A stretch of 64,000 nucleotides of DNA. It comes from Psammoneis japonica (lineage: Eukaryota). Positions within the stretch are counted from its first letter, which is position 1; the number at the start of each line of letters is the position of its first letter. Positions 1-64,000 of this stretch are shown here, in pieces. The notes beneath the pieces are model-generated. The model had not been told where the DNA came from. It saw only the letters and a list, made by a program, of their open reading frames with translations, and ran no database searches. A program made the position numbers and the translations under genes. Location of the stretch: assembly GCA_008632985.1 (NCBI GenBank), contig QPGO01000009.1:372001-436000 (forward strand), written 5' to 3'.

Positions 1-61
1 CACGCACAAGAGGCTCATGCACGGTCTCGCCGTGTTGTCCAGCAGCGAGGCATGCTGCACA
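1..61 (-). repeat. G1 3' LTR (partial)
   Basis: Near-identical to 4790-4850; starts TGTGCAGCATG on the minus strand. Confidence 0.9.
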
Positions 62-70
62 CTCCCCCAT
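62..70 (-). promoter_or_regulatory. G1 polypurine tract (ATGGGGGAG)
   Basis: Purine run immediately 5' of the 3' LTR on the minus strand. Confidence 0.75.
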
Positions 71-98
71 GATCAGGGCCGTCAAGTGACAGGATGTC

Positions 99-3098
99 TC
101 ACTGGTGATGGGGTGCAATCTGCCGTAGATTGCACGCATCTGTCAGCACTCCGTTCTGGACACGCAACGTGCCGTTGTCACATGCACGGACAACTCTGGC
201 GGGTCTTGCACAGCTGTCAGAACTGCATTTAGAGGATTGTTCCTGTTTGACAAGTGCCAATTGCCCTGCGGCACATTGACACTCCTTGCATTTCTGATTT
301 TCACGCTTGTTGTTTAAGTGGACAAGCTTCTGCTTTCTGGTTTCTATGTGCTTCCACTTGGCATGATGGGCAATGGATGAAACCGCATCGCGTCCGAAGA
401 CCAATTGCACGGGACTTGCACGCGTGGTCGTGTGTGCCACAGCTCTGGCAGCGAAGGCTGCTGCGGAGAGGATGCCACTCCATGGGTCATCTTTGTCCAG
501 TTCCACATCCTGCACTGAAAAGGAACGCACCATGTCACCAAGTGTCTGGTGCACACGTTCCACTGTGGCATTTGCCTGTGGACTCCGCTCACTTGTGGGT
601 TTCTTCAAAATCCCACAGTCATTTTTAATCATCTGGCTGAATTCTGCCACAAATTCTGTCCCACGGTCATGAGCCACCTGGGTTGGCCATGGACATCTGC
701 ATGGCCACGTTTGTTCCACGACGTTTGCTGCGACGTCTGCGCGTTTCGCAGACACTTCTTTAATCTCGAACCACCCGGTTGCTGGGTCAATCATTGTAAC
801 TGCCCACAATTGCAAGGTGTCCTTTCCGCGTCTTTGAATTTTATGTGGCCCTGTCACATCTGTGCACAGAGTCTCCCATGGAATTGTCTCTGCAACCTTT
901 TCTGGTGGCTTCCCATGACGCTGCGTTCGGCGTTTTGTCTTCTGGCATCGACCGCACTTGACGCACGTAGAATGCACCGTAGACCTCACACCAGGCCAAC
1001 AGAAGTGCTGGGCAACAGACATTTCCGTGCGTGTCTCACCTGGATGACACAGTGTCTCGTGGTGCCATTCAGTTAGCGGAACCTGCAATGACTGTGGTGC
1101 TGCGATTTTGTCCTTGTGACAGACCAACTGTCGTGATGACCCTCCCCCACGATGCGCGCGAATGGAGCAGTCGGACAAGTCCTCAGCTCTTGAGAGCAGG
1201 CGCTTGTCCTTTTGTTGTGCTTTTTGAATGCGCTTGAAGCTGACAGGCAGAGACAGCTCATCTTGCGCGTCTGCATTAAAAGCTTCATGCAAAGGACGAC
1301 TCGATGGAGTGTCTTTTGCATCTGGATTAGCTTCGGAAGGCAAGCTGGGTGCCAGTCGAAGGCGACTGAGAGCGTCAGCGACCAGGTCATGGGTGCCCTT
1401 AACACAGCGTGATTCGGGACCGCATTCTTTGCATGTTGACCGCCAGCGCATGACGCGCTCGGCATTGAATGCTTTGCACGTAAGATTTTTATGATCAGTG
1501 TGTGTAATTGTACGATGACCAAGGAGAATCGTTCGAAATTCTTTCAATGTCTCCACAATGGCAAGCAATTCTCTCTCCGTTGTTGCACAATTTAATTGCG
1601 CACTGTTGAGCTTTCTGCTGTAAAAGGCGACAGGTTTGTCATCTTGGGACACAACTGCTCCCAATTGACATTTAGAGGCATCGGCACGCATCTCAAAGGG
1701 TTTGTTAAAATCAGGATGTGATGACAAAACATCTTCCGACATCACCCGTTTAACAGTTTCGAACGCCTCGTCTTCAACGGACGTCCACTGCCACTTAACA
1801 GTCTCGCTTGCGAGTCGTGTCAGTGGAGCCAAGACTTCAGAACGTCTAATCCATGTGTCGCGGCAGCAGTTCACCATGCCAACAAATGAACATAGGTCGC
1901 GTTCATTGGCTGGGGTCGCGATTCGCTCAATGGCGTCGACTTTGTTGGGTGTTGGTCGCATTCCGTCTCTGTTGACCAGATGACCCAAGTGTTCTAATTG
2001 GGTTTGACAGAAGTGAGACTTGGTTGCGTTAACTTTTAGTCCTGCTTTCTGGACCCTCAACAAAACTTCTTCAAGTTTGTTGAGGTGATCTTCACAGGTG
2101 CCTTTCGTCACGATGAGAAGGTCATCCAAGTGCGTTCGAACGAACGACAGATCTTCAAACAAGCATGACATGCGTTCTTGGAAAATGTCTGGCGAGTTGC
2201 ATGATCCCATGGGCAACACCTGCATCTCATGCTTGCCCCACGGGAAGATGAGCGTGCAGAGCTTCTTGTTGTCAGCATCCAATCGGATGTGACAACAGCC
2301 CATGTTTAAATCCAGTGATGTAGCCCACACAAAGCCTTCGAGCTTAAGTGGCATGTCTTGGATGTGAGGAATCGGACAAGGCAATCGCTTGATCCGTTTG
2401 TTCAGCTCTCTGAAATCATTGACAAAGCGCACCGTCAAATCTTTCTTCGGCATGACAAATGATGGAGCTGCCCATTGGGATCGGTTGACGCATTTGAGAA
2501 CACCGACACGTGCCAGGCGTTCTACTTCTTTGCGCAGCGCAGCTTCGCACGCACGAGGCACTTTGTGCGGACGAGCGTGGTGTGGTTCTACACCCTCCTT
2601 GAGTTGGACATGGCAGGGTTCTCCCTTCCATTCTCCTGATGTCCCATCAAATGAGGACTCATGGCGTTTCAACAGTGCCAAAAGGTCGTTTTGTTGAACT
2701 GCAGAAAGTCCCGTTGCCCCTCGCGTCATGTCCTCGAGGCAGGCCGGCGCGCACTTGGCATCTGAAGTGCGCAAAATCCGGTCGGTTTCCGAAGACAAGG
2801 CTTCTGGATCTTGAAGATAGAAGGAGGTTTCCACCGTAGCATCTGCGTGCCTCATTGGCACTTCTCCATTGACCAATGGCCACTCCATCATCTGTTCAGA
2901 GAAGACAACATCAATGCCTTGCGTCTCCAGAATGTCACGTCCAACAATCACATCGCACTTGCCCAACTTTCCGTTGTGCACGTGGACGGCATGCTCAAGT
3001 TCTGCAGTTTCGGATAATTCTGGCAACCGAAATTTAACGGTGCAGTCGTTGGACGCACCAAACGAGCCTGCCACCGTAGTCCAGTTTGTCTCAGCCAT
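99..3098 (-). pseudogene. pol: G1 pol (protease C-terminal part, RT, RNase H, integrase); open frame but missense-ruined
   Basis: Motifs WAAPSF, DFRELN, LDLNMG, HLDD (for YxDD), DASK, ERELLAIVE, TDHKNL, HPG..RT, C..C, DRGTEF, ERVHQ; only 2 Tyr seen in 999 aa. Confidence 0.93.
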
Positions 3099-3107
3099 TG
3101 AATGGCT

Positions 3108-4355
3108 TCACAGACGTTTGCAGTGTCGACTGTCGAGCAGAGCACTGCTGGCACCACTGTCCAGCAGTGCCTCAACAGTTTGAGTCTTGCCCTTGCCATG
3201 TTTGGCATTCACAGCCACAAACAAGATTGGAGCAAGATGAGTCTTTTTAACTCGTTTGTGGGATTGGCCTGCAACACGTGTACGATGGCAATTCAGTTGT
3301 TCATTGACACATTCATCCAATGTGTTAAAGCTGCCTGCATTGTGTCGGCAAGTGTCCGAGTTTTCGGAATCACTTGAACTGAGGTCGCGGAAGTGACTGG
3401 TTTCCTCCTCGCGTGCCTTGCGCTTTTTCTGAGCGTTGGCAAAGAACTCCTCGACCTTCGATCCGATGAGAGCATTGATGTCTTCCTCATTCCGAGGTTT
3501 TGTGCCAGGCTCGCTGCCTTCGTTGCTGGAATGTCCAGTCTTGACACGTTTCACGTGGGTGTTCGGTTGGGTCGTGATCAATGACTCAGAATTGTCCGTT
3601 CTACGTCCCCGCTTGCGTGGGACCCTGGCATGTTGGTCGCGGTTACCTTCGGCAAGCTCGACCTGCTTGGTGCGCTCGCAGAACTGTGCAAATTCGGCGA
3701 CAGTGTGCGCCAACGGGTCAAAATTCTGCAGCGTCATGAACTTCTGCCATGCGTTCGGCACACCGCACTCGAACACATCGCACAGTTCGTCATTGGGCAA
3801 TGGTGCTGGTGTTTCTCCATCCTTCGTCACGGGTGGAAACTGAGAGACACAGCCGTTAATTTCAACAGCCCTCGCGACGCAGTCACGAGCAGAAACCTCT
3901 GCGGGCTTGCGCGTGAAGCGCCTCAGATGACGCTTCTGCAATGGTGCTGCCCCATGAGGGAAGATGCTTTCCTTTAGCTTCGCGACGCACACTGCGTGCG
4001 CAGCGTTGGTTTGGGATGCCTGCTTGTCAGCGGCATTGTCAAATGACGTCAGAGCATCGCCCTGCAGCAGGTCACGCATGAGGGCAAATTTCGCTGGCCC
4101 GGTCGTGATGTTTTGTCCTTTGTGCACGCGATCCACATTGCGCAGAAAGATTGGGAGTGTCTCGCATGTAGCCGTGGAAAGGTGCGGAATGCCCATCTCG
4201 TGCGTTGGACTGTCCGGATCAGTGGGGTTGTCATGCAGCTTGAACGTCTGGTGCTCGCCCTGCTGCAGCTCTTTCTTCTCCGGCCATGTGAACGGAATCG
4301 GCGGCTCAACCCGCTTCTTCATGGTCGTTTTAAGATTTGTCGGTCCCACCAACAT
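3108..4355 (-). pseudogene. gag: G1 gag plus N-terminal protease
   Basis: LLQGDAL and QKRHLRR match G2 gag; LLDSGAS protease motif; same frame as pol, separated by a single TGA at 3108-3110; no Tyr in 415 aa. Confidence 0.88.
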
Positions 4356-4421
4356 TTCGTAGTTTCGTTTCTGTAGATTTCGTCACCTTGCACAACATGC
4401 GGGAGCAACATTGCTGTGCCC

Positions 4422-4850
4422 TGTGCATGCACCAGGCGCTGAAAAAGAAGATGTGTTACGACTTTGTCGTTGTGAAAATTGTGAGCCAGTTTAGAGTAGA
4501 GAAAGTGGGATCGTGCGAATGGGGAATCTTGCCAAATCCCCATTCGTTCGCATTTGGATCGTGTCAAATCGATCGTGCGTTTGCATTGTGGATCGTGCGA
4601 ATCAAGCCATCATGCGCCATGCACGAGTGATGTCATCGTGTGGAATCACGCTGCCATCGTGGGCCAGACGACGGGCTAGTGTGCTTCACACGGACGCTCT
4701 CTTGGCATCCTTCTGGAATTGCCTGAGACCTAGAGCCACGCCCTCCTGTGGTCGTGCTTCCCAGGTGCGTGTTGACAATGCTGCGTTGCCACGTACAAGA
4801 GGCTCATGCACGGTCTCGCCGTGTTGTCCAGTGGCGAGGCATGCTGCACA
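4422..4850 (-). repeat. G1 5' LTR (~429 bp)
   Basis: Right end fixed by match to 1-61. Left end inferred from the TGTGCA...TGCACA terminal inverted repeat and from a 14-bp motif sitting the same distance from the LTR end as in G2. Confidence 0.75.
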
Positions 4851-6200
4851 TGGCTTGTGTGCCAAGCATGCCACATCTCATGGGCACATGTGCCCCCTTG
4901 ATTTTGGTTGCACTCAAAAATCCTGTGCTGTTGGTTGCATTCAATCAGGGTGCCACCCAGAACAGCCAGTTGTGAAATGGCATAATGACCACCTTTGCTC
5001 AAAACCCATGCACCACAGGCAATGCAAGCAGCCTTTTCCAAATGCTTTGCCGCTGGAGGGATGCACTCTCTGCTGTTGAAATGCTTCAAATGGGGGCAGA
5101 ACTCTCCAGCTGGAAGCAACTGTTGTGCAAACTAACTGCTTTTAAACTGCTTGGTGCACTGCCAATGCCCCACTGCAAACAACAACAGAGCACTCAGTCT
5201 CAGTCATTTTGTGGCACAGCCAGTTTCCAGTCACACTGCCAACCATGCTTGATTGGTGCTTGATCATCTTGTCAATGGCACGTGGCAGTTTGACACTTCA
5301 CACTTCCACAATGCTGATGCATGGGGCCACACCTTCCTCCCTTTGTTTGTTGCAGATCTCAGGTGGTGTTGCAATCATGCAATCACTTGCTCAAGGATGG
5401 TGTGCACATTTGGCCCTGCCTTTCAGTGCATCAACAGATGGTCCCCAAATGTCCACCATCCTGTCCACATCCTCTGGCACAATGGACAGATTCTTCACCT
5501 GATTGGAATGCAGGAGTCACTTGAAGTCCCCAACACTGGGTGTTCCAGCTTTGCAATGCAGCCCAAGTGCCAGCTTGGCATTTGTCACCTCCCTCTTGGA
5601 GTGACCCATGATGTTGTGCTTCACAGTTGGGAGAATGGCTCTCGATGCACTCTTGTGCTTCTTGCTTGTGTTCTTGGTGTGTTCTTTTTGAGCAGCATGC
5701 CAACTCTTGACTCTGCTCTTTGCAGACCCTTGACATGATTGAAGAAGTTCTGGCTGGGTGCAAGCATGCATGGCCCAATGTCATTTGCTTTAAATGCAAC
5801 AACTTGCTTGCCGCTCTTCTTGTCCAGTGGTTGGAACTCATCCACCACTCATTCTTTGGGCTTGGGATGTTTGCCTTTGCATGTTTTGATCCTGACTTCA
5901 CATCGCCCCATCCTGGCATGGTGCAATCCTCATCCAGGGTGTCCACTCCTGCACCCATGGACAGGTCAATCTTGATTTTTGCAGGCTGCACATTGTGCAC
6001 CAACCTCCAGCTTGCTGCCATCCTGAGGGTGGAACCATTGTCAAGAATGACCTCATTGGTCTCAATGCCCACACTGCTTGGTCTAGCTCATGCTTGTCTC
6101 TGGTCATTCATTGACTGGTTGCAACCCATGCCAAGCAGCTCCCCTCCTGCTCCGGGTCAAACAGTTTGATCTTTTTGATCTTTTGGCATTGATGCTCACA
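4851..6200 (-). mobile_element. Degenerate Ty1/Copia (CoDi-like) protease / pre-integrase remnant; may extend to ~7500
   Basis: VILDNGST protease-like motif; PTVKHNIMGHSKREV..AK..L...AG.PSVGDFK and EDVD...DIWGPSVDALKG resemble diatom Copia pre-integrase; depleted of both TpA and CpG. Confidence 0.7.
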
Positions 6201-7968
6201 CCATTGTCCACTGAAGAGTGACCATTGTCACTGCTGTGTCTCTTGTTTGTGTGTGACTTTGTCCCCACATGTCTGGCTTTCTTCTGGTCTGCAGATTTTC
6301 CTCTTGATGTCTTTGTGTGTTGCACTGCATGTGCTGCTGTTCCAGGTTGAAGGATGGAAATTCATCTCATGTTGGAAGAACTTGTTCTTGGTGTGGCCTT
6401 TGTCACCTCTTCCATGATGACCCTTGTGCTGGTCACAGCATCTTGCTTGCCTTCCACATTCTCTGCCACTCACAGTGCAGGTGTTGATGATCTCATGGTC
6501 TTCCAATGAAATTGCATGCTGTCACAAGAAGCAAATGGCTGCATGGAGTGAGCATTGAACTGGCAAGTCAATGTTGCCAAAAGGGAACCCCACAAGGCAT
6601 CCTGTGCTGCTTGTTGCACTTGCCTCAGTTGCTGTGTTGGCTGTGGTTTGCCTCAACATCAAATGTTGTGTGCACACTGCACAGATTGTTGAGTGTTGAT
6701 GGATGCCACTTGTCACTTTCAACAAACCAGATGATTCACTCTAAAGAGAGAGCAAAAAATGTTGGTGAGATTGCAACTGATGACAGAGAAGATCCTCTGA
6801 AGAACAGTCATGAACTTGCCACATCAGTGCTCAAAAGACACAACTTCATTTTGGGTCACATGTGGTGCCCCTCAAGCTGGATGCTCCAACAGGCATGTCC
6901 GGCCAGGGGATGACAGCACCTGCTTGTAAATGCAAGAACATGTGATGCTGCTTTCTCAGCGCAACCTCCTGTCAAGCCAATCCAAATAAAATTGAGAGCC
7001 TGAGATGCAAAGAGGGGCTTTGTGTGGTGAATGCATGCCAAGAAAGCTGCAGCCAGAGTTGCAGACATGCCACGCATGGTCAAACTTGGTTGAGATAAAA
7101 AGTGTGCAAAATGTCATCCTTGACAGAGCTCAATGTGCCTTGTACCACCATGCACAGCACTTGTTGCAGACAAGCCATTCTGGTGCCAGAGAAAGAAAGA
7201 GGAGAGCACCACAGATGTTTTGTGAGGAGATTGAGAGAGTGTGTCAAACAAGGAGCTCTGGGAAGAATCTGATGGACAACGTCTTTCTTCTCATGATGGA
7301 TGATCAGATGTCATTGAGGAAGTGACAGCAGAGCTCCAAGTTTCCTGAGTTCATCTGGATGTTTTTGAGCTGGCCTTAAAAAAAGGGCAGCAGAGGTTGG
7401 CTTCAACAAAGGCAAGATGTCCTCTTTGATGACATCTGAAGTTTGTCAGAGTCAATCTTGCCACTCTCCAGTTGATGAATCACTGTGAGATCTTTTTGCA
7501 TGCAAGGTCAGATTTGCTGCACATGCCACTCAAAGCAGCATGTTTGGCACCAAGATGATCTGTCTTGGCAAGGGTCTGCAGATTTGCTTCAGCCACTCTG
7601 CAAACACACAAGGCTGCAATCAAGAAGTCAAAATTGTGCCCTGGCCAGTTGATGACAATGGCGCTGCTCTCAAGAGTTTGGGTTTGTGCTTGACACTGCT
7701 TTCAAGAAGTTTTTGTGAAAGAGTCGGGTGGCATCATTTGGAGTCATGTCTGGGCCTTGCTGCTGCAGGCCCTTTTGGAAATTCAACAAGACAGCAAAAA
7801 TGCACATGGGAGGCTGGACACAGCAAACAAAGAAAAACTGATGTGCAATGTGATGCCCAATGATTCACTCCTTTGCTTGGTGAAAATTGCATTGAATGTG
7901 TGCTGTTGATTCTGACTTGTGTGTGCAAGGACCATCTCAACTCAAGGAGGAGACAGCAGGAGAAGCAA

Positions 7969-8037
7969 CTGTTGTTGTTGTTGTTGTTGTTGCTGCTGCT
8001 GCTGCTGTTGTTGCTGCTGTTGCTCCTGCTGTTGCTG
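7969..8037. repeat. (GTT/GCT)n trinucleotide microsatellite
   Basis: Directly visible. Confidence 0.9.
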
Positions 8038-9104
8038 CCAGCAAGCAGGATTTTTTGTGTGTCCTCAGAGGAAGTCTGTTGTGTTCTGATGTCACAGCCA
8101 TTGTGAATGAGCTTGAATTCTGCATTTTTTTATTTTTTTGTTTTTCATGATGATTCAAGGCTCAGTTGATTGTGTCAACCAAGCAAGACACACTGCTGGC
8201 ACCTCAAGAAGAAACACGTGCAGCTTCCACTGCACCACAATGCCAACTTCTTGGGACAAATCCTTCACTTCATGCAATTGTTCAGTGTCCATGCAAGTGA
8301 CAAACACTCGGTGGGTACAAAAATGATTTGTGTTCTGTGTGGCACATGGCTGCTCTTTGCAGCCAGTTGCGTTCTTGTTGCCAAGGGCAGTTGAAGGACA
8401 GAAAACTGCATCGGCAGATTTCAGTTGCATTCCCTCCATTGAGAACAGCACAAGTTTGGCAGAACAATGCGGTCAACCTGACTCAAGCTTTTGTTGCTTT
8501 TGTGTCAATCAACATGAATTGAGCAATGGCAAATCTGCAGTGATTGACACAAACAATGAAACATCTGGTGTGTGTGTGTGCGTGAGACCAAGTTTTACAG
8601 GTTTGCTGCTCATGTCAAAGAGACACCCAGTGTGAGAAAAGCAGCACCCAAGCTTTCTTGGGGTGGATCAGCTGAAAGAGACTGCAACAGCAGGGAGAAA
8701 GATGGGAACACCCTGGACCAGCTGGCATGCCTTGTGAGATCACTTTTCCTCCAGATGATCTGAGCATTTGGTGTTTGCCAACAACTGCTGCTGGTGTGCA
8801 TCACAGTGTGCAGATTCAGCAAGTGAGCAGTTTGGCTCCAGCCAATTGCTGTGCTCTCACTCCATTCAAATCTCCATGATGTTTCACCAAGTGCAATTTT
8901 TTTGCAAATTTCACTTGCAAAATTCAACGCTGGACAATGCTGAAGTGGCAGTTGTGTGCTGGCTGCATGAGCTCACTCAAATTTGCATGAGGTGAAAAGG
9001 TGGCAGTGTTGTCAGCACTTTCGAGCTGCTGTGGTGCACCACACATCATGTCTTTTTCACACAACAACACAGATGAGAGCACTGAGGACAAAAACTGCAA
9101 GTGA

Positions 9105-9855
9105 GTGGCCTGTTTTGCTTGGACTTTAGGAGATGTTTGCGCATGCTTGGCACACAGTTGGCCTTGAAGCAGCAGCAACATTGGTGCCAGAAACTTGGAC
9201 AGGCAACAGCAGCTGCATTGGTGGCATCTCCAACTTTTTTGCTTGTGCCATGGAAAATTGGATTAGAGCATTTGACAGAGCTGAGTGTGATGGTGATGAT
9301 GACAGTGGGCTGCTCAGAGTGACAACTTGCACCTGCTGTCAAATCTATGGATGTGCAAATGGCATGCCACCATGTGACATGGGCCCACCACTCTGGGCGC
9401 TGGAGGCAACAGCAGTGCTTTGAGCTCTTTCTTACAACAAAAGAAGCAAGAGAATGGCCCATTTTGAGTGAACTTTAGAGGCTTTGTTTGTGCATCTTGG
9501 CACACAGCTGTCCTTGAAATGACAGAAACATCAGCACCAGAGATTTGGACAGGCAACAAGCAGCAGCCTGCAGCCACATTGGCAGCATCTGCAACTGTGT
9601 GGCTTGCAACATGGAAAAATGGAATGGAGCATTGGCAGAGCCAAGTGTGGTGGTGATGATGGCAGCCAGCCAGCTCAAGTTGCTCACAGTGATTTGCATC
9701 TGTTGTCAAATTGTGAATGTGCAAATGGTGCACCGCAATGCATCCTTCCCCACAAGTCTTCTGCAGCTGCTCAGCAATGACTCACAACACACCTGAGGTT
9801 TGGACTGGTCCACTCTGGGTGTTGGAGGCAACAGCAGTGCTTTGTGCTCATTTTT
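9105..9855. repeat. Diverged tandem duplication, 2 copies of ~350-400 bp
   Basis: Shared blocks cttggcacacag, ttggacaggcaaca and ccactctggg..ggaggcaacagcagtgctttg in both copies. Confidence 0.8.
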
Positions 9856-10995
9856 TGTGTGCTGGGCTGATTTGAGCCTCAACAGCATGGTCCAATGATG
9901 CCACTGTGAACATGTCTTGAATGGCACATTGTTTGCTTGCATTTTTGTGGATGTTGCCCAGCAACAGTGGCTGTGTGGAGATTTGCAAAATCGCAGATGA
10001 CGCGAAGATCTTCAAATGCACACTTTGGCAGAACAGCAGCACCCCAACCAAGTCAAAGACTCAGCAGAAGATTTGGTTGGAGCAAAAAGAACTGGACCAA
10101 AATGGTTGCTTGTCTGTCAACGAGCACCTGCAATGACGAACAAGAGGGCCAAGACAAGAGACAAGAGGCTGACTGTGATGATTGCACGTGTTGTGGCTGC
10201 AAAAGCAGGGCTGTTTCTAAAGAAACTGTGCTTTGGGAAGCAATGTTTCCATTGGTCAAAATGGAGCCTTGCCAGTGCTGGCCAACACTCTTGCAGGCAG
10301 AGCGTGATGTGGAGATTGCTGTGGCTTGAGTTTTTGGACAAACAGTGCAGTGGCTGGCAGGAGGGTCAGGGCGTGCTCTCTTTGTCATCACCTTGACCAG
10401 TGACAGCAACCACAAGGGGGCAGGTTTGACTTGCTCAGGTCATGTGTGGCCACTTCATGAGACAGGGTGTGGCTTTGTCCCAATGAGGATGTGCCCCCTC
10501 CTGCACTTGGGCGAAGCAGGAGGATCTTGTTTTGCCAAGTTGAAATTTGTTTGGTTGCGGCAGCAAGAATGGGAAAGAGTGCTGGAGCTGCACTGGCTTG
10601 ACATCTGCCATGCGTCGTGCAGCTGTTGCAACTGACTCTAGCTGCTAGAGATGTCAGCAATGGAAATTGGTTGCAATGGCGGAAACAGCACCCCATCGGA
10701 AGCGCGATGTTCCTTGCCTGGTGGTGGTGAGAAACAAAAAAATCAAAATGCAAAGCTTCAGCATCATATAAAATCAAAACTGACAAAGCTGATTGAAATT
10801 TGAAAGAACGAATAAGATTTTGCAATGAGCGTCTGAGTTTTCGTGCGGACTTTTACCTACTGTACGGACAGTGTGTGTTGTTGTGAACAACGACCACTTT
10901 GGCTTCCTTCGGCGCAACCAAGACGACGGCAGCCTTTACAAACGCGAAGTCTCCGTATCTAGACCGGTTCCACTGAACTTGTAGCTGAATGAATC

Positions 10996-13900
10996 ATGGT
11001 GTTGTTGCATTTCCAGATTGGAAAACTCCGTAAGAATGTTGATCGCTCCGCGGTGAAGGATTGTATCCAAGAAGCTCTCGTGGGGATTGGGTCTCTGGCG
11101 TGGTTCAAGGTTTTCACGAGAGAGGATAGCAAGAAGAAAACGACAGTGGCAATGGTATCGGTAGATACGAACGTCGGGCGTTCCACCACGCTTGAGTGCC
11201 TTTCCGACATTGTCTTTATGGAGCGCAAGCTCTACGTTGAACAGGTTCAAGACGGACAAGACGATGCGAGCCATACCACGGCATGTGCGACAGGTAACAA
11301 GAAAAAGAAGACTGTTGTTCAAGAGCTCGCCAAATTACTTGCAGTCCCCTTTTACAAATTCATCAACGACGAACCATCCCGGTTGGAACAAAGCATCTGA
11401 CCGCGAAGAAGCCGGGAAGTTTTTCCAAGAGTTTCTGGATTCGCTTGACGACCCTGTGCCACGCTCGGAACGGCGTTATTTGGAGGGCACGGTCATGTCG
11501 ATTTTGCGGCAACGCAAGCTTTTGAAGTCTAAGCGATTCCAGGACAAGGTTGTAATGGTTTTTGCGAGAGGCGAGGCTGGTGATTTTCCACCCATGGAGG
11601 AACAAAGAACCGCCCGAGAACGGATCCTTGCGAAGAAGTTACTCAATGAAGCAGACAAGGAGGGTGTAACAGTGACAATGTCGAAACTTCCCGACTTGAT
11701 TCCTAGTAACGGAAGAATCAAAATTGAGTTCACAATTCATGCCGGAGCCCTTCCAAACACTCTACAAAGTGTTCTGGTGAATGGAGCACAGCGAAAGTGC
11801 TTTCACGTGTCAGGTGAAGTTCGCGCAGCACTCCCGGCTATGATTTCGGATCAAGAAAAACTCAAGGCGATCATATCCTTTCAGGCCGCCGGGACGGGCG
11901 TCTACCGTTCCATTATTGAGTTTACGTTTCGAAAATCGGCGAGTGAATTCTTCTCCATTGCTCGCTATGTGACAATTAGGACTGGTGACGCCAAGATGCA
12001 TCAAGTTCTCAAGCCCACGTCACCTTACAAGCGAAGGAGCCGCAAATACGAGGCCCCACCCAAGGACGTAGTATACCCTCTTCCCCGAGAGGGCGACATA
12101 TCGTCTGCCAACCCGTATGCGGACCTTCCACATCACAAGATGTTTTCCGAGGTCACGCAGCTCATTCTGAACCGCGAGTTGGAATCTACAATTGAGAAGC
12201 CAGACCCGGAGAACCTTGAACAAGCGTACCCAACCTTTTGGAAGAACCTTCTATGGGCTAGTGAGTTCCAGGCATATGAAGACATAAAACTATTTGATAT
12301 GGAAGGTGCCAAATTGAAACGGGAAGGCAAGTGGTTTGCTCTGCAGGTTCCCGGTCTTGCCGAAGGACGACCTTCAGTCCTCCGAGGAGATTGGGTAAAT
12401 GTGACTTGGAAAGGTCGTCTTTACAAGGGTAGGGTTCATGAGACTCGTCTTTTGAATGTTCTGTTGGAGTTTCACTCCTCTTTCCACAAGTCATTCAATG
12501 ATAAATTGGACGTTGTTGACGTACGCTTCACCTTTAGTCGCACGACGTTTCGAACCTCTCATGAAGGTTCCAAGACAGCCGTCGCTAGCATGGGACAGCG
12601 TCTGCTAATGCCCTCTTCGGTCGACGTCTTGGAAGCCCTGTCTGCAAACAAGAGCCGCGCTCTTCCAAAAATCAGTTGGGCAAACCGCAACCTCAACGCC
12701 GAGCAGAAAATTGCCGTCGTTGAAATCGTCAAGGGCAAGGGCCGCCCTTTGCCATACATTATCTTTGGTCCACCAGGGACAGGTACGGAGCATTAGCACG
12801 ACTGATTCTCTGTTGCGTCGTAATTGATGTTCTTACCACCTCTGGCTTGTTCTTGTTTTACAGGTAAAACAACGACTGTTGTCGAAACCGTTTATCAGCT
12901 GGTGAAGCAGTGGTCACTGAAGGTGCTTCTAGTGGCACCTAGCAACGACGCTGCTGATATTCTCGTTCAGAAATTAGCTCCCTTCTTTCCGCCCACGGAG
13001 CTAACCCGCGTGTTGGCCTACAGCCGCAGTATCGAATCGATGCCCACTAGTATTAGGCACTTTGCCGCAAAGAGTTTGACTTACGGTGGAATTGCACGCG
13101 CCAAAATAGTGGTTAGCACTGTAAACCTCGCAGCGCGATTCTCATTCTATGGTGTTTTACGTGGACACTTTGACGCGCTTTGTGTTGAAGAAGCCGGACA
13201 CGCCACCGAGCCCGAAGTTGTTGCTGTTGCTTCATCGCTTCTCGACTTCAAGAAGAAAGAACAACCAGGGCAGCTTGTCCTAGCCGGTGATCCAAAGCAG
13301 CTTGGACCGGTCATTACTTCAGATATTTGCCACAAGTTTGGAATGTCAGAGTCATTCATGGAGCGATTGTCCAAGCTTGACGAAGTTTATGGGCGTCAGG
13401 TGGATACTCACCAATTTCATCCGTCTTTGATCACAAAGTTGGTTCGAAACTATAGGTCGCATCCTGCCATTCTCAAACTGCCGAATGAAATGTTCTACGA
13501 TGGCGAACTGCAAACATGTGGCGACGTAATGAAAACACACGGTATGGCGAAATGGGAACACCTGCCCGCGGCTGGCTTTCCTGTTCTGTTCCATTCCGTT
13601 CATGGAGAGAACCTCCGTGAGGCCAATTCTCCGTCGTGGTTTAATCCTCAAGAAGCACAAGAGGTTGTGCGTTACGTGGACTTGTTGATCAATCAGTCAA
13701 AGCCCCCTATTAGGCAGGAGGATATCGGCATTATTACGCCGTATGCTCGACAAGCCCAGAAAATTCGACTGGCACTGAAGACAGCTGCTATTGAAAACAT
13801 CAAGGTGGGGTCGGTAGAAACCTTTCAGGGACAAGAGCGACGTTGTATCATAGTATCAACCGTTTGTGCCGAACCCGAGCTAGTCTTATCGGACCTCAAG

Positions 13901-14209
13901 TATAACCTTGGCTTTGTAGCAAACGAGAAGCGATTCAATGTCGCTATCACAAGAGCACAAGCCCTTCTCGTTGTTATTGGAGATCCGAGGGTTCTAGCTA
14001 TGGACAAGAATAATTGGCTGCCGTTTCTGAAATATTGTCAGACCAATGATTCTTGGGTTGGGCAAGAATGGGAAGAAGCCACAGACTGTCTCACGGACGA
14101 ACAGCTGAGCTCCACGTTGTCTGCTGACGATGGTGAGTGGGACGTGGTGGAAAGTGCAAGCAAAGCTGCACAGGAGGAAGCATTTGCTTTTGTTAACCGA
14201 GAGGAGTAG
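10996..14209 (+). CDS. MOV10/SDE3/Armitage-like SF1 RNA helicase; intron 12783-12863; apparent frameshift near 11395
   Basis: VPGLAEGRPSVLRGD, FGPPGT|GKT split by an 81-nt GT-AG intron, APSNDAAD, EAGHATEPE, LAGDPKQLGP, RNYRSH, SPSWFNP, GIITPY, GSVETFQGQE, KRFNVAITRA; RRM-like N-terminus in a different frame. Confidence 0.9.
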
Positions 14210-16899
14210 CATCGTTTGGCGCACCGACACTCAAGAATCGGCTCTGTCGATTTCCTTGACGAAAAGAAGCAGAGAAATGGATCATTCAGATCGTAAAAAG
14301 CAGAAGCACTGAAGCTTGCTCTCTAGAGTGTAGTTCACGTTGCAGAGATGGGGATCTGGTCATGCCTCACGATTCTTTTGGCACCGATGCAAAAGATTCG
14401 CGAGGACGCCAAACAATGCATTGGTTTTTGATCTTTCATCATTGCCGGTGATCCCAAGCAGCAATGAAACCCTTTGTGTCATCATTCGGTGGTTTTGATC
14501 CCACCTCTAAAATCTTCCGATTTGGCATTGGAGCATCAATTGACGTGACTGCTGAGATCCATCTTCACTCCTGTGAACAGTTGGGTGCACTGCAGCACCA
14601 TTGGCCATTTTGGTTGTGTGTGGCTGGCTGGGCATGTCAGTTTCTCAACAATCACAGACTGCACTGCATGAGCCAGCAAAAGTTCTTCTGTGAACATTGC
14701 CAAAGATTGTTGAAGGCTGGAGCAATGGGTCATGGAAGCCTTTGAACTCCAAGGGCTGTGTGCCATGCCCTTGGCAGTGACTCTGGCCCTCACAAAAGCA
14801 AGTTGGAGATTTCATTGTGGCTGGCCTTTGCCAACCTGGGAAGTCTTGTTGAGGAGGACCTTCCACCCAACTTGTTCTGTTGGTGCTGCTGTGCACAAAA
14901 GGAGGGACAATGGCGCATGATGCCTGGAGACCTGGTTTGCATCATTGGTGCTGAAAGGTGTTCTTGACTCGACTGCAAAACCCAGATGATGTGAGAGGGC
15001 ATGACAGGAATTTCCTCAGGATGGGGGTGCAATGCACCACTCTTTTTGTGGGCACAACTGGAGGTGTGCACCACCCAGCCAGACTGAGCAACAACAAACA
15101 CTCATGGCCAAGAGTCTCAAGCAGTGCACCACATTTGTTGAGATGTGCAAGCCAGTGTGCCAAACAAAATGTTTGGTTGTCAATCATGCTGGTTCAGTGT
15201 GGCTGCACAGCTTCCAGATTGCAGCACTGATTTTTGCACATGTGGGGTGCACACAAATCTCTGAGCAGAGGAGTGCCAGTGGCACACACATGTGCCGGCG
15301 GCCAAAGTTGGTGGAAATCTCCCAGCTGAAAGCTTGGGAGTGTAGCATGAAGAGCAAAGTGCAAACAAGTGATTGTGGTGCAACCAAGCCATGGCCCCAA
15401 CCATCAAAGCACACCATGGAAGCCACCAGCACAGCTTTGCCAGGTGTGTCAACAAATTGTTTGGCAATGAAAGCTCCGAGTGCCAACAAATGGAAGAGAA
15501 GTTGGTCATGATGGCTGGTTGCCAAGCACCGAGTTGCAAGAGTGGATGTCACACTTTTGAATGGGGGGCACCCAACACCCTGCTCTTCTTTTCTTCTTTG
15601 CCTGGCCTCTTCTCAAGCCCCCCCCCTGGGATTTTGTTGAACAAATGTGGAACCTTTTTTTGCTTCTGGCTGGTGTTTTGGTGCTGGTGGCCTCACAGGA
15701 AATTGGGTGGCTTCTTCAGATCTGGAATCAATTGTCTGCAACAAAGCAAATGCAAGAGATGGCATGATCAGGGCACAAACCATCGGAGCAAAAAGGAGCA
15801 GCGGGTGGCTCCAGACTCTTGGACCTGGTGTGCAAAGGGCCACTTAGCTCAGCTTTGCATTTTTGCCACAAAAGCGCCTCTCTAAACACCCATGTGTTCT
15901 TAAAAAAAAATTCCTTTTCATTTTGTGCCTTGTTGTTTTTGCTGTGTTCCAGATTTTGTCCTGTGCTGCAATTTGCATTCACACACCAGTTTGGTTTGTT
16001 GCCATGGCTGCAACTCCTTCTGCACTGTTGCCAGTTGCTGCTGGCTGCAACGGCACTTCCTCTTGCAAAGGTGCATCCCACCCATCCTCTCTCTTTCCTT
16101 TTTCTCTTCTCTTTTTGCTTTTGTTTCTCTTGGCCTCCTTGGACAATGAGAAGCTTGCCTTCTCTGACCTCCATTCCTTGAACCGCAAACTGAACCTTGG
16201 TTTTTCTCTTTGTCTTGCTTCACTCAGTTGTGCAGCTCACTGCATTCCCTTGTCCTTGAGATGACTGGACCTTGCTTGGCAGAGAGAATCTGGGCTCATG
16301 AAATGTTCAAGGACTCCCTCATGTGCTCCTAAAAAGTCAGAGGCAGCAGCCAAGACAAGTGGAATGGGCACTGTGGCATTGAAAGTTGACAAAACTGTTT
16401 TCCACATTTGAGTTTAACTGTTTTGGGATTGCAATCATTTCCATGGGGCTGATGAATCAGAACAATCTGTGTCTGACAGAGAGGGCAGAATGGAAGGATT
16501 CTGTCACAAATGATGACCCACCAGTTGTTGCAAGCGAAACTCATGCACACAGCTCTGTCGATCATTGCTGCTCCAGACAGCAGCCAGCTGGTGAGCGGCA
16601 TCAATGGGAGAGAGCAGGAGACAGGTGTGCTTCTGACTGGCGATGATGCTCATTGCATTCTTTCAATTTTCTTAATCCTCATCTTTTTTCCAACGAAAAG
16701 ATGCAAATGTCGGGTTCTCTTGTTGCTTGTTCTGACTCACTCTGCGCGGCAGTCTCTCCAGGACTCTTGACAACCAACCATGTTGCACTCTGGTGACATT
16801 TCTGACAAATCTCCATGATGCAGTGTTTCGAATAGCTCGTGTCACTCTGCTTCTATGTTCCTTGATGATGTGTGTGTTGCGTGCAGTGTCACATCCAGA

Positions 16900-17528
16900 T
16901 CAAATCATGCCGAATCCCATGCTCGCAATGGGAATGTTTTTGCGCCTCATGGCTGCTTCAATGGCACTCTTGTCATTGCGAATGCAGCCTGGAGCACCCG
17001 GCATCATCAAAGTTTGCTGCGCCATTGCATGTCTCATTTTGAGGGTGTGCGGTTCCTCACACTTGGCACAAGCTTGAAGCATTTTGTGCGCAACAGAAAA
17101 TGACTCTGGGCAATTGATGCTGTCACCCATGTGCATGACCACATGATGGGATGTGTGGCAGATGCCTGCTGCCTTTTTGCATTGACTGAGCTCGTAGCGA
17201 GCATCTGTTGCGGCAAGCAATTGCTTGATGCACTCCTTGGGTGCTTTGCTGCTCCAGTTCTCTTCATCATCAGGATTCTCAGCACCTCCTGCTTCCTCAA
17301 GTTTGACTGAGGCATTCTCTGCTGGGACCAGTTCTGGAGAAATTACAGCAATGTTGGTGGGTTTGGCATTGATCTTTTCCCCATTGTCAAGACGAACACC
17401 GCACCACCTGTGGTCTCGTCGAAGTCAACGAAAACCTTGCCCTTGCACCCGTTCAGTTCTGGTCTTCCTGTGAGACCTTCAAGCTCAACTTTGGTCCCTT
17501 TCTTGGGCTCAGAAGTGGAGGCAGACAC
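16900..17528 (-). pseudogene. Decayed MYND-finger-type host gene
   Basis: GTKVELEGLTGRPELNG..G segment typical of diatom MYND proteins, followed by Cys-rich frameshifted remnants; TpA-depleted. Confidence 0.5.
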
Positions 17529-18699
17529 ATTTTAAAGTGTGCAGTAAACTTGAAGTCGGTTTCTTCATTCTGCTTCTTGCTTTTTGAGTGCAGGTGTGTG
17601 ATGCGATGGTGGTTCTTCTTTGGTTGTTGGCGGCAAGTGCGAGAGAAAGTGCAGTCATTCTTGCATGTCCACCAGATTCCTGGTTCCTCTTGCAGCTTAG
17701 TGGCATCGCATTGGAAAGTCAAGACGAAAAGAAGATCTGCTTTGCAAAAAGGGGCAGCATGATGTTGGGGTTGTGAAGAAAGCACTTGTTCAAAACTGCA
17801 GTTTTCTAGTGACTTTTTAGGATGGTGAGCGAGGCTGACATGGTGTGATTTTCCATTGCACTTCTTCAATCAAGAAAGCACCTGTTGTTGCATCACCACG
17901 CTGCTTCCTCATTGCTGCCACCCAGCTGGTCTGCGCTGCTTCCTCATTGCTGCCACCCAGCTGGTCCGCACGGCAATTGATTTCCTGGCATGTGGTCTTT
18001 GTCAAATCCATCTGCAGTGACCACCACAGTGCAAATGATGTCCCCTGAACATCCATCTCATCTCATGCCATGGCACATGAGAGGTGGCCTTCTTGGCTGG
18101 AGCACTCTCTTTGTCCTGCTGGGGCATGTTGGGTTGAAATTCGGCATCTGCAAAAAGACCCATTGCAGACAGAGCCACCGTCAATGGGACTCCAACACTT
18201 GACAATCTCCACACCAGAGCCATGAGCTGGCTCTTTTGTTTTTGCAGCAAAGCTTGTGCATCAAGTGTGCTGCAGTCTTGACCAGTGGCAGACAACCTGT
18301 TTCAACTCCATGAGATGGAACACAATGCCAGTGTCAGCAGAGATTGCAGACAGGCATGTTGAGCAAATGAACAAAAAAGAGATCAGAGCTCAGGCTGATT
18401 GCGTCAGCTGATTTAAAAAATGCTTGACATGATGATCAGCCAGCGCCTGTGTGTCATCAGCAGCAGAGCCTGAGCAACACACAAAGACATGCTCCAAGAC
18501 CTGTGCAATCTTGTCAGATGGGCAGTTGGCAATGCAGGTGCTGGTTGAGACTCAAGACCTGTGTCAGTGCACTTCGCCACCATTGACAAAGCCTTCTTGG
18601 GGCAACAAGCCCTCATGACCAGGGGCAGACATGTGATCTGGAAAAGTGACAAAGGAATGACACTTGCATTGCAATGTTTTTTTTTAACAACTCCTTCTT

Positions 18700-20720
18700 G
18701 GCACACTGGGAAATGATGTCCAATTGTTTGGAAAATGGTTCCTGAAATTCAGACAAACCATGCCCAGTGCTGATTTGTTGCATCAAATGCTGGCGATGCT
18801 GCAAATTTTCAGGATTGCATGGGACATCTGACCACACATCTTGCACTTCCGCTTGTCAGTTAATGTCAGCTTGTGTCACAGCAGACATGCAGTGGCTGGA
18901 TTGGCAAGTGGCAGTGGGTCATTGTTTTCCTTGTTGTTTGTCACATCCATGACAGCATCTTCACCAGATGGATCATTGGAATCATCATCCTCTTTTCAGG
19001 CTCACTTTTGGAAAATTTGGCCATTTGTTCATCTTGTTGTTTCTTTCCCTTAAAATCATCAGATGCTTTTTCTTTTTTCTGTCAAAGGACAGATCACACA
19101 CACACCCTTTTCCAAAAGTTTGTTTGCCAGCTGGATCATGTCCAACAATGGTCAACACAAGCGGCTTGCCTGCCCATCTTCTCATCACAGTTCAGTTGAC
19201 CAAGGGTGCTGAAAAGACCACCATTCACTCACAATTGTGGGCTGTCATGCATTTGACCTGGACAACACTGAGCTGTGCAAAATGACTCTAATGCAATCTG
19301 TTCACACTCCTCTTTTTGTTTGTCTGACATTTCTCCAACCATTGCCTCCATCAGCTGGGGCACAATGCCAGCCTCTGTCACATGCATTGTGTCTGACACT
19401 GTCATGCCAAATGTGTGCCGCATGTGGGTTGTCACCCACGTCTGCAGGAAAGCACTTGTTGTCTGCAGCCAGCAAACTGAAAAAAATCACCTTGACATTT
19501 TGGAGCACATTTTCATTCTGCTGCAAATCAGAGAAAATGAAACCTCCTTTTCCACTTTCTTTTGTGCAGCTGCCATTTTGCACTTTTGAGAAGTTGTTTC
19601 ACAAACTGATGCCAATGGCTGTTGTCGTCAACAGGATCAGGACCCAATTCTGAGACAGCAAGCAACTCAATGAAAGCTTGGTTGAAAAACTCACAAGCAT
19701 GCAGGGAGGTCATCTGCAAGGCAGAGGCAGGTGAACTGCAATTGTGCAACAATCACCCCATCTTGCTGGTGCGGCTCATTGCACTGCTGCAAATTTGTTT
19801 TTGATTTGGCATGTCACTTGAAGGGGAGTTTTGCTGTGATGCATTGCTCTGCTCTCATGCGCTGGCACTCAGAGCCAATGATTGCACAATCAATGAGCAG
19901 ATTGGCCTTGCAAAGAATCAGTCTACAAAGCACAGCCTTTAGAATGTGGCAGCAACAGGCAGCAACAAGGTGACCCAACTTGTTCTTCACATCTTGCTTG
20001 TCCATGTTTGGAGCAAAACCGAGTTGATGCCAGCAATGACAATTGTGACAAGTGCCTTCATGAATCATTGCAAGCAAGTGCATGAGTGGCTCCATCCCAG
20101 GCAGATTGACTGAATTGATGCCAGTCTTGTCAGACGAACAGTTGACAAGGTGAACATGGAAATTGGGTGCAGTTTTCTGAGAACTGGACCAGCTTTGGAA
20201 CCACTCTCTGTCTGTCTTGACATTGAGTTGTCAATTGCCAGTCACCTGGGTGTTCCAGGAAACAAGCAAGTGTCACTCCCCAAAGCAGCAGGGTCAGAAT
20301 CCAAATCACTGTCCACAATGGGAGGTGCATGTGCTGGTGACCACATGCTGTCATCTGGATTTGCCTCCAACTTTGAAACATCGTGGAAAACAGGCTCTGT
20401 GAAAAGATCCTGCAGAGTCTTGTTGAAAGGGTGGGGAATTGGGGCTTTTGGGATCATTCTTCTGTCAATGGACTGGATTGTTGCATTCAAGCATCATGGT
20501 CACAGTGCAGTGAAGAGGGACATTGGGGAAGAGCTCCAAGAGAGTTGCTTCATTGCCACAGCAGTCACAGTGGGAGGCTTTGTCACATCCAATCCTTTCT
20601 CAGCATGCTCTTCTTGGACTGCTCTCATTGCGTTGTTGACAAAGTCAATTGCTGCACCAGACCAATGACAAAGATGCAGCAGATGAGACATTGGTGCAAT
20701 GCTGGGTGTGATCACACCAG
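18700..20720 (-). mobile_element. Probable Plavaka-like transposase remnant
   Basis: Fragments in the expected order: F.KTLQDLF..LEANPDD, SDKTGIN..GMEPL, FGMTVSDTMH..EAGIVP; many frameshifts; TpA/CpG-depleted. Family assignment from recalled motifs only. Confidence 0.5.
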
Positions 20721-22004
20721 AGAAACATCAAAATCCTCATCAGGGGAGAGATTGCATGCTGTCATCCCCAGTGGATTCTTGGGATCAAAAGAGGAGTCTG
20801 CAACCAAGTCATCCTTGGGAGGAGGCAAAAGGAGAGATGTTTCAGGCACATGTGTGACATCAAAGGAGAGTCCAAACTGCCATCCAAAATGCCAACAACA
20901 ATGAACTTGGGAACTTCTGCAAGATTTTTGTCTCCAAAAGGGTGAGTGTGTGCCATTGTCGGCCAACAAAATGACCTGTCAGTGAGCATTTGCAGCAGCA
21001 GCCTTGGTGGTGACAGACAATCAAACAGAGAGACAAAAAAAAATGGCAAGGGTGTTCTGTTTTACAAACAAAACAAAGGAACATGAAAACATGAAGAGAA
21101 AATGTGTGGAGGACAGTGACATCAGAGAGCAAAATTTTGGGATCAAGGAAAATTCCAACTTGATGCAAGACTCTGCAAAGTTTGGGATGCTGAATGGCGG
21201 GGCATGCTGCATTTGGGAGGTGACATGGTCATTGATGCAACTGCACTCTTGTTGCGCAGGAGACAAACATCCAACTTGATGCATGCCTGTGAAGTTTTGG
21301 ATGTGGAAGAGTGGGGCACATGCTGCACTCAGGATGTGATGTGATCACAAACTTGTTCTTGCGGGAGACATCTGTTGTTGAGTGTTCAATGAAACTAAAT
21401 TTGTCTGGGTGGCACCATCATGGATTTTGTGGAGAATGCCTGATCACTTTCAAACGTTCTTGATGGGGGGACAAGACCCAGATTGTTGGTGCCCAGATGC
21501 CGGGGCTGGCAGTGCAAGTGAGCCAAGCTGCCCCACAATTTCAGACTGACCTCTTCTTGAAGCACAGCAGTGGCAGCTGCTGTGTTGCCTTCTGCCTGGG
21601 GACTTGAGACAGCTCTCTCCCTTTCTTTTCTCGGACACCCATGTTGGAGCATGGTCAGCACCGTGTGGCCTCCTCCCAACCAGCAGCAGGGAATTGGATG
21701 ACTCACTTCCGTTGGCATTTCAGAGCTGGAATTGATCATCCACAACAAAAGCAAGTGCAAGATGGCTTCATCCTCCTCAGGTGCAAAACCATCGGAGCGA
21801 AGGAAGGAACGGCGCACGGCTGGGTGTGGACCCGCAACGCAAAGACCCCCGCCCTCGCTACTGCTAGCGTTGCGCTTGCTTGCTTGGGGCACTTTGAAGC
21901 GACGGTCTTGCATGCCATCGCGCAACGGGCCCAACAGCAACGCAACACGCAACACACAACACACAACGCACTGTAAAGTCATCAACAGGCACCATCAATA
22001 CAAC

Positions 22005-23271
22005 ATGGAGACAATGACGACAACACCCCCAGTCGAAATCAATGAGGCAGAAAGGTCGCTAAAAAGCAGCATCGGTCTCAGGAGGAATGTCCGGCCGAGC
22101 GACTAGAGCGTCAACAGAAACAGAGGACCACCACAACTCGCAGAAGTGGCATGCCACGAGCCAACACGAATGGGGCCGCCGTGGAGAAGACACTCGTCGG
22201 GAGCAAACCTGCAAAAGCGATGGACCCTAGAGGGAAAAAGCGACGCTGGACCAGCGGAGAAAAGAGACAAGCTCGAGAAGAAAGAGAAAAGCGTAAAGGC
22301 GATATTCCGAATGCGGAAGCAGCTGCCAACTGCGACAATGGCGCGGCAATTACCGAGAAGCAAAAGAGGATAAAGAAGCGTCCAGTAGAGAAATCAAAAG
22401 ATGAGTTAATTCTTGATTGCGCGACCGAGGCAAGATCTACTGGATCTGTTTGGTTTCAAGAAAGCCGGGGTTGGCCACCTCACAATGCCACAGTTCCGGA
22501 GAAAAAGACGGTTTCCCTGTGTACGAGTTGTAGTTTGCGACCGCCTGTGCCATTTCGTGTTCCAAACTGGCATGCATCAAGTGCGTCAAGTCATATTCGA
22601 ATTCATGCACAACCCTTGCTTGTTTTGGATTTGAATGGCATTCTATGCCATCGTATTCGATTCAATCGGGAAAAGGAAACGGATCGACCCATTCGCTACC
22701 GCCGCCATTGTGCACATATTGCACACACACCTGTGGTTCCAAGGCCCAACGTGGGAGACTTTTTATGCTTTTTGGATACACACTTTACACTGGCCGTGTG
22801 GACATCGGCCAAGAGAAATACTGCGAAACAATTGGTGCACTCTTGTTTCCACTAGAGGTGGCATCACGATTGCTCTTTGTGTGGTCACAAAATCAGTGTG
22901 ACAAGGACTCGACACAGCCACAAAATTGCAAAGAGAAGGATATCATTTTTATAAAGTCACTAGATAAAGTGTGGAAGACATATCCGGTTTGGAATTCATC
23001 AAACACGTTGCTATTGGACGATTCACCAGAAAAATGTCCCTTTGCAGAGAACGCGTTGCATCCGCCGCCAATGAATGGACGGGAGGATTGGTCCGATGAA
23101 GAAAACGCATCAAGGCAAATGCAATTCTTTCAGCGACTTATTCATTGCTGTCAGCGACCTCTGCACAACCGGACACTGGCTTGCTTTTTGAGTGATCACG
23201 GTCGGGGCCACATGGGTTGGTCAGGAGCGGCACGAGAAGATGAAGGGGTTCGTTCAATTCGTATGAGCTAA
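22005..23271 (+). CDS. FCP1/SCP (NIF) family HAD phosphatase-like protein; two apparent 1-bp frameshifts (~22065, ~22839)
   Basis: LLVLDLNGILCHR, PRP.V.DFL, LAVWTSA, LLFVWSQNQC, IKSLDKVW, NTLLLDDSPEK. Confidence 0.8.
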
Positions 23272-23329
23272 TGATAGGGTATAAAGATTAAAGACTCGTT
23301 GTTGGCAAACTCTTTTCAAGTGTTAGCTA

Positions 23330-26300
23330 TTACTTCTCAATTGATACTTGAATCGGGATAAAGCTATCAGGGTTTTTCGACTTCGAATGACACTCAGAAC
23401 ATAACTCCTCGGCCTCCCATTTCCCGGCGGGGGCGGCGGCTAGGTGGTGCGGTTTCCTCCAAGACACTACCTTGGCGGGTCGGCCAGGACCCCGTCCCCA
23501 TTGACGGCGTTCTGTTGCATTCATCACTTTGTGCCAACGTACTTCCGTGATTGATTTGTTGCAGCCAGTGCACGTTGGAACCAAACCCGGTGCTACATTC
23601 TGAAGATGATACAGGAGCATAGCTGTGCTGTACTTGGCTCGTCGGAGCGTGTCAAACTCGAAGTTACGAAACTGCGAAACTTCCAACAAAGCGTGCCGGG
23701 TATCGGCAAGAGACGGTACCTTGCCAATTTCCTGCCCACCGTGCTCAAAAGATGCAACGTACGATTCGTACTCCTGCGCCTTCTGCTGGTCCTCGGCGGT
23801 TGCGTCGCTCTTTCGTGATAGACTGCAAGTAAAGAAGCTCGTTCGTAGTCGTCGAACAGATTCCCCTACTTCCTCTCCGAGCCAAGACTGGCGACGTCGC
23901 TTTGAATGATCGTCGTCCGCCACAGAGGAACTTCTCTTCCGCTTCTTGCCCGGCTTCTTTGAGGAACCTTTCGGTGGCACTGGGTTCTTCTTGTCCATCA
24001 GCCACACATCATTCCCAACCATGCGATGCATTATGGCATCCGGCCCCTTTGCCGGCTGATTCTTTTGTACGGTTGCGTGTTCAGGAGCAGATGATTCAGG
24101 AGCAGGCGCAGGAGGAGCAGGCGGAGCAGCAGTACTGTCGTCGGGCTTGACGTCTTCGGATTTCGGCGCTCCTTCTTGATCGTCAGCTGAAGGCGATGGT
24201 GTTTCACCACAGGAAACGCGCATATCAAGGCTCATGCTAAGATCGGAGAACGAATCTCGGTCTACGGCGTCACATTCTGGTGAGGTAGACCAGCAACGCT
24301 TCAAAAAGTCGAGCTCCTTGAAGAACATATCACGCAATTCGATCGCCATCAGATGGACAACGTGCCCCTTCGGATTGTATCGCATGGCATTTGCAAAAAC
24401 GAGCTCGACATCCGCCACCAAATCACCGAGGGTGCTGTACTCGCCAAGAAGGCAACGAGAGTATACAGTGCCTAAGTCCATCGGGTGAGTAATGATGGTG
24501 TGGTAGTCCTTGAGCTTGAGCGCAACCGCATTGACGGGTCGACGAAATGGCTTAGACGAGGGATGAGCAATCACACGGTCCTGAAGAACAGATGCAACCA
24601 TCATTGCTGGGCACTTGCTGTCGAACTGAGAAAGGCCGATCTTGCTTGCAACCATGGAGTTGGATGTTGAAGTCTTCGTTGCAACTGCACTTCTCAAGTT
24701 ACGAGTCATGCTGGCAGCGTGAATACGCGTTGCTTCCTCAATCCAAAAGTCTCCATCGAGAAGTGGAGGGCAAATCATTCTGCCGTAAGGAAGCACATCT
24801 GGAGCTGACTGGTTGGCGTCGTTTCCACTTGGAAGGTATTTCTCAAAGGAGCGTTCGTAAAGGCTCTTCACGTCTGACACAACTCCGCATTCGACTGCTC
24901 TGCTCAAAGCTCCATGGTACCAAGAAATGAGCCTTTCCTTTGTTGGGGTCCGTTGCGAAGCAGGGTGGTTCCAGAAAACAAACGAATTGCCACGAGTCGG
25001 AGGGCAAGCCCAGATGTGAGCGATTTCGTATCCTCGCGCTCGCGCTGACGCGAGATAGGCCACTAGCATTTCATGATATACTTGGGTACGGCAAGAACGA
25101 GGGCGGAAGTGCTCGACAGAATCGAGGTACGCCACATATACTCTCTTCTGGTCAACAACGTCGCGTCGGTCCATTTCGTCAAAGTATTCGTAATCGCCAT
25201 CGTACTCTTGTACATACATGCAGAATACACAAACGTCCAAGCCGTCAATCTTCTGAAACAGAGCGAATGCCTTAGAGTTATACTTGACAGCGGACGGAGG
25301 GACAATAGCTTCGTCGGCGTCGGTGCCAGCAGAAGATTCCATTCGGAAATGCCTTTGCACAACGTCGGGGACTTTGAAGTACTTGTTGCAATCTGAGATT
25401 ACACGGACAACAACCGTGTGCTCAGCATTGGGGCAGTCTTCAGACACCATCTTCTCTTGGACCTTCTTCTGCATGAACGCCGAGATGGGCGTATGGGAGA
25501 GGGTATCGGCACTCAGCACCTGTTCACCAACACGAAATCCTTTGGGGAGGACATCTTCGAGTTTGACGGGTACTTCGGAGCCACTGACGAATGTGTATCC
25601 TTCGGATCGCGACTTCTTAACATCCAGACGAGTTCTCATGCGCCCTTCTTCACGAACTTGATTGGAGGAGGAGGAGGAGACGCAGTAAGGACAATTGTAG
25701 GTATCCTCGTCATGAACAACCTTGTTATGCATAGCACAGATATGATGGAGACTCTCGCCGCATGTGCCGCATGTCACCCACTCTTCTTCGATTTCTTCAT
25801 CATTCTTCCTCTTCAAAAGATCACGCTTGTATCTCAACTTTTCTGGCGCCTTATCATGGTCGTTGGACGCTGGGAGCACCGCGGGAAGACTTGCATAGCA
25901 CTTCTGGCAATACTGACAACTGCCGTCATCGGAAATGTAGAACAAAGCACCCTTACGAATCTTTGCTCCATGGCAGTTGGGGCCGGCACAGAGAAGAAGG
26001 GTGGGTTCGTGTTGTAGGCAGCCTTGTAGGCAGACAGCACAAGTCCTTCCCTTGCACGATTGACACGAATGGGGAACGGCAGGTCGCCTACGGCCGACTC
26101 GCGCCCGCTTCAGAGCCTTTTCGGCATCGAGGTGGTGCCGATAATCAGCCTGACTCTGGTTGAGAGCCCTCGGCTCGCGTTTTACCGTTTCAGCGGCACT
26201 CGTAGCCGGTTCGACAAGGGGGCGAGGCAGTTCGGTGACTGGCAACGGTTGCTGAGAAACTTGAGATGGTACAGGATCGACTGCAGAACACGATGGTTCG

Positions 26301-27232
26301 TCGGGAACAATGGCGGGCGTGGGCGCAGGAGCTACTTTTTCGGTATGAGTAGCCTGGTCCGTCGTTTCTGCTTTTGGAGGCATCGATGCCACGGTGTGTG
26401 CTTCGTTGGTAACCAGATCCTGTTGCACCGTTTGGCCAGTGCACTCGCTGTAGGCTTTCTCAAACTCGGCAAGGAGAATTTTCGCCGATTGATGGATTGA
26501 GTTCTCCCGAGGATTGTAAATCATTGCATTGTGGAAGACAAGTCTGATATCGTTAGCAGCTTCTTCGCGACTCGAATAAGCTACGGCGTGCAGCTTTGCC
26601 TTGACCGTCCCAAGGTCCATCGGCTTCTTGACAATAGTGAAATAGTCAGGAATACGCAGGGCCACAGGGTCGACGGGGGCGTTGAAAACCTGACGACGGT
26701 TGTGGTGTAAGTTCGCCATAAGCCTTCCAAGAATTAGGCGAAGCGGAAACAGCTCGGCCTCGAGTCTGAGCGCGCGAGTGTGGACCGCCAGCACATCAGC
26801 GTTGTGTAGAGGATTCGGTAACGGTGGAACCGACTCGACAGATGCAGGCTGTTGCTGCCTATCTTCCTTGCTGTTTGCAGTCGATGTTTCCGCAACCGTT
26901 GCATGGTCGAATTCAGAAACGCACCTCATGGGTGATCCCGACGGTCCCTCGTCAAAATCTTCGATGCGCCTTGTTGCTTGCGGCTCGTCAAAGTCCTCGT
27001 GCGATACAAATCTACGAATGGGAGCGTGTGGCTTTTCCTTGACGACGGTGACTTGACGAGGAGCCTTCGGGTGATTGGCTCCCTCTTTCTGCATTTGTTT
27101 CTCGGTGATGGAGTCTGACTCGTCAAAGAGTTCAGGGGAGGTAGAAGTTGGCGACGGGGGAGGGGACTTTTCCGGCAAGTCAGATATACGTCGGCGGATG
27201 CTTGTGTTGACCTTTGGCACGCCGACAGTCAT
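23330..27232 (-). CDS. CBP/p300 (KAT3/KAT11-type) histone acetyltransferase with two bromodomains, PHD-like and ZZ-like fingers
   Basis: 1300-aa ORF; FNAPVDP..IPDYFTIVKKPMDLGTV bromodomain; FQKIDGLDV, VYVAYLDSV, HIWACPP, DGDFW, FDTLRRAKYST HAT motifs; second bromodomain PFRRPVN..DYHTIITHPMDLGTV. Confidence 0.93.
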   Translation of the reverse strand: MTVGVPKVNTSIRRRISDLPEKSPPPSPTSTSPELFDESDSITEKQMQKEGANHPKAPRQVTVVKEKPHAPIRRFVSHEDFDEPQATRRIEDFDEGPSGSPMRCVSEFDHATVAETSTANSKEDRQQQPASVESVPPLPNPLHNADVLAVHTRALRLEAELFPLRLILGRLMANLHHNRRQVFNAPVDPVALRIPDYFTIVKKPMDLGTVKAKLHAVAYSSREEAANDIRLVFHNAMIYNPRENSIHQSAKILLAEFEKAYSECTGQTVQQDLVTNEAHTVASMPPKAETTDQATHTEKVAPAPTPAIVPDEPSCSAVDPVPSQVSQQPLPVTELPRPLVEPATSAAETVKREPRALNQSQADYRHHLDAEKALKRARVGRRRPAVPHSCQSCKGRTCAVCLQGCLQHEPTLLLCAGPNCHGAKIRKGALFYISDDGSCQYCQKCYASLPAVLPASNDHDKAPEKLRYKRDLLKRKNDEEIEEEWVTCGTCGESLHHICAMHNKVVHDEDTYNCPYCVSSSSSNQVREEGRMRTRLDVKKSRSEGYTFVSGSEVPVKLEDVLPKGFRVGEQVLSADTLSHTPISAFMQKKVQEKMVSEDCPNAEHTVVVRVISDCNKYFKVPDVVQRHFRMESSAGTDADEAIVPPSAVKYNSKAFALFQKIDGLDVCVFCMYVQEYDGDYEYFDEMDRRDVVDQKRVYVAYLDSVEHFRPRSCRTQVYHEMLVAYLASARARGYEIAHIWACPPTRGNSFVFWNHPASQRTPTKERLISWYHGALSRAVECGVVSDVKSLYERSFEKYLPSGNDANQSAPDVLPYGRMICPPLLDGDFWIEEATRIHAASMTRNLRSAVATKTSTSNSMVASKIGLSQFDSKCPAMMVASVLQDRVIAHPSSKPFRRPVNAVALKLKDYHTIITHPMDLGTVYSRCLLGEYSTLGDLVADVELVFANAMRYNPKGHVVHLMAIELRDMFFKELDFLKRCWSTSPECDAVDRDSFSDLSMSLDMRVSCGETPSPSADDQEGAPKSEDVKPDDSTAAPPAPPAPAPESSAPEHATVQKNQPAKGPDAIMHRMVGNDVWLMDKKNPVPPKGSSKKPGKKRKRSSSVADDDHSKRRRQSWLGEEVGESVRRLRTSFFTCSLSRKSDATAEDQQKAQEYESYVASFEHGGQEIGKVPSLADTRHALLEVSQFRNFEFDTLRRAKYSTAMLLYHLQNVAPGLVPTCTGCNKSITEVRWHKVMNATERRQWGRGPGRPAKVVSWRKPHHLAAAPAGKWEAEELCSECHSKSKNPDSFIPIQVSIEK

Positions 27233-28864
27233 TATTGTCTATTGTGAGTTCTAAAAAGTTCTGGGATGAAGAGAAGAACAAAGCAAGAGTGAGTGAGTCC
27301 CACGAAAGGTACTTCGGTTCACGTCAACGCGCAACACGAAACCAGCAAACAGTCTTGCAAGACAGCACAGAAACAGCAAAAAAATCCAGTATCAAACATG
27401 TCGATGAACAAAGCAAGGTGAATCCGTGGCGCTTGCCTTCATATTGCATCACAACCGCAATGAATGCTGAATAGTGGCGGCAAATTTTGGCAACAAAAAC
27501 GACGCAGAATATCACAGCGAACTCCAATGACGTCAGGTGACACCTGGCCTCTAAGTAAACAATGCCATGCATCCTCCCTCTTCATCCAGGAGCGAGATCA
27601 ACGTGGAAATCAGTACAGATTCTACACATGAGAACAATCTTCGAAACTCCTTTCACAGCCAGTCAAAGATGACCGGAGAGCAGCTTCGACACGGGCCGCC
27701 ATGACGGGACCGTAAGGAGACGCTGACAAGACGCAACGCAACAAAACATACACGTTGCTTTGGAGAGTCTCCCCGAAAGGCCAGCTTAAGCGAACAGCAA
27801 CGAGCACGATAAATAACGAAGCACGATTGCATCGATCCTTCATCATTGGAGGGAGTGAACAGCTCACGTAGAAAGCCACGTAGAAGGCGGTACACAACCA
27901 GCAGATGTCCCTCCGACAATGGATACGCGGATTAGCGCGTCGATCGTCGACGACAATGGCGCTTGACAATCAACGAGACACGTCATACTATCGATCAGAA
28001 CTATCGGAAGAGACTACATCACAGTGGGGTTCACTAGACGATTATATTACAACGAAAATGCTGATGCCATGGTCAACCAATCATGGTGGAAGCAAGGGCA
28101 TTTCTCGGGCGCACTGAACGAAACAGTCGCAGCTGCTGGTACAAAGTCTACGAAGGACTTACATGTACAAGACCAGGAATTGGTCGTGGTCGATGCTCAG
28201 ATTCCACATTCCATGGAACGAGCCGCGCCAAATATTTCTCCGTGGATCGCGTTGGGCGTATTCACAAAAACGGTGATGAAGAGTTGAATTACACCAAATC
28301 ACGAATTCAGATCGCCAATTCCCAGTAGAAATTCTACGTGGAGAACGATGGGCTGTCGACGTGTGACTCTGAAAAATTGTGACAGAATTTTTCGAAAATC
28401 CGCCAATGACTATTGCCGTAGAATTCGCTGTAGGATTAATACTAGGAACTTGAGCATTGGTTTCGTGTAGAGCCTTGTAGAAATCTGGTACACAAAATCG
28501 AACTCCAGGTGCGTCATTCTTCCCGCATCCTACGAGGGAATCAATACAAAATCATGTATGTTAGATTTGTACCATTCCCACGTTGGTATAAAAAATATGT
28601 AGATTTCTACATGAAACGAACGTCTCACATCGAGCTCGCTCGTGACGAGCGCTCACAAAAAGATATCCAAAAAAAGATCTCATCCAGCTCAGACAGCTCA
28701 TCACTCTTATCTCTCATCTTGCATCACCGTTCTCCATCTGCACCGCAGGCAACCGAGAACATCGAAGCAAGAACAGCGCGACTGCTAACGTCCTGCACAC
28801 CGGTAGGAGTCCTTACGAGCTCGAGTGATGACAGAACATACCATACGTGTTCTCCGCACCTGAA

Positions 28865-29425
28865 ATGTCTTCATGTTTTCCGACTCCAACGCTTGGCGGG
28901 AGCATAACGCAAGAAATCGCAGCGGCGCCAGACGTCGTGTGGTCCGTCGTGACAGATCGGGAAAATGCGGAAGAAATTCTATCCAATTTGAAATCTAAAA
29001 CCGTTATAAAGAACGGAAACGAAGACGGCGTGGGAATGGTGGTACGTGAGGTACGAGTCATGGATGGCACAGAAATTGAATCCTTCAATACAATCACGGC
29101 GATATCGAGAGATCCGTACTCTGTCAGTACCAATGTGTACCTTAAGAAGTCAACCGCTCTTGCTGGAAAAGATAAGGCAGCAAGGACTGGTAGCTGGACA
29201 ATTATGCAAGGCGAGAATGAAAATAGCAGCGTGTTTGTATGGACTTTTTCGGCCATTCCCGAAGGCTTCGTTGAAACGTTTTGGACCTTGTTGTGTGGGA
29301 AATGCGTATTTCGAATGGTTAAGAAACACTTTGAACAAGATTTGCGAGATTTTGCAGCAGAGGCTGAGCGAAGGCAAAGGTTGATCGACGAAAAGTCAGA
29401 GAATGTCGGCGTTTCTCGAACGTAA
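28865..29425 (+). CDS. SRPBCC / polyketide cyclase-dehydrase (START-like) protein
   Basis: EIAAAPDVVWSVVTD, GVGMVVRE, C-terminal helix EQDLRDFAAEAE. Confidence 0.75.
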   Translation: MSSCFPTPTLGGSITQEIAAAPDVVWSVVTDRENAEEILSNLKSKTVIKNGNEDGVGMVVREVRVMDGTEIESFNTITAISRDPYSVSTNVYLKKSTALAGKDKAARTGSWTIMQGENENSSVFVWTFSAIPEGFVETFWTLLCGKCVFRMVKKHFEQDLRDFAAEAERRQRLIDEKSENVGVSRT

Positions 29426-32400
29426 AAAGTTGATGTGTCGTTCGCCCTTCTGTGCTAGAGCAGCAACCACTCGTGTCGCGTTGGTTGTCAACTTTAAGTC
29501 CCCGAGCCTCAACTGGTGATCATTTGTTAAATCCATTGCACTTTGCCGCCGCAGTCAGCGCAGGTGACGGTCCCCCGAGCTAAAAAAGACGCAGTAGCGG
29601 TTGCATCAGTTCGGTGTGTTCTCGAATGCCTCGAGCGTTGATGAATGACGAATCCTCTACTCGGAAAATCGTTGTTGCTGATTAACGGTATTGCTATAGC
29701 TATTTTATATGGTAAGGTTGCGACATATTAATTTTAAGTACAGAATTAATGGATCCTCTGCTCGGAAAATGGGTGTTACTGATTAGCTGCATTCTTGTAG
29801 CTATGTTTATGGTAAGGTTTCGACATCTTCCTTTTAAGTCACAGAACACATCACGCAAATACCGGGCAACGCTATTCGCCCTCGTTTTTCGCGTTGCTGC
29901 CGCAATATAATTATTGCAAAGCGGCACAGCTGTTACCTGCAAAGCAGCCATTATGCTCGCAACGGCTGTCTGACATTTGCCGACACTGAATCTCCACTTT
30001 TTGTTTGATCTGTTTAACTTTGCTGTATTCGAAATGGCGCGCGCCTGTGTCAGCAGGAGCCCACCCTAGTACTTCCATTCGGTTTCCTACCTCAAAGAAG
30101 GGGAATATCTCTCAATTCAATCAACTCGTGATATGAGAACGAAAGATAGCAATCCATCGCGAGTGGTAGCTTCTCGAGAATTTAGCAGCCTGGGAGCTGT
30201 CCCTGCCGCACCCACTCTAGCTCTAGCTACTTACCACCGTTAGAAGCTCTTGCAGTGCTTTGGTACGCAAATAAGGAAGAAGTTTCGTAGATTCATGAAT
30301 CCTCGAAATGATCCAAAAATATTCTGCATGCTACCATGTCATACTGAATGCCATGCTGCTCTTCTTCTGACAGACTGGCTGCTTCCGTCCAATCAAAACT
30401 GCCAAGAACCCTGAGCGACTCATTCCCGGTGGTTCGCGTGGGGGAAAAGTTGTCATTGTCGGCTGAGATCAGTTCGAACGTCAGAGACGACAATCGAAAG
30501 GAAAGGGTCGGAATGCTGCACAATTCCTCCTCATCTTGCTGCGTCAAGACGACATTATCTGTTGCTGCGTCCAACACCTTAGCTAACAAGCACGCTTTCC
30601 ATTCGAACTTTTTGTAGCAATTGCGGCTCGTCCATCGCACCCGGAGGAGGCAAAGTGTATTGCAATTTCACGTCAACCACGGTGCAAAGCCAAATCCGAC
30701 TTATTGAGGACTTATCTGGTCGTGGTATACACGAATTCTGTAATGCCTCTCTCAAGGTCCCATTAAAGAAAATTGCTGGCCCAAGCACCTGAATTGTCGT
30801 GTAGACGATATGAGTCGTTTGATCAAGAAAGCTCGCGCTCTGAGGCCTGGATCATCGTGAATTTCTGTGACGCTGCGAGTAGCGTGAAACTCCCCGCCCG
30901 AAGAAACGTCATAATATAATATTGGCATCACCATCTAGCCCGTACTTCACTGATGTTGTGAGCGTTGTGTTACAGAAACGTTGCGGATGTTCTACGGTAG
31001 GACAAAGGCCTCCTCTTGAGGAAACTCAACTCAATGCGACAGGCAACGAAGCGCTATGGCAATTCGGGCAGCAATTCTGAGCAGTCGCGGCAAGCATGTA
31101 CTCGCAGTGACTCCACCTTCGTCCCTTCTGCACCACTTCCTCCCCCATGATTGCAATGTCGCGATTGATTTCTGCGACAAGAAGGAGGTTTACGATTCGA
31201 AAGGGCGTGCCTCGTGGTATCGTCCTCTTGTTGTATTCTCTTCCGCTTTTGTCCAGGGCCAGCGCTTGCCAGAGGATCATTCTCTACAAAAGGCACTCCT
31301 TGGCAACTCAAGTCTGCTGTGAGACAATGAAAATCGATAGTCTCATTCGAGTCTTTCGTGATTTTGCCTGAACGATGTTGGTTTTAAGATTGAGAGCTGC
31401 TTGCTCCCATCACAACAGCTGAGTGGGAACGCAAATCTCTATTCCACGTTGTACAAGCCTTCGCCGCTCTCGTGGTGCTTGCGGTTCTTGCGTTGTTATG
31501 TTTATCGCTCATGACATCGCTCAACGCTCAACGATCAACGCCGACACTTGACTCTTGACTTCATTTTATGGCATATTCTAGCTAGTGTAGGTTTTTTAGA
31601 TTTTTTGGAAGATTTGCTGTTCGCTTCTTGCGAACTCCTCTTTTCTGTTACAGTACAGCGCGCAGCAGCATGCATGTCGCTTTTCTCTCTTGGTGACATG
31701 ACGGACATGACAGCCTACCATACGATGAACGATGAACCTCAGGCAGGCGTCCACTGCTGATGCTCCGTTGACTGTTTGACTGTATATTCTGTATCCAACG
31801 CCTGATTACACCATAACTTGCTGTTTTCGAAAAAGAACTGGTTCCAGAGAAGCAGCAACAACACTGTGGTGCAAAAACGTGCTTGTGCGTTGTCATGCAC
31901 CTCCATGTCCCGTCTGTCTGGAGAAGAAGTTGCTCTTCACAGTGACTTCTCCGATTTTATCACTCGCCTTGTTTCTCGTTGTTTTTGCTTGGTCTCCTTT
32001 GGCTCTTTCGTTCTCTCAGTCGAAGAATCCTTCAAAACCATCGCGTGACTGGCTGGATGCGGAACTCACCGTTCTCAACTTTCCCGCAAGCCGTCACCTA
32101 CCCTTTCCGCGGAACAAGTGGCCATTTCATGTCTTCGAAGCATCCAACTCGTTGACTATCCACGTCCATTGGCCGGAATTGATCGAATATATTCCTTTCT
32201 CACTTGGCAGTGTCGTGATGCTGTCGTGTCGTCAAGACCAATCATCCAACAGGAATTTCGACAACGGGCCGCCCTTTCGCCGGTGCTGCAGCCAATCATG
32301 GGTGCGACCAGGATTGATCTTGGAGACAGCACCATCTCGCCGGGTACAGCAACCAGGGGTGACATTGTCTCGTTTCCTGTGGTGGTGCATGGCGCTGAAG

Positions 32401-33008
32401 TTTCCGCCTTCCAGCACAAGTCCGGACTCATTCGAGACCGAGTTGCGGCAGGGCCTCCAAGAGTGGACATGGTAACGAGGCTAGAAAAGGCAAGGAGACC
32501 GCCACTGGCGGGGTGTTGGCAGGTTCGTGATATTGCTGATGCTCGATTTGCAAACGGTGGGCAGGGATGGAGCCGCCATGAAGGTGTGTAGAGGGTAGTC
32601 GTGCTTTCAGAATAGGATGAAAGCAGCCGTGCCACGTGCCACCTATACTCCTTTCGTTTCACCGCAAGGATCTGTCGTGCTATAAGCACGAGTAGTGATA
32701 GACTTATGGGTGATTCCATGTGTGTGGGTGCTAGAATGAAAGAAACAACACTATACGGCACTGCTATGAATGGGGGACTGCCGATCGCTTCTGCGAGAGT
32801 AAGCAAACCAGATTGGCTCGTGCTCGCTTCCCATGAGCCCATGTCAGATTAGCTAGAACTTCGACCCGACGCAAAAGAAGACATTTGAGGATGAAAAAGA
32901 TGTGCATCTACTTACATATATTGCGTACAGTATATGTTTTTCCGATCGAAATGCGAAGAGTCCCTTGCCCGCATGTCCTCCTTGACTCCTTTGCGAAAGA
33001 TAGACCAA

Positions 33009-34809
33009 CTAATCACTATCGCAGATGAATTCGTCATTTTCACTCTTTCGAATCTCGACCAACTCAAATTTGATCTGTATCGGAAATTTTGGCCTTTCTC
33101 CAGCCTGCAGACTCTGCAACCCCAGTACTATTTCTTCGGCGGTCCTATCCTTGAGAGAGGTGTACGCCTCTGTCCAGTCCCGACCGATAGTTACTTCCCA
33201 CTCCATTTTTCCTTTCTCGTAAGACTCCCGTTGCGCAGGAGTGCAGGTAAAGACCGTGCGTGTTCGAGCAATCATACAGCATCGACGCTTGAGCTGCTTC
33301 AGCGTCTCCATTGGATTTGTGGTGCTTATCTGGGCGGTACCTGTTGTCCCCTCGATACCAACTCGAGAGAACACAAAGAAGACGGAGCTTTCTTGGGCTT
33401 CTTTGTCGTTTTGTCGCTGCTGTTTCTTCCTCTTGAGCCTTTTCGTTTCGAAGTGCCTACAGCTAGTTCTTGATCGGCTCGACCTGTAGATTTTTCATCG
33501 ACGCGTGCTTCTGCATGGGTTATGTTGAGCTTTCCCATACCTTTTTCCGAAGATTCACAGAAGCAGAACTCCGGGTCGTTGATGTAGAAGCACGTCCTGG
33601 GAGTCTCCAGAGTGGGAGTCTCCAGATTCAAGTACGTGGCGGGGTCCCACTTTGGATTGACCGCATAGTAGTAATGAATTACTTCATCTTCGTAACTGGG
33701 TGAACTACTGTCTGCCATCCATGTTTCAAACTTTTTAAAGTTGAATTTTTCCACCTTGGTGAAGCCGTGCACTTTCATATACTTGAATGCTGCCTTGTGC
33801 CACTGCTTGAATTCTCGCACACGGGCACTTCCGAGTCTCTTCAACGCTTTTCCGTCAAAGAACTTCTTTGCAAGCTTCGTCACCATGTTGTGCGTCTTCG
33901 GATTCTCCCACCCCTGTATCATGATATTTTCTGGGATTGTACTCCAGCGTTCTAAGCGTCCCGGGAACCCCTCGGGAAAGGTCCGCTCCTGAAAGAACGG
34001 TTTCCCATCGCATCCTTTGACTTTCGCCCAGTAGGTCCACACCTGAAAGAACGGTTTCCCATCGCATCCTTTGTTTCTCGCCAAGTCCTGCAACTGCTTT
34101 TCCATGTCGTCACTCTGTTCCTTGGAGAGCTGGCGGAGATGATTCCTCGTGTGGACGTGTTGCTTTGTGACATATTCCATTTTCTGCCGTATTTCCCTAG
34201 TCGCCTTGGTCATGTCAAGAATATTCTCGCCGAAATTGCAGGATGTCTTAACAGAGTAGAGAGGTTGCGGCTTGGGATCGGGCGCATCTGATACCTCCAA
34301 AACTTCTTCCCTCCATTCACGGTAGAGTTCATTTATCGCAGTGTGATCGAGGGCGACGGGGCTTTCCGCTAGACTTGGTAACTCCATGCCATCTTGCGGA
34401 TGTCCCTGAAAGACATTATGTTGTTCAGGTAGGGTGTTTAGACCAACTTGACTAGGACCGTGCGATTTGTGAGCCAACACATCACCTGAGTCGTTGCATC
34501 CCAAACACAATTCTCTAATGTTCCCGTCGTGACGGCATTATTTCTGGCGAGAGGTGGCACGAAAACGCCAACCGGGGGTCCCGGAAGGTCACGATCTTGT
34601 TCTGATGCGAAGAACGGACCAACTTCCTGCCCCTCGCAAACACGGTAACTCATAATGTTATTACCATTGACGGCAGGGCTTTCAACAAGAATGCCATCTT
34701 GCGGAGGTACTTGGAATTCAACATGTTTCTCGGAAAGGGTGGGAAGTTGACCGGGATCCGGCACGCTGTTATATACAACCAATCCATTTCCTGTGTTCTC
34801 AGATGGCAT
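33009..34809 (-). CDS. Hypothetical protein split over three frames (33009-33374, 33326-34510, 34438-34809)
   Basis: 394-aa core ORF with normal composition; motif TL.E.H..FQ..PQDG occurs in two of the pieces, suggesting one gene. Confidence 0.5.
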
Positions 34810-36059
34810 GATTGGTTCTGACGGCTGTGAAATAATGAGAAAGGAAGGACACGGAGAAGAACAACAGGTTGTGAGAAACTGTGCCGTGCTGATAGCGCAA
34901 TCACTGATGCACGGCTCTTAGGTTGACGCCAATTTGCGTGCCAACCAACTCACCATTTCGCTGTTGTCAGACATAGTGCCGAAATGGAAAACAGGGTAAC
35001 GACGTCAATCCCAACGTGGTATTTGTCGCGCGTTGGTTCTTCTCTTAATAATACGGTGTGTTGATGTCCGGTTGCAGTTATACTGAGGTGCACGAGAACG
35101 AAAACATTGCCAAGTAAGTCCGCAACCGGGATAAGTGACAATAGGTAAGGCATGCGTGTTTTAGTCGTGACGAAGAAGAATCGTGTCGAGATTTACTTAC
35201 CTAGAGAGACAAAGTTAAGATTTCCTTTATATGTTGATGCCTGTGTGCTGCTCTTTTTTTAGCTTTATTGACACACTAACAAAAAGGATCGGTGATGAAG
35301 GGTGTCAAGTGTTAAGCCTCGAACGAGCGGGACTGAAAACACAAGTGAAAACGAATGAGCGGGCAACTGTTCTATGAACTCTGGTTCTCTGCGCCTCGCA
35401 TTCACTTCCTGTTCTATGAGAATCATACGCACGGAGAAGCCATGATGTTAGACTCACCTTTATGGCAAGCGGCGGCGATGAGGCGGTGATGGCGTTGTCT
35501 TTGTAAACAGTCGCTTTGGCCGTTTTTATTTTTTGTGGGATTGCTTTCTACTGCATTCCACATTTTTTTTGGCAAGCACGCAAAAACCCTAATCCTCATT
35601 GACATATATCATTATCAATCATATGTTTGTTCAAGAAATGAATGATACAATAAGAATTTGGAATCGAGATATCTCCCTCCAACGGCCTCTGTGAATGTGT
35701 CGTCAGTCGATGAATTGCGTTCGACGTACGTACCGTACGCGTTCGCGCACTGTACTGCCCGCCACCTCACAGCTCGGTGACAAGAAGTGACAATGGCCGC
35801 TGACGTTCCGCATGTACGAACACGCAATGTCCACCCAAGTGTCCAAAGAAGAGAAAAAAACAACAACGTCTACCATGTGATGGATGCGTGGGCGATTCCG
35901 CCAGAAGTCCACAAATTTTCAGGGTGAAAACATGAACGACGACACTGACAATGATCATGATTCCCACTCTTGGCCTCAAACAACAAGTGGGCTGGGATGT
36001 TTGTGTGGCAGATCGGCTTTGCATGAGGCAGTTTGTGATGTTAATGTTTTGTCAGCCAT

Positions 36060-36480
36060 CAATCACACTGACAATGATGACAAGGTGTGTGTCTAAAAAG
36101 CGGGCACGAGTGTGGCTGCTGTCCAATCCACACGGCTTGGTGCTTTGCATGGTGGGGCCTTTTTTGTTGAAAGGAGCTGATCCTGCTTGTGTTGATGCCA
36201 ACAACAACACTTTCACTGCTCTTCATTGGACAGCTGGGGCTGGTGACGAAGACGGGGTGCATGTGCTTTTGATGAAGAATTGCCCTCTTGGCATGCGCTC
36301 AAATTGGCGAGTGCCTTGTTGCATCTTTGTGCTCTTGCACTTTCGCTTTCTTCGAAACAAAGGTTTCCAGAACAAGCAAGGAGACATGCCTCTTCATGTG
36401 GCCACGTGCATTGGCCACAAGGGTGTGGTGTGGCTGCTGTCTTGTTTAAAATGGTGCTCGCTCTGCGGCACTCAACAAGC
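36060..36480 (+). pseudogene. Ankyrin-repeat gene remnant
   Basis: KGADP..D..TALHW.A..G and QNKQGDMPLHVA..GH motifs; TpA-depleted. Confidence 0.65.
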
Positions 36481-37099
36481 AATTCAGAAGGCCGCCGGAT
36501 GTTTCAGCCGACGGGTTCCAGTCCCAGGTGGGACTCCGTGTGACATTGGGCCCATGGAATTCTGCGTGCGAGCTCCGCAGTAAAATTGCACTGCAATGAA
36601 AATGTGTGTGATCGCCAACAGAAAAAAAGGCAATTTTACGAATGCATCTCCTCCTTCATGCTTGGAGCACATCATTGACAGTTTGCCCGGGTGTGTTCTT
36701 CAGACATTAAAGAATGCACCCAGAGCATTTTCATTCTCACAAATGTTGAAAATAGAAAGCCTTTGGCTTCGCAAAACAGGGAGCATGAAACAATTTTGTA
36801 GAATGTCACATGTAGAAATGTGCGTGCGATCCAAAAAACTGTTGATGTCACAGTTCAGCAGTGCGAGGTCCACCCAGAGCTGGAACGCGTCAGCCAATGG
36901 ATTCTCTGTTGAGTTGAAAGCGGCTTTGTCTCCAAGTGGTTCGAGTGGTGACCTGAAGTCGACTTGCTGGATGTTGCAACCGATGGATTCTCTGAATGGA
37001 TGAAAGTGGGTTGTCTCCAAGTGGCTCCAGTGGTGACCTGAAAGAAGACGAAAAAATCAGAAGCAAAGAAGCAGCAGATGGCCAAAATCGAGGAAACCC

Positions 37100-37600
37100 G
37101 TGACACTCACGCCAACTTTCTCAGACTGTCACAAAAGCTTGAAAAATGTGTGCTTCACCATCTGGAGTGTCTGGAACATGTGAGCATTCCGAAGTCTGAA
37201 CGTCATGGGGAAGCTCCTGATCACGTCGAATCCATCATGAGCCTCTGGATCATTGCGGCAGCAGTCTTGGCAGCAACGCGCTTCAGGATGGTTTGGAAGA
37301 TGCTCAAGGTCTTGGTGGCAGCAACAAACAACATGCATTTTTTCTTCTTGAAGTGTTTGAAGGATGCCTGGATCATCAAAGCTGCAGCATTCTTGGCAAC
37401 AAAGTTTCGAAACACCCTCTGGATGTTGTGGCAGCAGTGGCGTTCTTGGCAGCAGCGCGCTTGAAGCTTCGAAAAGCACACCGGATCATTTCAATGGCGC
37501 TGATCTTTTTGCAGACCATGTTGAAGGCTGCAGGGATGGAGTGGCTCCATTGATGAGTCAGCAACATCCATGATGTTCACAGGGACATCATGGATTACAT
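37100..37600 (-). pseudogene. Decayed paralogue of the IQ-like region of the ORF at 39086-40750
   Basis: Nucleotide match of ~37290-37560 to ~39545-39845 (AAKNAAA..IQ, HSIP.AFNMV.KKISA). Confidence 0.8.
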
Positions 37601-38069
37601 TCGCCCCGCAGCTTGTGTCGACGAAGCCTGTTGATCCATGTGGGCCGACTTTGCATGGGAAAACAAGGTGGCCATTTCAACCTCGATTCCAACATTGTTG
37701 GATTTTCTTAATCACTTTTTTGAGTCATCAACATGCGCTGCTTCACTCCGCACGACACGACAGAAACGGGAATCTTCCTTGCCCCAACAGCCACGCAAGA
37801 AGGCAAGACAGTGCTTGTTCTTGATGCGCGTTTGCCGATTGGTTCCCGATTTGGTGTCGGATGCGGCGTGACACGCTTTTCATGAGTTCTGTCTGTCAAC
37901 ACCGGGAGAAAGAAATTTCTCGCGAAACTGCCGGCGGTGTGCCTGTGTGTGATCAGTCCTTGCGCGCACCTTCAGCGCATTGGTGTGTCATGCGCACCAG
38001 TGTGTTTCCTGACACAACTCGAGTTTCACAGTTTGTGAACCATCAACTGACACAAGCGCGCTTCTTTTA

Positions 38070-38325
38070 TTTTTCAAGTGTCTTTGGTGAAGATGCCCTT
38101 GTTCATGTTTCTGTCAAGAAGAAGGACGACAACGATGGCAAGGTGGCTCGGCACATGCGGATTTGTTCCATTTGCTGATGCAACTCAAGTTTCGTGGTCT
38201 GTGAAACGTCAACAAACACAACCGTGCTTCTGTTCTTTTTCGAGTGTCTCAGGCAAAGACACCCTTGTTCATGTTTGGTCGAGACGAAGGACGACAATGA
38301 CGGCAAGCTTGCTGGGCACATGCGG
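38070..38325. repeat. Two-copy ~90-bp direct repeat spaced ~165 bp
   Basis: cccttgttcatgttt..gaaggacgacaa..ggcaag..ggcacatgcgg occurs twice. Confidence 0.75.
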
Positions 38326-38722
38326 TGTTGCTCTGAGTTTGGGAGATCGCATCTCCAGCTTTCAGAGACCCACGCTGCAACTCTTCCCGGCAATTTTGAC
38401 ATGAAAACGGCCAACATCAAAGCAAAGCTCAAGGATTCATCAGAAATTGTCACGGACGTGCAAGCAGGCATCTCTTCCTCGCACAGGCCGGAATGCTCGA
38501 GATCTTGGTGGCAGCGACAATGCATGGCTTTGTCCCCACTGCTGTCCTTTCGTTGCTGTTCAAAAAGGTTTGACCCGTCACGACTGCAAACAACCAGCCA
38601 TCAAATGGAGTTTGTGGATTTTGTGTTGATGTGTTTGTGTTTAATTTTCTTTTCTGAATCTGACAGTTGTGGAGCATGGGCTTTTAAATGTCCATTGGAT
38701 CAATCTCCATTTGTTGAATTTT

Positions 38723-39202
38723 GATGCCACGAATCTTTTGCATTTGCTCGGCCCTTCTGTCCTTTCGGATCTTTTCACAGGACTCCCGCTGCATCAACTC
38801 AAAGTCTTCTCTGTTTCTTTCGTGTGACTTGAGCTTGAGCAACGATCGACAGGGGTGGCATGTTTTTGCTTCCTTTCGGACAAGCAAGTGGAGGGCAAAA
38901 GGATTGAGCGGCTGTTGCTCCTGATTCAAGCACAAACAGCTCACGTTGGACGATGAGCTTCCGATGCCACGAATCTTTTGCATTTGCTTGGCCTTTCTGT
39001 CCTTTCGGATCTTTTCACAGGTTTCCCACTTCATCAACTCAAAGTCTTCTCTGATTCTTTCGTGCGACTTGAGCTCAAGCAACGATCAACGGGGGCGGCG
39101 TGTTTGTGCTTCCTTTCGGACAAGCAAGTGGAGGGCAAAAGGGTTGAGCGGCTCTTGCTCCTGATTCAAGCACGACTCGTTGGCGTTGGATGACAAGCTT
39201 CC
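38723..39202. repeat. Tandem duplication, 2 x 240 bp, forming the coding tail of the IQ-like gene
   Basis: gatgccacgaatcttttgcatttgc at 38723 and 38963; both units translate to LNPFALHLLVRKEA..SLL.LKSHER. Confidence 0.9.
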
Positions 39203-40750
39203 AGGTTGGATGGGGGGTGGCGGTGTCTTGTTGCTCGAGACGAGCAAGAGCTGCAATCGTTGGGAAAGCTCTGCAAGATTCTTTCCAATGCGTCTCTTAG
39301 CAGGTGTCTTCATTGCCAAGTCCTCGGCGAGCTGCTCCTCCGTTTCGAAACTCATGCTTTTCGTCTCTCTCTGGTCCATCTTGTTCGAGCTTGGAGTTGA
39401 GCATTCAGCATGATTGGATTGATCGGCATGGAAAATGCCTTGCTCATTGTTGCTGGAATGTGCGAACCGGCAGACGTAGGCTTTGAAACAATGCTTCAAA
39501 AATTCGATGGCTTCTTCCTCCTCGACGCGCGTGCGGCATTGTCGGAAGCTGTTCTGGATCTTGTTGGCGGCGACACACCACACACGGTGTTGCTTCTTGA
39601 AGCGATTGAAGGATGACTGGATTTTAAAAGCTGCAGCGTTCTTGGCAATGTGGTTTCGAAGTGCTCTGTGGATTGTTGCGGCAGCGGCGTTCTTGGCAGC
39701 AACGAGCTTTGGGACGGTTCGGAAAGCACGCTGGATCATTTTGACGGCGCTGATCTTTTTCCGGACCATGTTGAAGGCTGGAGGAATGGAGTGGACAAAG
39801 ACGGCTGTCGAAACAGGCAAGGACGCGCTGACTCCATTGGTGAGTCGGGACGGTGACGTTTCATTTGCAGCAAGAAGTGCACGAGGTTGAGCGTCGACCA
39901 AGGCGAGTGCGTTGGTGGCATTCTGGCGGGTGCAACGGGCTTGCGCAACAATGTCCAACGGTGCCACCAGGAAATCAGAAACATCGTGCGTAGACTCATT
40001 CAAACCAAAAAAAACCTTTCCGTCATGGTTGGCGGTCGCCACATTTGTCGACATTCCGCAGGGACGAGTTGGCGTCGTAGTCCACGAATGCGACAAGGTC
40101 GGACGCAGGAACTTGAGGACGGCCTTGGCAACAATGCAAGGACCGGATCGTGTGTTGCTCTGCTCGAGTAAAATATCCGCTTGAATGATTGGTAGTTCCG
40201 CAAGCCGACTCTTCATGGCATCAAGTACAGCCGTTTCAAAATCGTCGGGATCCGCGTCGGATGGGCAAGGCTTGAACACGAGTTCAACGCCTGCGAAAAT
40301 GGACCTTGTAGAAAATAAAGTAGAAGCGCTCTTGATCACATAATCCACAGTAGTGTCCATTCTCGGCACATGGGATGGACTTTTCATCATAATAGCCAAG
40401 GTAGAGCCTTGATAGGTAGTGGAGTGAAACTTGAAAATCGGTTCGACTCCTCGAAACTTGGTGGCAAGACGCGCGAGTTTCTCGATGTACGATTTGAACC
40501 AAGCGCCATGCGAATTGAAGTGTGCAGCATTGACATTCGAGTATGGAACAATCGAAAGAGACTCTTGGGATGTTGGGGTGAGAATGAATTGAGTCGTCCC
40601 CGTTTTCTCATCGTCGAAAAGCTTCTTCGAGATTGGCTCCAACGGGAGAAAGACGGCAAAGGCGGCGAGAACGGCTTTGCTCACCAAAGCGACTACACTG
40701 CCAAGGATGGCAGCAAAGAGGACACTACAGATCAAAAGGACGATCGACAT
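39086..40750 (-). CDS. Hypothetical protein with N-terminal hydrophobic segment and IQ-like motifs; probably pseudogenising
   Basis: MSIVLLICSVLF start; IQRAFR, IQSSFNRF, IQNSFRQ. The stop TGA corresponds to CGA in the sister repeat, so the frame probably once ran to ~38684. Confidence 0.6.
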   Translation of the reverse strand: MSIVLLICSVLFAAILGSVVALVSKAVLAAFAVFLPLEPISKKLFDDEKTGTTQFILTPTSQESLSIVPYSNVNAAHFNSHGAWFKSYIEKLARLATKFRGVEPIFKFHSTTYQGSTLAIMMKSPSHVPRMDTTVDYVIKSASTLFSTRSIFAGVELVFKPCPSDADPDDFETAVLDAMKSRLAELPIIQADILLEQSNTRSGPCIVAKAVLKFLRPTLSHSWTTTPTRPCGMSTNVATANHDGKVFFGLNESTHDVSDFLVAPLDIVAQARCTRQNATNALALVDAQPRALLAANETSPSRLTNGVSASLPVSTAVFVHSIPPAFNMVRKKISAVKMIQRAFRTVPKLVAAKNAAAATIHRALRNHIAKNAAAFKIQSSFNRFKKQHRVWCVAANKIQNSFRQCRTRVEEEEAIEFLKHCFKAYVCRFAHSSNNEQGIFHADQSNHAECSTPSSNKMDQRETKSMSFETEEQLAEDLAMKTPAKRRIGKNLAELSQRLQLLLVSSNKTPPPPIQPGSLSSNANESCLNQEQEPLNPFALHLLVRKEAQTRRPR

Positions 40751-42879
40751 GGTTGATAGAGGTTGGTAGTTACCGCAGCGATACAGCATCAAAGACCAGG
40801 TGTCCGTGTTGTGAGAGCTGAGCGTGGGAGAATTTCTCGTTCGGATTTTCGAGGCTTTGAGTGTTCAGTACCAAGGCTACATGGGTTCTACGTACAGAGA
40901 TTTTGAAATTCAAGCGTGATTCAAACACTGGCACGTTTTTATTTTGTGATCGAAACCTAACGACAATCATTCCTCTTCCCCAGAGATGGCCAGTACCGGT
41001 TCTGAGGCTCGTGACGTACCGACTTTTTGACTGTCTGGCGAGGATTTGACGGCTCCGACATGTTGATGTCGTCGTTTCTACAATGCCTACGTACCAACAC
41101 AGCTAAAGTCAAAGGTTCTCGGCGACATTATCCTACGTATTGTTACTGTGTAAAAAGCTAATAGATCTCTTTCGAATATTTCATTATGTTCCATCTAGTT
41201 TTGTTTACCGGATGATAGAATTCCGTTTTCGTTTTGCGACGCGGCATGCAATTGAGCAACGTAGTTACCGAAACTGATATTGTTTGGGTTATATCATAAT
41301 CCATGCTCTCTATTGACCGAGCTCCTTCTGAATGGAAGCATGCCATTAAGAAGCACTTCTTGAGAAGTAGGGACGGCAGCGCCTCTTTCTTATCGAATTT
41401 GTACGTGTTCGTTCTCCCTTGAGTTGATCCACCAGTACAGTTGCCCTGGTATTCAAAATGCCGTGTTTTCCCGTCATTTGCACCACCCCACGGATCGAGT
41501 CGCTTTCCGTGATTGACTCGGAATATAATAGCCGCCAACGATATTACAAATGATGCAATAATATGCGTCCCCCGTCGGTCCGGTTTCTTGGTGTTGTGAG
41601 CTTGAAGAAGGGTCGTAGTGACAGCCACGATGCATCGTTCACGGAGAGAGAGTGCAGCAGGATGAGTACGACCTTGCTGCTTGCAAGCCGCAGTCTTGTT
41701 AGGGATTAGCTAGGAAATTTTCAGGAAAAGCGTTTGTTTCTGCGATTCTCCAAAACAACGAGTTTGTGCGTCAACAGAGCCACGGTCATATCCCATTCGT
41801 CGTCGAATCGCGAATCGGCAACACGTGAAGCCTTGTGCTGGACTCTATCATTCACAGCCGACAAAAGCATGGGGTGCAGTAATGTCACTTCTCGAATCTG
41901 GAAACGGATGTTACCCTCTCTCGTTGTACTCTGAACTGTGTGCTTCTGTTTTGTAGTCTTAAAACGTTGAACCTGCTCATCGTCATTTTCTTGGAAGCAA
42001 GTTCTCGAATTTCAAAATCCCTTGTGGACGAGAGACATGCCACGTGGAAGCAAGAAGCAAAAAACTTTCTTCTGTATTTCGCACCCAAACAAACCGCCAA
42101 GCGAGCTCACAAGGATGCTGACTGCGCGCGACAACGAGCGAGCAACAAAAAGAGAAGATCGGTCGCCGGTCGCTCACCTCATTTCACAACGAGTGTTTGT
42201 TGGACCATGTTCTTCCTAATTTGTTCAAGCAAGGTCCGAGCCTGACCGAGATTATCAGGTGCTTTGATGAGCCAGACAACAGTGCAAACACACGTGAGTC
42301 GAGTGGAAAGCCGACGAGCTTCATGCTTGATGCATTCAATGCTCTGGCGCACGACGACCAGCTTGACTTGTTTTCATGCCTACACATTGACGCGCACCAT
42401 GTAAATGGCGTAAGTATCCTCGATGAGTAGTCTTGGGGATTAATTCGAAAGATGCTCACAGAGTTTCCTTGTTTTGTTTTCGTTAGACGCGAGAGATTGC
42501 GAAAAAGTGCTACGACCCGGGGAGGCTGTTCTTCTTTCCTATCCACCTCTACGGTATGACAACGACAAGAAAAAAAGGCAACGCGTACAAGTTTTACCCG
42601 GGGAATGGTGACGAAGATGATATCGCTCACAATATCATCAACGTCCCTAATACCCGCGTGAAAGCAACAGCGAGATGGCCCCTCGCAAGTTCCAGCTGCT
42701 CCCAAAACATTTCAGAGTACACGCCGAAAAGCGAAGGCAACAATGAGATAGCCCCTCGCAAGCTCCGGCTGCTCCCAAAACATTTCACAATACACACAGA
42801 AAAGTGGAGACAGCAGCCGCTGCTACGTTCCCTCCACCACCACCCTTTGGGGGCGATTCCGCACCTTCGTCATCTCCTC

Positions 42880-43640
42880 TACCACCAACAGGCGTCGTCG
42901 AAGTATGGGGGTGGAAGTCTCGAAAGCGCTCGAACAAATGACGCGGAAAGTGTGTCTCAAGGAAGCGCAGGGAGTGGCGCAGCAGAGGGAGCAAATCTTG
43001 TTGAGCATGGAACAACTCGCTGCACAGGGAGACCGATCGGTCGCACCAACTGTCCGAAACTACAATGTTGTGATTAATGCCTACGTCAAGAGCCAGCGCG
43101 ATCGTGGTGCACTGCAAAAGGCAATGGACATATTGCAACGAATGCGACAAAGTCGAGATTTGCAACCCGACATTATTATCTATACAAGTGTTGTGGAATG
43201 CCTATCGAAAAGCACCGACCCCGATGCTTCCTTTTAATGGCGCTGGACCTTTTGGAGCAAGCAACCGAAATTTACAATCGCACAATTAAGGAAGAGTACA
43301 TGCCGAATATACGAACGTTCACAATGGCTATTCTGGCTTTGTCCAAGTTCCCACAACTTGTTGGTTACGTGGTGAAGGCACGAGAATTTGTTGCAAAGAC
43401 TAAAAAACATGTACACAGAGACTCAGCATCCATCTTTGAAGCCCAATGAATATCCTTACAGTTACGATTTGAGCTGTGCCGCCAATGCCATTGGTAACAA
43501 GGAGAACGACATCGTCGCTTTCCAGGCGGCAACAAAAACCTATCAAGGAGTTGCGTAGCTCGACAACTCTTTTGCCAGACAGTTTTACGTATGGCTTTTG
43601 GATGAACGCGTGCAACTAGTGACTAAAGGCTGAAGCGATA
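42880..43640 (+). pseudogene. Pentatricopeptide-repeat protein fragment, frameshifted
   Basis: PTVRNYNVVINAY, QPDIIIYTSVVECL, PNIRTFTMAILAL, PNEYPY motifs across several frames. Confidence 0.75.
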
Positions 43641-44539
43641 TGTTCAGTTCTGAACACGACGGTGGGTTACCGACACGCCAAAAGAGAAGATTTCCCATAA
43701 AGCTGGAGCCTAAACACGAGACTCAAAAAAACTAGATGACGACATGGCGATCTAGCGCAAGGTTGAAAGTCTCTACTAGAGGCTAAGAAGTCGGACGCAG
43801 TGTACCTCGATAGGTGGGCTTATCGGGCTCTTTGCTCGGAACGAGCATTCGCTGTGCATAAACGGAAATGAGGCACTGTTCAGAACGTCGCGCTACCACA
43901 AGTACTACGAGAAGTCATGTCATTGTTGAATTCATGGAAGTTCTGGTCCACAACTTGCACGTGTGTTTTGCAACGAAAAGGAGATAGTTCGGAATATTAC
44001 AACACATCCGTCTTGCTTTAAGACTGACGACCGCCTCATACGGTAGAAATGCGCATGAGCGAGCTAGAAGTAGCACTAAGGTATTGTAAATTGTAAAGAA
44101 TTGCAAGCGGACGTTTTAGGAACTCTGTTTTCTATTCCTTTTATTTGAGACGTGTTCTTATTGTCTCTCTAGAGAGGTATGATTTGTATTTTTTCATGGG
44201 AGCCTTGTAAAATTATTGCTCCCAACGAATGCTCTATTCTCTTCCGTCAATGTTTCAACAACAAGCTTGACTTCCGAAGCGACACGACTTACATGATAGC
44301 AATGCGAGCCTGAATTAGAGTGTGGTCAATGAATTCTCTTTCGTCAATGTTGCCTCTCTGTTTCAACGTGACGCCCGAAACGGTCTCGGCTTACAGTGCT
44401 GCGAGCCTGAATTCTTGAGCCGTAAAAGCGAACCGCATGGTGCAAACTGCCTTCATATGGTCTGACATGGTCACCGGATGTCGTAACAAACACCTCTTCG
44501 GAAGGATTTGTTGGTGGAACAGGTGGGGGCATCTGGTGA

Positions 44540-45150
44540 GTTTTAGCTACTGCTTCGAGACTACCACACAGGTAGCCCTACTAGGCAACCCCACGACTGA
44601 CGTAATGCCCCCCTTGGTGAATACGTTGGCGAGTGTTGCGCTACTGCTTCGTGACTATCGGTAAAGGCTGATTGCCCGGTCCGCCGATGCCCTATTAGGT
44701 AGCCCCGTCTAACGTCCACCTTGCCTTTGCGGCAAGATTCGTTCTTCTCCCAACCAATGGATATGCGTGCGAGTTTTTGTGCCACTGCTTCGTGACTATG
44801 AATAATTGACGAGAGGCTGAAGCCTTCACATCTACCCATGCCCTAATAGGTGGCCCCGCAATCTAACATTCCGTACTGTGAATTCGTGTGCGAGTTCGCG
44901 TTACTGCTTCGAGTCAGGATAATTGACAAGAGGCCGTCTCGGGTTGCGAGACTGAGTGCCACGTCTATCCAAGTCCTAATGAGTAACCCCGCTTCCACGT
45001 TCACGCCGCCCCATGGCAGCAAAAGCCACAACAAGTCAAGTACGAGATTTTGCTACTGCTTCGGGTAGAGCAATTGACAAGAGGCCGTCTCTTATTCCAA
45101 CGTTGTTGGGAGACTGAGTGCCACGTCTGCTCAATCCTAATGGGTAGCCT
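44540..45150 (-). repeat. Five diverged 95-150-bp repeats, probably decayed ankyrin repeats
   Basis: actgcttcg core near 44549, 44643, 44784, 44903 and 45055; the minus strand reads SHEAVAQ twice. Confidence 0.5.
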
Positions 45151-46233
45151 CGCATTGCTGCTGTGCTTTTCAAAACGTCCTTCTTGGTGAATCCAATCCC
45201 AAAGCACAATCAGTAAATCGCCTCGCCTTGAATATCCCAGACCGCCGTACCGCCGTGCCGCAACCTAGACACGAGCACCTCAACGTATCCGCTTCTTGGC
45301 CCGCAACCACGGTGAATGATAATTCTGTCTCTGTGTACGTACAAGAAGGCAAGAGCGAGTTGAGTGGATGAAATACAAAAGAAAAAGGAACAACACGATA
45401 CACGATCACGACAAGAACACACGTACCTTACTCTGCAACGACAAAAGCCGGCAGCAAGCAGAACGCCCATGGCCACTGCAAAGAGCGCCATGGTCAAAAG
45501 AGAAACACAATCAACTCCTCCATTTTACTGCCGTGTTGTTTGAGTTGATTGTCAGAATTATGAGCAAATCAAGAGCGAGCGGAATTCAGCATCGGATTGT
45601 TCGTGTACCAGAAGCACGTAAAGTCCACGGAGCCTCAGTCCTCGGTCTTCCACGACTCGTGTGCTCTCGGTGCCTGGCAGGTTTCGACAACTTATCCTCT
45701 AGTGGGATCAGATATTTTCAAAAATGTCGGAACCGGTACTGGCATGCCGAATCTTCCCAAAACGAGCGGCAAATCGATCGCGAGCGTCATGGTGAAGTTT
45801 CTCGCTTCGTTCTTTGATTTGATTGTGTTGTTGTGTGGTCGCGCGTTGGTTAGTCATCAGATCTTTGCGGACGCACATCAGACGTAGATTTCGAACATTT
45901 CAAAATGTATGAGCATGAATGTTATTTTGTCTTGATATCTTTCGGATCTTGCATCTCGTGGAATGACAAAATTGTGCTGATGCATCGATCTTTACCGAGC
46001 TGTTCTATTGGGAAGGAGACTGGTGGTCCCGTGCAAACAGATTTCCATGTGGAAGGAAGTTCGCAGCGCTGTGAGTTCAGGGATGGAGCCTGCGACACGA
46101 TTTGTCTTTGTCTCCAGTTCCTTCTGCTTCAAGATCGCACTTGGCCCACAAAACAGCTCTTGTCCATCTTTTGTGTTGCAAAAGATCTCTTTTCAACGGG
46201 ATCCAGCGATGAGAAAAACTGACAAGGATTACA

Positions 46234-48624
46234 GTGGACAAGAGGCAGCAGCTGTCAATGCTTGCAAGCAATGGTCTTAAATCATTTGGCAGTTGCAACA
46301 GCCCACCTGGCAGCCTCCTCATTGAGCTCTTTGCTCAGATGCTTGAGACACTCTCCAAAGCCGCCTGCATTTACGACTGCAGTCTCAAAGTGCCTCTGCT
46401 TCTTGCGGCCAGTGATGCCCGCGAAGGAGTCACTGACAACATTGTTGATGCTTGTTTCAGCACCCTGCTTCCCCAAGTCGGATGCAGCAAAGAGCGCAAC
46501 TGCCATTTCACGCTGGGCAACAAAGATTGCACTCTTTCGATTGCAAGCCAAAGCATCAAGGCCATCCAAGGAATTGTCAGTCATGTGTCGCAAGTGATTG
46601 CTGGCACCAAGAAGAGCCAGCAGTTTGGTGTCAAATCCTCTGTGTCAGAGGGTGCTGTGAAAGTTCCCGTCAACCACCAGTGCAATTTTGAATCCATCTT
46701 CCGGAAAGGACGAGTCTCGGACAACAAAAAGGGGTCCCACACTGAAGTTTTTGAAATCAGCAAGTGTCTTTTGACCAAAGAGCAGCAGCATGCCTTCAAG
46801 ACGAATGAGGGCAAACAGACCATCCAGCTTGTCCTTCACTGCTGCACCCTCGAACATGATGTGGACGGCATGGTTTCTGTGTTGAATCCTGACAAGGGAG
46901 AGCCGCTTGATCTTGTGTTCAAGATGAAACTTGGCGTTTCCTGTGAAATGCTCTCCAATGCCATTGAATGCAGATGCATGGGCAAACTTGGCCTTGAAGG
47001 CATCATGCTCAAGGCAGTCAATGAGCTCAGTGAGGGCAACAAAGTTGGCTTGAAAAAGCTGCTTGAAACTGCCCGCAAATGTGACCGGCCAGATTTCTTT
47101 GTCTCATTTGGAGCACAAAACCATGACAGAAGAGGAATTGCAGGCCTTTTTCATTGCTTTCAATGTGTTGCCAGAGTCCTTTTTGGAAGCTGCTCCAATC
47201 CCCGGCAAAGACAACACACTGCTCAAAGTTCCCCAGTGTGACATTCAGCAAACATGGCAGATGACACAATTTGTTGCACCGGGTGTCTCGCCCCAGTTGC
47301 AGTCACGGAAGAAACAAAGCAGGCAAGCATTTGATGTGGTGCCCAGTGAGCAGCCTCAAGAAGTGGCTCCCGTTGATTGTTTGACCCTTGACTCAGAAGG
47401 ACTCAGCCAAGGAATTGCCGCTGGGTTCTCCACTCCCTCTTCCAACATGAAAGAGCCGCCAAAGGAAGAAACGAGCAAACCTTTTGGATTCTCGCATTCC
47501 ACCATCACGAAAAAGCTGCCAAAACAGGAGCTGCACGAAGCCAACCAAGGAGCTGTTGGCAACTTTGAGCAGTGGAACAATGAGCAGACTGTCCCAACAA
47601 TCCAGTCAAGGAGGTGGTGGGCTCTCCTTTGCCATGACAAGCACCAAAGCCCCAAGCAATGGTCAAGGAGGTGGTGGCTTCTCCTTTGGCACAACAAGCA
47701 CTGAAGCACCCAGTGCCAGTCAAGGAACCTGCACGGGCTTCTCTTTCACCTCAAGTGAAACAACGGATGCCAAGCAAGGAACAACCACTGGATTCTCTCT
47801 TGCCCCAAGTGGAATGATGGATGCCTGGCAAGGAGCCACTGGATTCTCTTTTGCAAGTGGTTTGATGCAAGGTGGCGCTGCTGGGCCTCTGCAAGTGCAT
47901 GATTGTGTCAGCACCAAACCGCCTTTTCAATTGCCTCATGTGGGTCTAAAGCTGCCTTCCAATGGATCTTTGTTGCAAGTGCTCCGTGCTGGACCGCCCA
48001 AAGAAACTGCTGCTGGCTCTGTGAAGTTGCAGATGAGTGGATCGACTCAAGCGGCATCGGGCGGACCTCTGCAAGTCCCCATTGTGTGCTTCTTGAAGCC
48101 GCCGGTGAGTGTCTCACCAAAAGGAGATGCTGTGGCCAAGCCCATGATGGGCCCTTCATTGCAAGTCCCGTTGCACCCTTCTTGAAAAGCTTTTGGTGAG
48201 TTTCCCACCAAAAGGAGTTGCTGCGGCCAAGCTGCCGCCAAGTGGAACACCGCAAATGAACAATGTGAGCTTGACGATGACAACAATGGATCCATTGCAA
48301 GCGCCCAAGATGACTTCCATGAAAGGACCACCCAAAGGAGCCGATGCTGGTCTCTTGAGTGGCTCTGTCATCAACTCTGCTGGTGCACTCACCTCGAAAG
48401 AAAATGCAGGCATGCCCAAGACCCCTTCCTCCAAGAAGCCCAAGGGCAAGGGTGCCAAGACACCCATGCACAACAGCAGTGATGTCATTGGTGGCCTCAA
48501 TCGAGGCATTGCCACCCATCGTCAGTTGGGGTGCAGCCAGTCAGAATGCACCAATGTGGGTTCGAGCGGTGATTCAAGCCACGTTGTTGTGGTCAGACTC
48601 ACAGCCAGTCAGATCGCAACATGA
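46234..48624 (+). pseudogene. Decayed host gene with GFSF-type low-complexity repeats
   Basis: Consecutive broken ORFs; GGGFSFG, TGFSFT, TGFSFA repeats; Tyr nearly absent. Confidence 0.45.
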
Positions 48625-49599
48625 ACGGTTGAACCAACAATGCAAGCAGTGAGTGGCCCAAACAAAAAAACAACAATGTGGGGATGTGTGTGAAAAGGAT
48701 GGAGTTTGCTTGCTTCTTTCATCTGCACTGAGTTGGACTCTGGGGCATCTTGATGTTTTTTTGTGCACCGCTGCTTCTTTTTCATGCAGCTGGTTCATGC
48801 AAAGCAGGGTGCTAGAGAGCACCACATGGAAGCAAAATGTTCACAGACCATCATCCTGTTGCAGCTCATGTGCAAACAAAGACTTGCTGAAATTGCAAAC
48901 CTCAACATGAAATGGCCCAAAGAGTGCACACCCTCCTGCTCTGACAAAAGATTAGATCACAACTTTGCACAGATGCTGAGACTGAGTCTCTGACCATCAG
49001 GCAACGGCCTGTGTCCCTGAAGAGCAAAGCCCTTTGTGATGATGTTGACCACATGCAAGAGCTTGGGAAACTGCTTTTCTGAACAGTTCACAGCTCGCTG
49101 AGATTGCCAGGAATGTGACGAGTTTGCTGGCATGAAAAATCTGCAATGCCTTTTCTGGTTGCCGTTGCAGCAACATGTCCGAGCATGCACACGTGCTCCC
49201 AATGACTCTTGTCAATTGTTGCTGGTGGTGAAAAGTTGTCATGGCCAAAAAACTGCTTGCTGGCATGCATGTGTTGCTGGCATGATTTTTGTTGCTGGTG
49301 CCCATTGCCCCCACACTTGTTGCTGGTTTGAGGGCAACGATTTTTCATGTGTTTCACTTTGTTCCCGTCATGCCTTGCTGCCGGCAACAAATGTCATGAT
49401 GTCACAAACCTGAAATGCTGTTTCTGGTTCAACCTGCAACAAGTGTGTGTGCACAACGGCAATTTGCATTTGAATCGAGATGTGGCCATTGATGTGCACC
49501 ATGGTCGCATCGCCCCCCCTTTTGCCACTAGAATGCACCAAGACAACAGTGCAATGCAACTACAACAATCACCAGCTGGCTCTGTGACATCACACACAC

Positions 49600-50130
49600 A
49601 TGCTGGTGCCCCTTGTGGCCTTTGCTGGAAGTCCAAATCAACAGGAACAATGGCTTCAGAGAGAACTGGGATTTTTGGCCCTGTGCAGGGCAAGCTCCTG
49701 CAGCCCTCCAGAGCACTTCACCAACTTGAGCATGCACTTGTGACAAGTGGAGATAATCTTGTAGATGTTTCTCATTCCAGACAGTGCCCCTTGCAGTCTT
49801 TGCTGGGGGTCCAAAGCAACAGGAACGACAGGTTCAGAGACAAATTTCCACAAAACTTTTTTGCCCGGCACAGAGCAAGCCGCAGTCCTTGAGAGCACTC
49901 AACCAACTCAAGCATGCACTTGTGACAAGAGAAGACAATCTCATGGATGTCTCTTGTTCTGAATGGTGCCCCTTGCAGTCATTGCTGGAGGTCCAAAGCA
50001 ACAAGAGCAAAGAGCTCAGAGACAGAAAATTCAAGGGCTTTTTGGCCCGGTGAAGAGCAAGCAGTTGTCCTTGTGAGAGCACTCAACCAACTCAAGCATG
50101 CACTCATGACAAGCAGAGACAATCTCATGG
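49600..50130. repeat. Tandem repeat, 3 x ~180 bp
   Basis: gtgccccttg..gtccaaa..gagcact..accaact..agcatgcact..tgacaag occurs three times. Confidence 0.85.
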
Positions 50131-50365
50131 CTCACTTGCATTGCACAAGGATGGCACAACACAACAGCACAAACAATGCAAGCATCACACATGCAAAGCT
50201 CACAGCAAAGCAAAACTCACACGATTGTGGTTCCATTCTGAAAGTGCAGGAGTTCCATGCAGCTCTCAGTGCAAAAACATGTGGCGGTCTTGTGTGCTGT
50301 GACGATGCGCATGTCCCTGATGCGAGTCCCAACACTGTCACAGGTTGAGTGGGGAATGACCTGGT

Positions 50366-50521
50366 NNNNNNNNNNNNNNNNNNNNNNNNNNNNNNNNNNN
50401 NNNNNNNNNNNNNNNNNNNNNNNNNNNNNNNNNNNNNNNNNNNNNNNNNNNNNNNNNNNNNNNNNNNNNNNNNNNNNNNNNNNNNNNNNNNNNNNNNNNN
50501 NNNNNNNNNNNNNNNNNNNNN
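50366..50521. other. Assembly gap (156 N)
   Basis: Run of N. Confidence 1.
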
Positions 50522-50820
50522 CTGGCATGACAGGAGTGACATTTCTGGTTTTGTCCATTGCAGGTAAAAAACCAGCAATGCGCCATGCCAGCAATGTCCC
50601 AAATTTGCTGGTGCCAACCAACAACCAAATTTTTCAACTCACCAGCAACAGCTGCATTCCTGGCAATCTCATCAGCTGTGTTGTTTTCCTGGTTCTGGAT
50701 TTTGCCTTGATGTGCAGACTGTTGCCATGGGGACAATCCAATGATGCCAGGGCCTGCTCCAGAGATCTTGAGAGAAAGTGAGAAAAGCAAGGTGGGAGAG
50801 ATTTCCGGATCTCTCCACCT

Positions 50821-51199
50821 TGCAACATGCGTTGTCATGTGCGCATTGTGTGTGTGTGTCTGTGCATTGAATAAAAGCACATTTCAATCGCACGTCAATC
50901 GTGGGTTCGTACGAAGTGCAGATCAGTCACACAGAAGTGATTGGATGTCGAGAATCGCAAATGCAATCGTACGATGATGTTGACATCTCATGTGTCAACA
51001 TCAATCGCACCCGGACAATCTGTCATCACGATCACATTCTCCGAAAGGCCTTTTGTCTGTGGGAGCAGTGCAAAAGGTTTAGGCCATTGAGAACCCGTTC
51101 GGAGAAACCCAAAATGATTGCGCAGAAACAATTCTCACAATTTTCACTTTTTGAACTTCACTCTACTTTCGTTTGCACTCGTTCTTCGAGCACAGTGCA
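50821..51199 (+). repeat. G2 5' LTR
   Basis: Gap-free alignment to 55618-55996; TGCA termini. Confidence 0.95.
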
Positions 51200-51235
51200 T
51201 TGTGCATGCACACCACAGAAGGTAACAAGTTCAAG

Positions 51236-52390
51236 ATGAAGCTTTCACCTCATGCAACCAATGCCAAAACTTCGTCAAGGCAGGAGAAAATCGTCCCTCA
51301 ACCGCTGGAATCGAACTCCGAGCCGAAGAGCCTCAAACCGAGCCAGCACCTCAAGATGGAGCAACGTTTTCATCCCGAGAAGAAGGACAGCCGTGCCTGC
51401 ACCATCAATGTTGAGTGCTACAAGAAACAAGGTGTCCCCAAGTTCATCGAATTTCTCAAGAGCTGCGATCAACTTCTGGTGGGCCAGAATGTCAGGAAGC
51501 AATCTGACAAGTTTCGTCTCATGCGCATGTTGCTCCAAGGAGATGCCCTGCGTGCTTTCGAGAATGCGGCAGCGAACCTTGAAGACGAATCTGTGGAAGG
51601 AAGCTTCGAGAAATGCCTGCAACATCTCACGAGGCATGTGTTTCCCAAGAACGCACTTTCGGTGCAGAAACGTTATTTGCGTCGTGATCTCAAGAAGCCG
51701 GAGTCCATGAAAGTGCGCGAAATTGCTGCTTGGGTCCAGGAAGTCAACGAAGACCTCAAGTTCTATCCTCCCTTTGGGAAGGAACAGAAGATCGAGGACG
51801 ACGAGCTCAAGGACATCCTCTTCAACCTTGCACCTCGAAAGTGGCAGCGTCAGTCGACCGTCCAGGGTTTCGAAATTTTGAAACATGCCCATGACGAGCT
51901 GGTTGAGTTCTTGGAGCGCCTGGAGGTCGCAGAAGACATGTTTGATGGCATTCATGCCAAGGCTGATGGCAGCGGCGGCACTGCATCAAAAGCCAAGAGT
52001 GGTTCCCAACGTGGTTCCAAAAATGGTCACCAACATGGTGCCGAAAAATCTCAGTCCGAGAAGTGGTGCATTTCATGCGAGAAATCCACTCACAACACGG
52101 ACAAGTGCTGGTCGATTAAAAGACTTGCAAAAGAACACCGTGGGAACTGTGAACCCGACCCGAAACGGCGCCGTTCAAATGGCAATCGCACGTGGTCTCG
52201 TCGCGATAACGACAACGCCGCTCGCAAAGAAGAGTTGAATGCCATGGCGATCCAAGCAGTTCAAAAAATGCTCAAAGCAAGTTCTTCGAACAATGACAAA
52301 AAACACAAGAGCAAAGATCATGATTCTGATGCCCTTGACGAGGAAAATTGTCAGTTTGAAAAAATGACGTGCAGTGATTCTGAGGAATGA
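51236..52390 (+). CDS. gag: G2 gag with CCHC zinc knuckle
   Basis: LLQGDAL, QKRYLRR, WCISCEKSTHNTDKC. Confidence 0.9.
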   Translation: MKLSPHATNAKTSSRQEKIVPQPLESNSEPKSLKPSQHLKMEQRFHPEKKDSRACTINVECYKKQGVPKFIEFLKSCDQLLVGQNVRKQSDKFRLMRMLLQGDALRAFENAAANLEDESVEGSFEKCLQHLTRHVFPKNALSVQKRYLRRDLKKPESMKVREIAAWVQEVNEDLKFYPPFGKEQKIEDDELKDILFNLAPRKWQRQSTVQGFEILKHAHDELVEFLERLEVAEDMFDGIHAKADGSGGTASKAKSGSQRGSKNGHQHGAEKSQSEKWCISCEKSTHNTDKCWSIKRLAKEHRGNCEPDPKRRRSNGNRTWSRRDNDNAARKEELNAMAIQAVQKMLKASSSNNDKKHKSKDHDSDALDEENCQFEKMTCSDSEE

Positions 52391-55300
52391 CTTGCACCGC
52401 AAGAGGAGTCTTGCGCTCTGCTGGACATCAGGAAGCCCAGAAAAAGGGCCAAAGTAATTCACACTAGTCCAGCAGTCGTCGCCTGCATGAGTGCTTCATC
52501 AGGTGAGGCGAAAAATGAGCCTCTGCGCATTCTCCTCGACAGCGGAACATCGTCAACCATAATTTTGCGCAAATTCACGCGGAAACTCAGAACAAAAGCA
52601 TCCGCCACCAAACTCTGGGAAACCAAAGGAGGGCTCTTCATGACTGACAGTCGATGTAAGATCCAATTCTCCTTGCCCGAATTTGACAAACATAAGATGA
52701 TTGAAACAACGGCACATGTTGACAACTCCCCTTCTTCTTCGAGTCGTCATGATGTGATCATGGGACGCGACTTAATGTCAAGTCTTGGGATGACATTGGA
52801 CTTCTCGAATGAAGAGATTAAATGGGAAGATGCAACTACTCCTGTGAAGAATGTTGACACACTCTTCGATGCCGATGTTTTTAAGTTGATTGCCGATCAC
52901 ATTGAGGAATCTCATGCAGTGATTGGTCTTAATGACAGGGTCAATCGGATCCTTGACTCAGACTGTCACGCTGCAAACCTCAATAATGTGACCGCAGCAG
53001 CCACTCATCTAACTCCTGAAGAGCAGAAGCAGCTGAACTTCCTCTTAAAAAGATTTGAAAACCTTTTCGATGGTTCTCTGGGCAAATGGACCGGGAAGCC
53101 GGTGGATTTAAAGTTGAAATCGGGCGTGAGTCCGCATCATGCCAAACCATTTCCCGCACCACAAGCCTTGGAGGCGACTGCTCGTAAGGAGGTTGAAAGA
53201 CTGTGCAAGTTGAAAGTCTTAAGAAAAACAAATTGTTCTGAATGGGCGGCTCCAACCTTCATTCAACCCAAGAAAAATGGTAGAGTTCGGTTCTTGTCCG
53301 ACTTTCGTGAGCTAAATAAGAGGTTAATTCGCACTCCGTTTCCTCTGCCCAACATTCAGGATGTGCTACAGAAGCTTGAAGGCTTCATGTATGCAACGTC
53401 CCTAGATTTAAACATGGGATGCTGTCACATCGAATTGACGCCGCATGCACGTCGCTTGTGCACGATCGTCATGCCTTGGGGCAAATATGAGCACTGTAGA
53501 CTCCCGATGGGGATCTGTGGAGCTCCAGATATTTTCCAAGAGCACATGAGTGAGCTCATGGCAGGTCTGGAGTTCGTCAGAACTTACATTGACGACACAT
53601 TGTGTCTTGCAAAAAGTGATTTTCAAGACCACCTCAAGAAGCTTGAAACGGTGTTCTTACGCCTAGAACAAGCCGGATTGAAGGTCAACGCCGAGAAGTC
53701 CTTTTTCGCTAAACCTGAAGTAGACTATCTAGGCTTTCATATCACCCGTAAGGGCATCAGTCCGATTCCAAAAAAAGTAGAAGCGATTCACGCGATCGCA
53801 ACTCCTAAAACTCGCAAGGAATTGCGACGCTTTATCGGTATGATCAACTACTATCGAGACATGTGGCCTCGACGATCTCATGTTTTAGCTCCTTTAGCCA
53901 AACTCACTTCTACCCAAGTAAAGTGGCAATGGACCGAAACAGAACAAAAAGCCTTCGAAAATATGAAGCGCATCATCTCCAAAGATATACTATTATCATA
54001 CCCGAATTTTAATATACCCTTTGAGATATATACCGATGCTAGTAATTCTCAATTGGGGGCGGTTATTACTCAGAAAAACCGACCAATTGCCTTCTACAGC
54101 CGCAAGCTGAATGGAGCGCAGACGCGTTATACTACAACGGAAAAAGAGCTATTGTCCATAGTGGAGACGTTAAAAGAGTTCCGAAATATACTGTTTGGCC
54201 AACATATAAATATATATACGGATCACAAAAATCTCACACACAAAAATTTCACAACGGACAGAGTCATGCGTTGGCGTCTAATAATAGAAGAATACAGTCC
54301 CAAAATAATATACCTTGAGGGCAAGGCAAATATTGTCGCAGACGCGATTAGCCGACTTACTATAAAGAAAATAGAACCTATGGAAACCCTCAGCACAGAA
54401 GAGCTAGCTGAAAAGGTCCTACCAAAATCCTACGACAATGTCTTTCCGTTAAATTACAAAGTTCTTGATTATGAACAAAAACGGGATAAAGACATTCTCT
54501 CCCAATTGTCAAATAAGACATTTCATACGAAGACTTTTCGTGGAGGCGAGCGAGACCGGTTGCTCATATGTCATAAGGATAAAATTGTCGTCCCGAGGAC
54601 GTTACAAAAGGCAGTGATAGATTGGTATCATACGTACCTTCTTCACCCTGGCATAAATCGAACAGAAGAAACAATCTCACAACACCTATGGTGGTCCACC
54701 TTACGTGAAGACATACGAAAATACGTGTCGAGATGTGAGACGTGCCAAAAATTCAAAAAGAAACACAAGAAATATGGACATTTACCTCCTAAGTGCGCAG
54801 AATCCGTGCCATGGGAACGACTGTGTGTGGACCTTATTGGGCCATACAAAATACGTCGTAAGGGAAAGAAAAAACCCCTAGTCCTGAAATGTTTAACTAT
54901 GATCGATCCAGCAACCGGATGGTTTGAAGTTGTGGAAATCCCAAATAAGGAGTCCATGACTGTAGCTGGACTGTTAGAACGAACATGGCTGAGCAGATGT
55001 CCTTGGCCATCGTCAATTACATGTGACCGTGGAAGTGAGTTCATCGGACACCAATTTAGAGAAATGGTGCAAGATGATTGTGGCATTGAAGTCAAGCCTG
55101 CAACTGCACGAAATCCACAAGCAAACGCAATTGTTGAACGCGCACATCAAGCACTGGGGAACATGCTCCGTACATTTGATTTGCAACACACACCTCTAGA
55201 TGCTGAGGATCCTTTCGCTGGAACACTGTCAGCAGCAGCGTTTGCGGCACGTTCTGCGCATCATGCCACTGCGCAAGCTGCACCAGGACAACTGGTCTTT

Positions 55301-55591
55301 GACAGAGACATGATGTTTAACGTCCAACATGTCGCGGACTGGAAATTAATTCAGCAGCGAAAACAAGAAATCACAAATAAAAATGACGCTCGAGAGAATG
55401 CTCGACGCACTCCTTGCACGTGCAGAGCAGGAGAAAAGATGCTGCTCGAGAAAGACTCGCAAAAATTAGAACAGCCCCATGTTGGACCGCACGCAATGAC
55501 AACGGTGCATGCCAATGGCACAGCACAGATCAAACGCGGCAACGTTTTTGACACTGTCAACATTCGTCGAATGATGCCGTTTGACGACTGA
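52391..55591 (+). CDS. pol: G2 pol (PR-RT-RNaseH-IN), in frame with gag after a TGA
   Basis: LLDSGTS, WAAPTF, YIDD, YTDAS, TDHKNL, HPG..RT, CETC, VDLIGP, DRGSEF, VERAHQ. Confidence 0.95.
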   Translation, partial: LAPQEESCALLDIRKPRKRAKVIHTSPAVVACMSASSGEAKNEPLRILLDSGTSSTIILRKFTRKLRTKASATKLWETKGGLFMTDSRCKIQFSLPEFDKHKMIETTAHVDNSPSSSSRHDVIMGRDLMSSLGMTLDFSNEEIKWEDATTPVKNVDTLFDADVFKLIADHIEESHAVIGLNDRVNRILDSDCHAANLNNVTAAATHLTPEEQKQLNFLLKRFENLFDGSLGKWTGKPVDLKLKSGVSPHHAKPFPAPQALEATARKEVERLCKLKVLRKTNCSEWAAPTFIQPKKNGRVRFLSDFRELNKRLIRTPFPLPNIQDVLQKLEGFMYATSLDLNMGCCHIELTPHARRLCTIVMPWGKYEHCRLPMGICGAPDIFQEHMSELMAGLEFVRTYIDDTLCLAKSDFQDHLKKLETVFLRLEQAGLKVNAEKSFFAKPEVDYLGFHITRKGISPIPKKVEAIHAIATPKTRKELRRFIGMINYYRDMWPRRSHVLAPLAKLTSTQVKWQWTETEQKAFENMKRIISKDILLSYPNFNIPFEIYTDASNSQLGAVITQKNRPIAFYSRKLNGAQTRYTTTEKELLSIVETLKEFRNILFGQHINIYTDHKNLTHKNFTTDRVMRWRLIIEEYSPKIIYLEGKANIVADAISRLTIKKIEPMETLSTEELAEKVLPKSYDNVFPLNYKVLDYEQKRDKDILSQLSNKTFHTKTFRGGERDRLLICHKDKIVVPRTLQKAVIDWYHTYLLHPGINRTEETISQHLWWSTLREDIRKYVSRCETCQKFKKKHKKYGHLPPKCAESVPWERLCVDLIGPYKIRRKGKKKPLVLKCLTMIDPATGWFEVVEIPNKESMTVAGLLERTWLSRCPWPSSITCDRGSEFIGHQFREMVQDDCGIEVKPATARNPQANAIVERAHQALGNMLRTFDLQHTPLDAEDPFAGTLSAAAFAARSAHHATAQAAPGQLVFDRDMMFNVQHVADWKLIQQRKQEITNKNDARENARRTPCTCRAGEKMLLEKDSQKLEQPHVGPHAMTTVHANGTAQIKRGNVFDTVNIRRMMPFDD

Positions 55592-55606
55592 CTCTAATGT
55601 GCAATC

Positions 55607-55617
55607 AGGGAGGCGAA
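55607..55617 (+). promoter_or_regulatory. G2 polypurine tract (AGGGAGGCGAA)
   Basis: Directly precedes the 3' LTR. Confidence 0.75.
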
Positions 55618-55996
55618 TGCAACATGCGTTGTCATGTGCGCATTGCACATGTGCGTCCATGTGTTAAGTGAAAGCATGTTTCAATCGCACGTCAATCGTG
55701 GGTTCGTACGAAGTGCAGATCAGTCACACAGAAGTGATTGGATGTCGAGAATCGCAAATGCGATCGTGCGATGATGTTGACATCTCATGTGTCAATGTCA
55801 ATCGCATCCGGACAATCTGTCGTCACGATCACATTCTCCGAAAGGCCTTTTGTCTGCAGGAGCAGCACAAAAGGTTTGGGCCATTGAGAACCCGTTCGGA
55901 GAAACCCAAAATGATTGCGCAGAAATGATTCTCACAATTTTCACTTTTTGAACTTCACTCTACTTTCGTTTACACTCGTTCTTCGAGCACAGTGCA
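55618..55996 (+). repeat. G2 3' LTR
   Basis: Matches the 5' LTR; followed by the TSD. Confidence 0.95.
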
Positions 55997-56049
55997 ACCT
56001 GCCCACACTGGGCCCAGTGTGCCTGTCTGTCTTGTCCACATGGGAGTGT

Positions 56050-58100
56050 GCTCCCCAGATCAGATGGCTTGCATGCCGTGAGTGAAGCACCCAACCCACA
56101 GCCTTGGTGATGACATCTGCTGTGGGGTCAATGATGATGCCAGGAATGTGTCAAGTGACAGTTTTCCCTGCCTCCCACCAGTCTTGGATCACAGAATGTG
56201 AGTGTCCCATCAGAAGTTGATGGCTCATCACCTTGATGGCAGACTCATTGTCAATGTAAAGAGGAGCAGGCTCCCCATGCTGTGGAAGAAAGCCAAGTTC
56301 CTTGAGTGCAGAAAGTGCAGAAAAAGAGCCTGGTTTTGGCACCAGCAGTGCTTGCCAATGATTCTGCTTCTGCAGAGCTTGCAGCTGTGGTGAGCTGTGT
56401 CTTGAAATGATGTGCAGCAGTGCCACCAGAGAGAGTGCATGTGCAGCCTGCAGAGTTTGAGCATCATTGCTGGGAAAGGCAGGCAAGCTGGGGTCATCCT
56501 CAAGCCATTCAAAGTTGCAAAGAAGAAGGCCAGGATCACAACGTGGTTTTTTTGTGCACAGCTCCCAGTCTTTGGAACAATGCAGACAATTGGCAACACA
56601 TTTTAACAATGAACAGTGCATGTCAGCTGGAGGCTTGGAAAATTTGGACAATGTTGTGAGAGAGCATCCACCATCTAAATGGCAACAGGTGAGTGAAAAA
56701 ATCAACTCCCTCCTCACCAGAAGACATCAGCGCAAGAACCCATGTTCAGTCTGGAGAGCTGCACATTCCCCAGCAGCTGAAGGAGGTCCAGCAGATGAGA
56801 GATGGGAGCAGCCTCAAAATTTCAGTCTGACTCACCTGGAGATGGTGTGTTCCAACTGTGAGTTTGGAGAACATGCTCAGCCCAAATCCTGCAATTGATG
56901 GCAGTGGAGTCATCATCCCAGATGAAATGCAGTGCACCCACAAAGCCTTGTCAATGTGGCTGCAGCTGGCAATGGCCACAGCCTTGAACAAATGTGCAAG
57001 ACAGAAGGCATCAACCTGTCCCAGGAGAAGTCCCTTCATGTGCCAGAGCAGACAAATTTGTCATGGGCAACAGTGCAAAACAACTGCTTGAATCAGAAAA
57101 AACAGAGCTGGTGTGCTTTTCCCACAACACACCAGCTTCAGAATGTTCTTGGAGCACATGGAGAAAAGGAGGGACAAAAAATTTGTCCAACTTGATGCTG
57201 AGTCATTTCTCATGTCATGTCACATGCGAGTCATCAACAGAATGCACAGGATGTGTCAGTCTGGGAACATGCATGAGCACACTGTGAGCATTGCCAAAGA
57301 AGTTGCAATGGGACATGCCAGCACTCAGTGCAAAGAACAGGCACTGGGTGGATTGGCTCATGCAGGACAAGTGGGTCAACATTCAACTTGCACAAAGCAT
57401 GGAGAGCTGGCACTAATTTCTTTGACCGAACACCACATTGTTGGGGTCAATGCTCACCAGCAGGTTTGACAAGATGCTGCCAATGAGGGTGAGTGAGAAT
57501 GGCATCCTTTGGGTGCAAACCTCTGTGTGCTCAGCAAGCCCAAAGCAAAGCCCTTGCAATTTTGGCATGCAGGAGTGCCAGCTCTTTCACATCTGTCCTT
57601 TCTTTTGGGTTGTGGTGTTGACAATGTGCGAGAGCTTGGGAAACTCCTTTTCCAAGACAAATGGTTGCTCCCCTGGCTCTGGATTGTGCCTTGATGTGAT
57701 TTCAACATGAAAGCAGCAAGCAACCAAATCTTCAAAATGACACCCGTGCCCTCTGCTGCAAACACTGGCAATGATTCCTGTGGCCTTCCTCACTCATCAC
57801 CTGAATGACAAGGGCCCAAATTTCTGCTCACTGGTCCAAAGGTTTGCAGTGCAATGGGCCACTTTTTTGCCACACCACTTCTCATTTAAAGCATCAAGAA
57901 CAATGTTGTCAGACAATCTGCACTGAAAGCTGTGCAGCAGGGGTGGAGGAGAGCTGGGCCTGCTGCCACTGCCTCAGTTGCCAGCCCAAAGCCCCCCATC
58001 TTCACTTCAATGCCTTTTTGCTGTGCTTGTGCGCCTCTCATTGGACAGTGGGGTCCTTTGCCACACATTTGATGCCTTCCAAGCAAAAGCTGTGGCAAGC
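56050..58100 (-). mobile_element. Degenerate Ty1/Copia (CoDi-like) RT / RNase H remnant
   Basis: LLLGQVDAF (RQVDDF-like), ELIF..C.LD....TTLSKFS..P..H..LLK, PLYIDNESA, IQDW, HIPGI..ADVITK..GWVLH.RH C-terminus; right boundary approximate. Confidence 0.8.
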
Positions 58101-61039
58101 ATCATGGCTTGGATTGCCACAAGAGTGATGAGAGGAGGAGCCACATGTGTTGGTCACCACCGCGTGCTTGCTGGAGTTTTCTCAAAAATTGCAAAACCTC
58201 ATTTACGCGCTGCAGCTTGGCAAACAAAGCACTGCAAGCAATTGGAGACGGTGGCACAAAAGCCCTTGGACATGTGCTTTGAAAAATGGCACAATCGAAG
58301 TTTTGAGCGTGTCGCGACACCATTTTGGAGATGACGGGAAGGCGACCCTAGCAGCAGGTGGCGCGAAGCAAAATGTGAAGGTTAATCCTTCCCGTTTGTG
58401 GGATGACATTGGTGAGGAGCTAGTTTCTGAGATTTCAGATTGAAAGGGACCGTGAGCTGTTGCGGCGCATTTTGCTGTTGTTGCGTTGTGATTCCATTCC
58501 CGATGTTATTCGGTCCAGCGTGTTGGAACGGGTTGGCAACAACCCCAACCTCCGTTACCGCGTTATCAAGGCCAGACCAGATATTTTCAATAAATGAACG
58601 TTTTTCTCTTTACATGGCATTTGGAACAGCAGGTTTCGAGGAGTGTGGGATGTACGAACATCGTCACATCCATAGCTTCACTTGGTGTTTGTCATTTTTT
58701 GTAAACAACCTACAACGATTTAGTAAAACAAACCATGATGTATCTTTTTGTTTCTACCAAAGCCCAGTCTTCGTACCGGTACGGCGTAGGTGGTCTCTAG
58801 CAACCATTGGTCTATTCCTTCGTACGAACTATTCTCTCCTCCGACTTGACTCATTTGCGTTGCGTCTTGTTGTAGTCATTCTCGTTTAGTTGAAATACCT
58901 TTGCTCATCCTAAAGCGCAAAGGTACTTGCTTTTCTAGTGAGATGCTAAAATATACTGGGGTAGTTTCAAATAGAGACTACAAGTAGGCAATACAACCTA
59001 CTCAACGTGATCTGGGAAGACCAGGCGTTTACGGCTTGCATGACGCCAATCAACATGGGGCTACGAGAATAAAAAGAGGGTCTTTCGATTTTGTCGTTCT
59101 AATTTGTCGTCATGCCCAGTTTGTGCATACTTCGTTTGTGATCTACCAAAGATCGGTCACACACGAAATCATAACTTTAACATAAAAGCTGAAACAATTG
59201 CCCAAGGCGGATGGGATTTCCCTTGAGCACTGGCAAAAAGACTTCTTGGCCCTTCTGAGTATCGGCAAAGGAAACAAAGAGATTAGCCACCAATTGCATC
59301 ATGAATGCATCGTGCTGAAATCACGCAGGAGAGTCAGGGTGCTTTCGAGCCCGCCTTGTTCAAAGATTTGCTCCACGTAGTGTCGTCGTCGTCGTTTTGC
59401 GCTTCGATAGATCCACTACGAAATAATACGAGACGGTGGCAACAGTGATTGCTCTGTCCTTTTTGTTCTCGCAGAATCAAGCAGATATTGGGGAACACCG
59501 TCACCATCGCATCCATTCAACCGAATCACCTATCGGAGATATAGCACATCGCTACTCACTCTTTGTTGTTTTAGTTGCAACTAAGGAGGTAACTTTGGCA
59601 TTAGCGTTCTCCGTTCCAACGACAAGAATGCCTTGTCTGAACGGAGCGTCACCGAGGCGACACCAGAGCAACAAAACCATGGCTAGACTGTCCGACGGAT
59701 CGCATAGACTCAGCCGGCCATGTTGGATGATCCCACTTTATACTGAGACGAAAGGAGATTTTCTTTACAGTTCAAAAACCAAACGTGGCCCATTCTTGGG
59801 TTCCCCTGGTTCGCCGCGAACCTCCAAATACCAAAAGTTCAAACTTCCATGCCGAATCAGCCTCATATACATTTCCGGATGTATCACCTGGCGAACAAGA
59901 AGAGTTGTAGCCAACGTAACAATCGCCACAATTGCGGGAACTCGTGGATTGGCTGGCAAGATTACAATTGTAGTAGCTGCGGCGGCAGTTAGAGCGGCAA
60001 AGATTCCGAAAGAAACTACGAAAGCCTATAATTATGAGAGAAATATCGTAAAAGAGAAGAAAAGAGAATGAGCGACTTGTAAACAACGAGACGTGCGAGT
60101 ACACACAGTACGTAAGGCACTTGAAGCACACATCATCTTTTGCGGCGAACAATCCAAACAACAACATGCACCCATGCAAGTGACTCGACACTACAACAGC
60201 GGATTTGAATGGTCGTCGTCGTTGTTGTTCTTTGTCAAAATGCTGCGCAAGAAAGAACGCGATTGAGTTTTGAGTTTGGCTCTCATTGTACTGGGGACAC
60301 AAAGGCGCTGCAATTCACTAGCAGTAAGCTTGAACAATTTGTGAAAATGACAGAGATTCGCATCTTCTGTGTGCTGTCGGGGTTTTTAACAACGTTGGTT
60401 GTGCGACAACGGCGTTGGTGTGTTGCTCATGGTGAAATGAATCATAAATACCGGTAACATCGCTCACTTATGTTATCACCGCGGGTCGCGAGCTCGCGCT
60501 TCGCGCCCGCGTCAGCTTGACGTCATCACCAAAATTCCAAAAAATCAAAAATCGCAACATCCGATGATGATTCTCCCGACTTCCGACACACACTTTTTTG
60601 TTCTGCGGGTGTCGGGTGTTACAGTACAGCTGTTCTTGGTGTGATGTTGATGTTCTGTTTCAGAAGAGAAAATACTGTACTGCACTAAAACAGAACTCCT
60701 TTCGTTGCTCTTGTGTTTTATGGGAATCATGTGTTTTTTTGTCGAGTGTGGATGATTGTTGGAACACATGACATCGGGTGGACGCAAGTTGTGCAAACTT
60801 TCGTTTTGTTTGCTGCATCGTCGTTGTACTCCATGACGGGTCAGGACGTCATGTCCGGAACGAAACACCCACCACTTTTCCACTGGTCTCATGATTTGAC
60901 ATTTTGGGACTCACCTCCATGGGCAGCACCTTTCAGTTCGGCGAGGTCGCTCCCCGATGTCATTTGTCCCATTCAAGTGTGAACTGAGAGTTGCAGACCA
61001 GTGCACGTGATGCTTGTGATGGCTCTCATGGGAAAGAGG

Positions 61040-61794
61040 AAAGAAATGTCCTCTCAAGAAAAAAATGTGTCATTGTCGTCATGATTGTTGGCATTGTGGC
61101 GCTCTTCATGGGAGGGTGAGTGTCTCCGAGCAGGGCCCACGGAACAAACAACTCACCATCCGTCAGCTCCGTTGTTGTCATTGTCACATGGCTGCTTGCA
61201 CTAACACTGCATGCTCTCATTCCAGTCACGCATTTGTTCTACAGTGGAGACTCCATGTCGAGTGAAAAGAGTGATGGCAAAGATGTCTGTGGCTTGTCGT
61301 CTCAAATGTTTGGCATTTTGCTCTTGTTCGTCAGCATCTGCTTTGACGGTGGCACAGGTGCGTGCGAGGACAAGCTCCAAGCTCATGACCAGTGTCCATT
61401 CAATGTTCAATTGGGCAAAACCATCTTGGCCGGTGCGTCAATCCTTGCAGACCTGCTCAGTGAAGTTCGTGCCCTTTTGCAAACGGGCTTTTTGTTGGTG
61501 GCTCTCGGTTTGAGTGGTGCACTCAGACAAGTTTTTTTTGTTGCCATTGCCAAATTTGGGGCCCTGACGTGTTCCATCATTGGATTGGCACACAAGGTTG
61601 TTTTTTGTGGACATTCCTCGAGTGGGACTCAATTTTGCGGACTCGTCGTGAGTGTGTCTGCCATGGTTCTCACCTTTTTTGGACATCATCATAATCAACA
61701 ACGGCAGCAGCAGCAGACAACACCAGAGGATGAAGAAATGGAAAAGACACTTCCCGATGAACTGCGCCGATCATCCAAGCAGCAGCGATGTTGA
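61040..61794 (+). pseudogene. UAA-family nucleotide-sugar (UDP-galactose, SLC35B-like) transporter pseudogene
   Basis: GILLLFVSICFDGGTGACEDKL (AYEDKL expected) and IAKFGALTCSIIGLA; internal deletions; TpA-depleted. Confidence 0.75.
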
Positions 61795-63229
61795 GCAAGG
61801 TCTGCTTGCTGAGAGTGGAACAGAAAACAAGCATGGTGCTTCTCTCGTAGCATGACACACAGGCAACAATGGTGCGCTGTTTGACTTGTTGTGATGATTC
61901 GCAGCATGCTGATGCAAGCAGCGCGCCATTCATCATGATTTGTGAACCTCTCTAGAGTGTGATTCAAACACCGACAACCAGCTTTGTTTCCACGAATGCC
62001 ACCCCCATTGTCATTTGCTCCAACAGCAAGAATGGTTTCCAAGCGACTGAGAACACAGAAATGCCAAATTGACAATCTGCAGCTCGACCAATCGGTCTCT
62101 GCCCGAGATGGCTCCAGGATGAAATGACAATGCCGCATTCAAACAATCGAACCGATTCTGACCTTGTCCCATTGTTTGTCTTTTGATGGCAAGCTCCGAC
62201 AGCAACAATGACTGCCATGTCCGAGAGCCACACGGAAATCCAAATCGGTCACAATCGGCTTGTCCAGGAACATCTCTGGCGAGAGAAGAACCCAATGGTC
62301 CGAGGCAGAGTCGCATTCAAACAGAAAAGCACCACCAACACAGTCCACATGGTCATGTTTGTCATGTCTCCAATTGCAAGAATGAATCATCTCATCTCCG
62401 TTCAACATGAGGGACTTGCCAAAGTCACAAGCAACCTTTCGTCCAACCAATTCTTGGCCAGTGCCTGTCCATGATTGCTTGTGACTGGGTGGAAGGAGTG
62501 ACAGTGTCGACAGACAACAACCTTTGTTTGGAAACTTGGATGTCATCTGCCGACATCTCCATCATGCATCATTGGTCGTCTCTTTGTTGGTGTTTTTTTG
62601 AGAGCTGCCAATTGCTCACCATGGTGTTGCTCAGCTCACCACGTGCTCACCACGTCTGTCGGCCATCAGGTTCTCGGATGTTCCTGACCCCTCCTCCCCA
62701 CGGCCAGATGCAGTCTCAGTGCATTGTGCATTCAAACCTTTTCAGATTTGAATAAAAACATGAACCGCACCATGCATGTAAGACTCATCTTTGCTTGAGT
62801 GCACATGCTCCAGTGTTCGCGAGCACCGTGAAACCAACAAAAAAGCACGCATCAAGACAAGTCGCTGTCAACACCAACAAAACAACATGAGTCAACCATG
62901 ATGGTTTCAAAACATTCGTCTCCATCACCTTCCCCGATGCGTCGCCACTTTGTTCATTTGCCAATTCCTCCAGCACAACAGGTGATGTTGTTTGTGTGGC
63001 CGTCGCATGCCCACAACTGCCAAAATTAGAGCTTGTTTGTTGACATTTTGTTTCTCACGCTCCAGTGCCTGCCGCAGCTTCTGTCATGAATGAAAACGCT
63101 GTGGTTGCCTTTCCCATGACTGCCATGCCCTGTGCTGTTCCTGATGTGCCTGGTTCAAGAGATGATGAAGGTGCTTTGCCTCTCCTCAACCAGCCACCGA
63201 CAAAATTGTTTGCTGCAACTCAAGCTGTC

Positions 63230-63955
63230 TCTGGCACGCTCCAGCACCTCCCACAGTTGCCACAATGAATCCAATGCTGTCAGCGCCATTCAGGCAACTG
63301 CCACACCCTGCACTGTTCCTGCCACACGTCTTGCTGCAGGCAATGACGTTTCTATGGCTGTCGTGTTCCCAAAATGTCAAAAGTGCGATCGCACTGTCTC
63401 ACGCTCTATTTTGCCACGCTCCAGCGCCTCTAACAGGTGCCACAGTGAGTGCAATGCAGTCAGCACCAATCAGACCCCATGCTGTTCCTGCTGTGCGTGT
63501 TGCCACAGGTGGCAACGTTTCTATGGCTGTCATGTTCCCACAATGTCAAAAGTGCGATGTCACTCTCTCACGCTCTGTTTTGCCACGCTCCAGTGCCTCT
63601 AACAGGCGCCACAGTGAGTGCAATGCAGTCAGCACCATTCAGACCCCACGCTGTTCCTGCCACACGTGTTGCCACAGGCAATGACGTTTCTATGGCCATC
63701 ATGTTCCCACAATGTCAAAAGCACAATGTCACTCTCTCACGCTCTATTTTGCCACGCTGCAGCGCCTCCCACAGTTGCCACAATGGATGCAATGCCGTCA
63801 GCACCATTCAGACAACTGCCACACCCTGCGCTGTTCCTGCCATGCTTGTTGCAACAGGTGATGACGTTTCATGGCTGTCGCATTCCCATGACATCAAAAG
63901 TGTGATCGCACTGTCTCTCACGCTCTATGTTGCCATGCTCCAGCGCCTCCCACAG
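63230..63955. repeat. Tandem repeat, ~4 x 169-181 bp
   Basis: caatgc.gtcagc.cca..ctgttcctgc..acgtttc..tcaaaag..cact.tctc..cgctct..ttgcca.gct.cag.gcctc units starting near 63260, 63441, 63610 and 63779. Confidence 0.9.
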
Positions 63956-64000
63956 AGGATGAATCAACAGAAACGGGAACTGTGTGTCTTTGCACAGTGT

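Follow-up and report, generated by a model that had tools for sequence, protein, structure and literature searches.

Probable TpA to TpG/CpA hypermutation, with slower CpG decay, in delimited non-genic blocks of a pennate diatom genome

The window analysed here, a stretch of 64,000 nucleotides from the pennate diatom Psammoneis japonica, very probably records the work of a host process that would turn TpA into TpG or CpA in chromosomal DNA, with the same signature as in the alga Bigelowiella natans, and on which a slower decay of CpG is superimposed. The changes would be A:T>G:C transitions on either strand, and the action would be limited to delimited non-genic domains containing LTR retrotransposons, local duplications and old sequence that can no longer be recognised. 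In these domains the process would be near saturation and would outpace other substitutions by two orders of magnitude, with ATAT or ATAC/GTAT as its preferred targets and TTAA largely spared.

Results

The observed to expected ratios of dinucleotides over the whole window are 0.30 for TA, 0.72 for CG and 1.45 for both TG and CA. A two-state Poisson segmentation in 200-bp bins separates seven depleted segments (1-1400, 2001-10600, 14401-21800, 35801-40000, 46001-52400, 55401-58200 and 60801-64000), together 34,000 bp with TA ratios of 0.05-0.18, from the normal segments, or gene islands, with ratios of 0.51-0.59; one 600-bp stretch, 1401-2000, is intermediate (0.32). TA occurs 159 times in the 34,000 depleted bases and 1089 times in the 29,400 bases of the islands, at whose rate about 1259 would be expected in the depleted part, and the corresponding Poisson probability underflows to zero. 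The depletion is thus confirmed as a real observation. A preliminary description of this DNA had named intervals of near-absent TpA and normal TpA in the gene islands between them; our segment edges agree with its intervals to within a few hundred bases, and the island ratios bear out the second part.

The remaining 12 dinucleotides lie no more than 0.24 in observed to expected ratio from their gene-island values. Added together, TA, CG, TG and CA amount to 237-259 per kb whichever block is taken; the gene islands have 242, and 79 relatives that are unmutated have 235 +/- 9. It follows from this constancy that TA, and in the older blocks also CG, became TG or CA. TG and CA counts are alike in every block, GC content is 0.48-0.50 in the blocks, 0.46-0.49 in the islands and 0.45 in the G2 pol segment, and TAA and TAG fall from 231 to 47 and from 237 to 29. 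The blocks leave out the MOV10-like and HAT genes, with edges of at most 200 bp; one of them, 35850-40250, reaches into an ORF (39086-40792, minus strand), of which it takes in the 3' two thirds.

Table 1. Depleted blocks and retrotransposon features of the window
Feature	Position	Strand	Basis or remark
G1, Ty3/gypsy element truncated at the window start	63..4376	-	tblastn with 156 gypsy relatives
G1 pol ORF	99..3098	-	Pfam RVT_1, RNase H, Integrase_H2C2, rve
G1 gag ORF	3108..4355	-	
Old block, TpA and CpG depleted, no origin recognised	4400..10600	.	composition
Old block, TpA and mostly CpG depleted	14401..21800	.	TA O/E 0.05, CG O/E 0.20
TpA-only depleted block: local duplications, two tandem arrays, ankyrin-like ORF	35850..40250	.	
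Depleted block, partial CpG loss, no origin recognised	46001..50365	.	TA 2.5/kb, CG 20.6/kb
G2 5' LTR, 379 bp, TG..CA ends	50821..51199	+	92.6% identical to 55618-55996
G2 gag-like ORF, TpA-depleted	51173..52390	+	0-1 TA per 100 bp
G2 pol ORF, mosaic	52487..55591	+	Pfam RVT_1, RNase H, Integrase_H2C2, rve
Unmutated G2 core: RT C-terminus, RNase H, integrase start	53490..54900	+	
G2 3' LTR, 379 bp	55618..55996	+	same 4-bp duplication, LTR alignment
Old block, strongest TpA and CpG depletion, now single-copy	55997..58200	.	TA 2.3/kb, CG 4.5/kb
TpA-depleted block, partial CpG loss, few genomic copies	60801..64000	.	TA 5.3/kb, CG 36.9/kb

The direction of the change is from TpA to TpG and from TpA to CpA, and this can be read in the two retrotransposons of the window, G1 and G2, which have the order of reverse transcriptase, RNase H and integrase that is typical for Ty3/gypsy elements (Pfam), the LTRs of G1 not both lying within the window. 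G1 has lost about 82% of its TpA (11.4 TA per kb against 62.9 in the 79 relatives) and retains its CpG. Its count of tyrosine, given in the preliminary description as two for gag and pol together, is indeed 2 in the 1000 residues of pol and 0 in the 416 of gag. Tyrosine is shared by at least 60% of 17 outgroup gypsy polymerases at 22 columns; there G1 has Cys in 11, His in 9, Met and Ala in one each and Tyr in none, and this outgroup polarisation upholds the direction proposed earlier. Control columns are mostly kept (Phe 16 of 20, Trp 10 of 11, Asp 21 of 25-26, Gly 25 of 28), and conserved Leu columns read Ser in five cases and Pro in three in G1, with no such cases in G2.

The LTR pair of G2, with a 4-bp ACCT target duplication on the outer side of each repeat, dates the changes relative to the insertion. 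Over 379 sites the repeats show 28 differences, every one a transition and none a transversion. Their pyrimidine-purine columns comprise 9 CA/TG, 5 TA/TG, 2 TA/TA, 21 CG/CG, 2 CG/CA and 1 CG/TG, and the other sites have 2 mismatches in 171, so that 23 of the 28 mismatched positions belong to TA-derived columns. By hand calculation some 80-85% of about 24 ancestral TA were mutated in each LTR, compared with roughly 6% of CpG and 0.6% of other sites, and a CpG origin would explain only about 0.05 doublets. Since the repeats were alike at integration and yet differ at 23 TpA-derived positions, the changes are post-integration, which supports mutation in place, on chromosomal DNA, with both strands hit about equally. 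Both products are present, as Cys and His in G1 and as the 9 TG/CA doublets between the LTRs of G2, and the earlier proposal that both strands are changed is supported.

G2 itself is a mosaic. Its gag-like ORF, with distant relatives only (30-34% identity), has 3 Tyr in 406 residues, and in pol the conserved tyrosines are replaced by Cys or His at residues 88, 160, 312, 313, 336, 838, 865, 979 and 1002 and retained at residue 334 and over residues 367-763. The core holds 7-11 TA per 100 bp over 53701-54900; per kb it has (53700-54900) 77.5 TA and 112.5 TG+CA, against 12.3 and 176.7 in the flanks, while the pyrimidine-purine sum is the same (239 and 242). Core and flanks are equally repeated, with summed contig depths of 6400-10300 in both. 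The intact state of the core could be due to gene conversion, or to a mosaic introduced by assembly or polishing, as the family numbers more than 100 copies.

Among the other blocks, 4600-10600 has 3.8 TA, 8.5 CG and 238 TG+CA per kb, and the search of 14 long ORFs of 4400-10600 returned no Pfam family, nor was gypsy homology found there. Block 14401-21800 (3.5 TA and 11.4 CG per kb) likewise gave no family in a Pfam search of its ORFs, and 46001-50365, which stops at an assembly gap (N, 50366-50521), gave none above the cut-off. Block 35850-40250 has 0-3 TA per 100 bp between edges about 100-200 bp wide, with 5.5 TA and 49.8 CG per kb; it contains repeats (37295-37544/39544-39794, 38015-38325 and 38723-39173) and a Pfam Ank match at 35936-36580. 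The last block contains a 169-bp tandem array (63313-63949, TRF) and has a summed depth of 180-530, where single-copy contigs have about 55-68; for 56411-58198 this depth is 64-100, that is, single-copy at a likeness of at least 80%. In sum, Pfam on long ORFs and tblastn with gypsy relatives reveal no origin for about 23 kb of the depleted sequence, whose former TpA content is therefore inferred from the constant pyrimidine-purine sum alone; retroelement homology, sought by tblastn with the same relatives, is lacking over about 27 kb.

The flanks of the lost TpA are not random. Not one ATAC/GTAT or ATAT survives in G1, in the G2 flanks or in the old blocks; TTAA survives, relative to its density in 387 kb of relatives, at 0.73 in G1, 0.58 in the G2 flanks and 0.14 in the old blocks. 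The preferred flanks are A at -2 and T or C at +1, and survival of CTAC/GTAG in G1 (0.38) is above the prediction of a one-parameter flank model. Such a preference looks like the context of an enzyme.

A near-loss of CpG in part of the same blocks, absent from the preliminary description, forms a second signature. CpG ratios are 0.05-0.15 in 4600-10000, 14500-16000, 18000-21000 and 55600-57700, a subset of the TpA-depleted blocks, and 0.6-1.0 in G1, the G2 flanks, 36000-39500 and 60800-64000. Every 1-kb bin with a ratio below 0.5 lies inside a TpA-depleted block, bin 14001-15000 straddling an edge. Over 12 kb of decay the CG ratio is 0.15, with every NCGN context reduced to 0.08-0.33 and no flank preference, and TG and CA are raised. 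The CpG-type and TpA-type losses are differently distributed over the blocks: in the young elements, G1 and the G2 flanks, about 80% of TpA is gone and CpG is almost intact. Among the variant rows listed (40 of 1248), TG or CA of the window opposes TA in 16 and CG in 11, the latter marking CpG decay as a strong contributor among old copies.

The depleted sequence was also compared with contigs of a public run (X1), assembled at a depth of about 60 from exact 31-letter words; in view of these exact words and this depth the reads of X1 are presumably accurate short reads. A 1660-bp contig (depth 60.4) matches the depleted 55997-57656 with 6 differences, and another at single-copy depth matches 57687-58466 (780 bp) with one. 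The depleted single-copy block is thus reproduced, in a run that may be the assembly's own source sample. Three of the best 150 representative relatives from other public assemblies (ENA, JGI, NCBI) are free of tyrosine; where Tyr is conserved, they have Cys or His in 11 of 12, 9 of 9 and 14 of 16 columns, with differing choices. The 79 metagenome relatives that were kept are all free of TpA depletion (TpA ratios 0.59-1.18), which means that the process is not a general property of the hosts that carry this element clade; several of these relatives show CpG loss with TpA retained.

Discussion

The chemistry would be that of an enzyme deaminating adenine in DNA to hypoxanthine, although the sequence alone reads the same whether adenine or its paired thymine is attacked. 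In the latter case a modified T, preferred at TpA in silent DNA, would mispair with G and give T>C; as TpA is self-complementary, all our counts fit T>C equally, and 5-hydroxymethyluracil does replace T preferentially at TpA in dinoflagellates. However, excision repair of such a base should presumably leave transversions and indels as well, through abasic-site bypass, and the LTR pair shows pure transitions, 28 against none; we consider thymine attack unlikely. It is far less probable still that a TpA base modification of silent chromatin was miscalled as G or C in sequencing or polishing while the DNA holds TA. This artefact had been raised in the preliminary description, the assembly has a scaffold gap, and the platform of X1, possibly the same sample, is not on record. 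Against it stand the X1 contigs, the three tyrosine-free relatives from three other assemblies, the different distribution of the two losses, and the fact that each site is TG or CA, never altered on both strands.

Editing of retrotransposon dsRNA by an ADAR-like enzyme, fixed as A>G by reverse transcription before integration, appears hardly credible. G1 and G2 are retroelements and ADAR favours a 5' U (10.64898/2026.01.13.699255), but the post-integration divergence of the G2 LTRs contradicts it, the sense strand shows A>G (11 Tyr>Cys) as well as T>C (9 Tyr>His), the base 3' of A is preferentially T or C and not the G expected for ADAR, and depleted sequence extends to the 27 kb without retroelement homology; besides, ADAR is listed as metazoan-only in PMC3239186. 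ADAR hyperediting was rejected as a candidate on the LTRs, the strands and the 3' base. The idea that no mutator exists, and that the blocks are foreign or selected and always were TpA-poor (a low-TpA donor, or selection against UA/TA), can draw on the mild under-representation of TpA in most genomes, the gene islands here included, and we give it next to no weight. It is contradicted by the polarised Tyr>Cys/His changes and the post-insertion LTR divergence, as well as by the intact G2 core beside mutated flanks at a constant pyrimidine-purine sum and by the TpA content of the 79 relatives, and selection would presumably not reach one dead inserted copy.

In-place hypermutation of TpA can be compared with known systems. 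It is seen in sharp-edged non-genic blocks. Its suggested targeting of repeats is weakened: the equally repeated G2 core is unmutated, which fits poorly with simple repeat sensing, and 56411-58198 is single-copy. The licence may instead be a silent, methylated chromatin state, and not repetition as such. RIP of Neurospora and other fungi is likewise a DNA-level transition hypermutation ruining transposons in place, in sharp domains beside intact genes. RIP turns C into T, for the most part at CpA, and so produces TpA as well as stop codons. The process seen here removes TpA, does not lower GC and can yield no in-frame stop. Fungal RIP was rejected as a candidate because TpA is removed and TAA/TAG drop where C:G>T:A with rising TpA and AT is its mark (PMC2621366 for RIP as C>T hypermutation). 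A RIP-type duplication trigger, under which the whole repeated length is mutated, was rejected on the intact G2 core, with the reservation that an assembly mosaic is possible.

ADAR and APOBEC3 editing in animals resemble our case as deaminase-type hypermutation against retroelements, ADAR with its preference for 5' U; they act on RNA or nascent cDNA before integration, APOBEC giving G>A/C>T, whereas the changes here came after integration, affect both strands and extend beyond retroelement DNA. For TadA and ADAT2-ADAT3 the natural target, A34, follows the invariant U33 and so stands in a UA step, like the TA step here, while the flanks seen here have, we assume, no obvious match to the anticodon-loop contexts of these enzymes. 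Deamination of 5-methylcytosine is unable to remove TpA and would account for the CpG signature only, CpG being lost to TpG/CpA. Diatom CpG methylation is found in blocks of repeats, as long as 30 kb, alternating with unmethylated gene-rich regions (PMC5124317), a layout like that of our blocks, and decay in such methylated repeats would explain the second signature.

The preliminary description knew of no system of this kind, a statement superseded by a 2026 preprint on mutation accumulation in B. natans (Mettrop et al., bioRxiv 10.64898/2026.01.13.699255), with which TpA>TpG/CpA hypermutation ceased to be undescribed. According to its main text, A>G or T>C made up 230 of the 231 de novo mutations recorded in two viral regions integrated in the genome; all of these 230 fell on TpA, and the rate was about 6e-7 per site per generation; TpA-poor, CpA+TpG-rich clusters of that genome are enriched in RT and DDE domains, and an ADAT2 homologue is proposed as mutator, citing DNA activity in amphioxus and Trypanosoma (10.64898/2026.01.13.699255). 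The likeness lies in almost exclusive A:T>G:C transitions at TpA with both products, found here as well, and in an excess over background of orders of magnitude. In B. natans the changes are confined to foreign-derived regions; the blocks here leave out the MOV10-like and HAT genes and take in about 23 kb of unrecognised origin as well as the 3' part of one ORF. The differences are in the host (a chlorarachniophyte, thus rhizarian, against a pennate diatom, a stramenopile), in the targets (a giant-virus/virophage insert against LTR retrotransposons, local duplications and unidentified blocks), in the degree (TA ratio 0.45 in its NCLDV region against a near-saturated 0.05) and in the rate, taken there from mutation-accumulation lines and here, as a ratio, from LTR divergence. 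Flank preference and co-located CpG decay are described here; the main text of the preprint nowhere uses 'context', 'flanking' or 'trinucleotide'. Our literature search returned no report of TpA hypermutation in diatoms, and such a process was previously reported only once, in this unrelated alga.

For the genome of this diatom, a process of this kind would make no new in-frame stop and would remove TAA and TAG, so that long open frames remain, and the encoded proteins would be inactivated through missense, with each tyrosine turned into Cys or His, that of the RT YxDD motif included. The slower, ordinary decay of CpG to TpG/CpA in the same domains would then lead to old blocks with neither TpA nor CpG.

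Results

Over the whole window the observed/expected dinucleotide ratio (O/E) is 0.30 for TA, 0.72 for CG and 1.45 for both TG and CA. When TA counts in 200-bp bins are segmented with a two-state Poisson model, seven depleted segments emerge, which total 34,000 bp at a TA O/E of 0.05-0.18 and alternate with normal segments at 0.51-0.59; 159 TA are found in the 34,000 depleted bp against 1089 in 29,400 bp of the normal stretches, or gene islands, with a chance probability of effectively zero. The TpA depletion reported in the preliminary description is confirmed, is stronger than was stated there, and the coordinates given there differ from ours by no more than a few hundred bases. The scarcity of tyrosine claimed for G1, one of the two Ty3/gypsy LTR retrotransposons present, is likewise borne out: pol has 2 Tyr among its 1000 residues, and gag, with 416, has none. 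A second signature had not been described, namely a fall of the CpG O/E to 0.05-0.15 in a portion of these blocks, CpG being kept in G1, in the mutated flanks of the other element, G2, and at 36000-39500 and 60800-64000. All other dinucleotides shift by at most 0.24 in O/E.

Features of the window
Feature	Position	Strand	Remarks
TpA-depleted segment	1-1400
TpA-depleted segment	2001-10600
TpA-depleted segment	14401-21800
TpA-depleted segment	35801-40000
TpA-depleted segment	46001-52400
TpA-depleted segment	55401-58200
TpA-depleted segment	60801-64000
G1	63-4376	-	Ty3/gypsy
G2	50821-55996	+	Ty3/gypsy
MOV10-like RNA helicase	11192-12796 and 12824-14209	+	two adjacent ORFs (short intron or frameshift)
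p300/CBP-type acetyltransferase (HAT_KAT11) with bromodomain matches	23330-27232	-	1300-aa intron-free ORF
ORF with IQ-like repeats	39086-40792	-	568 aa
Tandem array	38015-38325		166-bp unit, inside TpA-depleted block
Tandem array	38723-39173		240-bp unit, inside TpA-depleted block
Tandem array	63313-63949		169-bp unit, inside TpA-depleted block
Scaffold gap (156 N)	50366-50521		directly after 182-bp tandem array 49710-50130

One public data set, run X1, contains the stretch; run X2 covered parts of it and run X3 none. Contigs of X1, built from exact 31-letter words (depth about 55-68 on single-copy DNA), show 6 differences over the 1660 bp of depleted sequence at 55997-57656 and 1 over 57687-58466; this support for the sequence is good but not independent, because the sequencing platform is unrecorded and X1 may be the sample from which the assembly was made. 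Assembly around the high-copy G2 is not seamless, given the scaffold gap beside it, which ends 300 bp upstream of the 5' LTR. Three Tyr-free gypsy polymerase fragments (P0158, P0199 and P0220, out of the 150 best representative relatives) were found in ENA, JGI and NCBI assemblies, on contigs of 18250, 1207 and 2273 bp; where Tyr is conserved they carry Cys or His, at 11 of 12, 9 of 9 and 14 of 16 columns respectively, and differ in the choice between the two at the same columns; they show the same signature independently of this assembly. Tandem repeats make up too small a fraction of the window to be the source of the TG/CA excess, and GC-biased gene conversion is rejected since AA, AT and TT are unchanged in O/E.

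Transitions leave a pyrimidine-purine step (YpR: TA, CG, TG or CA) pyrimidine-purine. Per kb, the four steps add up to 237-259 whichever block is taken, to 242 in the gene islands and to 235 +/- 9 in 79 unmutated relatives from metagenomes; where TA and CG drop, TG+CA climbs from 113-144 up to 177-238 per kb. Inside G2 itself the core has 77.5 TA and 112.5 TG+CA per kb versus 12.3 and 176.7 in the flanks, CG (49 vs 53) and the YpR sum (239 vs 242) being unchanged. TA and CG were converted, and not absent originally. None of the 79 metagenome loci, kept out of 429 as controls, is TpA-depleted (TpA O/E 0.59-1.18), so that the element clade is not TpA-poor as such; seven of them (L025, L008, L018, L035, L058, L055 and L076) combine a CpG O/E of 0.12-0.26 with a normal TpA of 0.59-0.92. 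Among hosts of this clade CpG decay by itself is frequent, unlike TpA loss.

For the direction of change, pol of G1 and G2 was aligned with 17 relatives from an exhaustive profile search. At the 22 columns with Tyr in at least 60% of the relatives G1 has Cys 11 times, His 9, Met and Ala once each, and Tyr never; control columns are kept in G1 at 16 of 20 positions for Phe, 10 of 11 for Trp and 25 of 28 for Gly. Conserved Leu columns carry Ser five times and Pro three times in G1, as expected from TTA>TCA and CTA>CCA, and neither in G2. Tyr>Cys is a sense-strand A>G and Tyr>His a sense-strand T>C, and the near-equal counts of Cys and His mean that both strands are hit.

The two LTRs of one insertion are identical at integration. 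Those of G2 (379 bp each, with TG..CA ends) have the same 4-bp ACCT on both outer sides and hence belong to one insertion, and they differ at 28 positions (7.4%), all of them transitions and nearly all TpA-derived. The pairs are CA/TG in 9 cases, TA/TG in 5, TA/TA in 2, CG/CG in 21, CG/CA in 2 and CG/TG in 1; outside YpR columns 2 of 171 sites mismatch. A CA/TG doublet is the trace of two independent hits on a single ancestral TA, and CpG decay, with 3 of 24 CpG columns changed, predicts only about 0.05 such doublets. By hand calculation from the pair counts, each LTR had about 24 ancestral TA, of which 80-85% were hit, as compared with about 6% for CpG and about 0.6% for other sites; TpA thus changed at a rate some 100 or more times that of ordinary sites. 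Such post-integration divergence excludes RNA editing before reverse transcription. The TpA to TpG/CpA mutator proposed in the preliminary description is supported as directional, acting on both strands and at the DNA level, by the Tyr columns, the LTR pair and the YpR sum. A TA-rich loose end of contigs at the start of the 3' LTR (5 TpA in 19 letters) suggests that the genome has unmutated LTR copies at other places. Among older duplicates, the pairs 37295/39544 and 9088/9437 and the arrays at 49.6 kb and 63 kb contain many transversions and are too diverged for a clean TpA reading; tandem-array copies differ mainly by transitions, the older ones also by many transversions.

Surviving TA, compared with 387 kb of unmutated relatives, is not a random sample, and the contexts rank alike when the gene islands serve as reference. 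On the strand that carries the changed A, T or C 3' of it is favoured and A there is disfavoured; equivalently, two bases 5', A is favoured and T disfavoured. Owing to this preference no other class is erased as thoroughly as the Tyr codons (TAY), and TA at codon positions 1-2 is left 2 times in G1 and 21 times in G2. For CpG loss a comparable flank preference was not seen.

Survival of TA according to its flanking bases (old blocks, stretches poor in both TpA and CpG)
Context	G1	G2 flanks	Old blocks
ATAC/GTAT	0	0	0
ATAT	0	0	0
TTAA	0.73	0.58	0.14
CTAA/TTAG	0.23	0.22	0.12
CTAC/GTAG	0.38	0.23	0.07

Conversion of TA to TG or CA adds no new stop, since TGA arises only from TAA, and TAA and TAG are removed. 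Stops in 27.6 kb of blocks are 47 TAA, 29 TAG and 648 TGA, versus 231, 237 and 556 in 29.4 kb of islands, and stop-free frames of at least 120 codons are commoner in old blocks (2.24 vs 1.53 per kb). In the depleted blocks many long ORFs overlapping on both strands and in several frames (e.g. 46213-47238, 5434-6087, 61120-61791) result from the missing TAA and TAG, and gene callers would over-predict there. Accordingly, the 'intact' gag and pol frames of G1 are no evidence of function; G1 is disabled by missense changes, among them the altered YxDD motif of the reverse transcriptase (RT) that the first reading had picked out. Pfam found nothing in 58 of 60 long ORFs of depleted blocks, the other two giving one ankyrin match and one sub-threshold PGK match taken as chance, and tblastn with 156 gypsy-related proteins found no gypsy homology in the window outside G1 and G2; about 23 kb of depleted sequence beyond the two elements is of this kind.

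G1 and G2 share only 64% DNA identity, and the three relatives of G2 gag are distant (30-34% identity) and of no use for polarising. The G2 copy is a mosaic, in which the LTRs, gag and both ends of pol (52487-55591) are about 80% TpA-mutated and the core (about 53490-54900: RT C-terminus, RNase H, integrase N-terminus) is unmutated, with 7-11 TA per 100 bp. Tyr is kept at pol position 334 and at every conserved Tyr column in 367-763, only 336 in the span being His, and the passage from mutated to unmutated sequence forms ramps of about 0.5-1.3 kb. Mutation may have spread inward from flanks already silenced, gene conversion may have followed later, or assembly or polishing may have produced the mosaic. 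The least depleted stretch of G1 (1401-2000, TA O/E 0.32) is its homologous RT/RNase H region. In one X1 contig 53228 is joined directly to 54820, which makes it a G2 derivative without most of the unmutated core, and another joins 51076 to 55876, a solo-LTR form; the right edge of the former joint fits the core and the left is about 260 bp off, so no conclusion is drawn from the coincidence.

The blocks end abruptly, over about 100-200 bp at 35850 and 40250, and lie close up against the genes. Every 1-kb bin with a CpG O/E below 0.5 lies inside a TpA-depleted block or, at 14001-15000, straddles its edge, and in young elements about 80% of TpA is gone but little of the CpG; the two processes therefore share domains, TpA loss being much the faster. 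The CpG signature fits ordinary 5mC decay. The block layout has the same architecture as that described for another diatom, where methylated CpG occupies repeat blocks as long as 30 kb, in alternation with gene-rich regions that are unmethylated (PMC5124317). The mutator had been proposed as targeted to repeats, and action on non-genic domains is supported. Two observations speak against simple repeat sensing: over the full length of the internal region of G2 the summed depth of contigs is 6400-10300, equivalent to roughly 100-170 copies, the unmutated core being as repeated as the mutated flanks, and block 56411-58198 is depleted although it has no second copy at a likeness of 80% or more.

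The MOV10-like helicase occupies a 3.8-kb island flanked by two hypermutated blocks; the MOV10 family restricts retroelements in animals. Its best matches overall have 63-66% identity, its named relatives are all from diatoms (Asterionellopsis, Bacillariaceae, Amphora, Ditylum, Helicotheca, Thalassiosira), and in the protein atlas it meets generic helicase clusters only. The acetyltransferase has 53-62% identity to its listed relatives, the named ones all being diatom proteins (Asterionellopsis 61%, Grammatophora 59%, Mayamaea 57%, Fistulifera 55%, Cylindrotheca 53-54%); for both proteins the named diatoms are mostly pennate, which places the host among the pennate diatoms and not with Bigelowiella. 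The ORF with IQ-like repeats gave no Pfam match and no usable protein-atlas match. Its first approximately 180 codons have normal composition and its 3' two thirds lie within a TpA-depleted block, with 1 Tyr in about 400 residues; its segment 39544-39794 is duplicated at 37295-37544 (79% identity). It may be a host gene hit as collateral or a captured fragment. No tRNA genes were found in the window.

Discussion

That no system of this kind had been described, as the preliminary description held, is superseded by a 2026 preprint on Bigelowiella natans. According to its text, mutation accumulation gave 302 nuclear mutations, 231 of them in integrated giant-virus and virophage regions, and 230 of these 231 were A>G or T>C, all at TpA, at a rate of about 6e-7 per site per generation; it also reports 124 TpA-poor, CpA+TpG-rich clusters enriched in RT and DDE domains, and its authors propose an ADAT2-like deaminase (10.64898/2026.01.13.699255). 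The signature is the same, the host there being a rhizarian and here a diatom. The words 'context', 'flanking' and 'trinucleotide' do not occur in the main text of that preprint (10.64898/2026.01.13.699255). In the literature searched, which leaves most subscription journals outside, we found no report of TpA-directed hypermutation in diatoms, nor of TpA hypermutation of genomic DNA besides that in B. natans.

By direction, timing and strand, as tested here, the process does not belong to RIP, ADAR editing or APOBEC editing. The adenine-deaminase chemistry and the repeat trigger of the preliminary description have the standing of inferences. As leads only, candidate enzymes in stramenopiles may be sought among the stramenopile-restricted deaminase-SAM-Tudor proteins and the LmjF36.5940-like clade, both described in an earlier article (PMC3239186). 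Any candidate must reproduce the strand symmetry, a TpA specificity of about 100-fold or greater, the sharp domain edges and the flank hierarchy, with ATAT and ATAC extinct and TTAA spared.

It is tempting, though we consider it rather improbable as a whole, to suggest an old DNA-editing defence common to diatoms and chlorarachniophytes, chromatin-guided and a mirror image of fungal RIP, in which a deaminase licensed by the silent CpG-methylated state would turn TpA (best ATAT/ATAC) into TpG/CpA, possibly speeding CpG loss, and would kill transposon proteins via tyrosine erasure with frames left open. If this is true, the G2 mosaic would be the process moving inward from already silenced flanks.

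Before this analysis TpA-directed hypermutation of invading DNA was known from a single report, the 2026 preprint, in one rhizarian alga. Our data add a second, ecologically major lineage for this very recently described kind. They also bring quantitative features that are new, namely saturation, a hierarchy of flanks, preserved reading frames and the sharing of domains with CpG decay. Diatoms are among the most abundant marine algal groups. The process is not limited to one species or to viral inserts and targets ordinary LTR retrotransposons, which gives a comparative handle on the enzyme through gene families common to the lineages with the signature and absent from others. Long stop-free frames in such blocks are not genes and tyrosine-free 'intact' polymerases are dead; these, together with TpA-driven LTR differences, will mislead the annotation of genes and TEs, and dating by LTRs, in genomes of this type.

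Follow-up and report, generated by a model that had tools for sequence, protein, structure and literature searches.

The window analysed here (the whole stretch of 64,000 nucleotides) contains an LTR retrotransposon of the Ty3/gypsy group, intact in appearance but dead, from a pennate diatom; it is referred to below as element 1. It has the direct TG...CA LTRs, the 4-bp target-site duplication, the polypurine tract and the reverse transcriptase (RT), RNase H, integrase order that characterize this group. Pfam matches within its pol frame correspond to RVT_1 (residues 261-419), RT_RNaseH (508-603) and Integrase_H2C2 plus rve (702-877); neither a primer-binding site nor a gag domain could be recognised in the element, the gag frame having been searched against Pfam. 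Its parts, with the flanking duplication, are the following:

50817..50820, + strand: left copy of the target-site duplication, ACCT, from flank sequence (the joint of the empty-site contig has 4 letters in common)
50821..51199, + strand: 5' LTR, 379 bp, TG...CA; 5 TpA against 28.7 expected, 21 CpG against 19 expected
51155..52390, + strand: open frame of 411 aa where gag is expected, within the 5' part that has lost its TA; no Pfam match
52391..55591, + strand: pol frame, open, with the Ty3/gypsy order RT/RNase H/integrase; conserved Tyr changed to Cys or His in 12 of its 32 columns
53390..54845, + strand: central core that retains TpA, 10-25 TA per 250 bp; Tyr kept in 15 of 21 conserved columns
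55608..55617, + strand: polypurine tract GGGAGGCGAA adjoining the 3' LTR
55618..55996, + strand: 3' LTR, 379 bp; differs from the 5' LTR at 28 positions, all transitions
55997..56000, + strand: right copy of the target-site duplication, ACCT, from flank sequence

We have also used contigs assembled from one sequencing run, possibly of the same sample as the window assembly. One of them, at depth 25, links position 50816 directly to 55997 with 4 letters in common, the depth of the flanks being about 50. This contig, whose shorter side at the joint measures only 30 letters, is the empty-site allele, and the insertion is still polymorphic.

The two LTRs align without a gap and differ at 28 positions, all of them transitions (P ~1e-5 for 28/28 at a transition fraction of 0.67). 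The original prediction had described this alignment, with nine double swaps of TG against CA, five TA/TG sites and the TA now in one LTR and now in the other, and our recomputation reproduces it throughout. The doubles are at LTR positions 29-30, 31-32, 41-42, 45-46, 60-61, 179-180, 240-241, 249-250 and 309-310, and the TA of the single sites lies three times in the 5' LTR (positions 53, 151 and 261) and twice in the 3' LTR (49 and 355). The TA type makes up 23 of the 28 differences (18 in doubles and 5 singles), leaving three of CpG type (CA/CG at 145 and 205, TG/CG at 37) and two others (51 and 190). Swap sites that are close together in one LTR alternate between TG and CA within 4 bp. We simulated 28 random transitions on the 5' LTR 100000 times and never obtained more than five doubles against the nine observed, which, together with the probability given above, leaves chance as no explanation for the pattern. 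Both LTRs retain 21-24 CpG for 19-20 expected (o/e 1.1-1.2) and only 4-5 TpA for about 28 expected.

The depletion of TpA extends well beyond the element. Features of the rest of the window are listed below (domains and arrays are given without strand; TA and CG values are o/e unless stated per 250 bp):

1..4850, - strand: second, older Ty3/gypsy element (element 2), truncated by the window start; pol frame 99-3107
3101..10700: depleted domain; TA 0.08, CG 0.35
11165..14209, + strand: host MOV10-like helicase gene, the control in a normal domain; 13 of 16 conserved Tyr kept, 0 Cys/His
14301..21900: depleted domain; TA 0.06, CG 0.22
35901..40100: depleted domain, TA lost and CpG mostly retained (TA 0.07, CG 0.79), with 240-bp and 166-bp repeats
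46001..50820: depleted domain left of the insertion; TA 0-2 and CG 1-9 per 250 bp
49604-50130: 182-bp tandem array in the left depleted domain
50366-50521: N run in the sequence of the left depleted domain
55997..58400: depleted domain right of the insertion; TA 0-2 and CG 0-2 per 250 bp until ~58000
60701..64000: depleted domain; TA 0.09, CG 0.60
63232-64000: tandem array in the preceding domain, unit ~170-180 bp; 20 TG/CA doubles in the best-aligned copy pair

Pooled, the depleted domains (27968 bp) have o/e values of 0.06 for TA, 0.36 for CG, 1.73 for TG and 1.76 for CA, against 0.56 for TA, 1.06 for CG and 1.14 for TG/CA in the gene domains (25800 bp). GC content is 0.48-0.50 in both, and AA/TT are also similar (1.26/1.18 vs 1.18/1.19). 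The TA borders are sharp, to within 100-300 bp. Depleted domains occupy approximately half of the window and contain no recognisable genes; among 81 ORFs from depleted DNA outside the two retrotransposons, none matched a Pfam family of transposons or viruses. Element 2 is altered more heavily than element 1, with Cys or His at 26 of 32 conserved Tyr columns of its pol. This mosaic, with the MOV10-like gene intact and both retrotransposons altered, supports a process that is regional and confined to non-genic silent domains, not genome-wide.

Within element 1 the loss of TA follows a gradient, from 0-3 TA per 250 bp at the ends to 15-25 in the centre, and none of the 11 conserved Tyr outside the 53390-54845 core is still Tyr. 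TA loss has thus moved from the two ends towards the middle of the element, although gene conversion from an intact copy could be an alternative source of the TA-rich centre. The sequence context of the loss is equally marked. The TA that survive are YTAR (TTAA, 23 in depleted against 33 in gene domains), while RTAY is absent from the depleted domains (ATAT 0 vs 81 and ATAC 0 vs 127 in gene domains); along these lines, six of the nine LTR doubles have the RTAY context and none has YTAR. The preferred motif is TAY (equivalently RTA). Runs tests detected no strand clustering of the outcomes (P = 0.93 and 0.12), giving no support for a processive enzyme acting on a single strand.

A TG/CA swap may derive from TA or from CG, and we have polarised the coding part by comparing conserved pol columns with 120 outgroup pol proteins. 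Of 26 columns with conserved Tyr (TAY), element 1 has Cys (TGY) or His (CAY) at 10 and element 2 at 23, while CpG-type changes at conserved Arg amount to 1/35 and 2/35, respectively; no outgroup protein has Cys or His at more than 2 of the 32 conserved Tyr columns. Cys (TG) and His (CA) outcomes number 6 and 6 in element 1, 16 and 10 in element 2. Other pol replacements are also of the TA type: Ile to Met or Thr (ATG/ACA), Leu to Ser or Pro (TCA/CCA) and Val to Ala (GCA). At position 53002 element 1 has CA where 94% of the family depth in the sequencing-run contigs has TA. The LTR counts of kept, single and double sites (2/5/9) fit a TA model with one rate (G=2.1). Because conserved Tyr was lost while conserved Arg is almost untouched, TA is supported as the probable ancestor of the nine LTR swaps, as originally proposed, on the combined weight of the coding-region polarisation and the count models.

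The competing origin of the LTR swaps, decay of methylated CpG to TG in one LTR and to CA in the other, draws on real CpG loss: CG o/e is 0.22-0.79 in depleted domains, three singles of the LTR pair are of CpG type, and at three internal sites most family copies have CG where element 1 has TG or CA. In the old tandem arrays CG appears as a third state in 3 of 17 TG/CA columns and TA in none, and the number of doubles observed in three repeat pairs at 36-40 kb is close to what CpG decay would give by itself, so that some swaps in older repeats are CpG-derived. For the LTRs, however, a CG model of the counts (21/3/9) is rejected (G=30.2), CpG decay predicting 0.05 doubles; some 18 further CpG would have been lost from LTRs that already hold the full expected number, which implies an ancestral o/e near 2; and in both elements the losses fall on Tyr and not on Arg. 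We consider this origin of the LTR swaps very improbable, and as a sole cause it fits only some of the old 36-40 kb repeats. About equally improbable is a uniform genome-wide bias against TpA from which selection protects the genes. In its favour, the depleted half of the window lacks recognisable genes, but 28 of the 56 TA in the MOV10 C-terminal frame lie at codon 3-1 positions, where TA is mostly synonymous, TA is normal in gene flanks of a few hundred bp, and the centre of element 1, equally free of selection, is far richer in TA than its ends. A sequencing artefact, named in the original prediction as a possible refutation, in which a modified base in silent chromatin yields TG reads from one strand and CA reads from the other and the assembler chooses between them, is hardly credible. 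Window and contig do differ at two CA/CG sites of the left flank (50650 and 50671), but in the depleted flanks the window is matched by contigs of depth 47-60 that were built on exact 31-letter words, with 3 and 1 deviating letters per 204 bp, and one of them continues unbranched over 1660 bp; if the strands disagreed 50:50 at each TG/CA, contigs of this kind would fall apart. Alternation within 4 bp of one LTR is also unlike a long-read strand majority, and three independent database proteins (see below) carry the same signature. The chance that the changes arose before integration, by ADAR-like RNA editing or reverse-transcriptase error, is negligible, even if A>G with a 5' U is described as the usual context of RNA adenosine deaminases in one report (10.64898/2026.01.13.699255). 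Both LTRs are copied from a single template, so earlier changes would be common to both and not reciprocal, and the target-site duplication marks one insertion event. When the strands of a palindromic TpA are altered independently, a single ancestral TA can become TG in either LTR and CA in its partner. Swaps like those of the LTRs are present in non-TE flanks and tandem repeats, and 14 of 15 repeat pairs in the window have no TA/CG doubles (the exception, with two, is a 64%-identical match between pol sequences). The earlier claims that the change followed insertion at the DNA level, and that editing or RT error before integration is excluded, stand on these grounds.

Post-insertion mutation of TpA to TpG or CpA in the DNA of this element is probably the best explanation overall. 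The two strands of each TpA are altered independently, giving TG or CA; the changes are confined to silent non-genic domains, 3-8 kb long, in alternation with gene domains, and, judging from the LTR pair, proceed much faster than CpG decay does in the same domains. The changes recorded are almost exclusively A:T>G:C on TpA, with the strand deciding between TpG and CpA; CpG-type C>T forms a separate, slower component, which may be ordinary 5-methylcytosine decay in methylated repeat blocks. Such a change of TpA never makes stop codons, and hence the frames stay open. An enzyme aimed at silenced or foreign DNA may be responsible, as proposed for Bigelowiella natans, and the most likely chemistry would be deamination of adenine to inosine in T-A-Y on either strand, the inosine being read as G at replication. 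Alternatively, the thymine of R-T-A might be oxidised by a TET/JBP-type dioxygenase to 5-hydroxymethyl- or 5-formyluracil and pair with G, the resulting T>C appearing as CA or TG according to strand. In a palindromic TpA, sequence cannot tell a T>C change in RTA from an A>G change in TAY; hydroxymethyluracil is enriched in TpA in dinoflagellate DNA, and 5-formyluracil is mutagenic towards T>C. We nevertheless find this route unlikely, since no such modification is known from diatoms, the window offers nothing that bears on thymine oxidation, and the sole published case of the signature proposes adenine deamination. Error-prone patch repair is improbable. Here T:G mismatches from 5-methylcytosine deamination would recruit a Pol eta-like polymerase that miscopies WA, with A>G near CpGs as a result. 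Pol eta does make A>G errors at WA. Depleted domains have lost CpG too, and CpG methylation of diatom repeat blocks is documented (PMC5124317). WA nonetheless includes AA, and the LTR pair shows one AA>AG against about 23 or more TpA events; AA/TT are alike in both domain types, as described above; and element 1 has lost most TpA at its ends with CpG intact (CG o/e 0.95-0.97), which means that TA loss precedes visible CpG damage.

Only one published case of TpA-erasing hypermutation was found in the literature, in an unrelated alga, the chlorarachniophyte B. natans, where Mettrop et al. (bioRxiv) describe a localised hypermutation at TpA in the DNA of integrated giant viruses and virophages; of 231 mutations that the viral regions acquired in mutation-accumulation lines, 230 were A>G or T>C, each of them on TpA (10.64898/2026.01.13.699255). 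The two systems have in common the near-exclusive A:T>G:C change on TpA, the outcome TpG or CpA by strand and the regional confinement to foreign or silent DNA, and the diatom process looks like one of the same kind. They differ in host (a stramenopile here and a rhizarian there, on different branches of the supergroup) and in targets (here LTR retrotransposons, tandem repeats and entire blocks without genes, there integrated viruses), in depth of erasure (TA o/e 0.06 vs 0.45 for the viral region) and in the slower CpG loss that accompanies the process in the diatom. The available text describes neither an end-to-centre gradient nor an extended TAY motif for B. natans. Its evidence comes from de novo mutations in culture lines, at a rate given there as orders of magnitude above background, whereas ours is comparative, with a relative excess of ~100-fold from one LTR pair. 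Similar domain alternation is known from the methylome of Cyclotella cryptica, in which methylated repeat-rich blocks of kb to tens of kb alternate with unmethylated gene-rich blocks (PMC5124317). Methyl-CpG decay in such blocks resembles the CpG>TpG/CpA loss of the depleted domains here; it covers only the slower second component and accounts neither for Tyr>Cys/His nor for the LTR swaps.

Repeat-induced point mutation (RIP) of fungi is similar in that it acts on DNA, is limited to transitions, disables transposons, leaves blocks of biased dinucleotides and makes copies diverge after insertion. RIP changes C:G to T:A, mostly CpA to TpA, so that new TpA and stop codons arise and GC falls; in the diatom the direction is the opposite, TpA being destroyed and not gained, with no stops and GC unchanged. 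The gradient inside a high-copy element also argues against targeting by homology as in RIP. Animal deaminases (ADAR, which changes A to I in dsRNA, and APOBEC3, which changes C to U in minus-strand cDNA) likewise produce context-specific, transition-only hypermutation of retroelements. Both act before integration, so that the LTRs of one copy share the changes, and APOBEC3 yields G>A, not A>G; in the diatom the two LTRs carry reciprocal differences, and DNA outside transposable elements is changed as well. A 5' U/T preference is common to ADAR and the diatom context.

The signature is not limited to the window. Three database pol fragments (P0312, P0271 and P0333) lack any Tyr, and P0333 has Cys or His at 28 of the 32 Tyr of a 67%-identical relative, with 41 Arg kept. 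Diatoms might have an active, chromatin-targeted defence, homologous to the Bigelowiella process, that enzymatically erases TpA (TAY) on either strand in new retrotransposons and other silent DNA, from the borders of the insertion inward while it is still heterozygous. We put this forward tentatively, as a possibility somewhat short of an even chance; if true, fungal RIP would have an ancient, SAR-wide equivalent that acts on A:T instead of C:G pairs.

From the LTR pair we estimate ~1.7 events per TpA (1.67), ~0.06 per CpG and ~0.006 per other site per copy. The ratio of TpA to background is roughly 100-fold or more per nucleotide, as measured on one LTR pair with 2 background events. The expectation that LTR-based ages are inflated holds for this pair, in which the naive divergence is 0.074 against 0.012 (2/171) at sites outside YpR steps; its extension to this genome as a whole does not, the process being regional. 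In the LTR piece of element 2, positions 4790-4850 differ from 1-61 at three letters, comprising one TG/CA double (counted as two) and one TA/CA single.

A direct repeat brackets a 4.8-kb interval in the window, and its two copies are the LTRs of the Ty3/gypsy retrotransposon under study (element 1, plus strand), whose parts, obtained by aligning the repeat together with its flanks, are the following.

Main features of element 1 (window positions)
50821-51199 (+): 5' LTR, 379 bp, starts with TG and ends with CA
52391-55591: inner frame; encodes reverse transcriptase, RNase H and integrase, arranged as in Ty3/gypsy elements
55618-55996 (+): 3' LTR, 379 bp, starts with TG and ends with CA, gap-free against the 5' LTR

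The element is flanked on either side by ACCT, a 4-bp target-site duplication (TSD), and a purine tract lies directly 5' of the 3' LTR. The alignment reproduced every count of the original prediction, which had described gap-free LTRs that differ by about 28 transitions: we found 28 differences, all of them transitions (28/28), of which 18 form nine adjacent TG/CA double swaps and five are TA/TG sites, three of which have their TA in the 5' LTR and two in the 3' LTR. The remainder are CA/CG (two), TG/CG (one) and others (two). When 28 random transitions were simulated 100000 times, the maximum was five TG/CA doubles, against the nine observed. A run of 156 N at 50366-50521, in the depleted flank some 300 bp upstream of the 5' LTR, may be an assembly gap or a withheld stretch.

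Since both LTRs of one insertion are identical at the start and the TSD indicates a single event, the reciprocal differences must, by this reasoning, have arisen in the chromosome. That the change is post-insertion and acts on DNA, as originally predicted, is borne out by the TSD, by the reciprocity of the LTR differences and by the same swaps in tandem repeats that are not transposable elements, where TG/CA doubles number 20 in the best-aligned pair (array 63232-64000) and 10 in the 182-bp array. Doubles of the TA/CG type, which would need changes in opposite direction, were absent in 14 of the 15 repeat pairs. The insertion itself is recent. Of three sequencing runs, X2 and X3 gave no matching contig. 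In the only one that contains the locus (X1, available as contigs of exact 31-letter words and possibly the assembly's own sample), a contig at depth 25 joins 50816 directly to 55997, with four letters shared, where flank depth is about 50 and the summed depth of the element runs into the thousands. This joint is the empty site; the insertion is therefore still polymorphic or heterozygous, and its family has many copies. Another contig of this run (depth 60) links 51606 with 55618, where the 3' LTR begins, skipping 4011 bases, and is probably an internally deleted family copy elsewhere in the genome. LTR divergence, naively 0.074 (K2P 0.080), falls to 0.012 (2/171) at sites outside YpR steps, and the inflation of LTR ages that had been anticipated thus amounts to about 6-7-fold in this pair; dating by LTR divergence would be inflated in any genome with such TpA loss.

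The TG/CA swaps could also be an artefact of sequencing or of strand. Against this stand the X1 contigs that match the depleted flanks of the element at depth 47-60, from which they depart at 3 of 204 bp (left) and 1 of 204 bp (right): noisy reads would not yield contigs of exact words at such depth, and these would be fragmented if the strands disagreed at every TG/CA. The contig on the right flank is unbranched over 1660 bp. In the unique left flank, positions 50650 and 50671 are CA in the window and CG in the sole X1 contig (depth 47), which could be an allelic difference of CpG type between the haplotype that carries the insertion and its counterpart, or an assembly difference.

A TG/CA swap could derive from an ancestral TA or from an ancestral CG. 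We have polarised the changes in the coding region, using the pol frames of element 1 and of a second, older Ty3/gypsy element (element 2; 1-4850, minus strand, cut by the window start; pol frame 99-3107) together with 120 database homologs at 52-60% identity. Columns with the same residue in at least 80% of the homologs were taken as conserved (26 Tyr and 35 Arg columns).

Changes at conserved pol columns
Tyr columns now Cys or His (TGY or CAY codons), of 26: element 1, 10; element 2, 23
Arg columns with a CpG-type change, of 35: element 1, 1; element 2, 2

The same rule appears in the alignment of both pol frames as Ile to Met or Thr (ATG, ACA), Leu to Ser or Pro (TCA, CCA) and Val to Ala (GCA), and no single one of the 120 homologs had Tyr replaced by Cys or His at more than 2 of 32 conserved columns. 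Since Tyr columns turned into Cys or His with Arg nearly untouched and the homologs at most slightly affected, TA is the ancestral state and TG and CA are its products, in agreement with the original prediction. The LTRs concur: they hold 21 and 24 CpG (19-20 expected) and only 5 and 4 TpA (about 28 expected). With TA as the ancestor, a one-rate model accounts for the kept, single and double sites (2/5/9) at a loss of 0.81 per LTR (G=2.1); with CG as the ancestor (21/3/9) the same model must be rejected (G=30.2). From the rate of the CpG singles, CpG decay is expected to yield 0.05 doubles. Along these lines, position 53002 is CA in this copy and TA in 94% of the family depth in the X1 contigs. 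Polarisation of the tandem arrays by a third state gave CG three times and TA never; TA is nearly extinct there, and TA ancestry is undetectable by this approach.

Over the whole window the observed/expected (o/e) ratio of TA is 0.30, with a bimodal distribution that resolves into blocks from which most TpA is gone and normal blocks that contain genes, with equal G+C in both.

Dinucleotide o/e, pooled over trimmed domains
Depleted domains, 27968 bp: TA 0.06, CG 0.36, TG 1.73, CA 1.76
Gene domains, 25800 bp: TA 0.56, CG 1.06, TG 1.14, CA 1.14
Depleted domains (kb): 3.1-10.7, 14.3-21.9, 35.9-40.1, 46.0-52.6, 55.4-58.4, 60.7-64.0

The TA borders are sharp to within 100-300 bp (at about 10.6, 14.4, 21.9, 36.0, 40.1, 46.1, 58.4 and 60.8 kb), and CpG extends a few hundred bases further than TpA into the depleted side (margins 10.0-10.7, 14.3-14.6, 21.2-21.9, 46.0-46.7 and 58.1-58.5 kb); this could mean that the TA process has the longer reach of the two, or that the domains expand outward over time. 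A host MOV10-like gene retains 13 of its 16 conserved Tyr and shows no change to Cys or His among them, and TA is abundant at its codon 3-1 positions. The loss of TpA is thus regional and not genome-wide: the sharp borders and the MOV10-like gene exclude both a general misreading of TA and a uniform mutation bias restrained in genes by selection. The nearest named homologs of its protein are from pennate diatoms (Cylindrotheca, Seminavis, Nitzschia, Mayamaea, Bacillariaceae; 56-63% identity), with 42-45% identity to Thalassiosira-type centric diatoms. It is encoded by two adjacent open frames (11165-12796 and 12824-14209), and a short intron, stop or frameshift may explain the roughly 27 bases that separate them. 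Another normal domain holds a single frame of 1302 codons (23330-27238, minus strand) for a p300/CBP-type histone acetyltransferase that carries a bromodomain and weakly matches PHD.

Tandem arrays lie inside the depleted domains, at 49604-50130 (period about 182 bp), 63232-64000 (170-180), 38723-39202 (240) and 38015-38325 (166). TG/CA swaps make up most of the differences among their copies; at 36-40 kb, CpG decay alone can account for these swaps. The depleted DNA, about 28 kb, contains 81 open frames of at least 110 aa on both strands (e.g., in 3101-10700, 14301-21900 and 46001-50820); long frames are kept even in dead elements because, with TAA and TAG erased, no stops arise. A Pfam search of these 81 six-frame ORFs gave ankyrin (35936-36580), two matches below cut-off and nothing transposon-like, and an Rfam scan of the window gave no matches. 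Gene callers are thus expected to report spurious ORFs in such DNA, and old repeats will escape similarity searches.

The different blocks form a series. In element 1 the ends have lost TA and CpG is kept (o/e 0.95-0.97), element 2 has TA at 0.17-0.24 and CG at 0.83-0.91, and the oldest blocks have lost both. TA loss is thus the fast process and CpG loss the slow one, with about 1.67 events per TpA vs 0.06 per CpG estimated from the LTR pair. The pol frame of element 2 is open over 1002 codons, yet Cys or His occupies 26 of its 32 conserved Tyr columns, and the 61-bp overlap of its LTRs (4790-4850 vs 1-61) has three differences, one TG/CA double (which counts as two) and one TA/CA single. Within element 1, TA per 250 bp goes from 0-3 at either end to 15-25 in the centre, and all 15 Tyr retained among the 32 conserved columns fall within 53390-54845, with none of 11 retained outside. 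The pattern suggests that the process entered the element from its two ends and moved inward, or that it spread out of the depleted DNA on either side; gene conversion from an intact copy would be an alternative source of the TA-rich centre. The TA that survives in depleted domains is Y-TA-R (TTAA 23, 33 in gene domains; CTAA/TTAG 26, 77 in gene domains). R-TA-Y is gone, with ATAT 0 (81 in gene domains), ATAC/GTAT 0 (127) and GTAC 3 (88), and the nine LTR swaps comprise six R-TA-Y, three with one favourable half-site and no Y-TA-R, which makes TAY, on either strand, the target. Strand clustering of the outcomes along the elements was not significant (P = 0.93 and 0.12), and TG-vs-CA over-dispersion in 500-bp bins (2.09 in depleted, 1.78 in gene domains) gave no strand-patch signal.

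The only account of TpA-specific nuclear hypermutation in the literature searched is a 2026 preprint on the chlorarachniophyte Bigelowiella natans (Mettrop et al., bioRxiv 10.64898/2026.01.13.699255), and no report of such hypermutation or of a TpA bias in diatoms was found there. The preprint describes mutation-accumulation lines in which the mutation rate of two integrated viral regions is ~6e-7 per site per generation (~1000x background), 230 of 231 changes being A>G or T>C and all on TpA, as well as genomic clusters, some with reverse-transcriptase ORFs, that are depleted in TpA and enriched in CpA+TpG; an adenine deaminase of ADAT2-like type is its authors' proposal. The signature is the same as in our window. 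A domain-wide process that erases TpA operates in a diatom, a second lineage for a phenomenon described once; its distance from the rhizarian and its much deeper trace suggest a widespread, unrecognised disabling of mobile DNA in protists. For the slow component, methyl-CpG decay would be the natural reading, since the mosaic matches one described in a diatom methylome study, in which CpG methylation is found mainly in repeat blocks of up to 30 kb, with unmethylated gene-rich blocks in between (PMC5124317).

The comparisons made here establish, at the level of sequence, a conversion of TA to TG or CA that affects both strands in TAY context, is regional, outpaces CpG decay and creates no stop codons; it probably proceeds inward from element ends. 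The conversion would be the work of an enzyme that targets silent or foreign chromatin. Deamination of adenine to inosine would be the most economical chemistry, a tentative choice to which we give somewhat less than an even chance; the U-A-C loop on which TadA-type enzymes act is similar to TAY. Oxidation of thymine at RTA, indistinguishable from it in sequence, seems unlikely to us, and patch repair of the Pol eta type is disfavoured because AA>AG changes are not raised. Some pennate diatoms are transformable, and such an enzyme could therefore be sought there by knock-out.

The signature is present outside the window, albeit rare in databases, judging from a search with the element 2 pol: among its 150 matches, the 77 of up to 1600 aa were scored and the 73 longer ones left out. 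Three pol fragments of other element families (P0312, P0271 and P0333) have Cys or His in place of conserved Tyr at 12/14, 10/12 and 15/21 columns, respectively, none kept and Arg intact; they contain no Tyr at all and have raised Cys and His. None of 118 further relatives was strongly affected, which gives 3 pol homologs with the signature and 312 without it among 315 scored (120 + 77 + 118). In viral contigs no related loci were found, and the one distant related element in metagenome contigs (46% identity), with a normal TA o/e of 0.96, served as control. P0333 is an NCBI protein on a 2273-bp contig, and its named relatives are diatoms. Compared with its intact relative P0253 (67% identity), the 32 Tyr of the latter correspond to 12 Cys, 16 His, 4 other residues and no Tyr, with 41 Arg kept and none changed to C, H, Q or W. 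Tyr-free, Cys/His-rich database 'proteins' of this kind offer a simple marker with which to screen other genomes.
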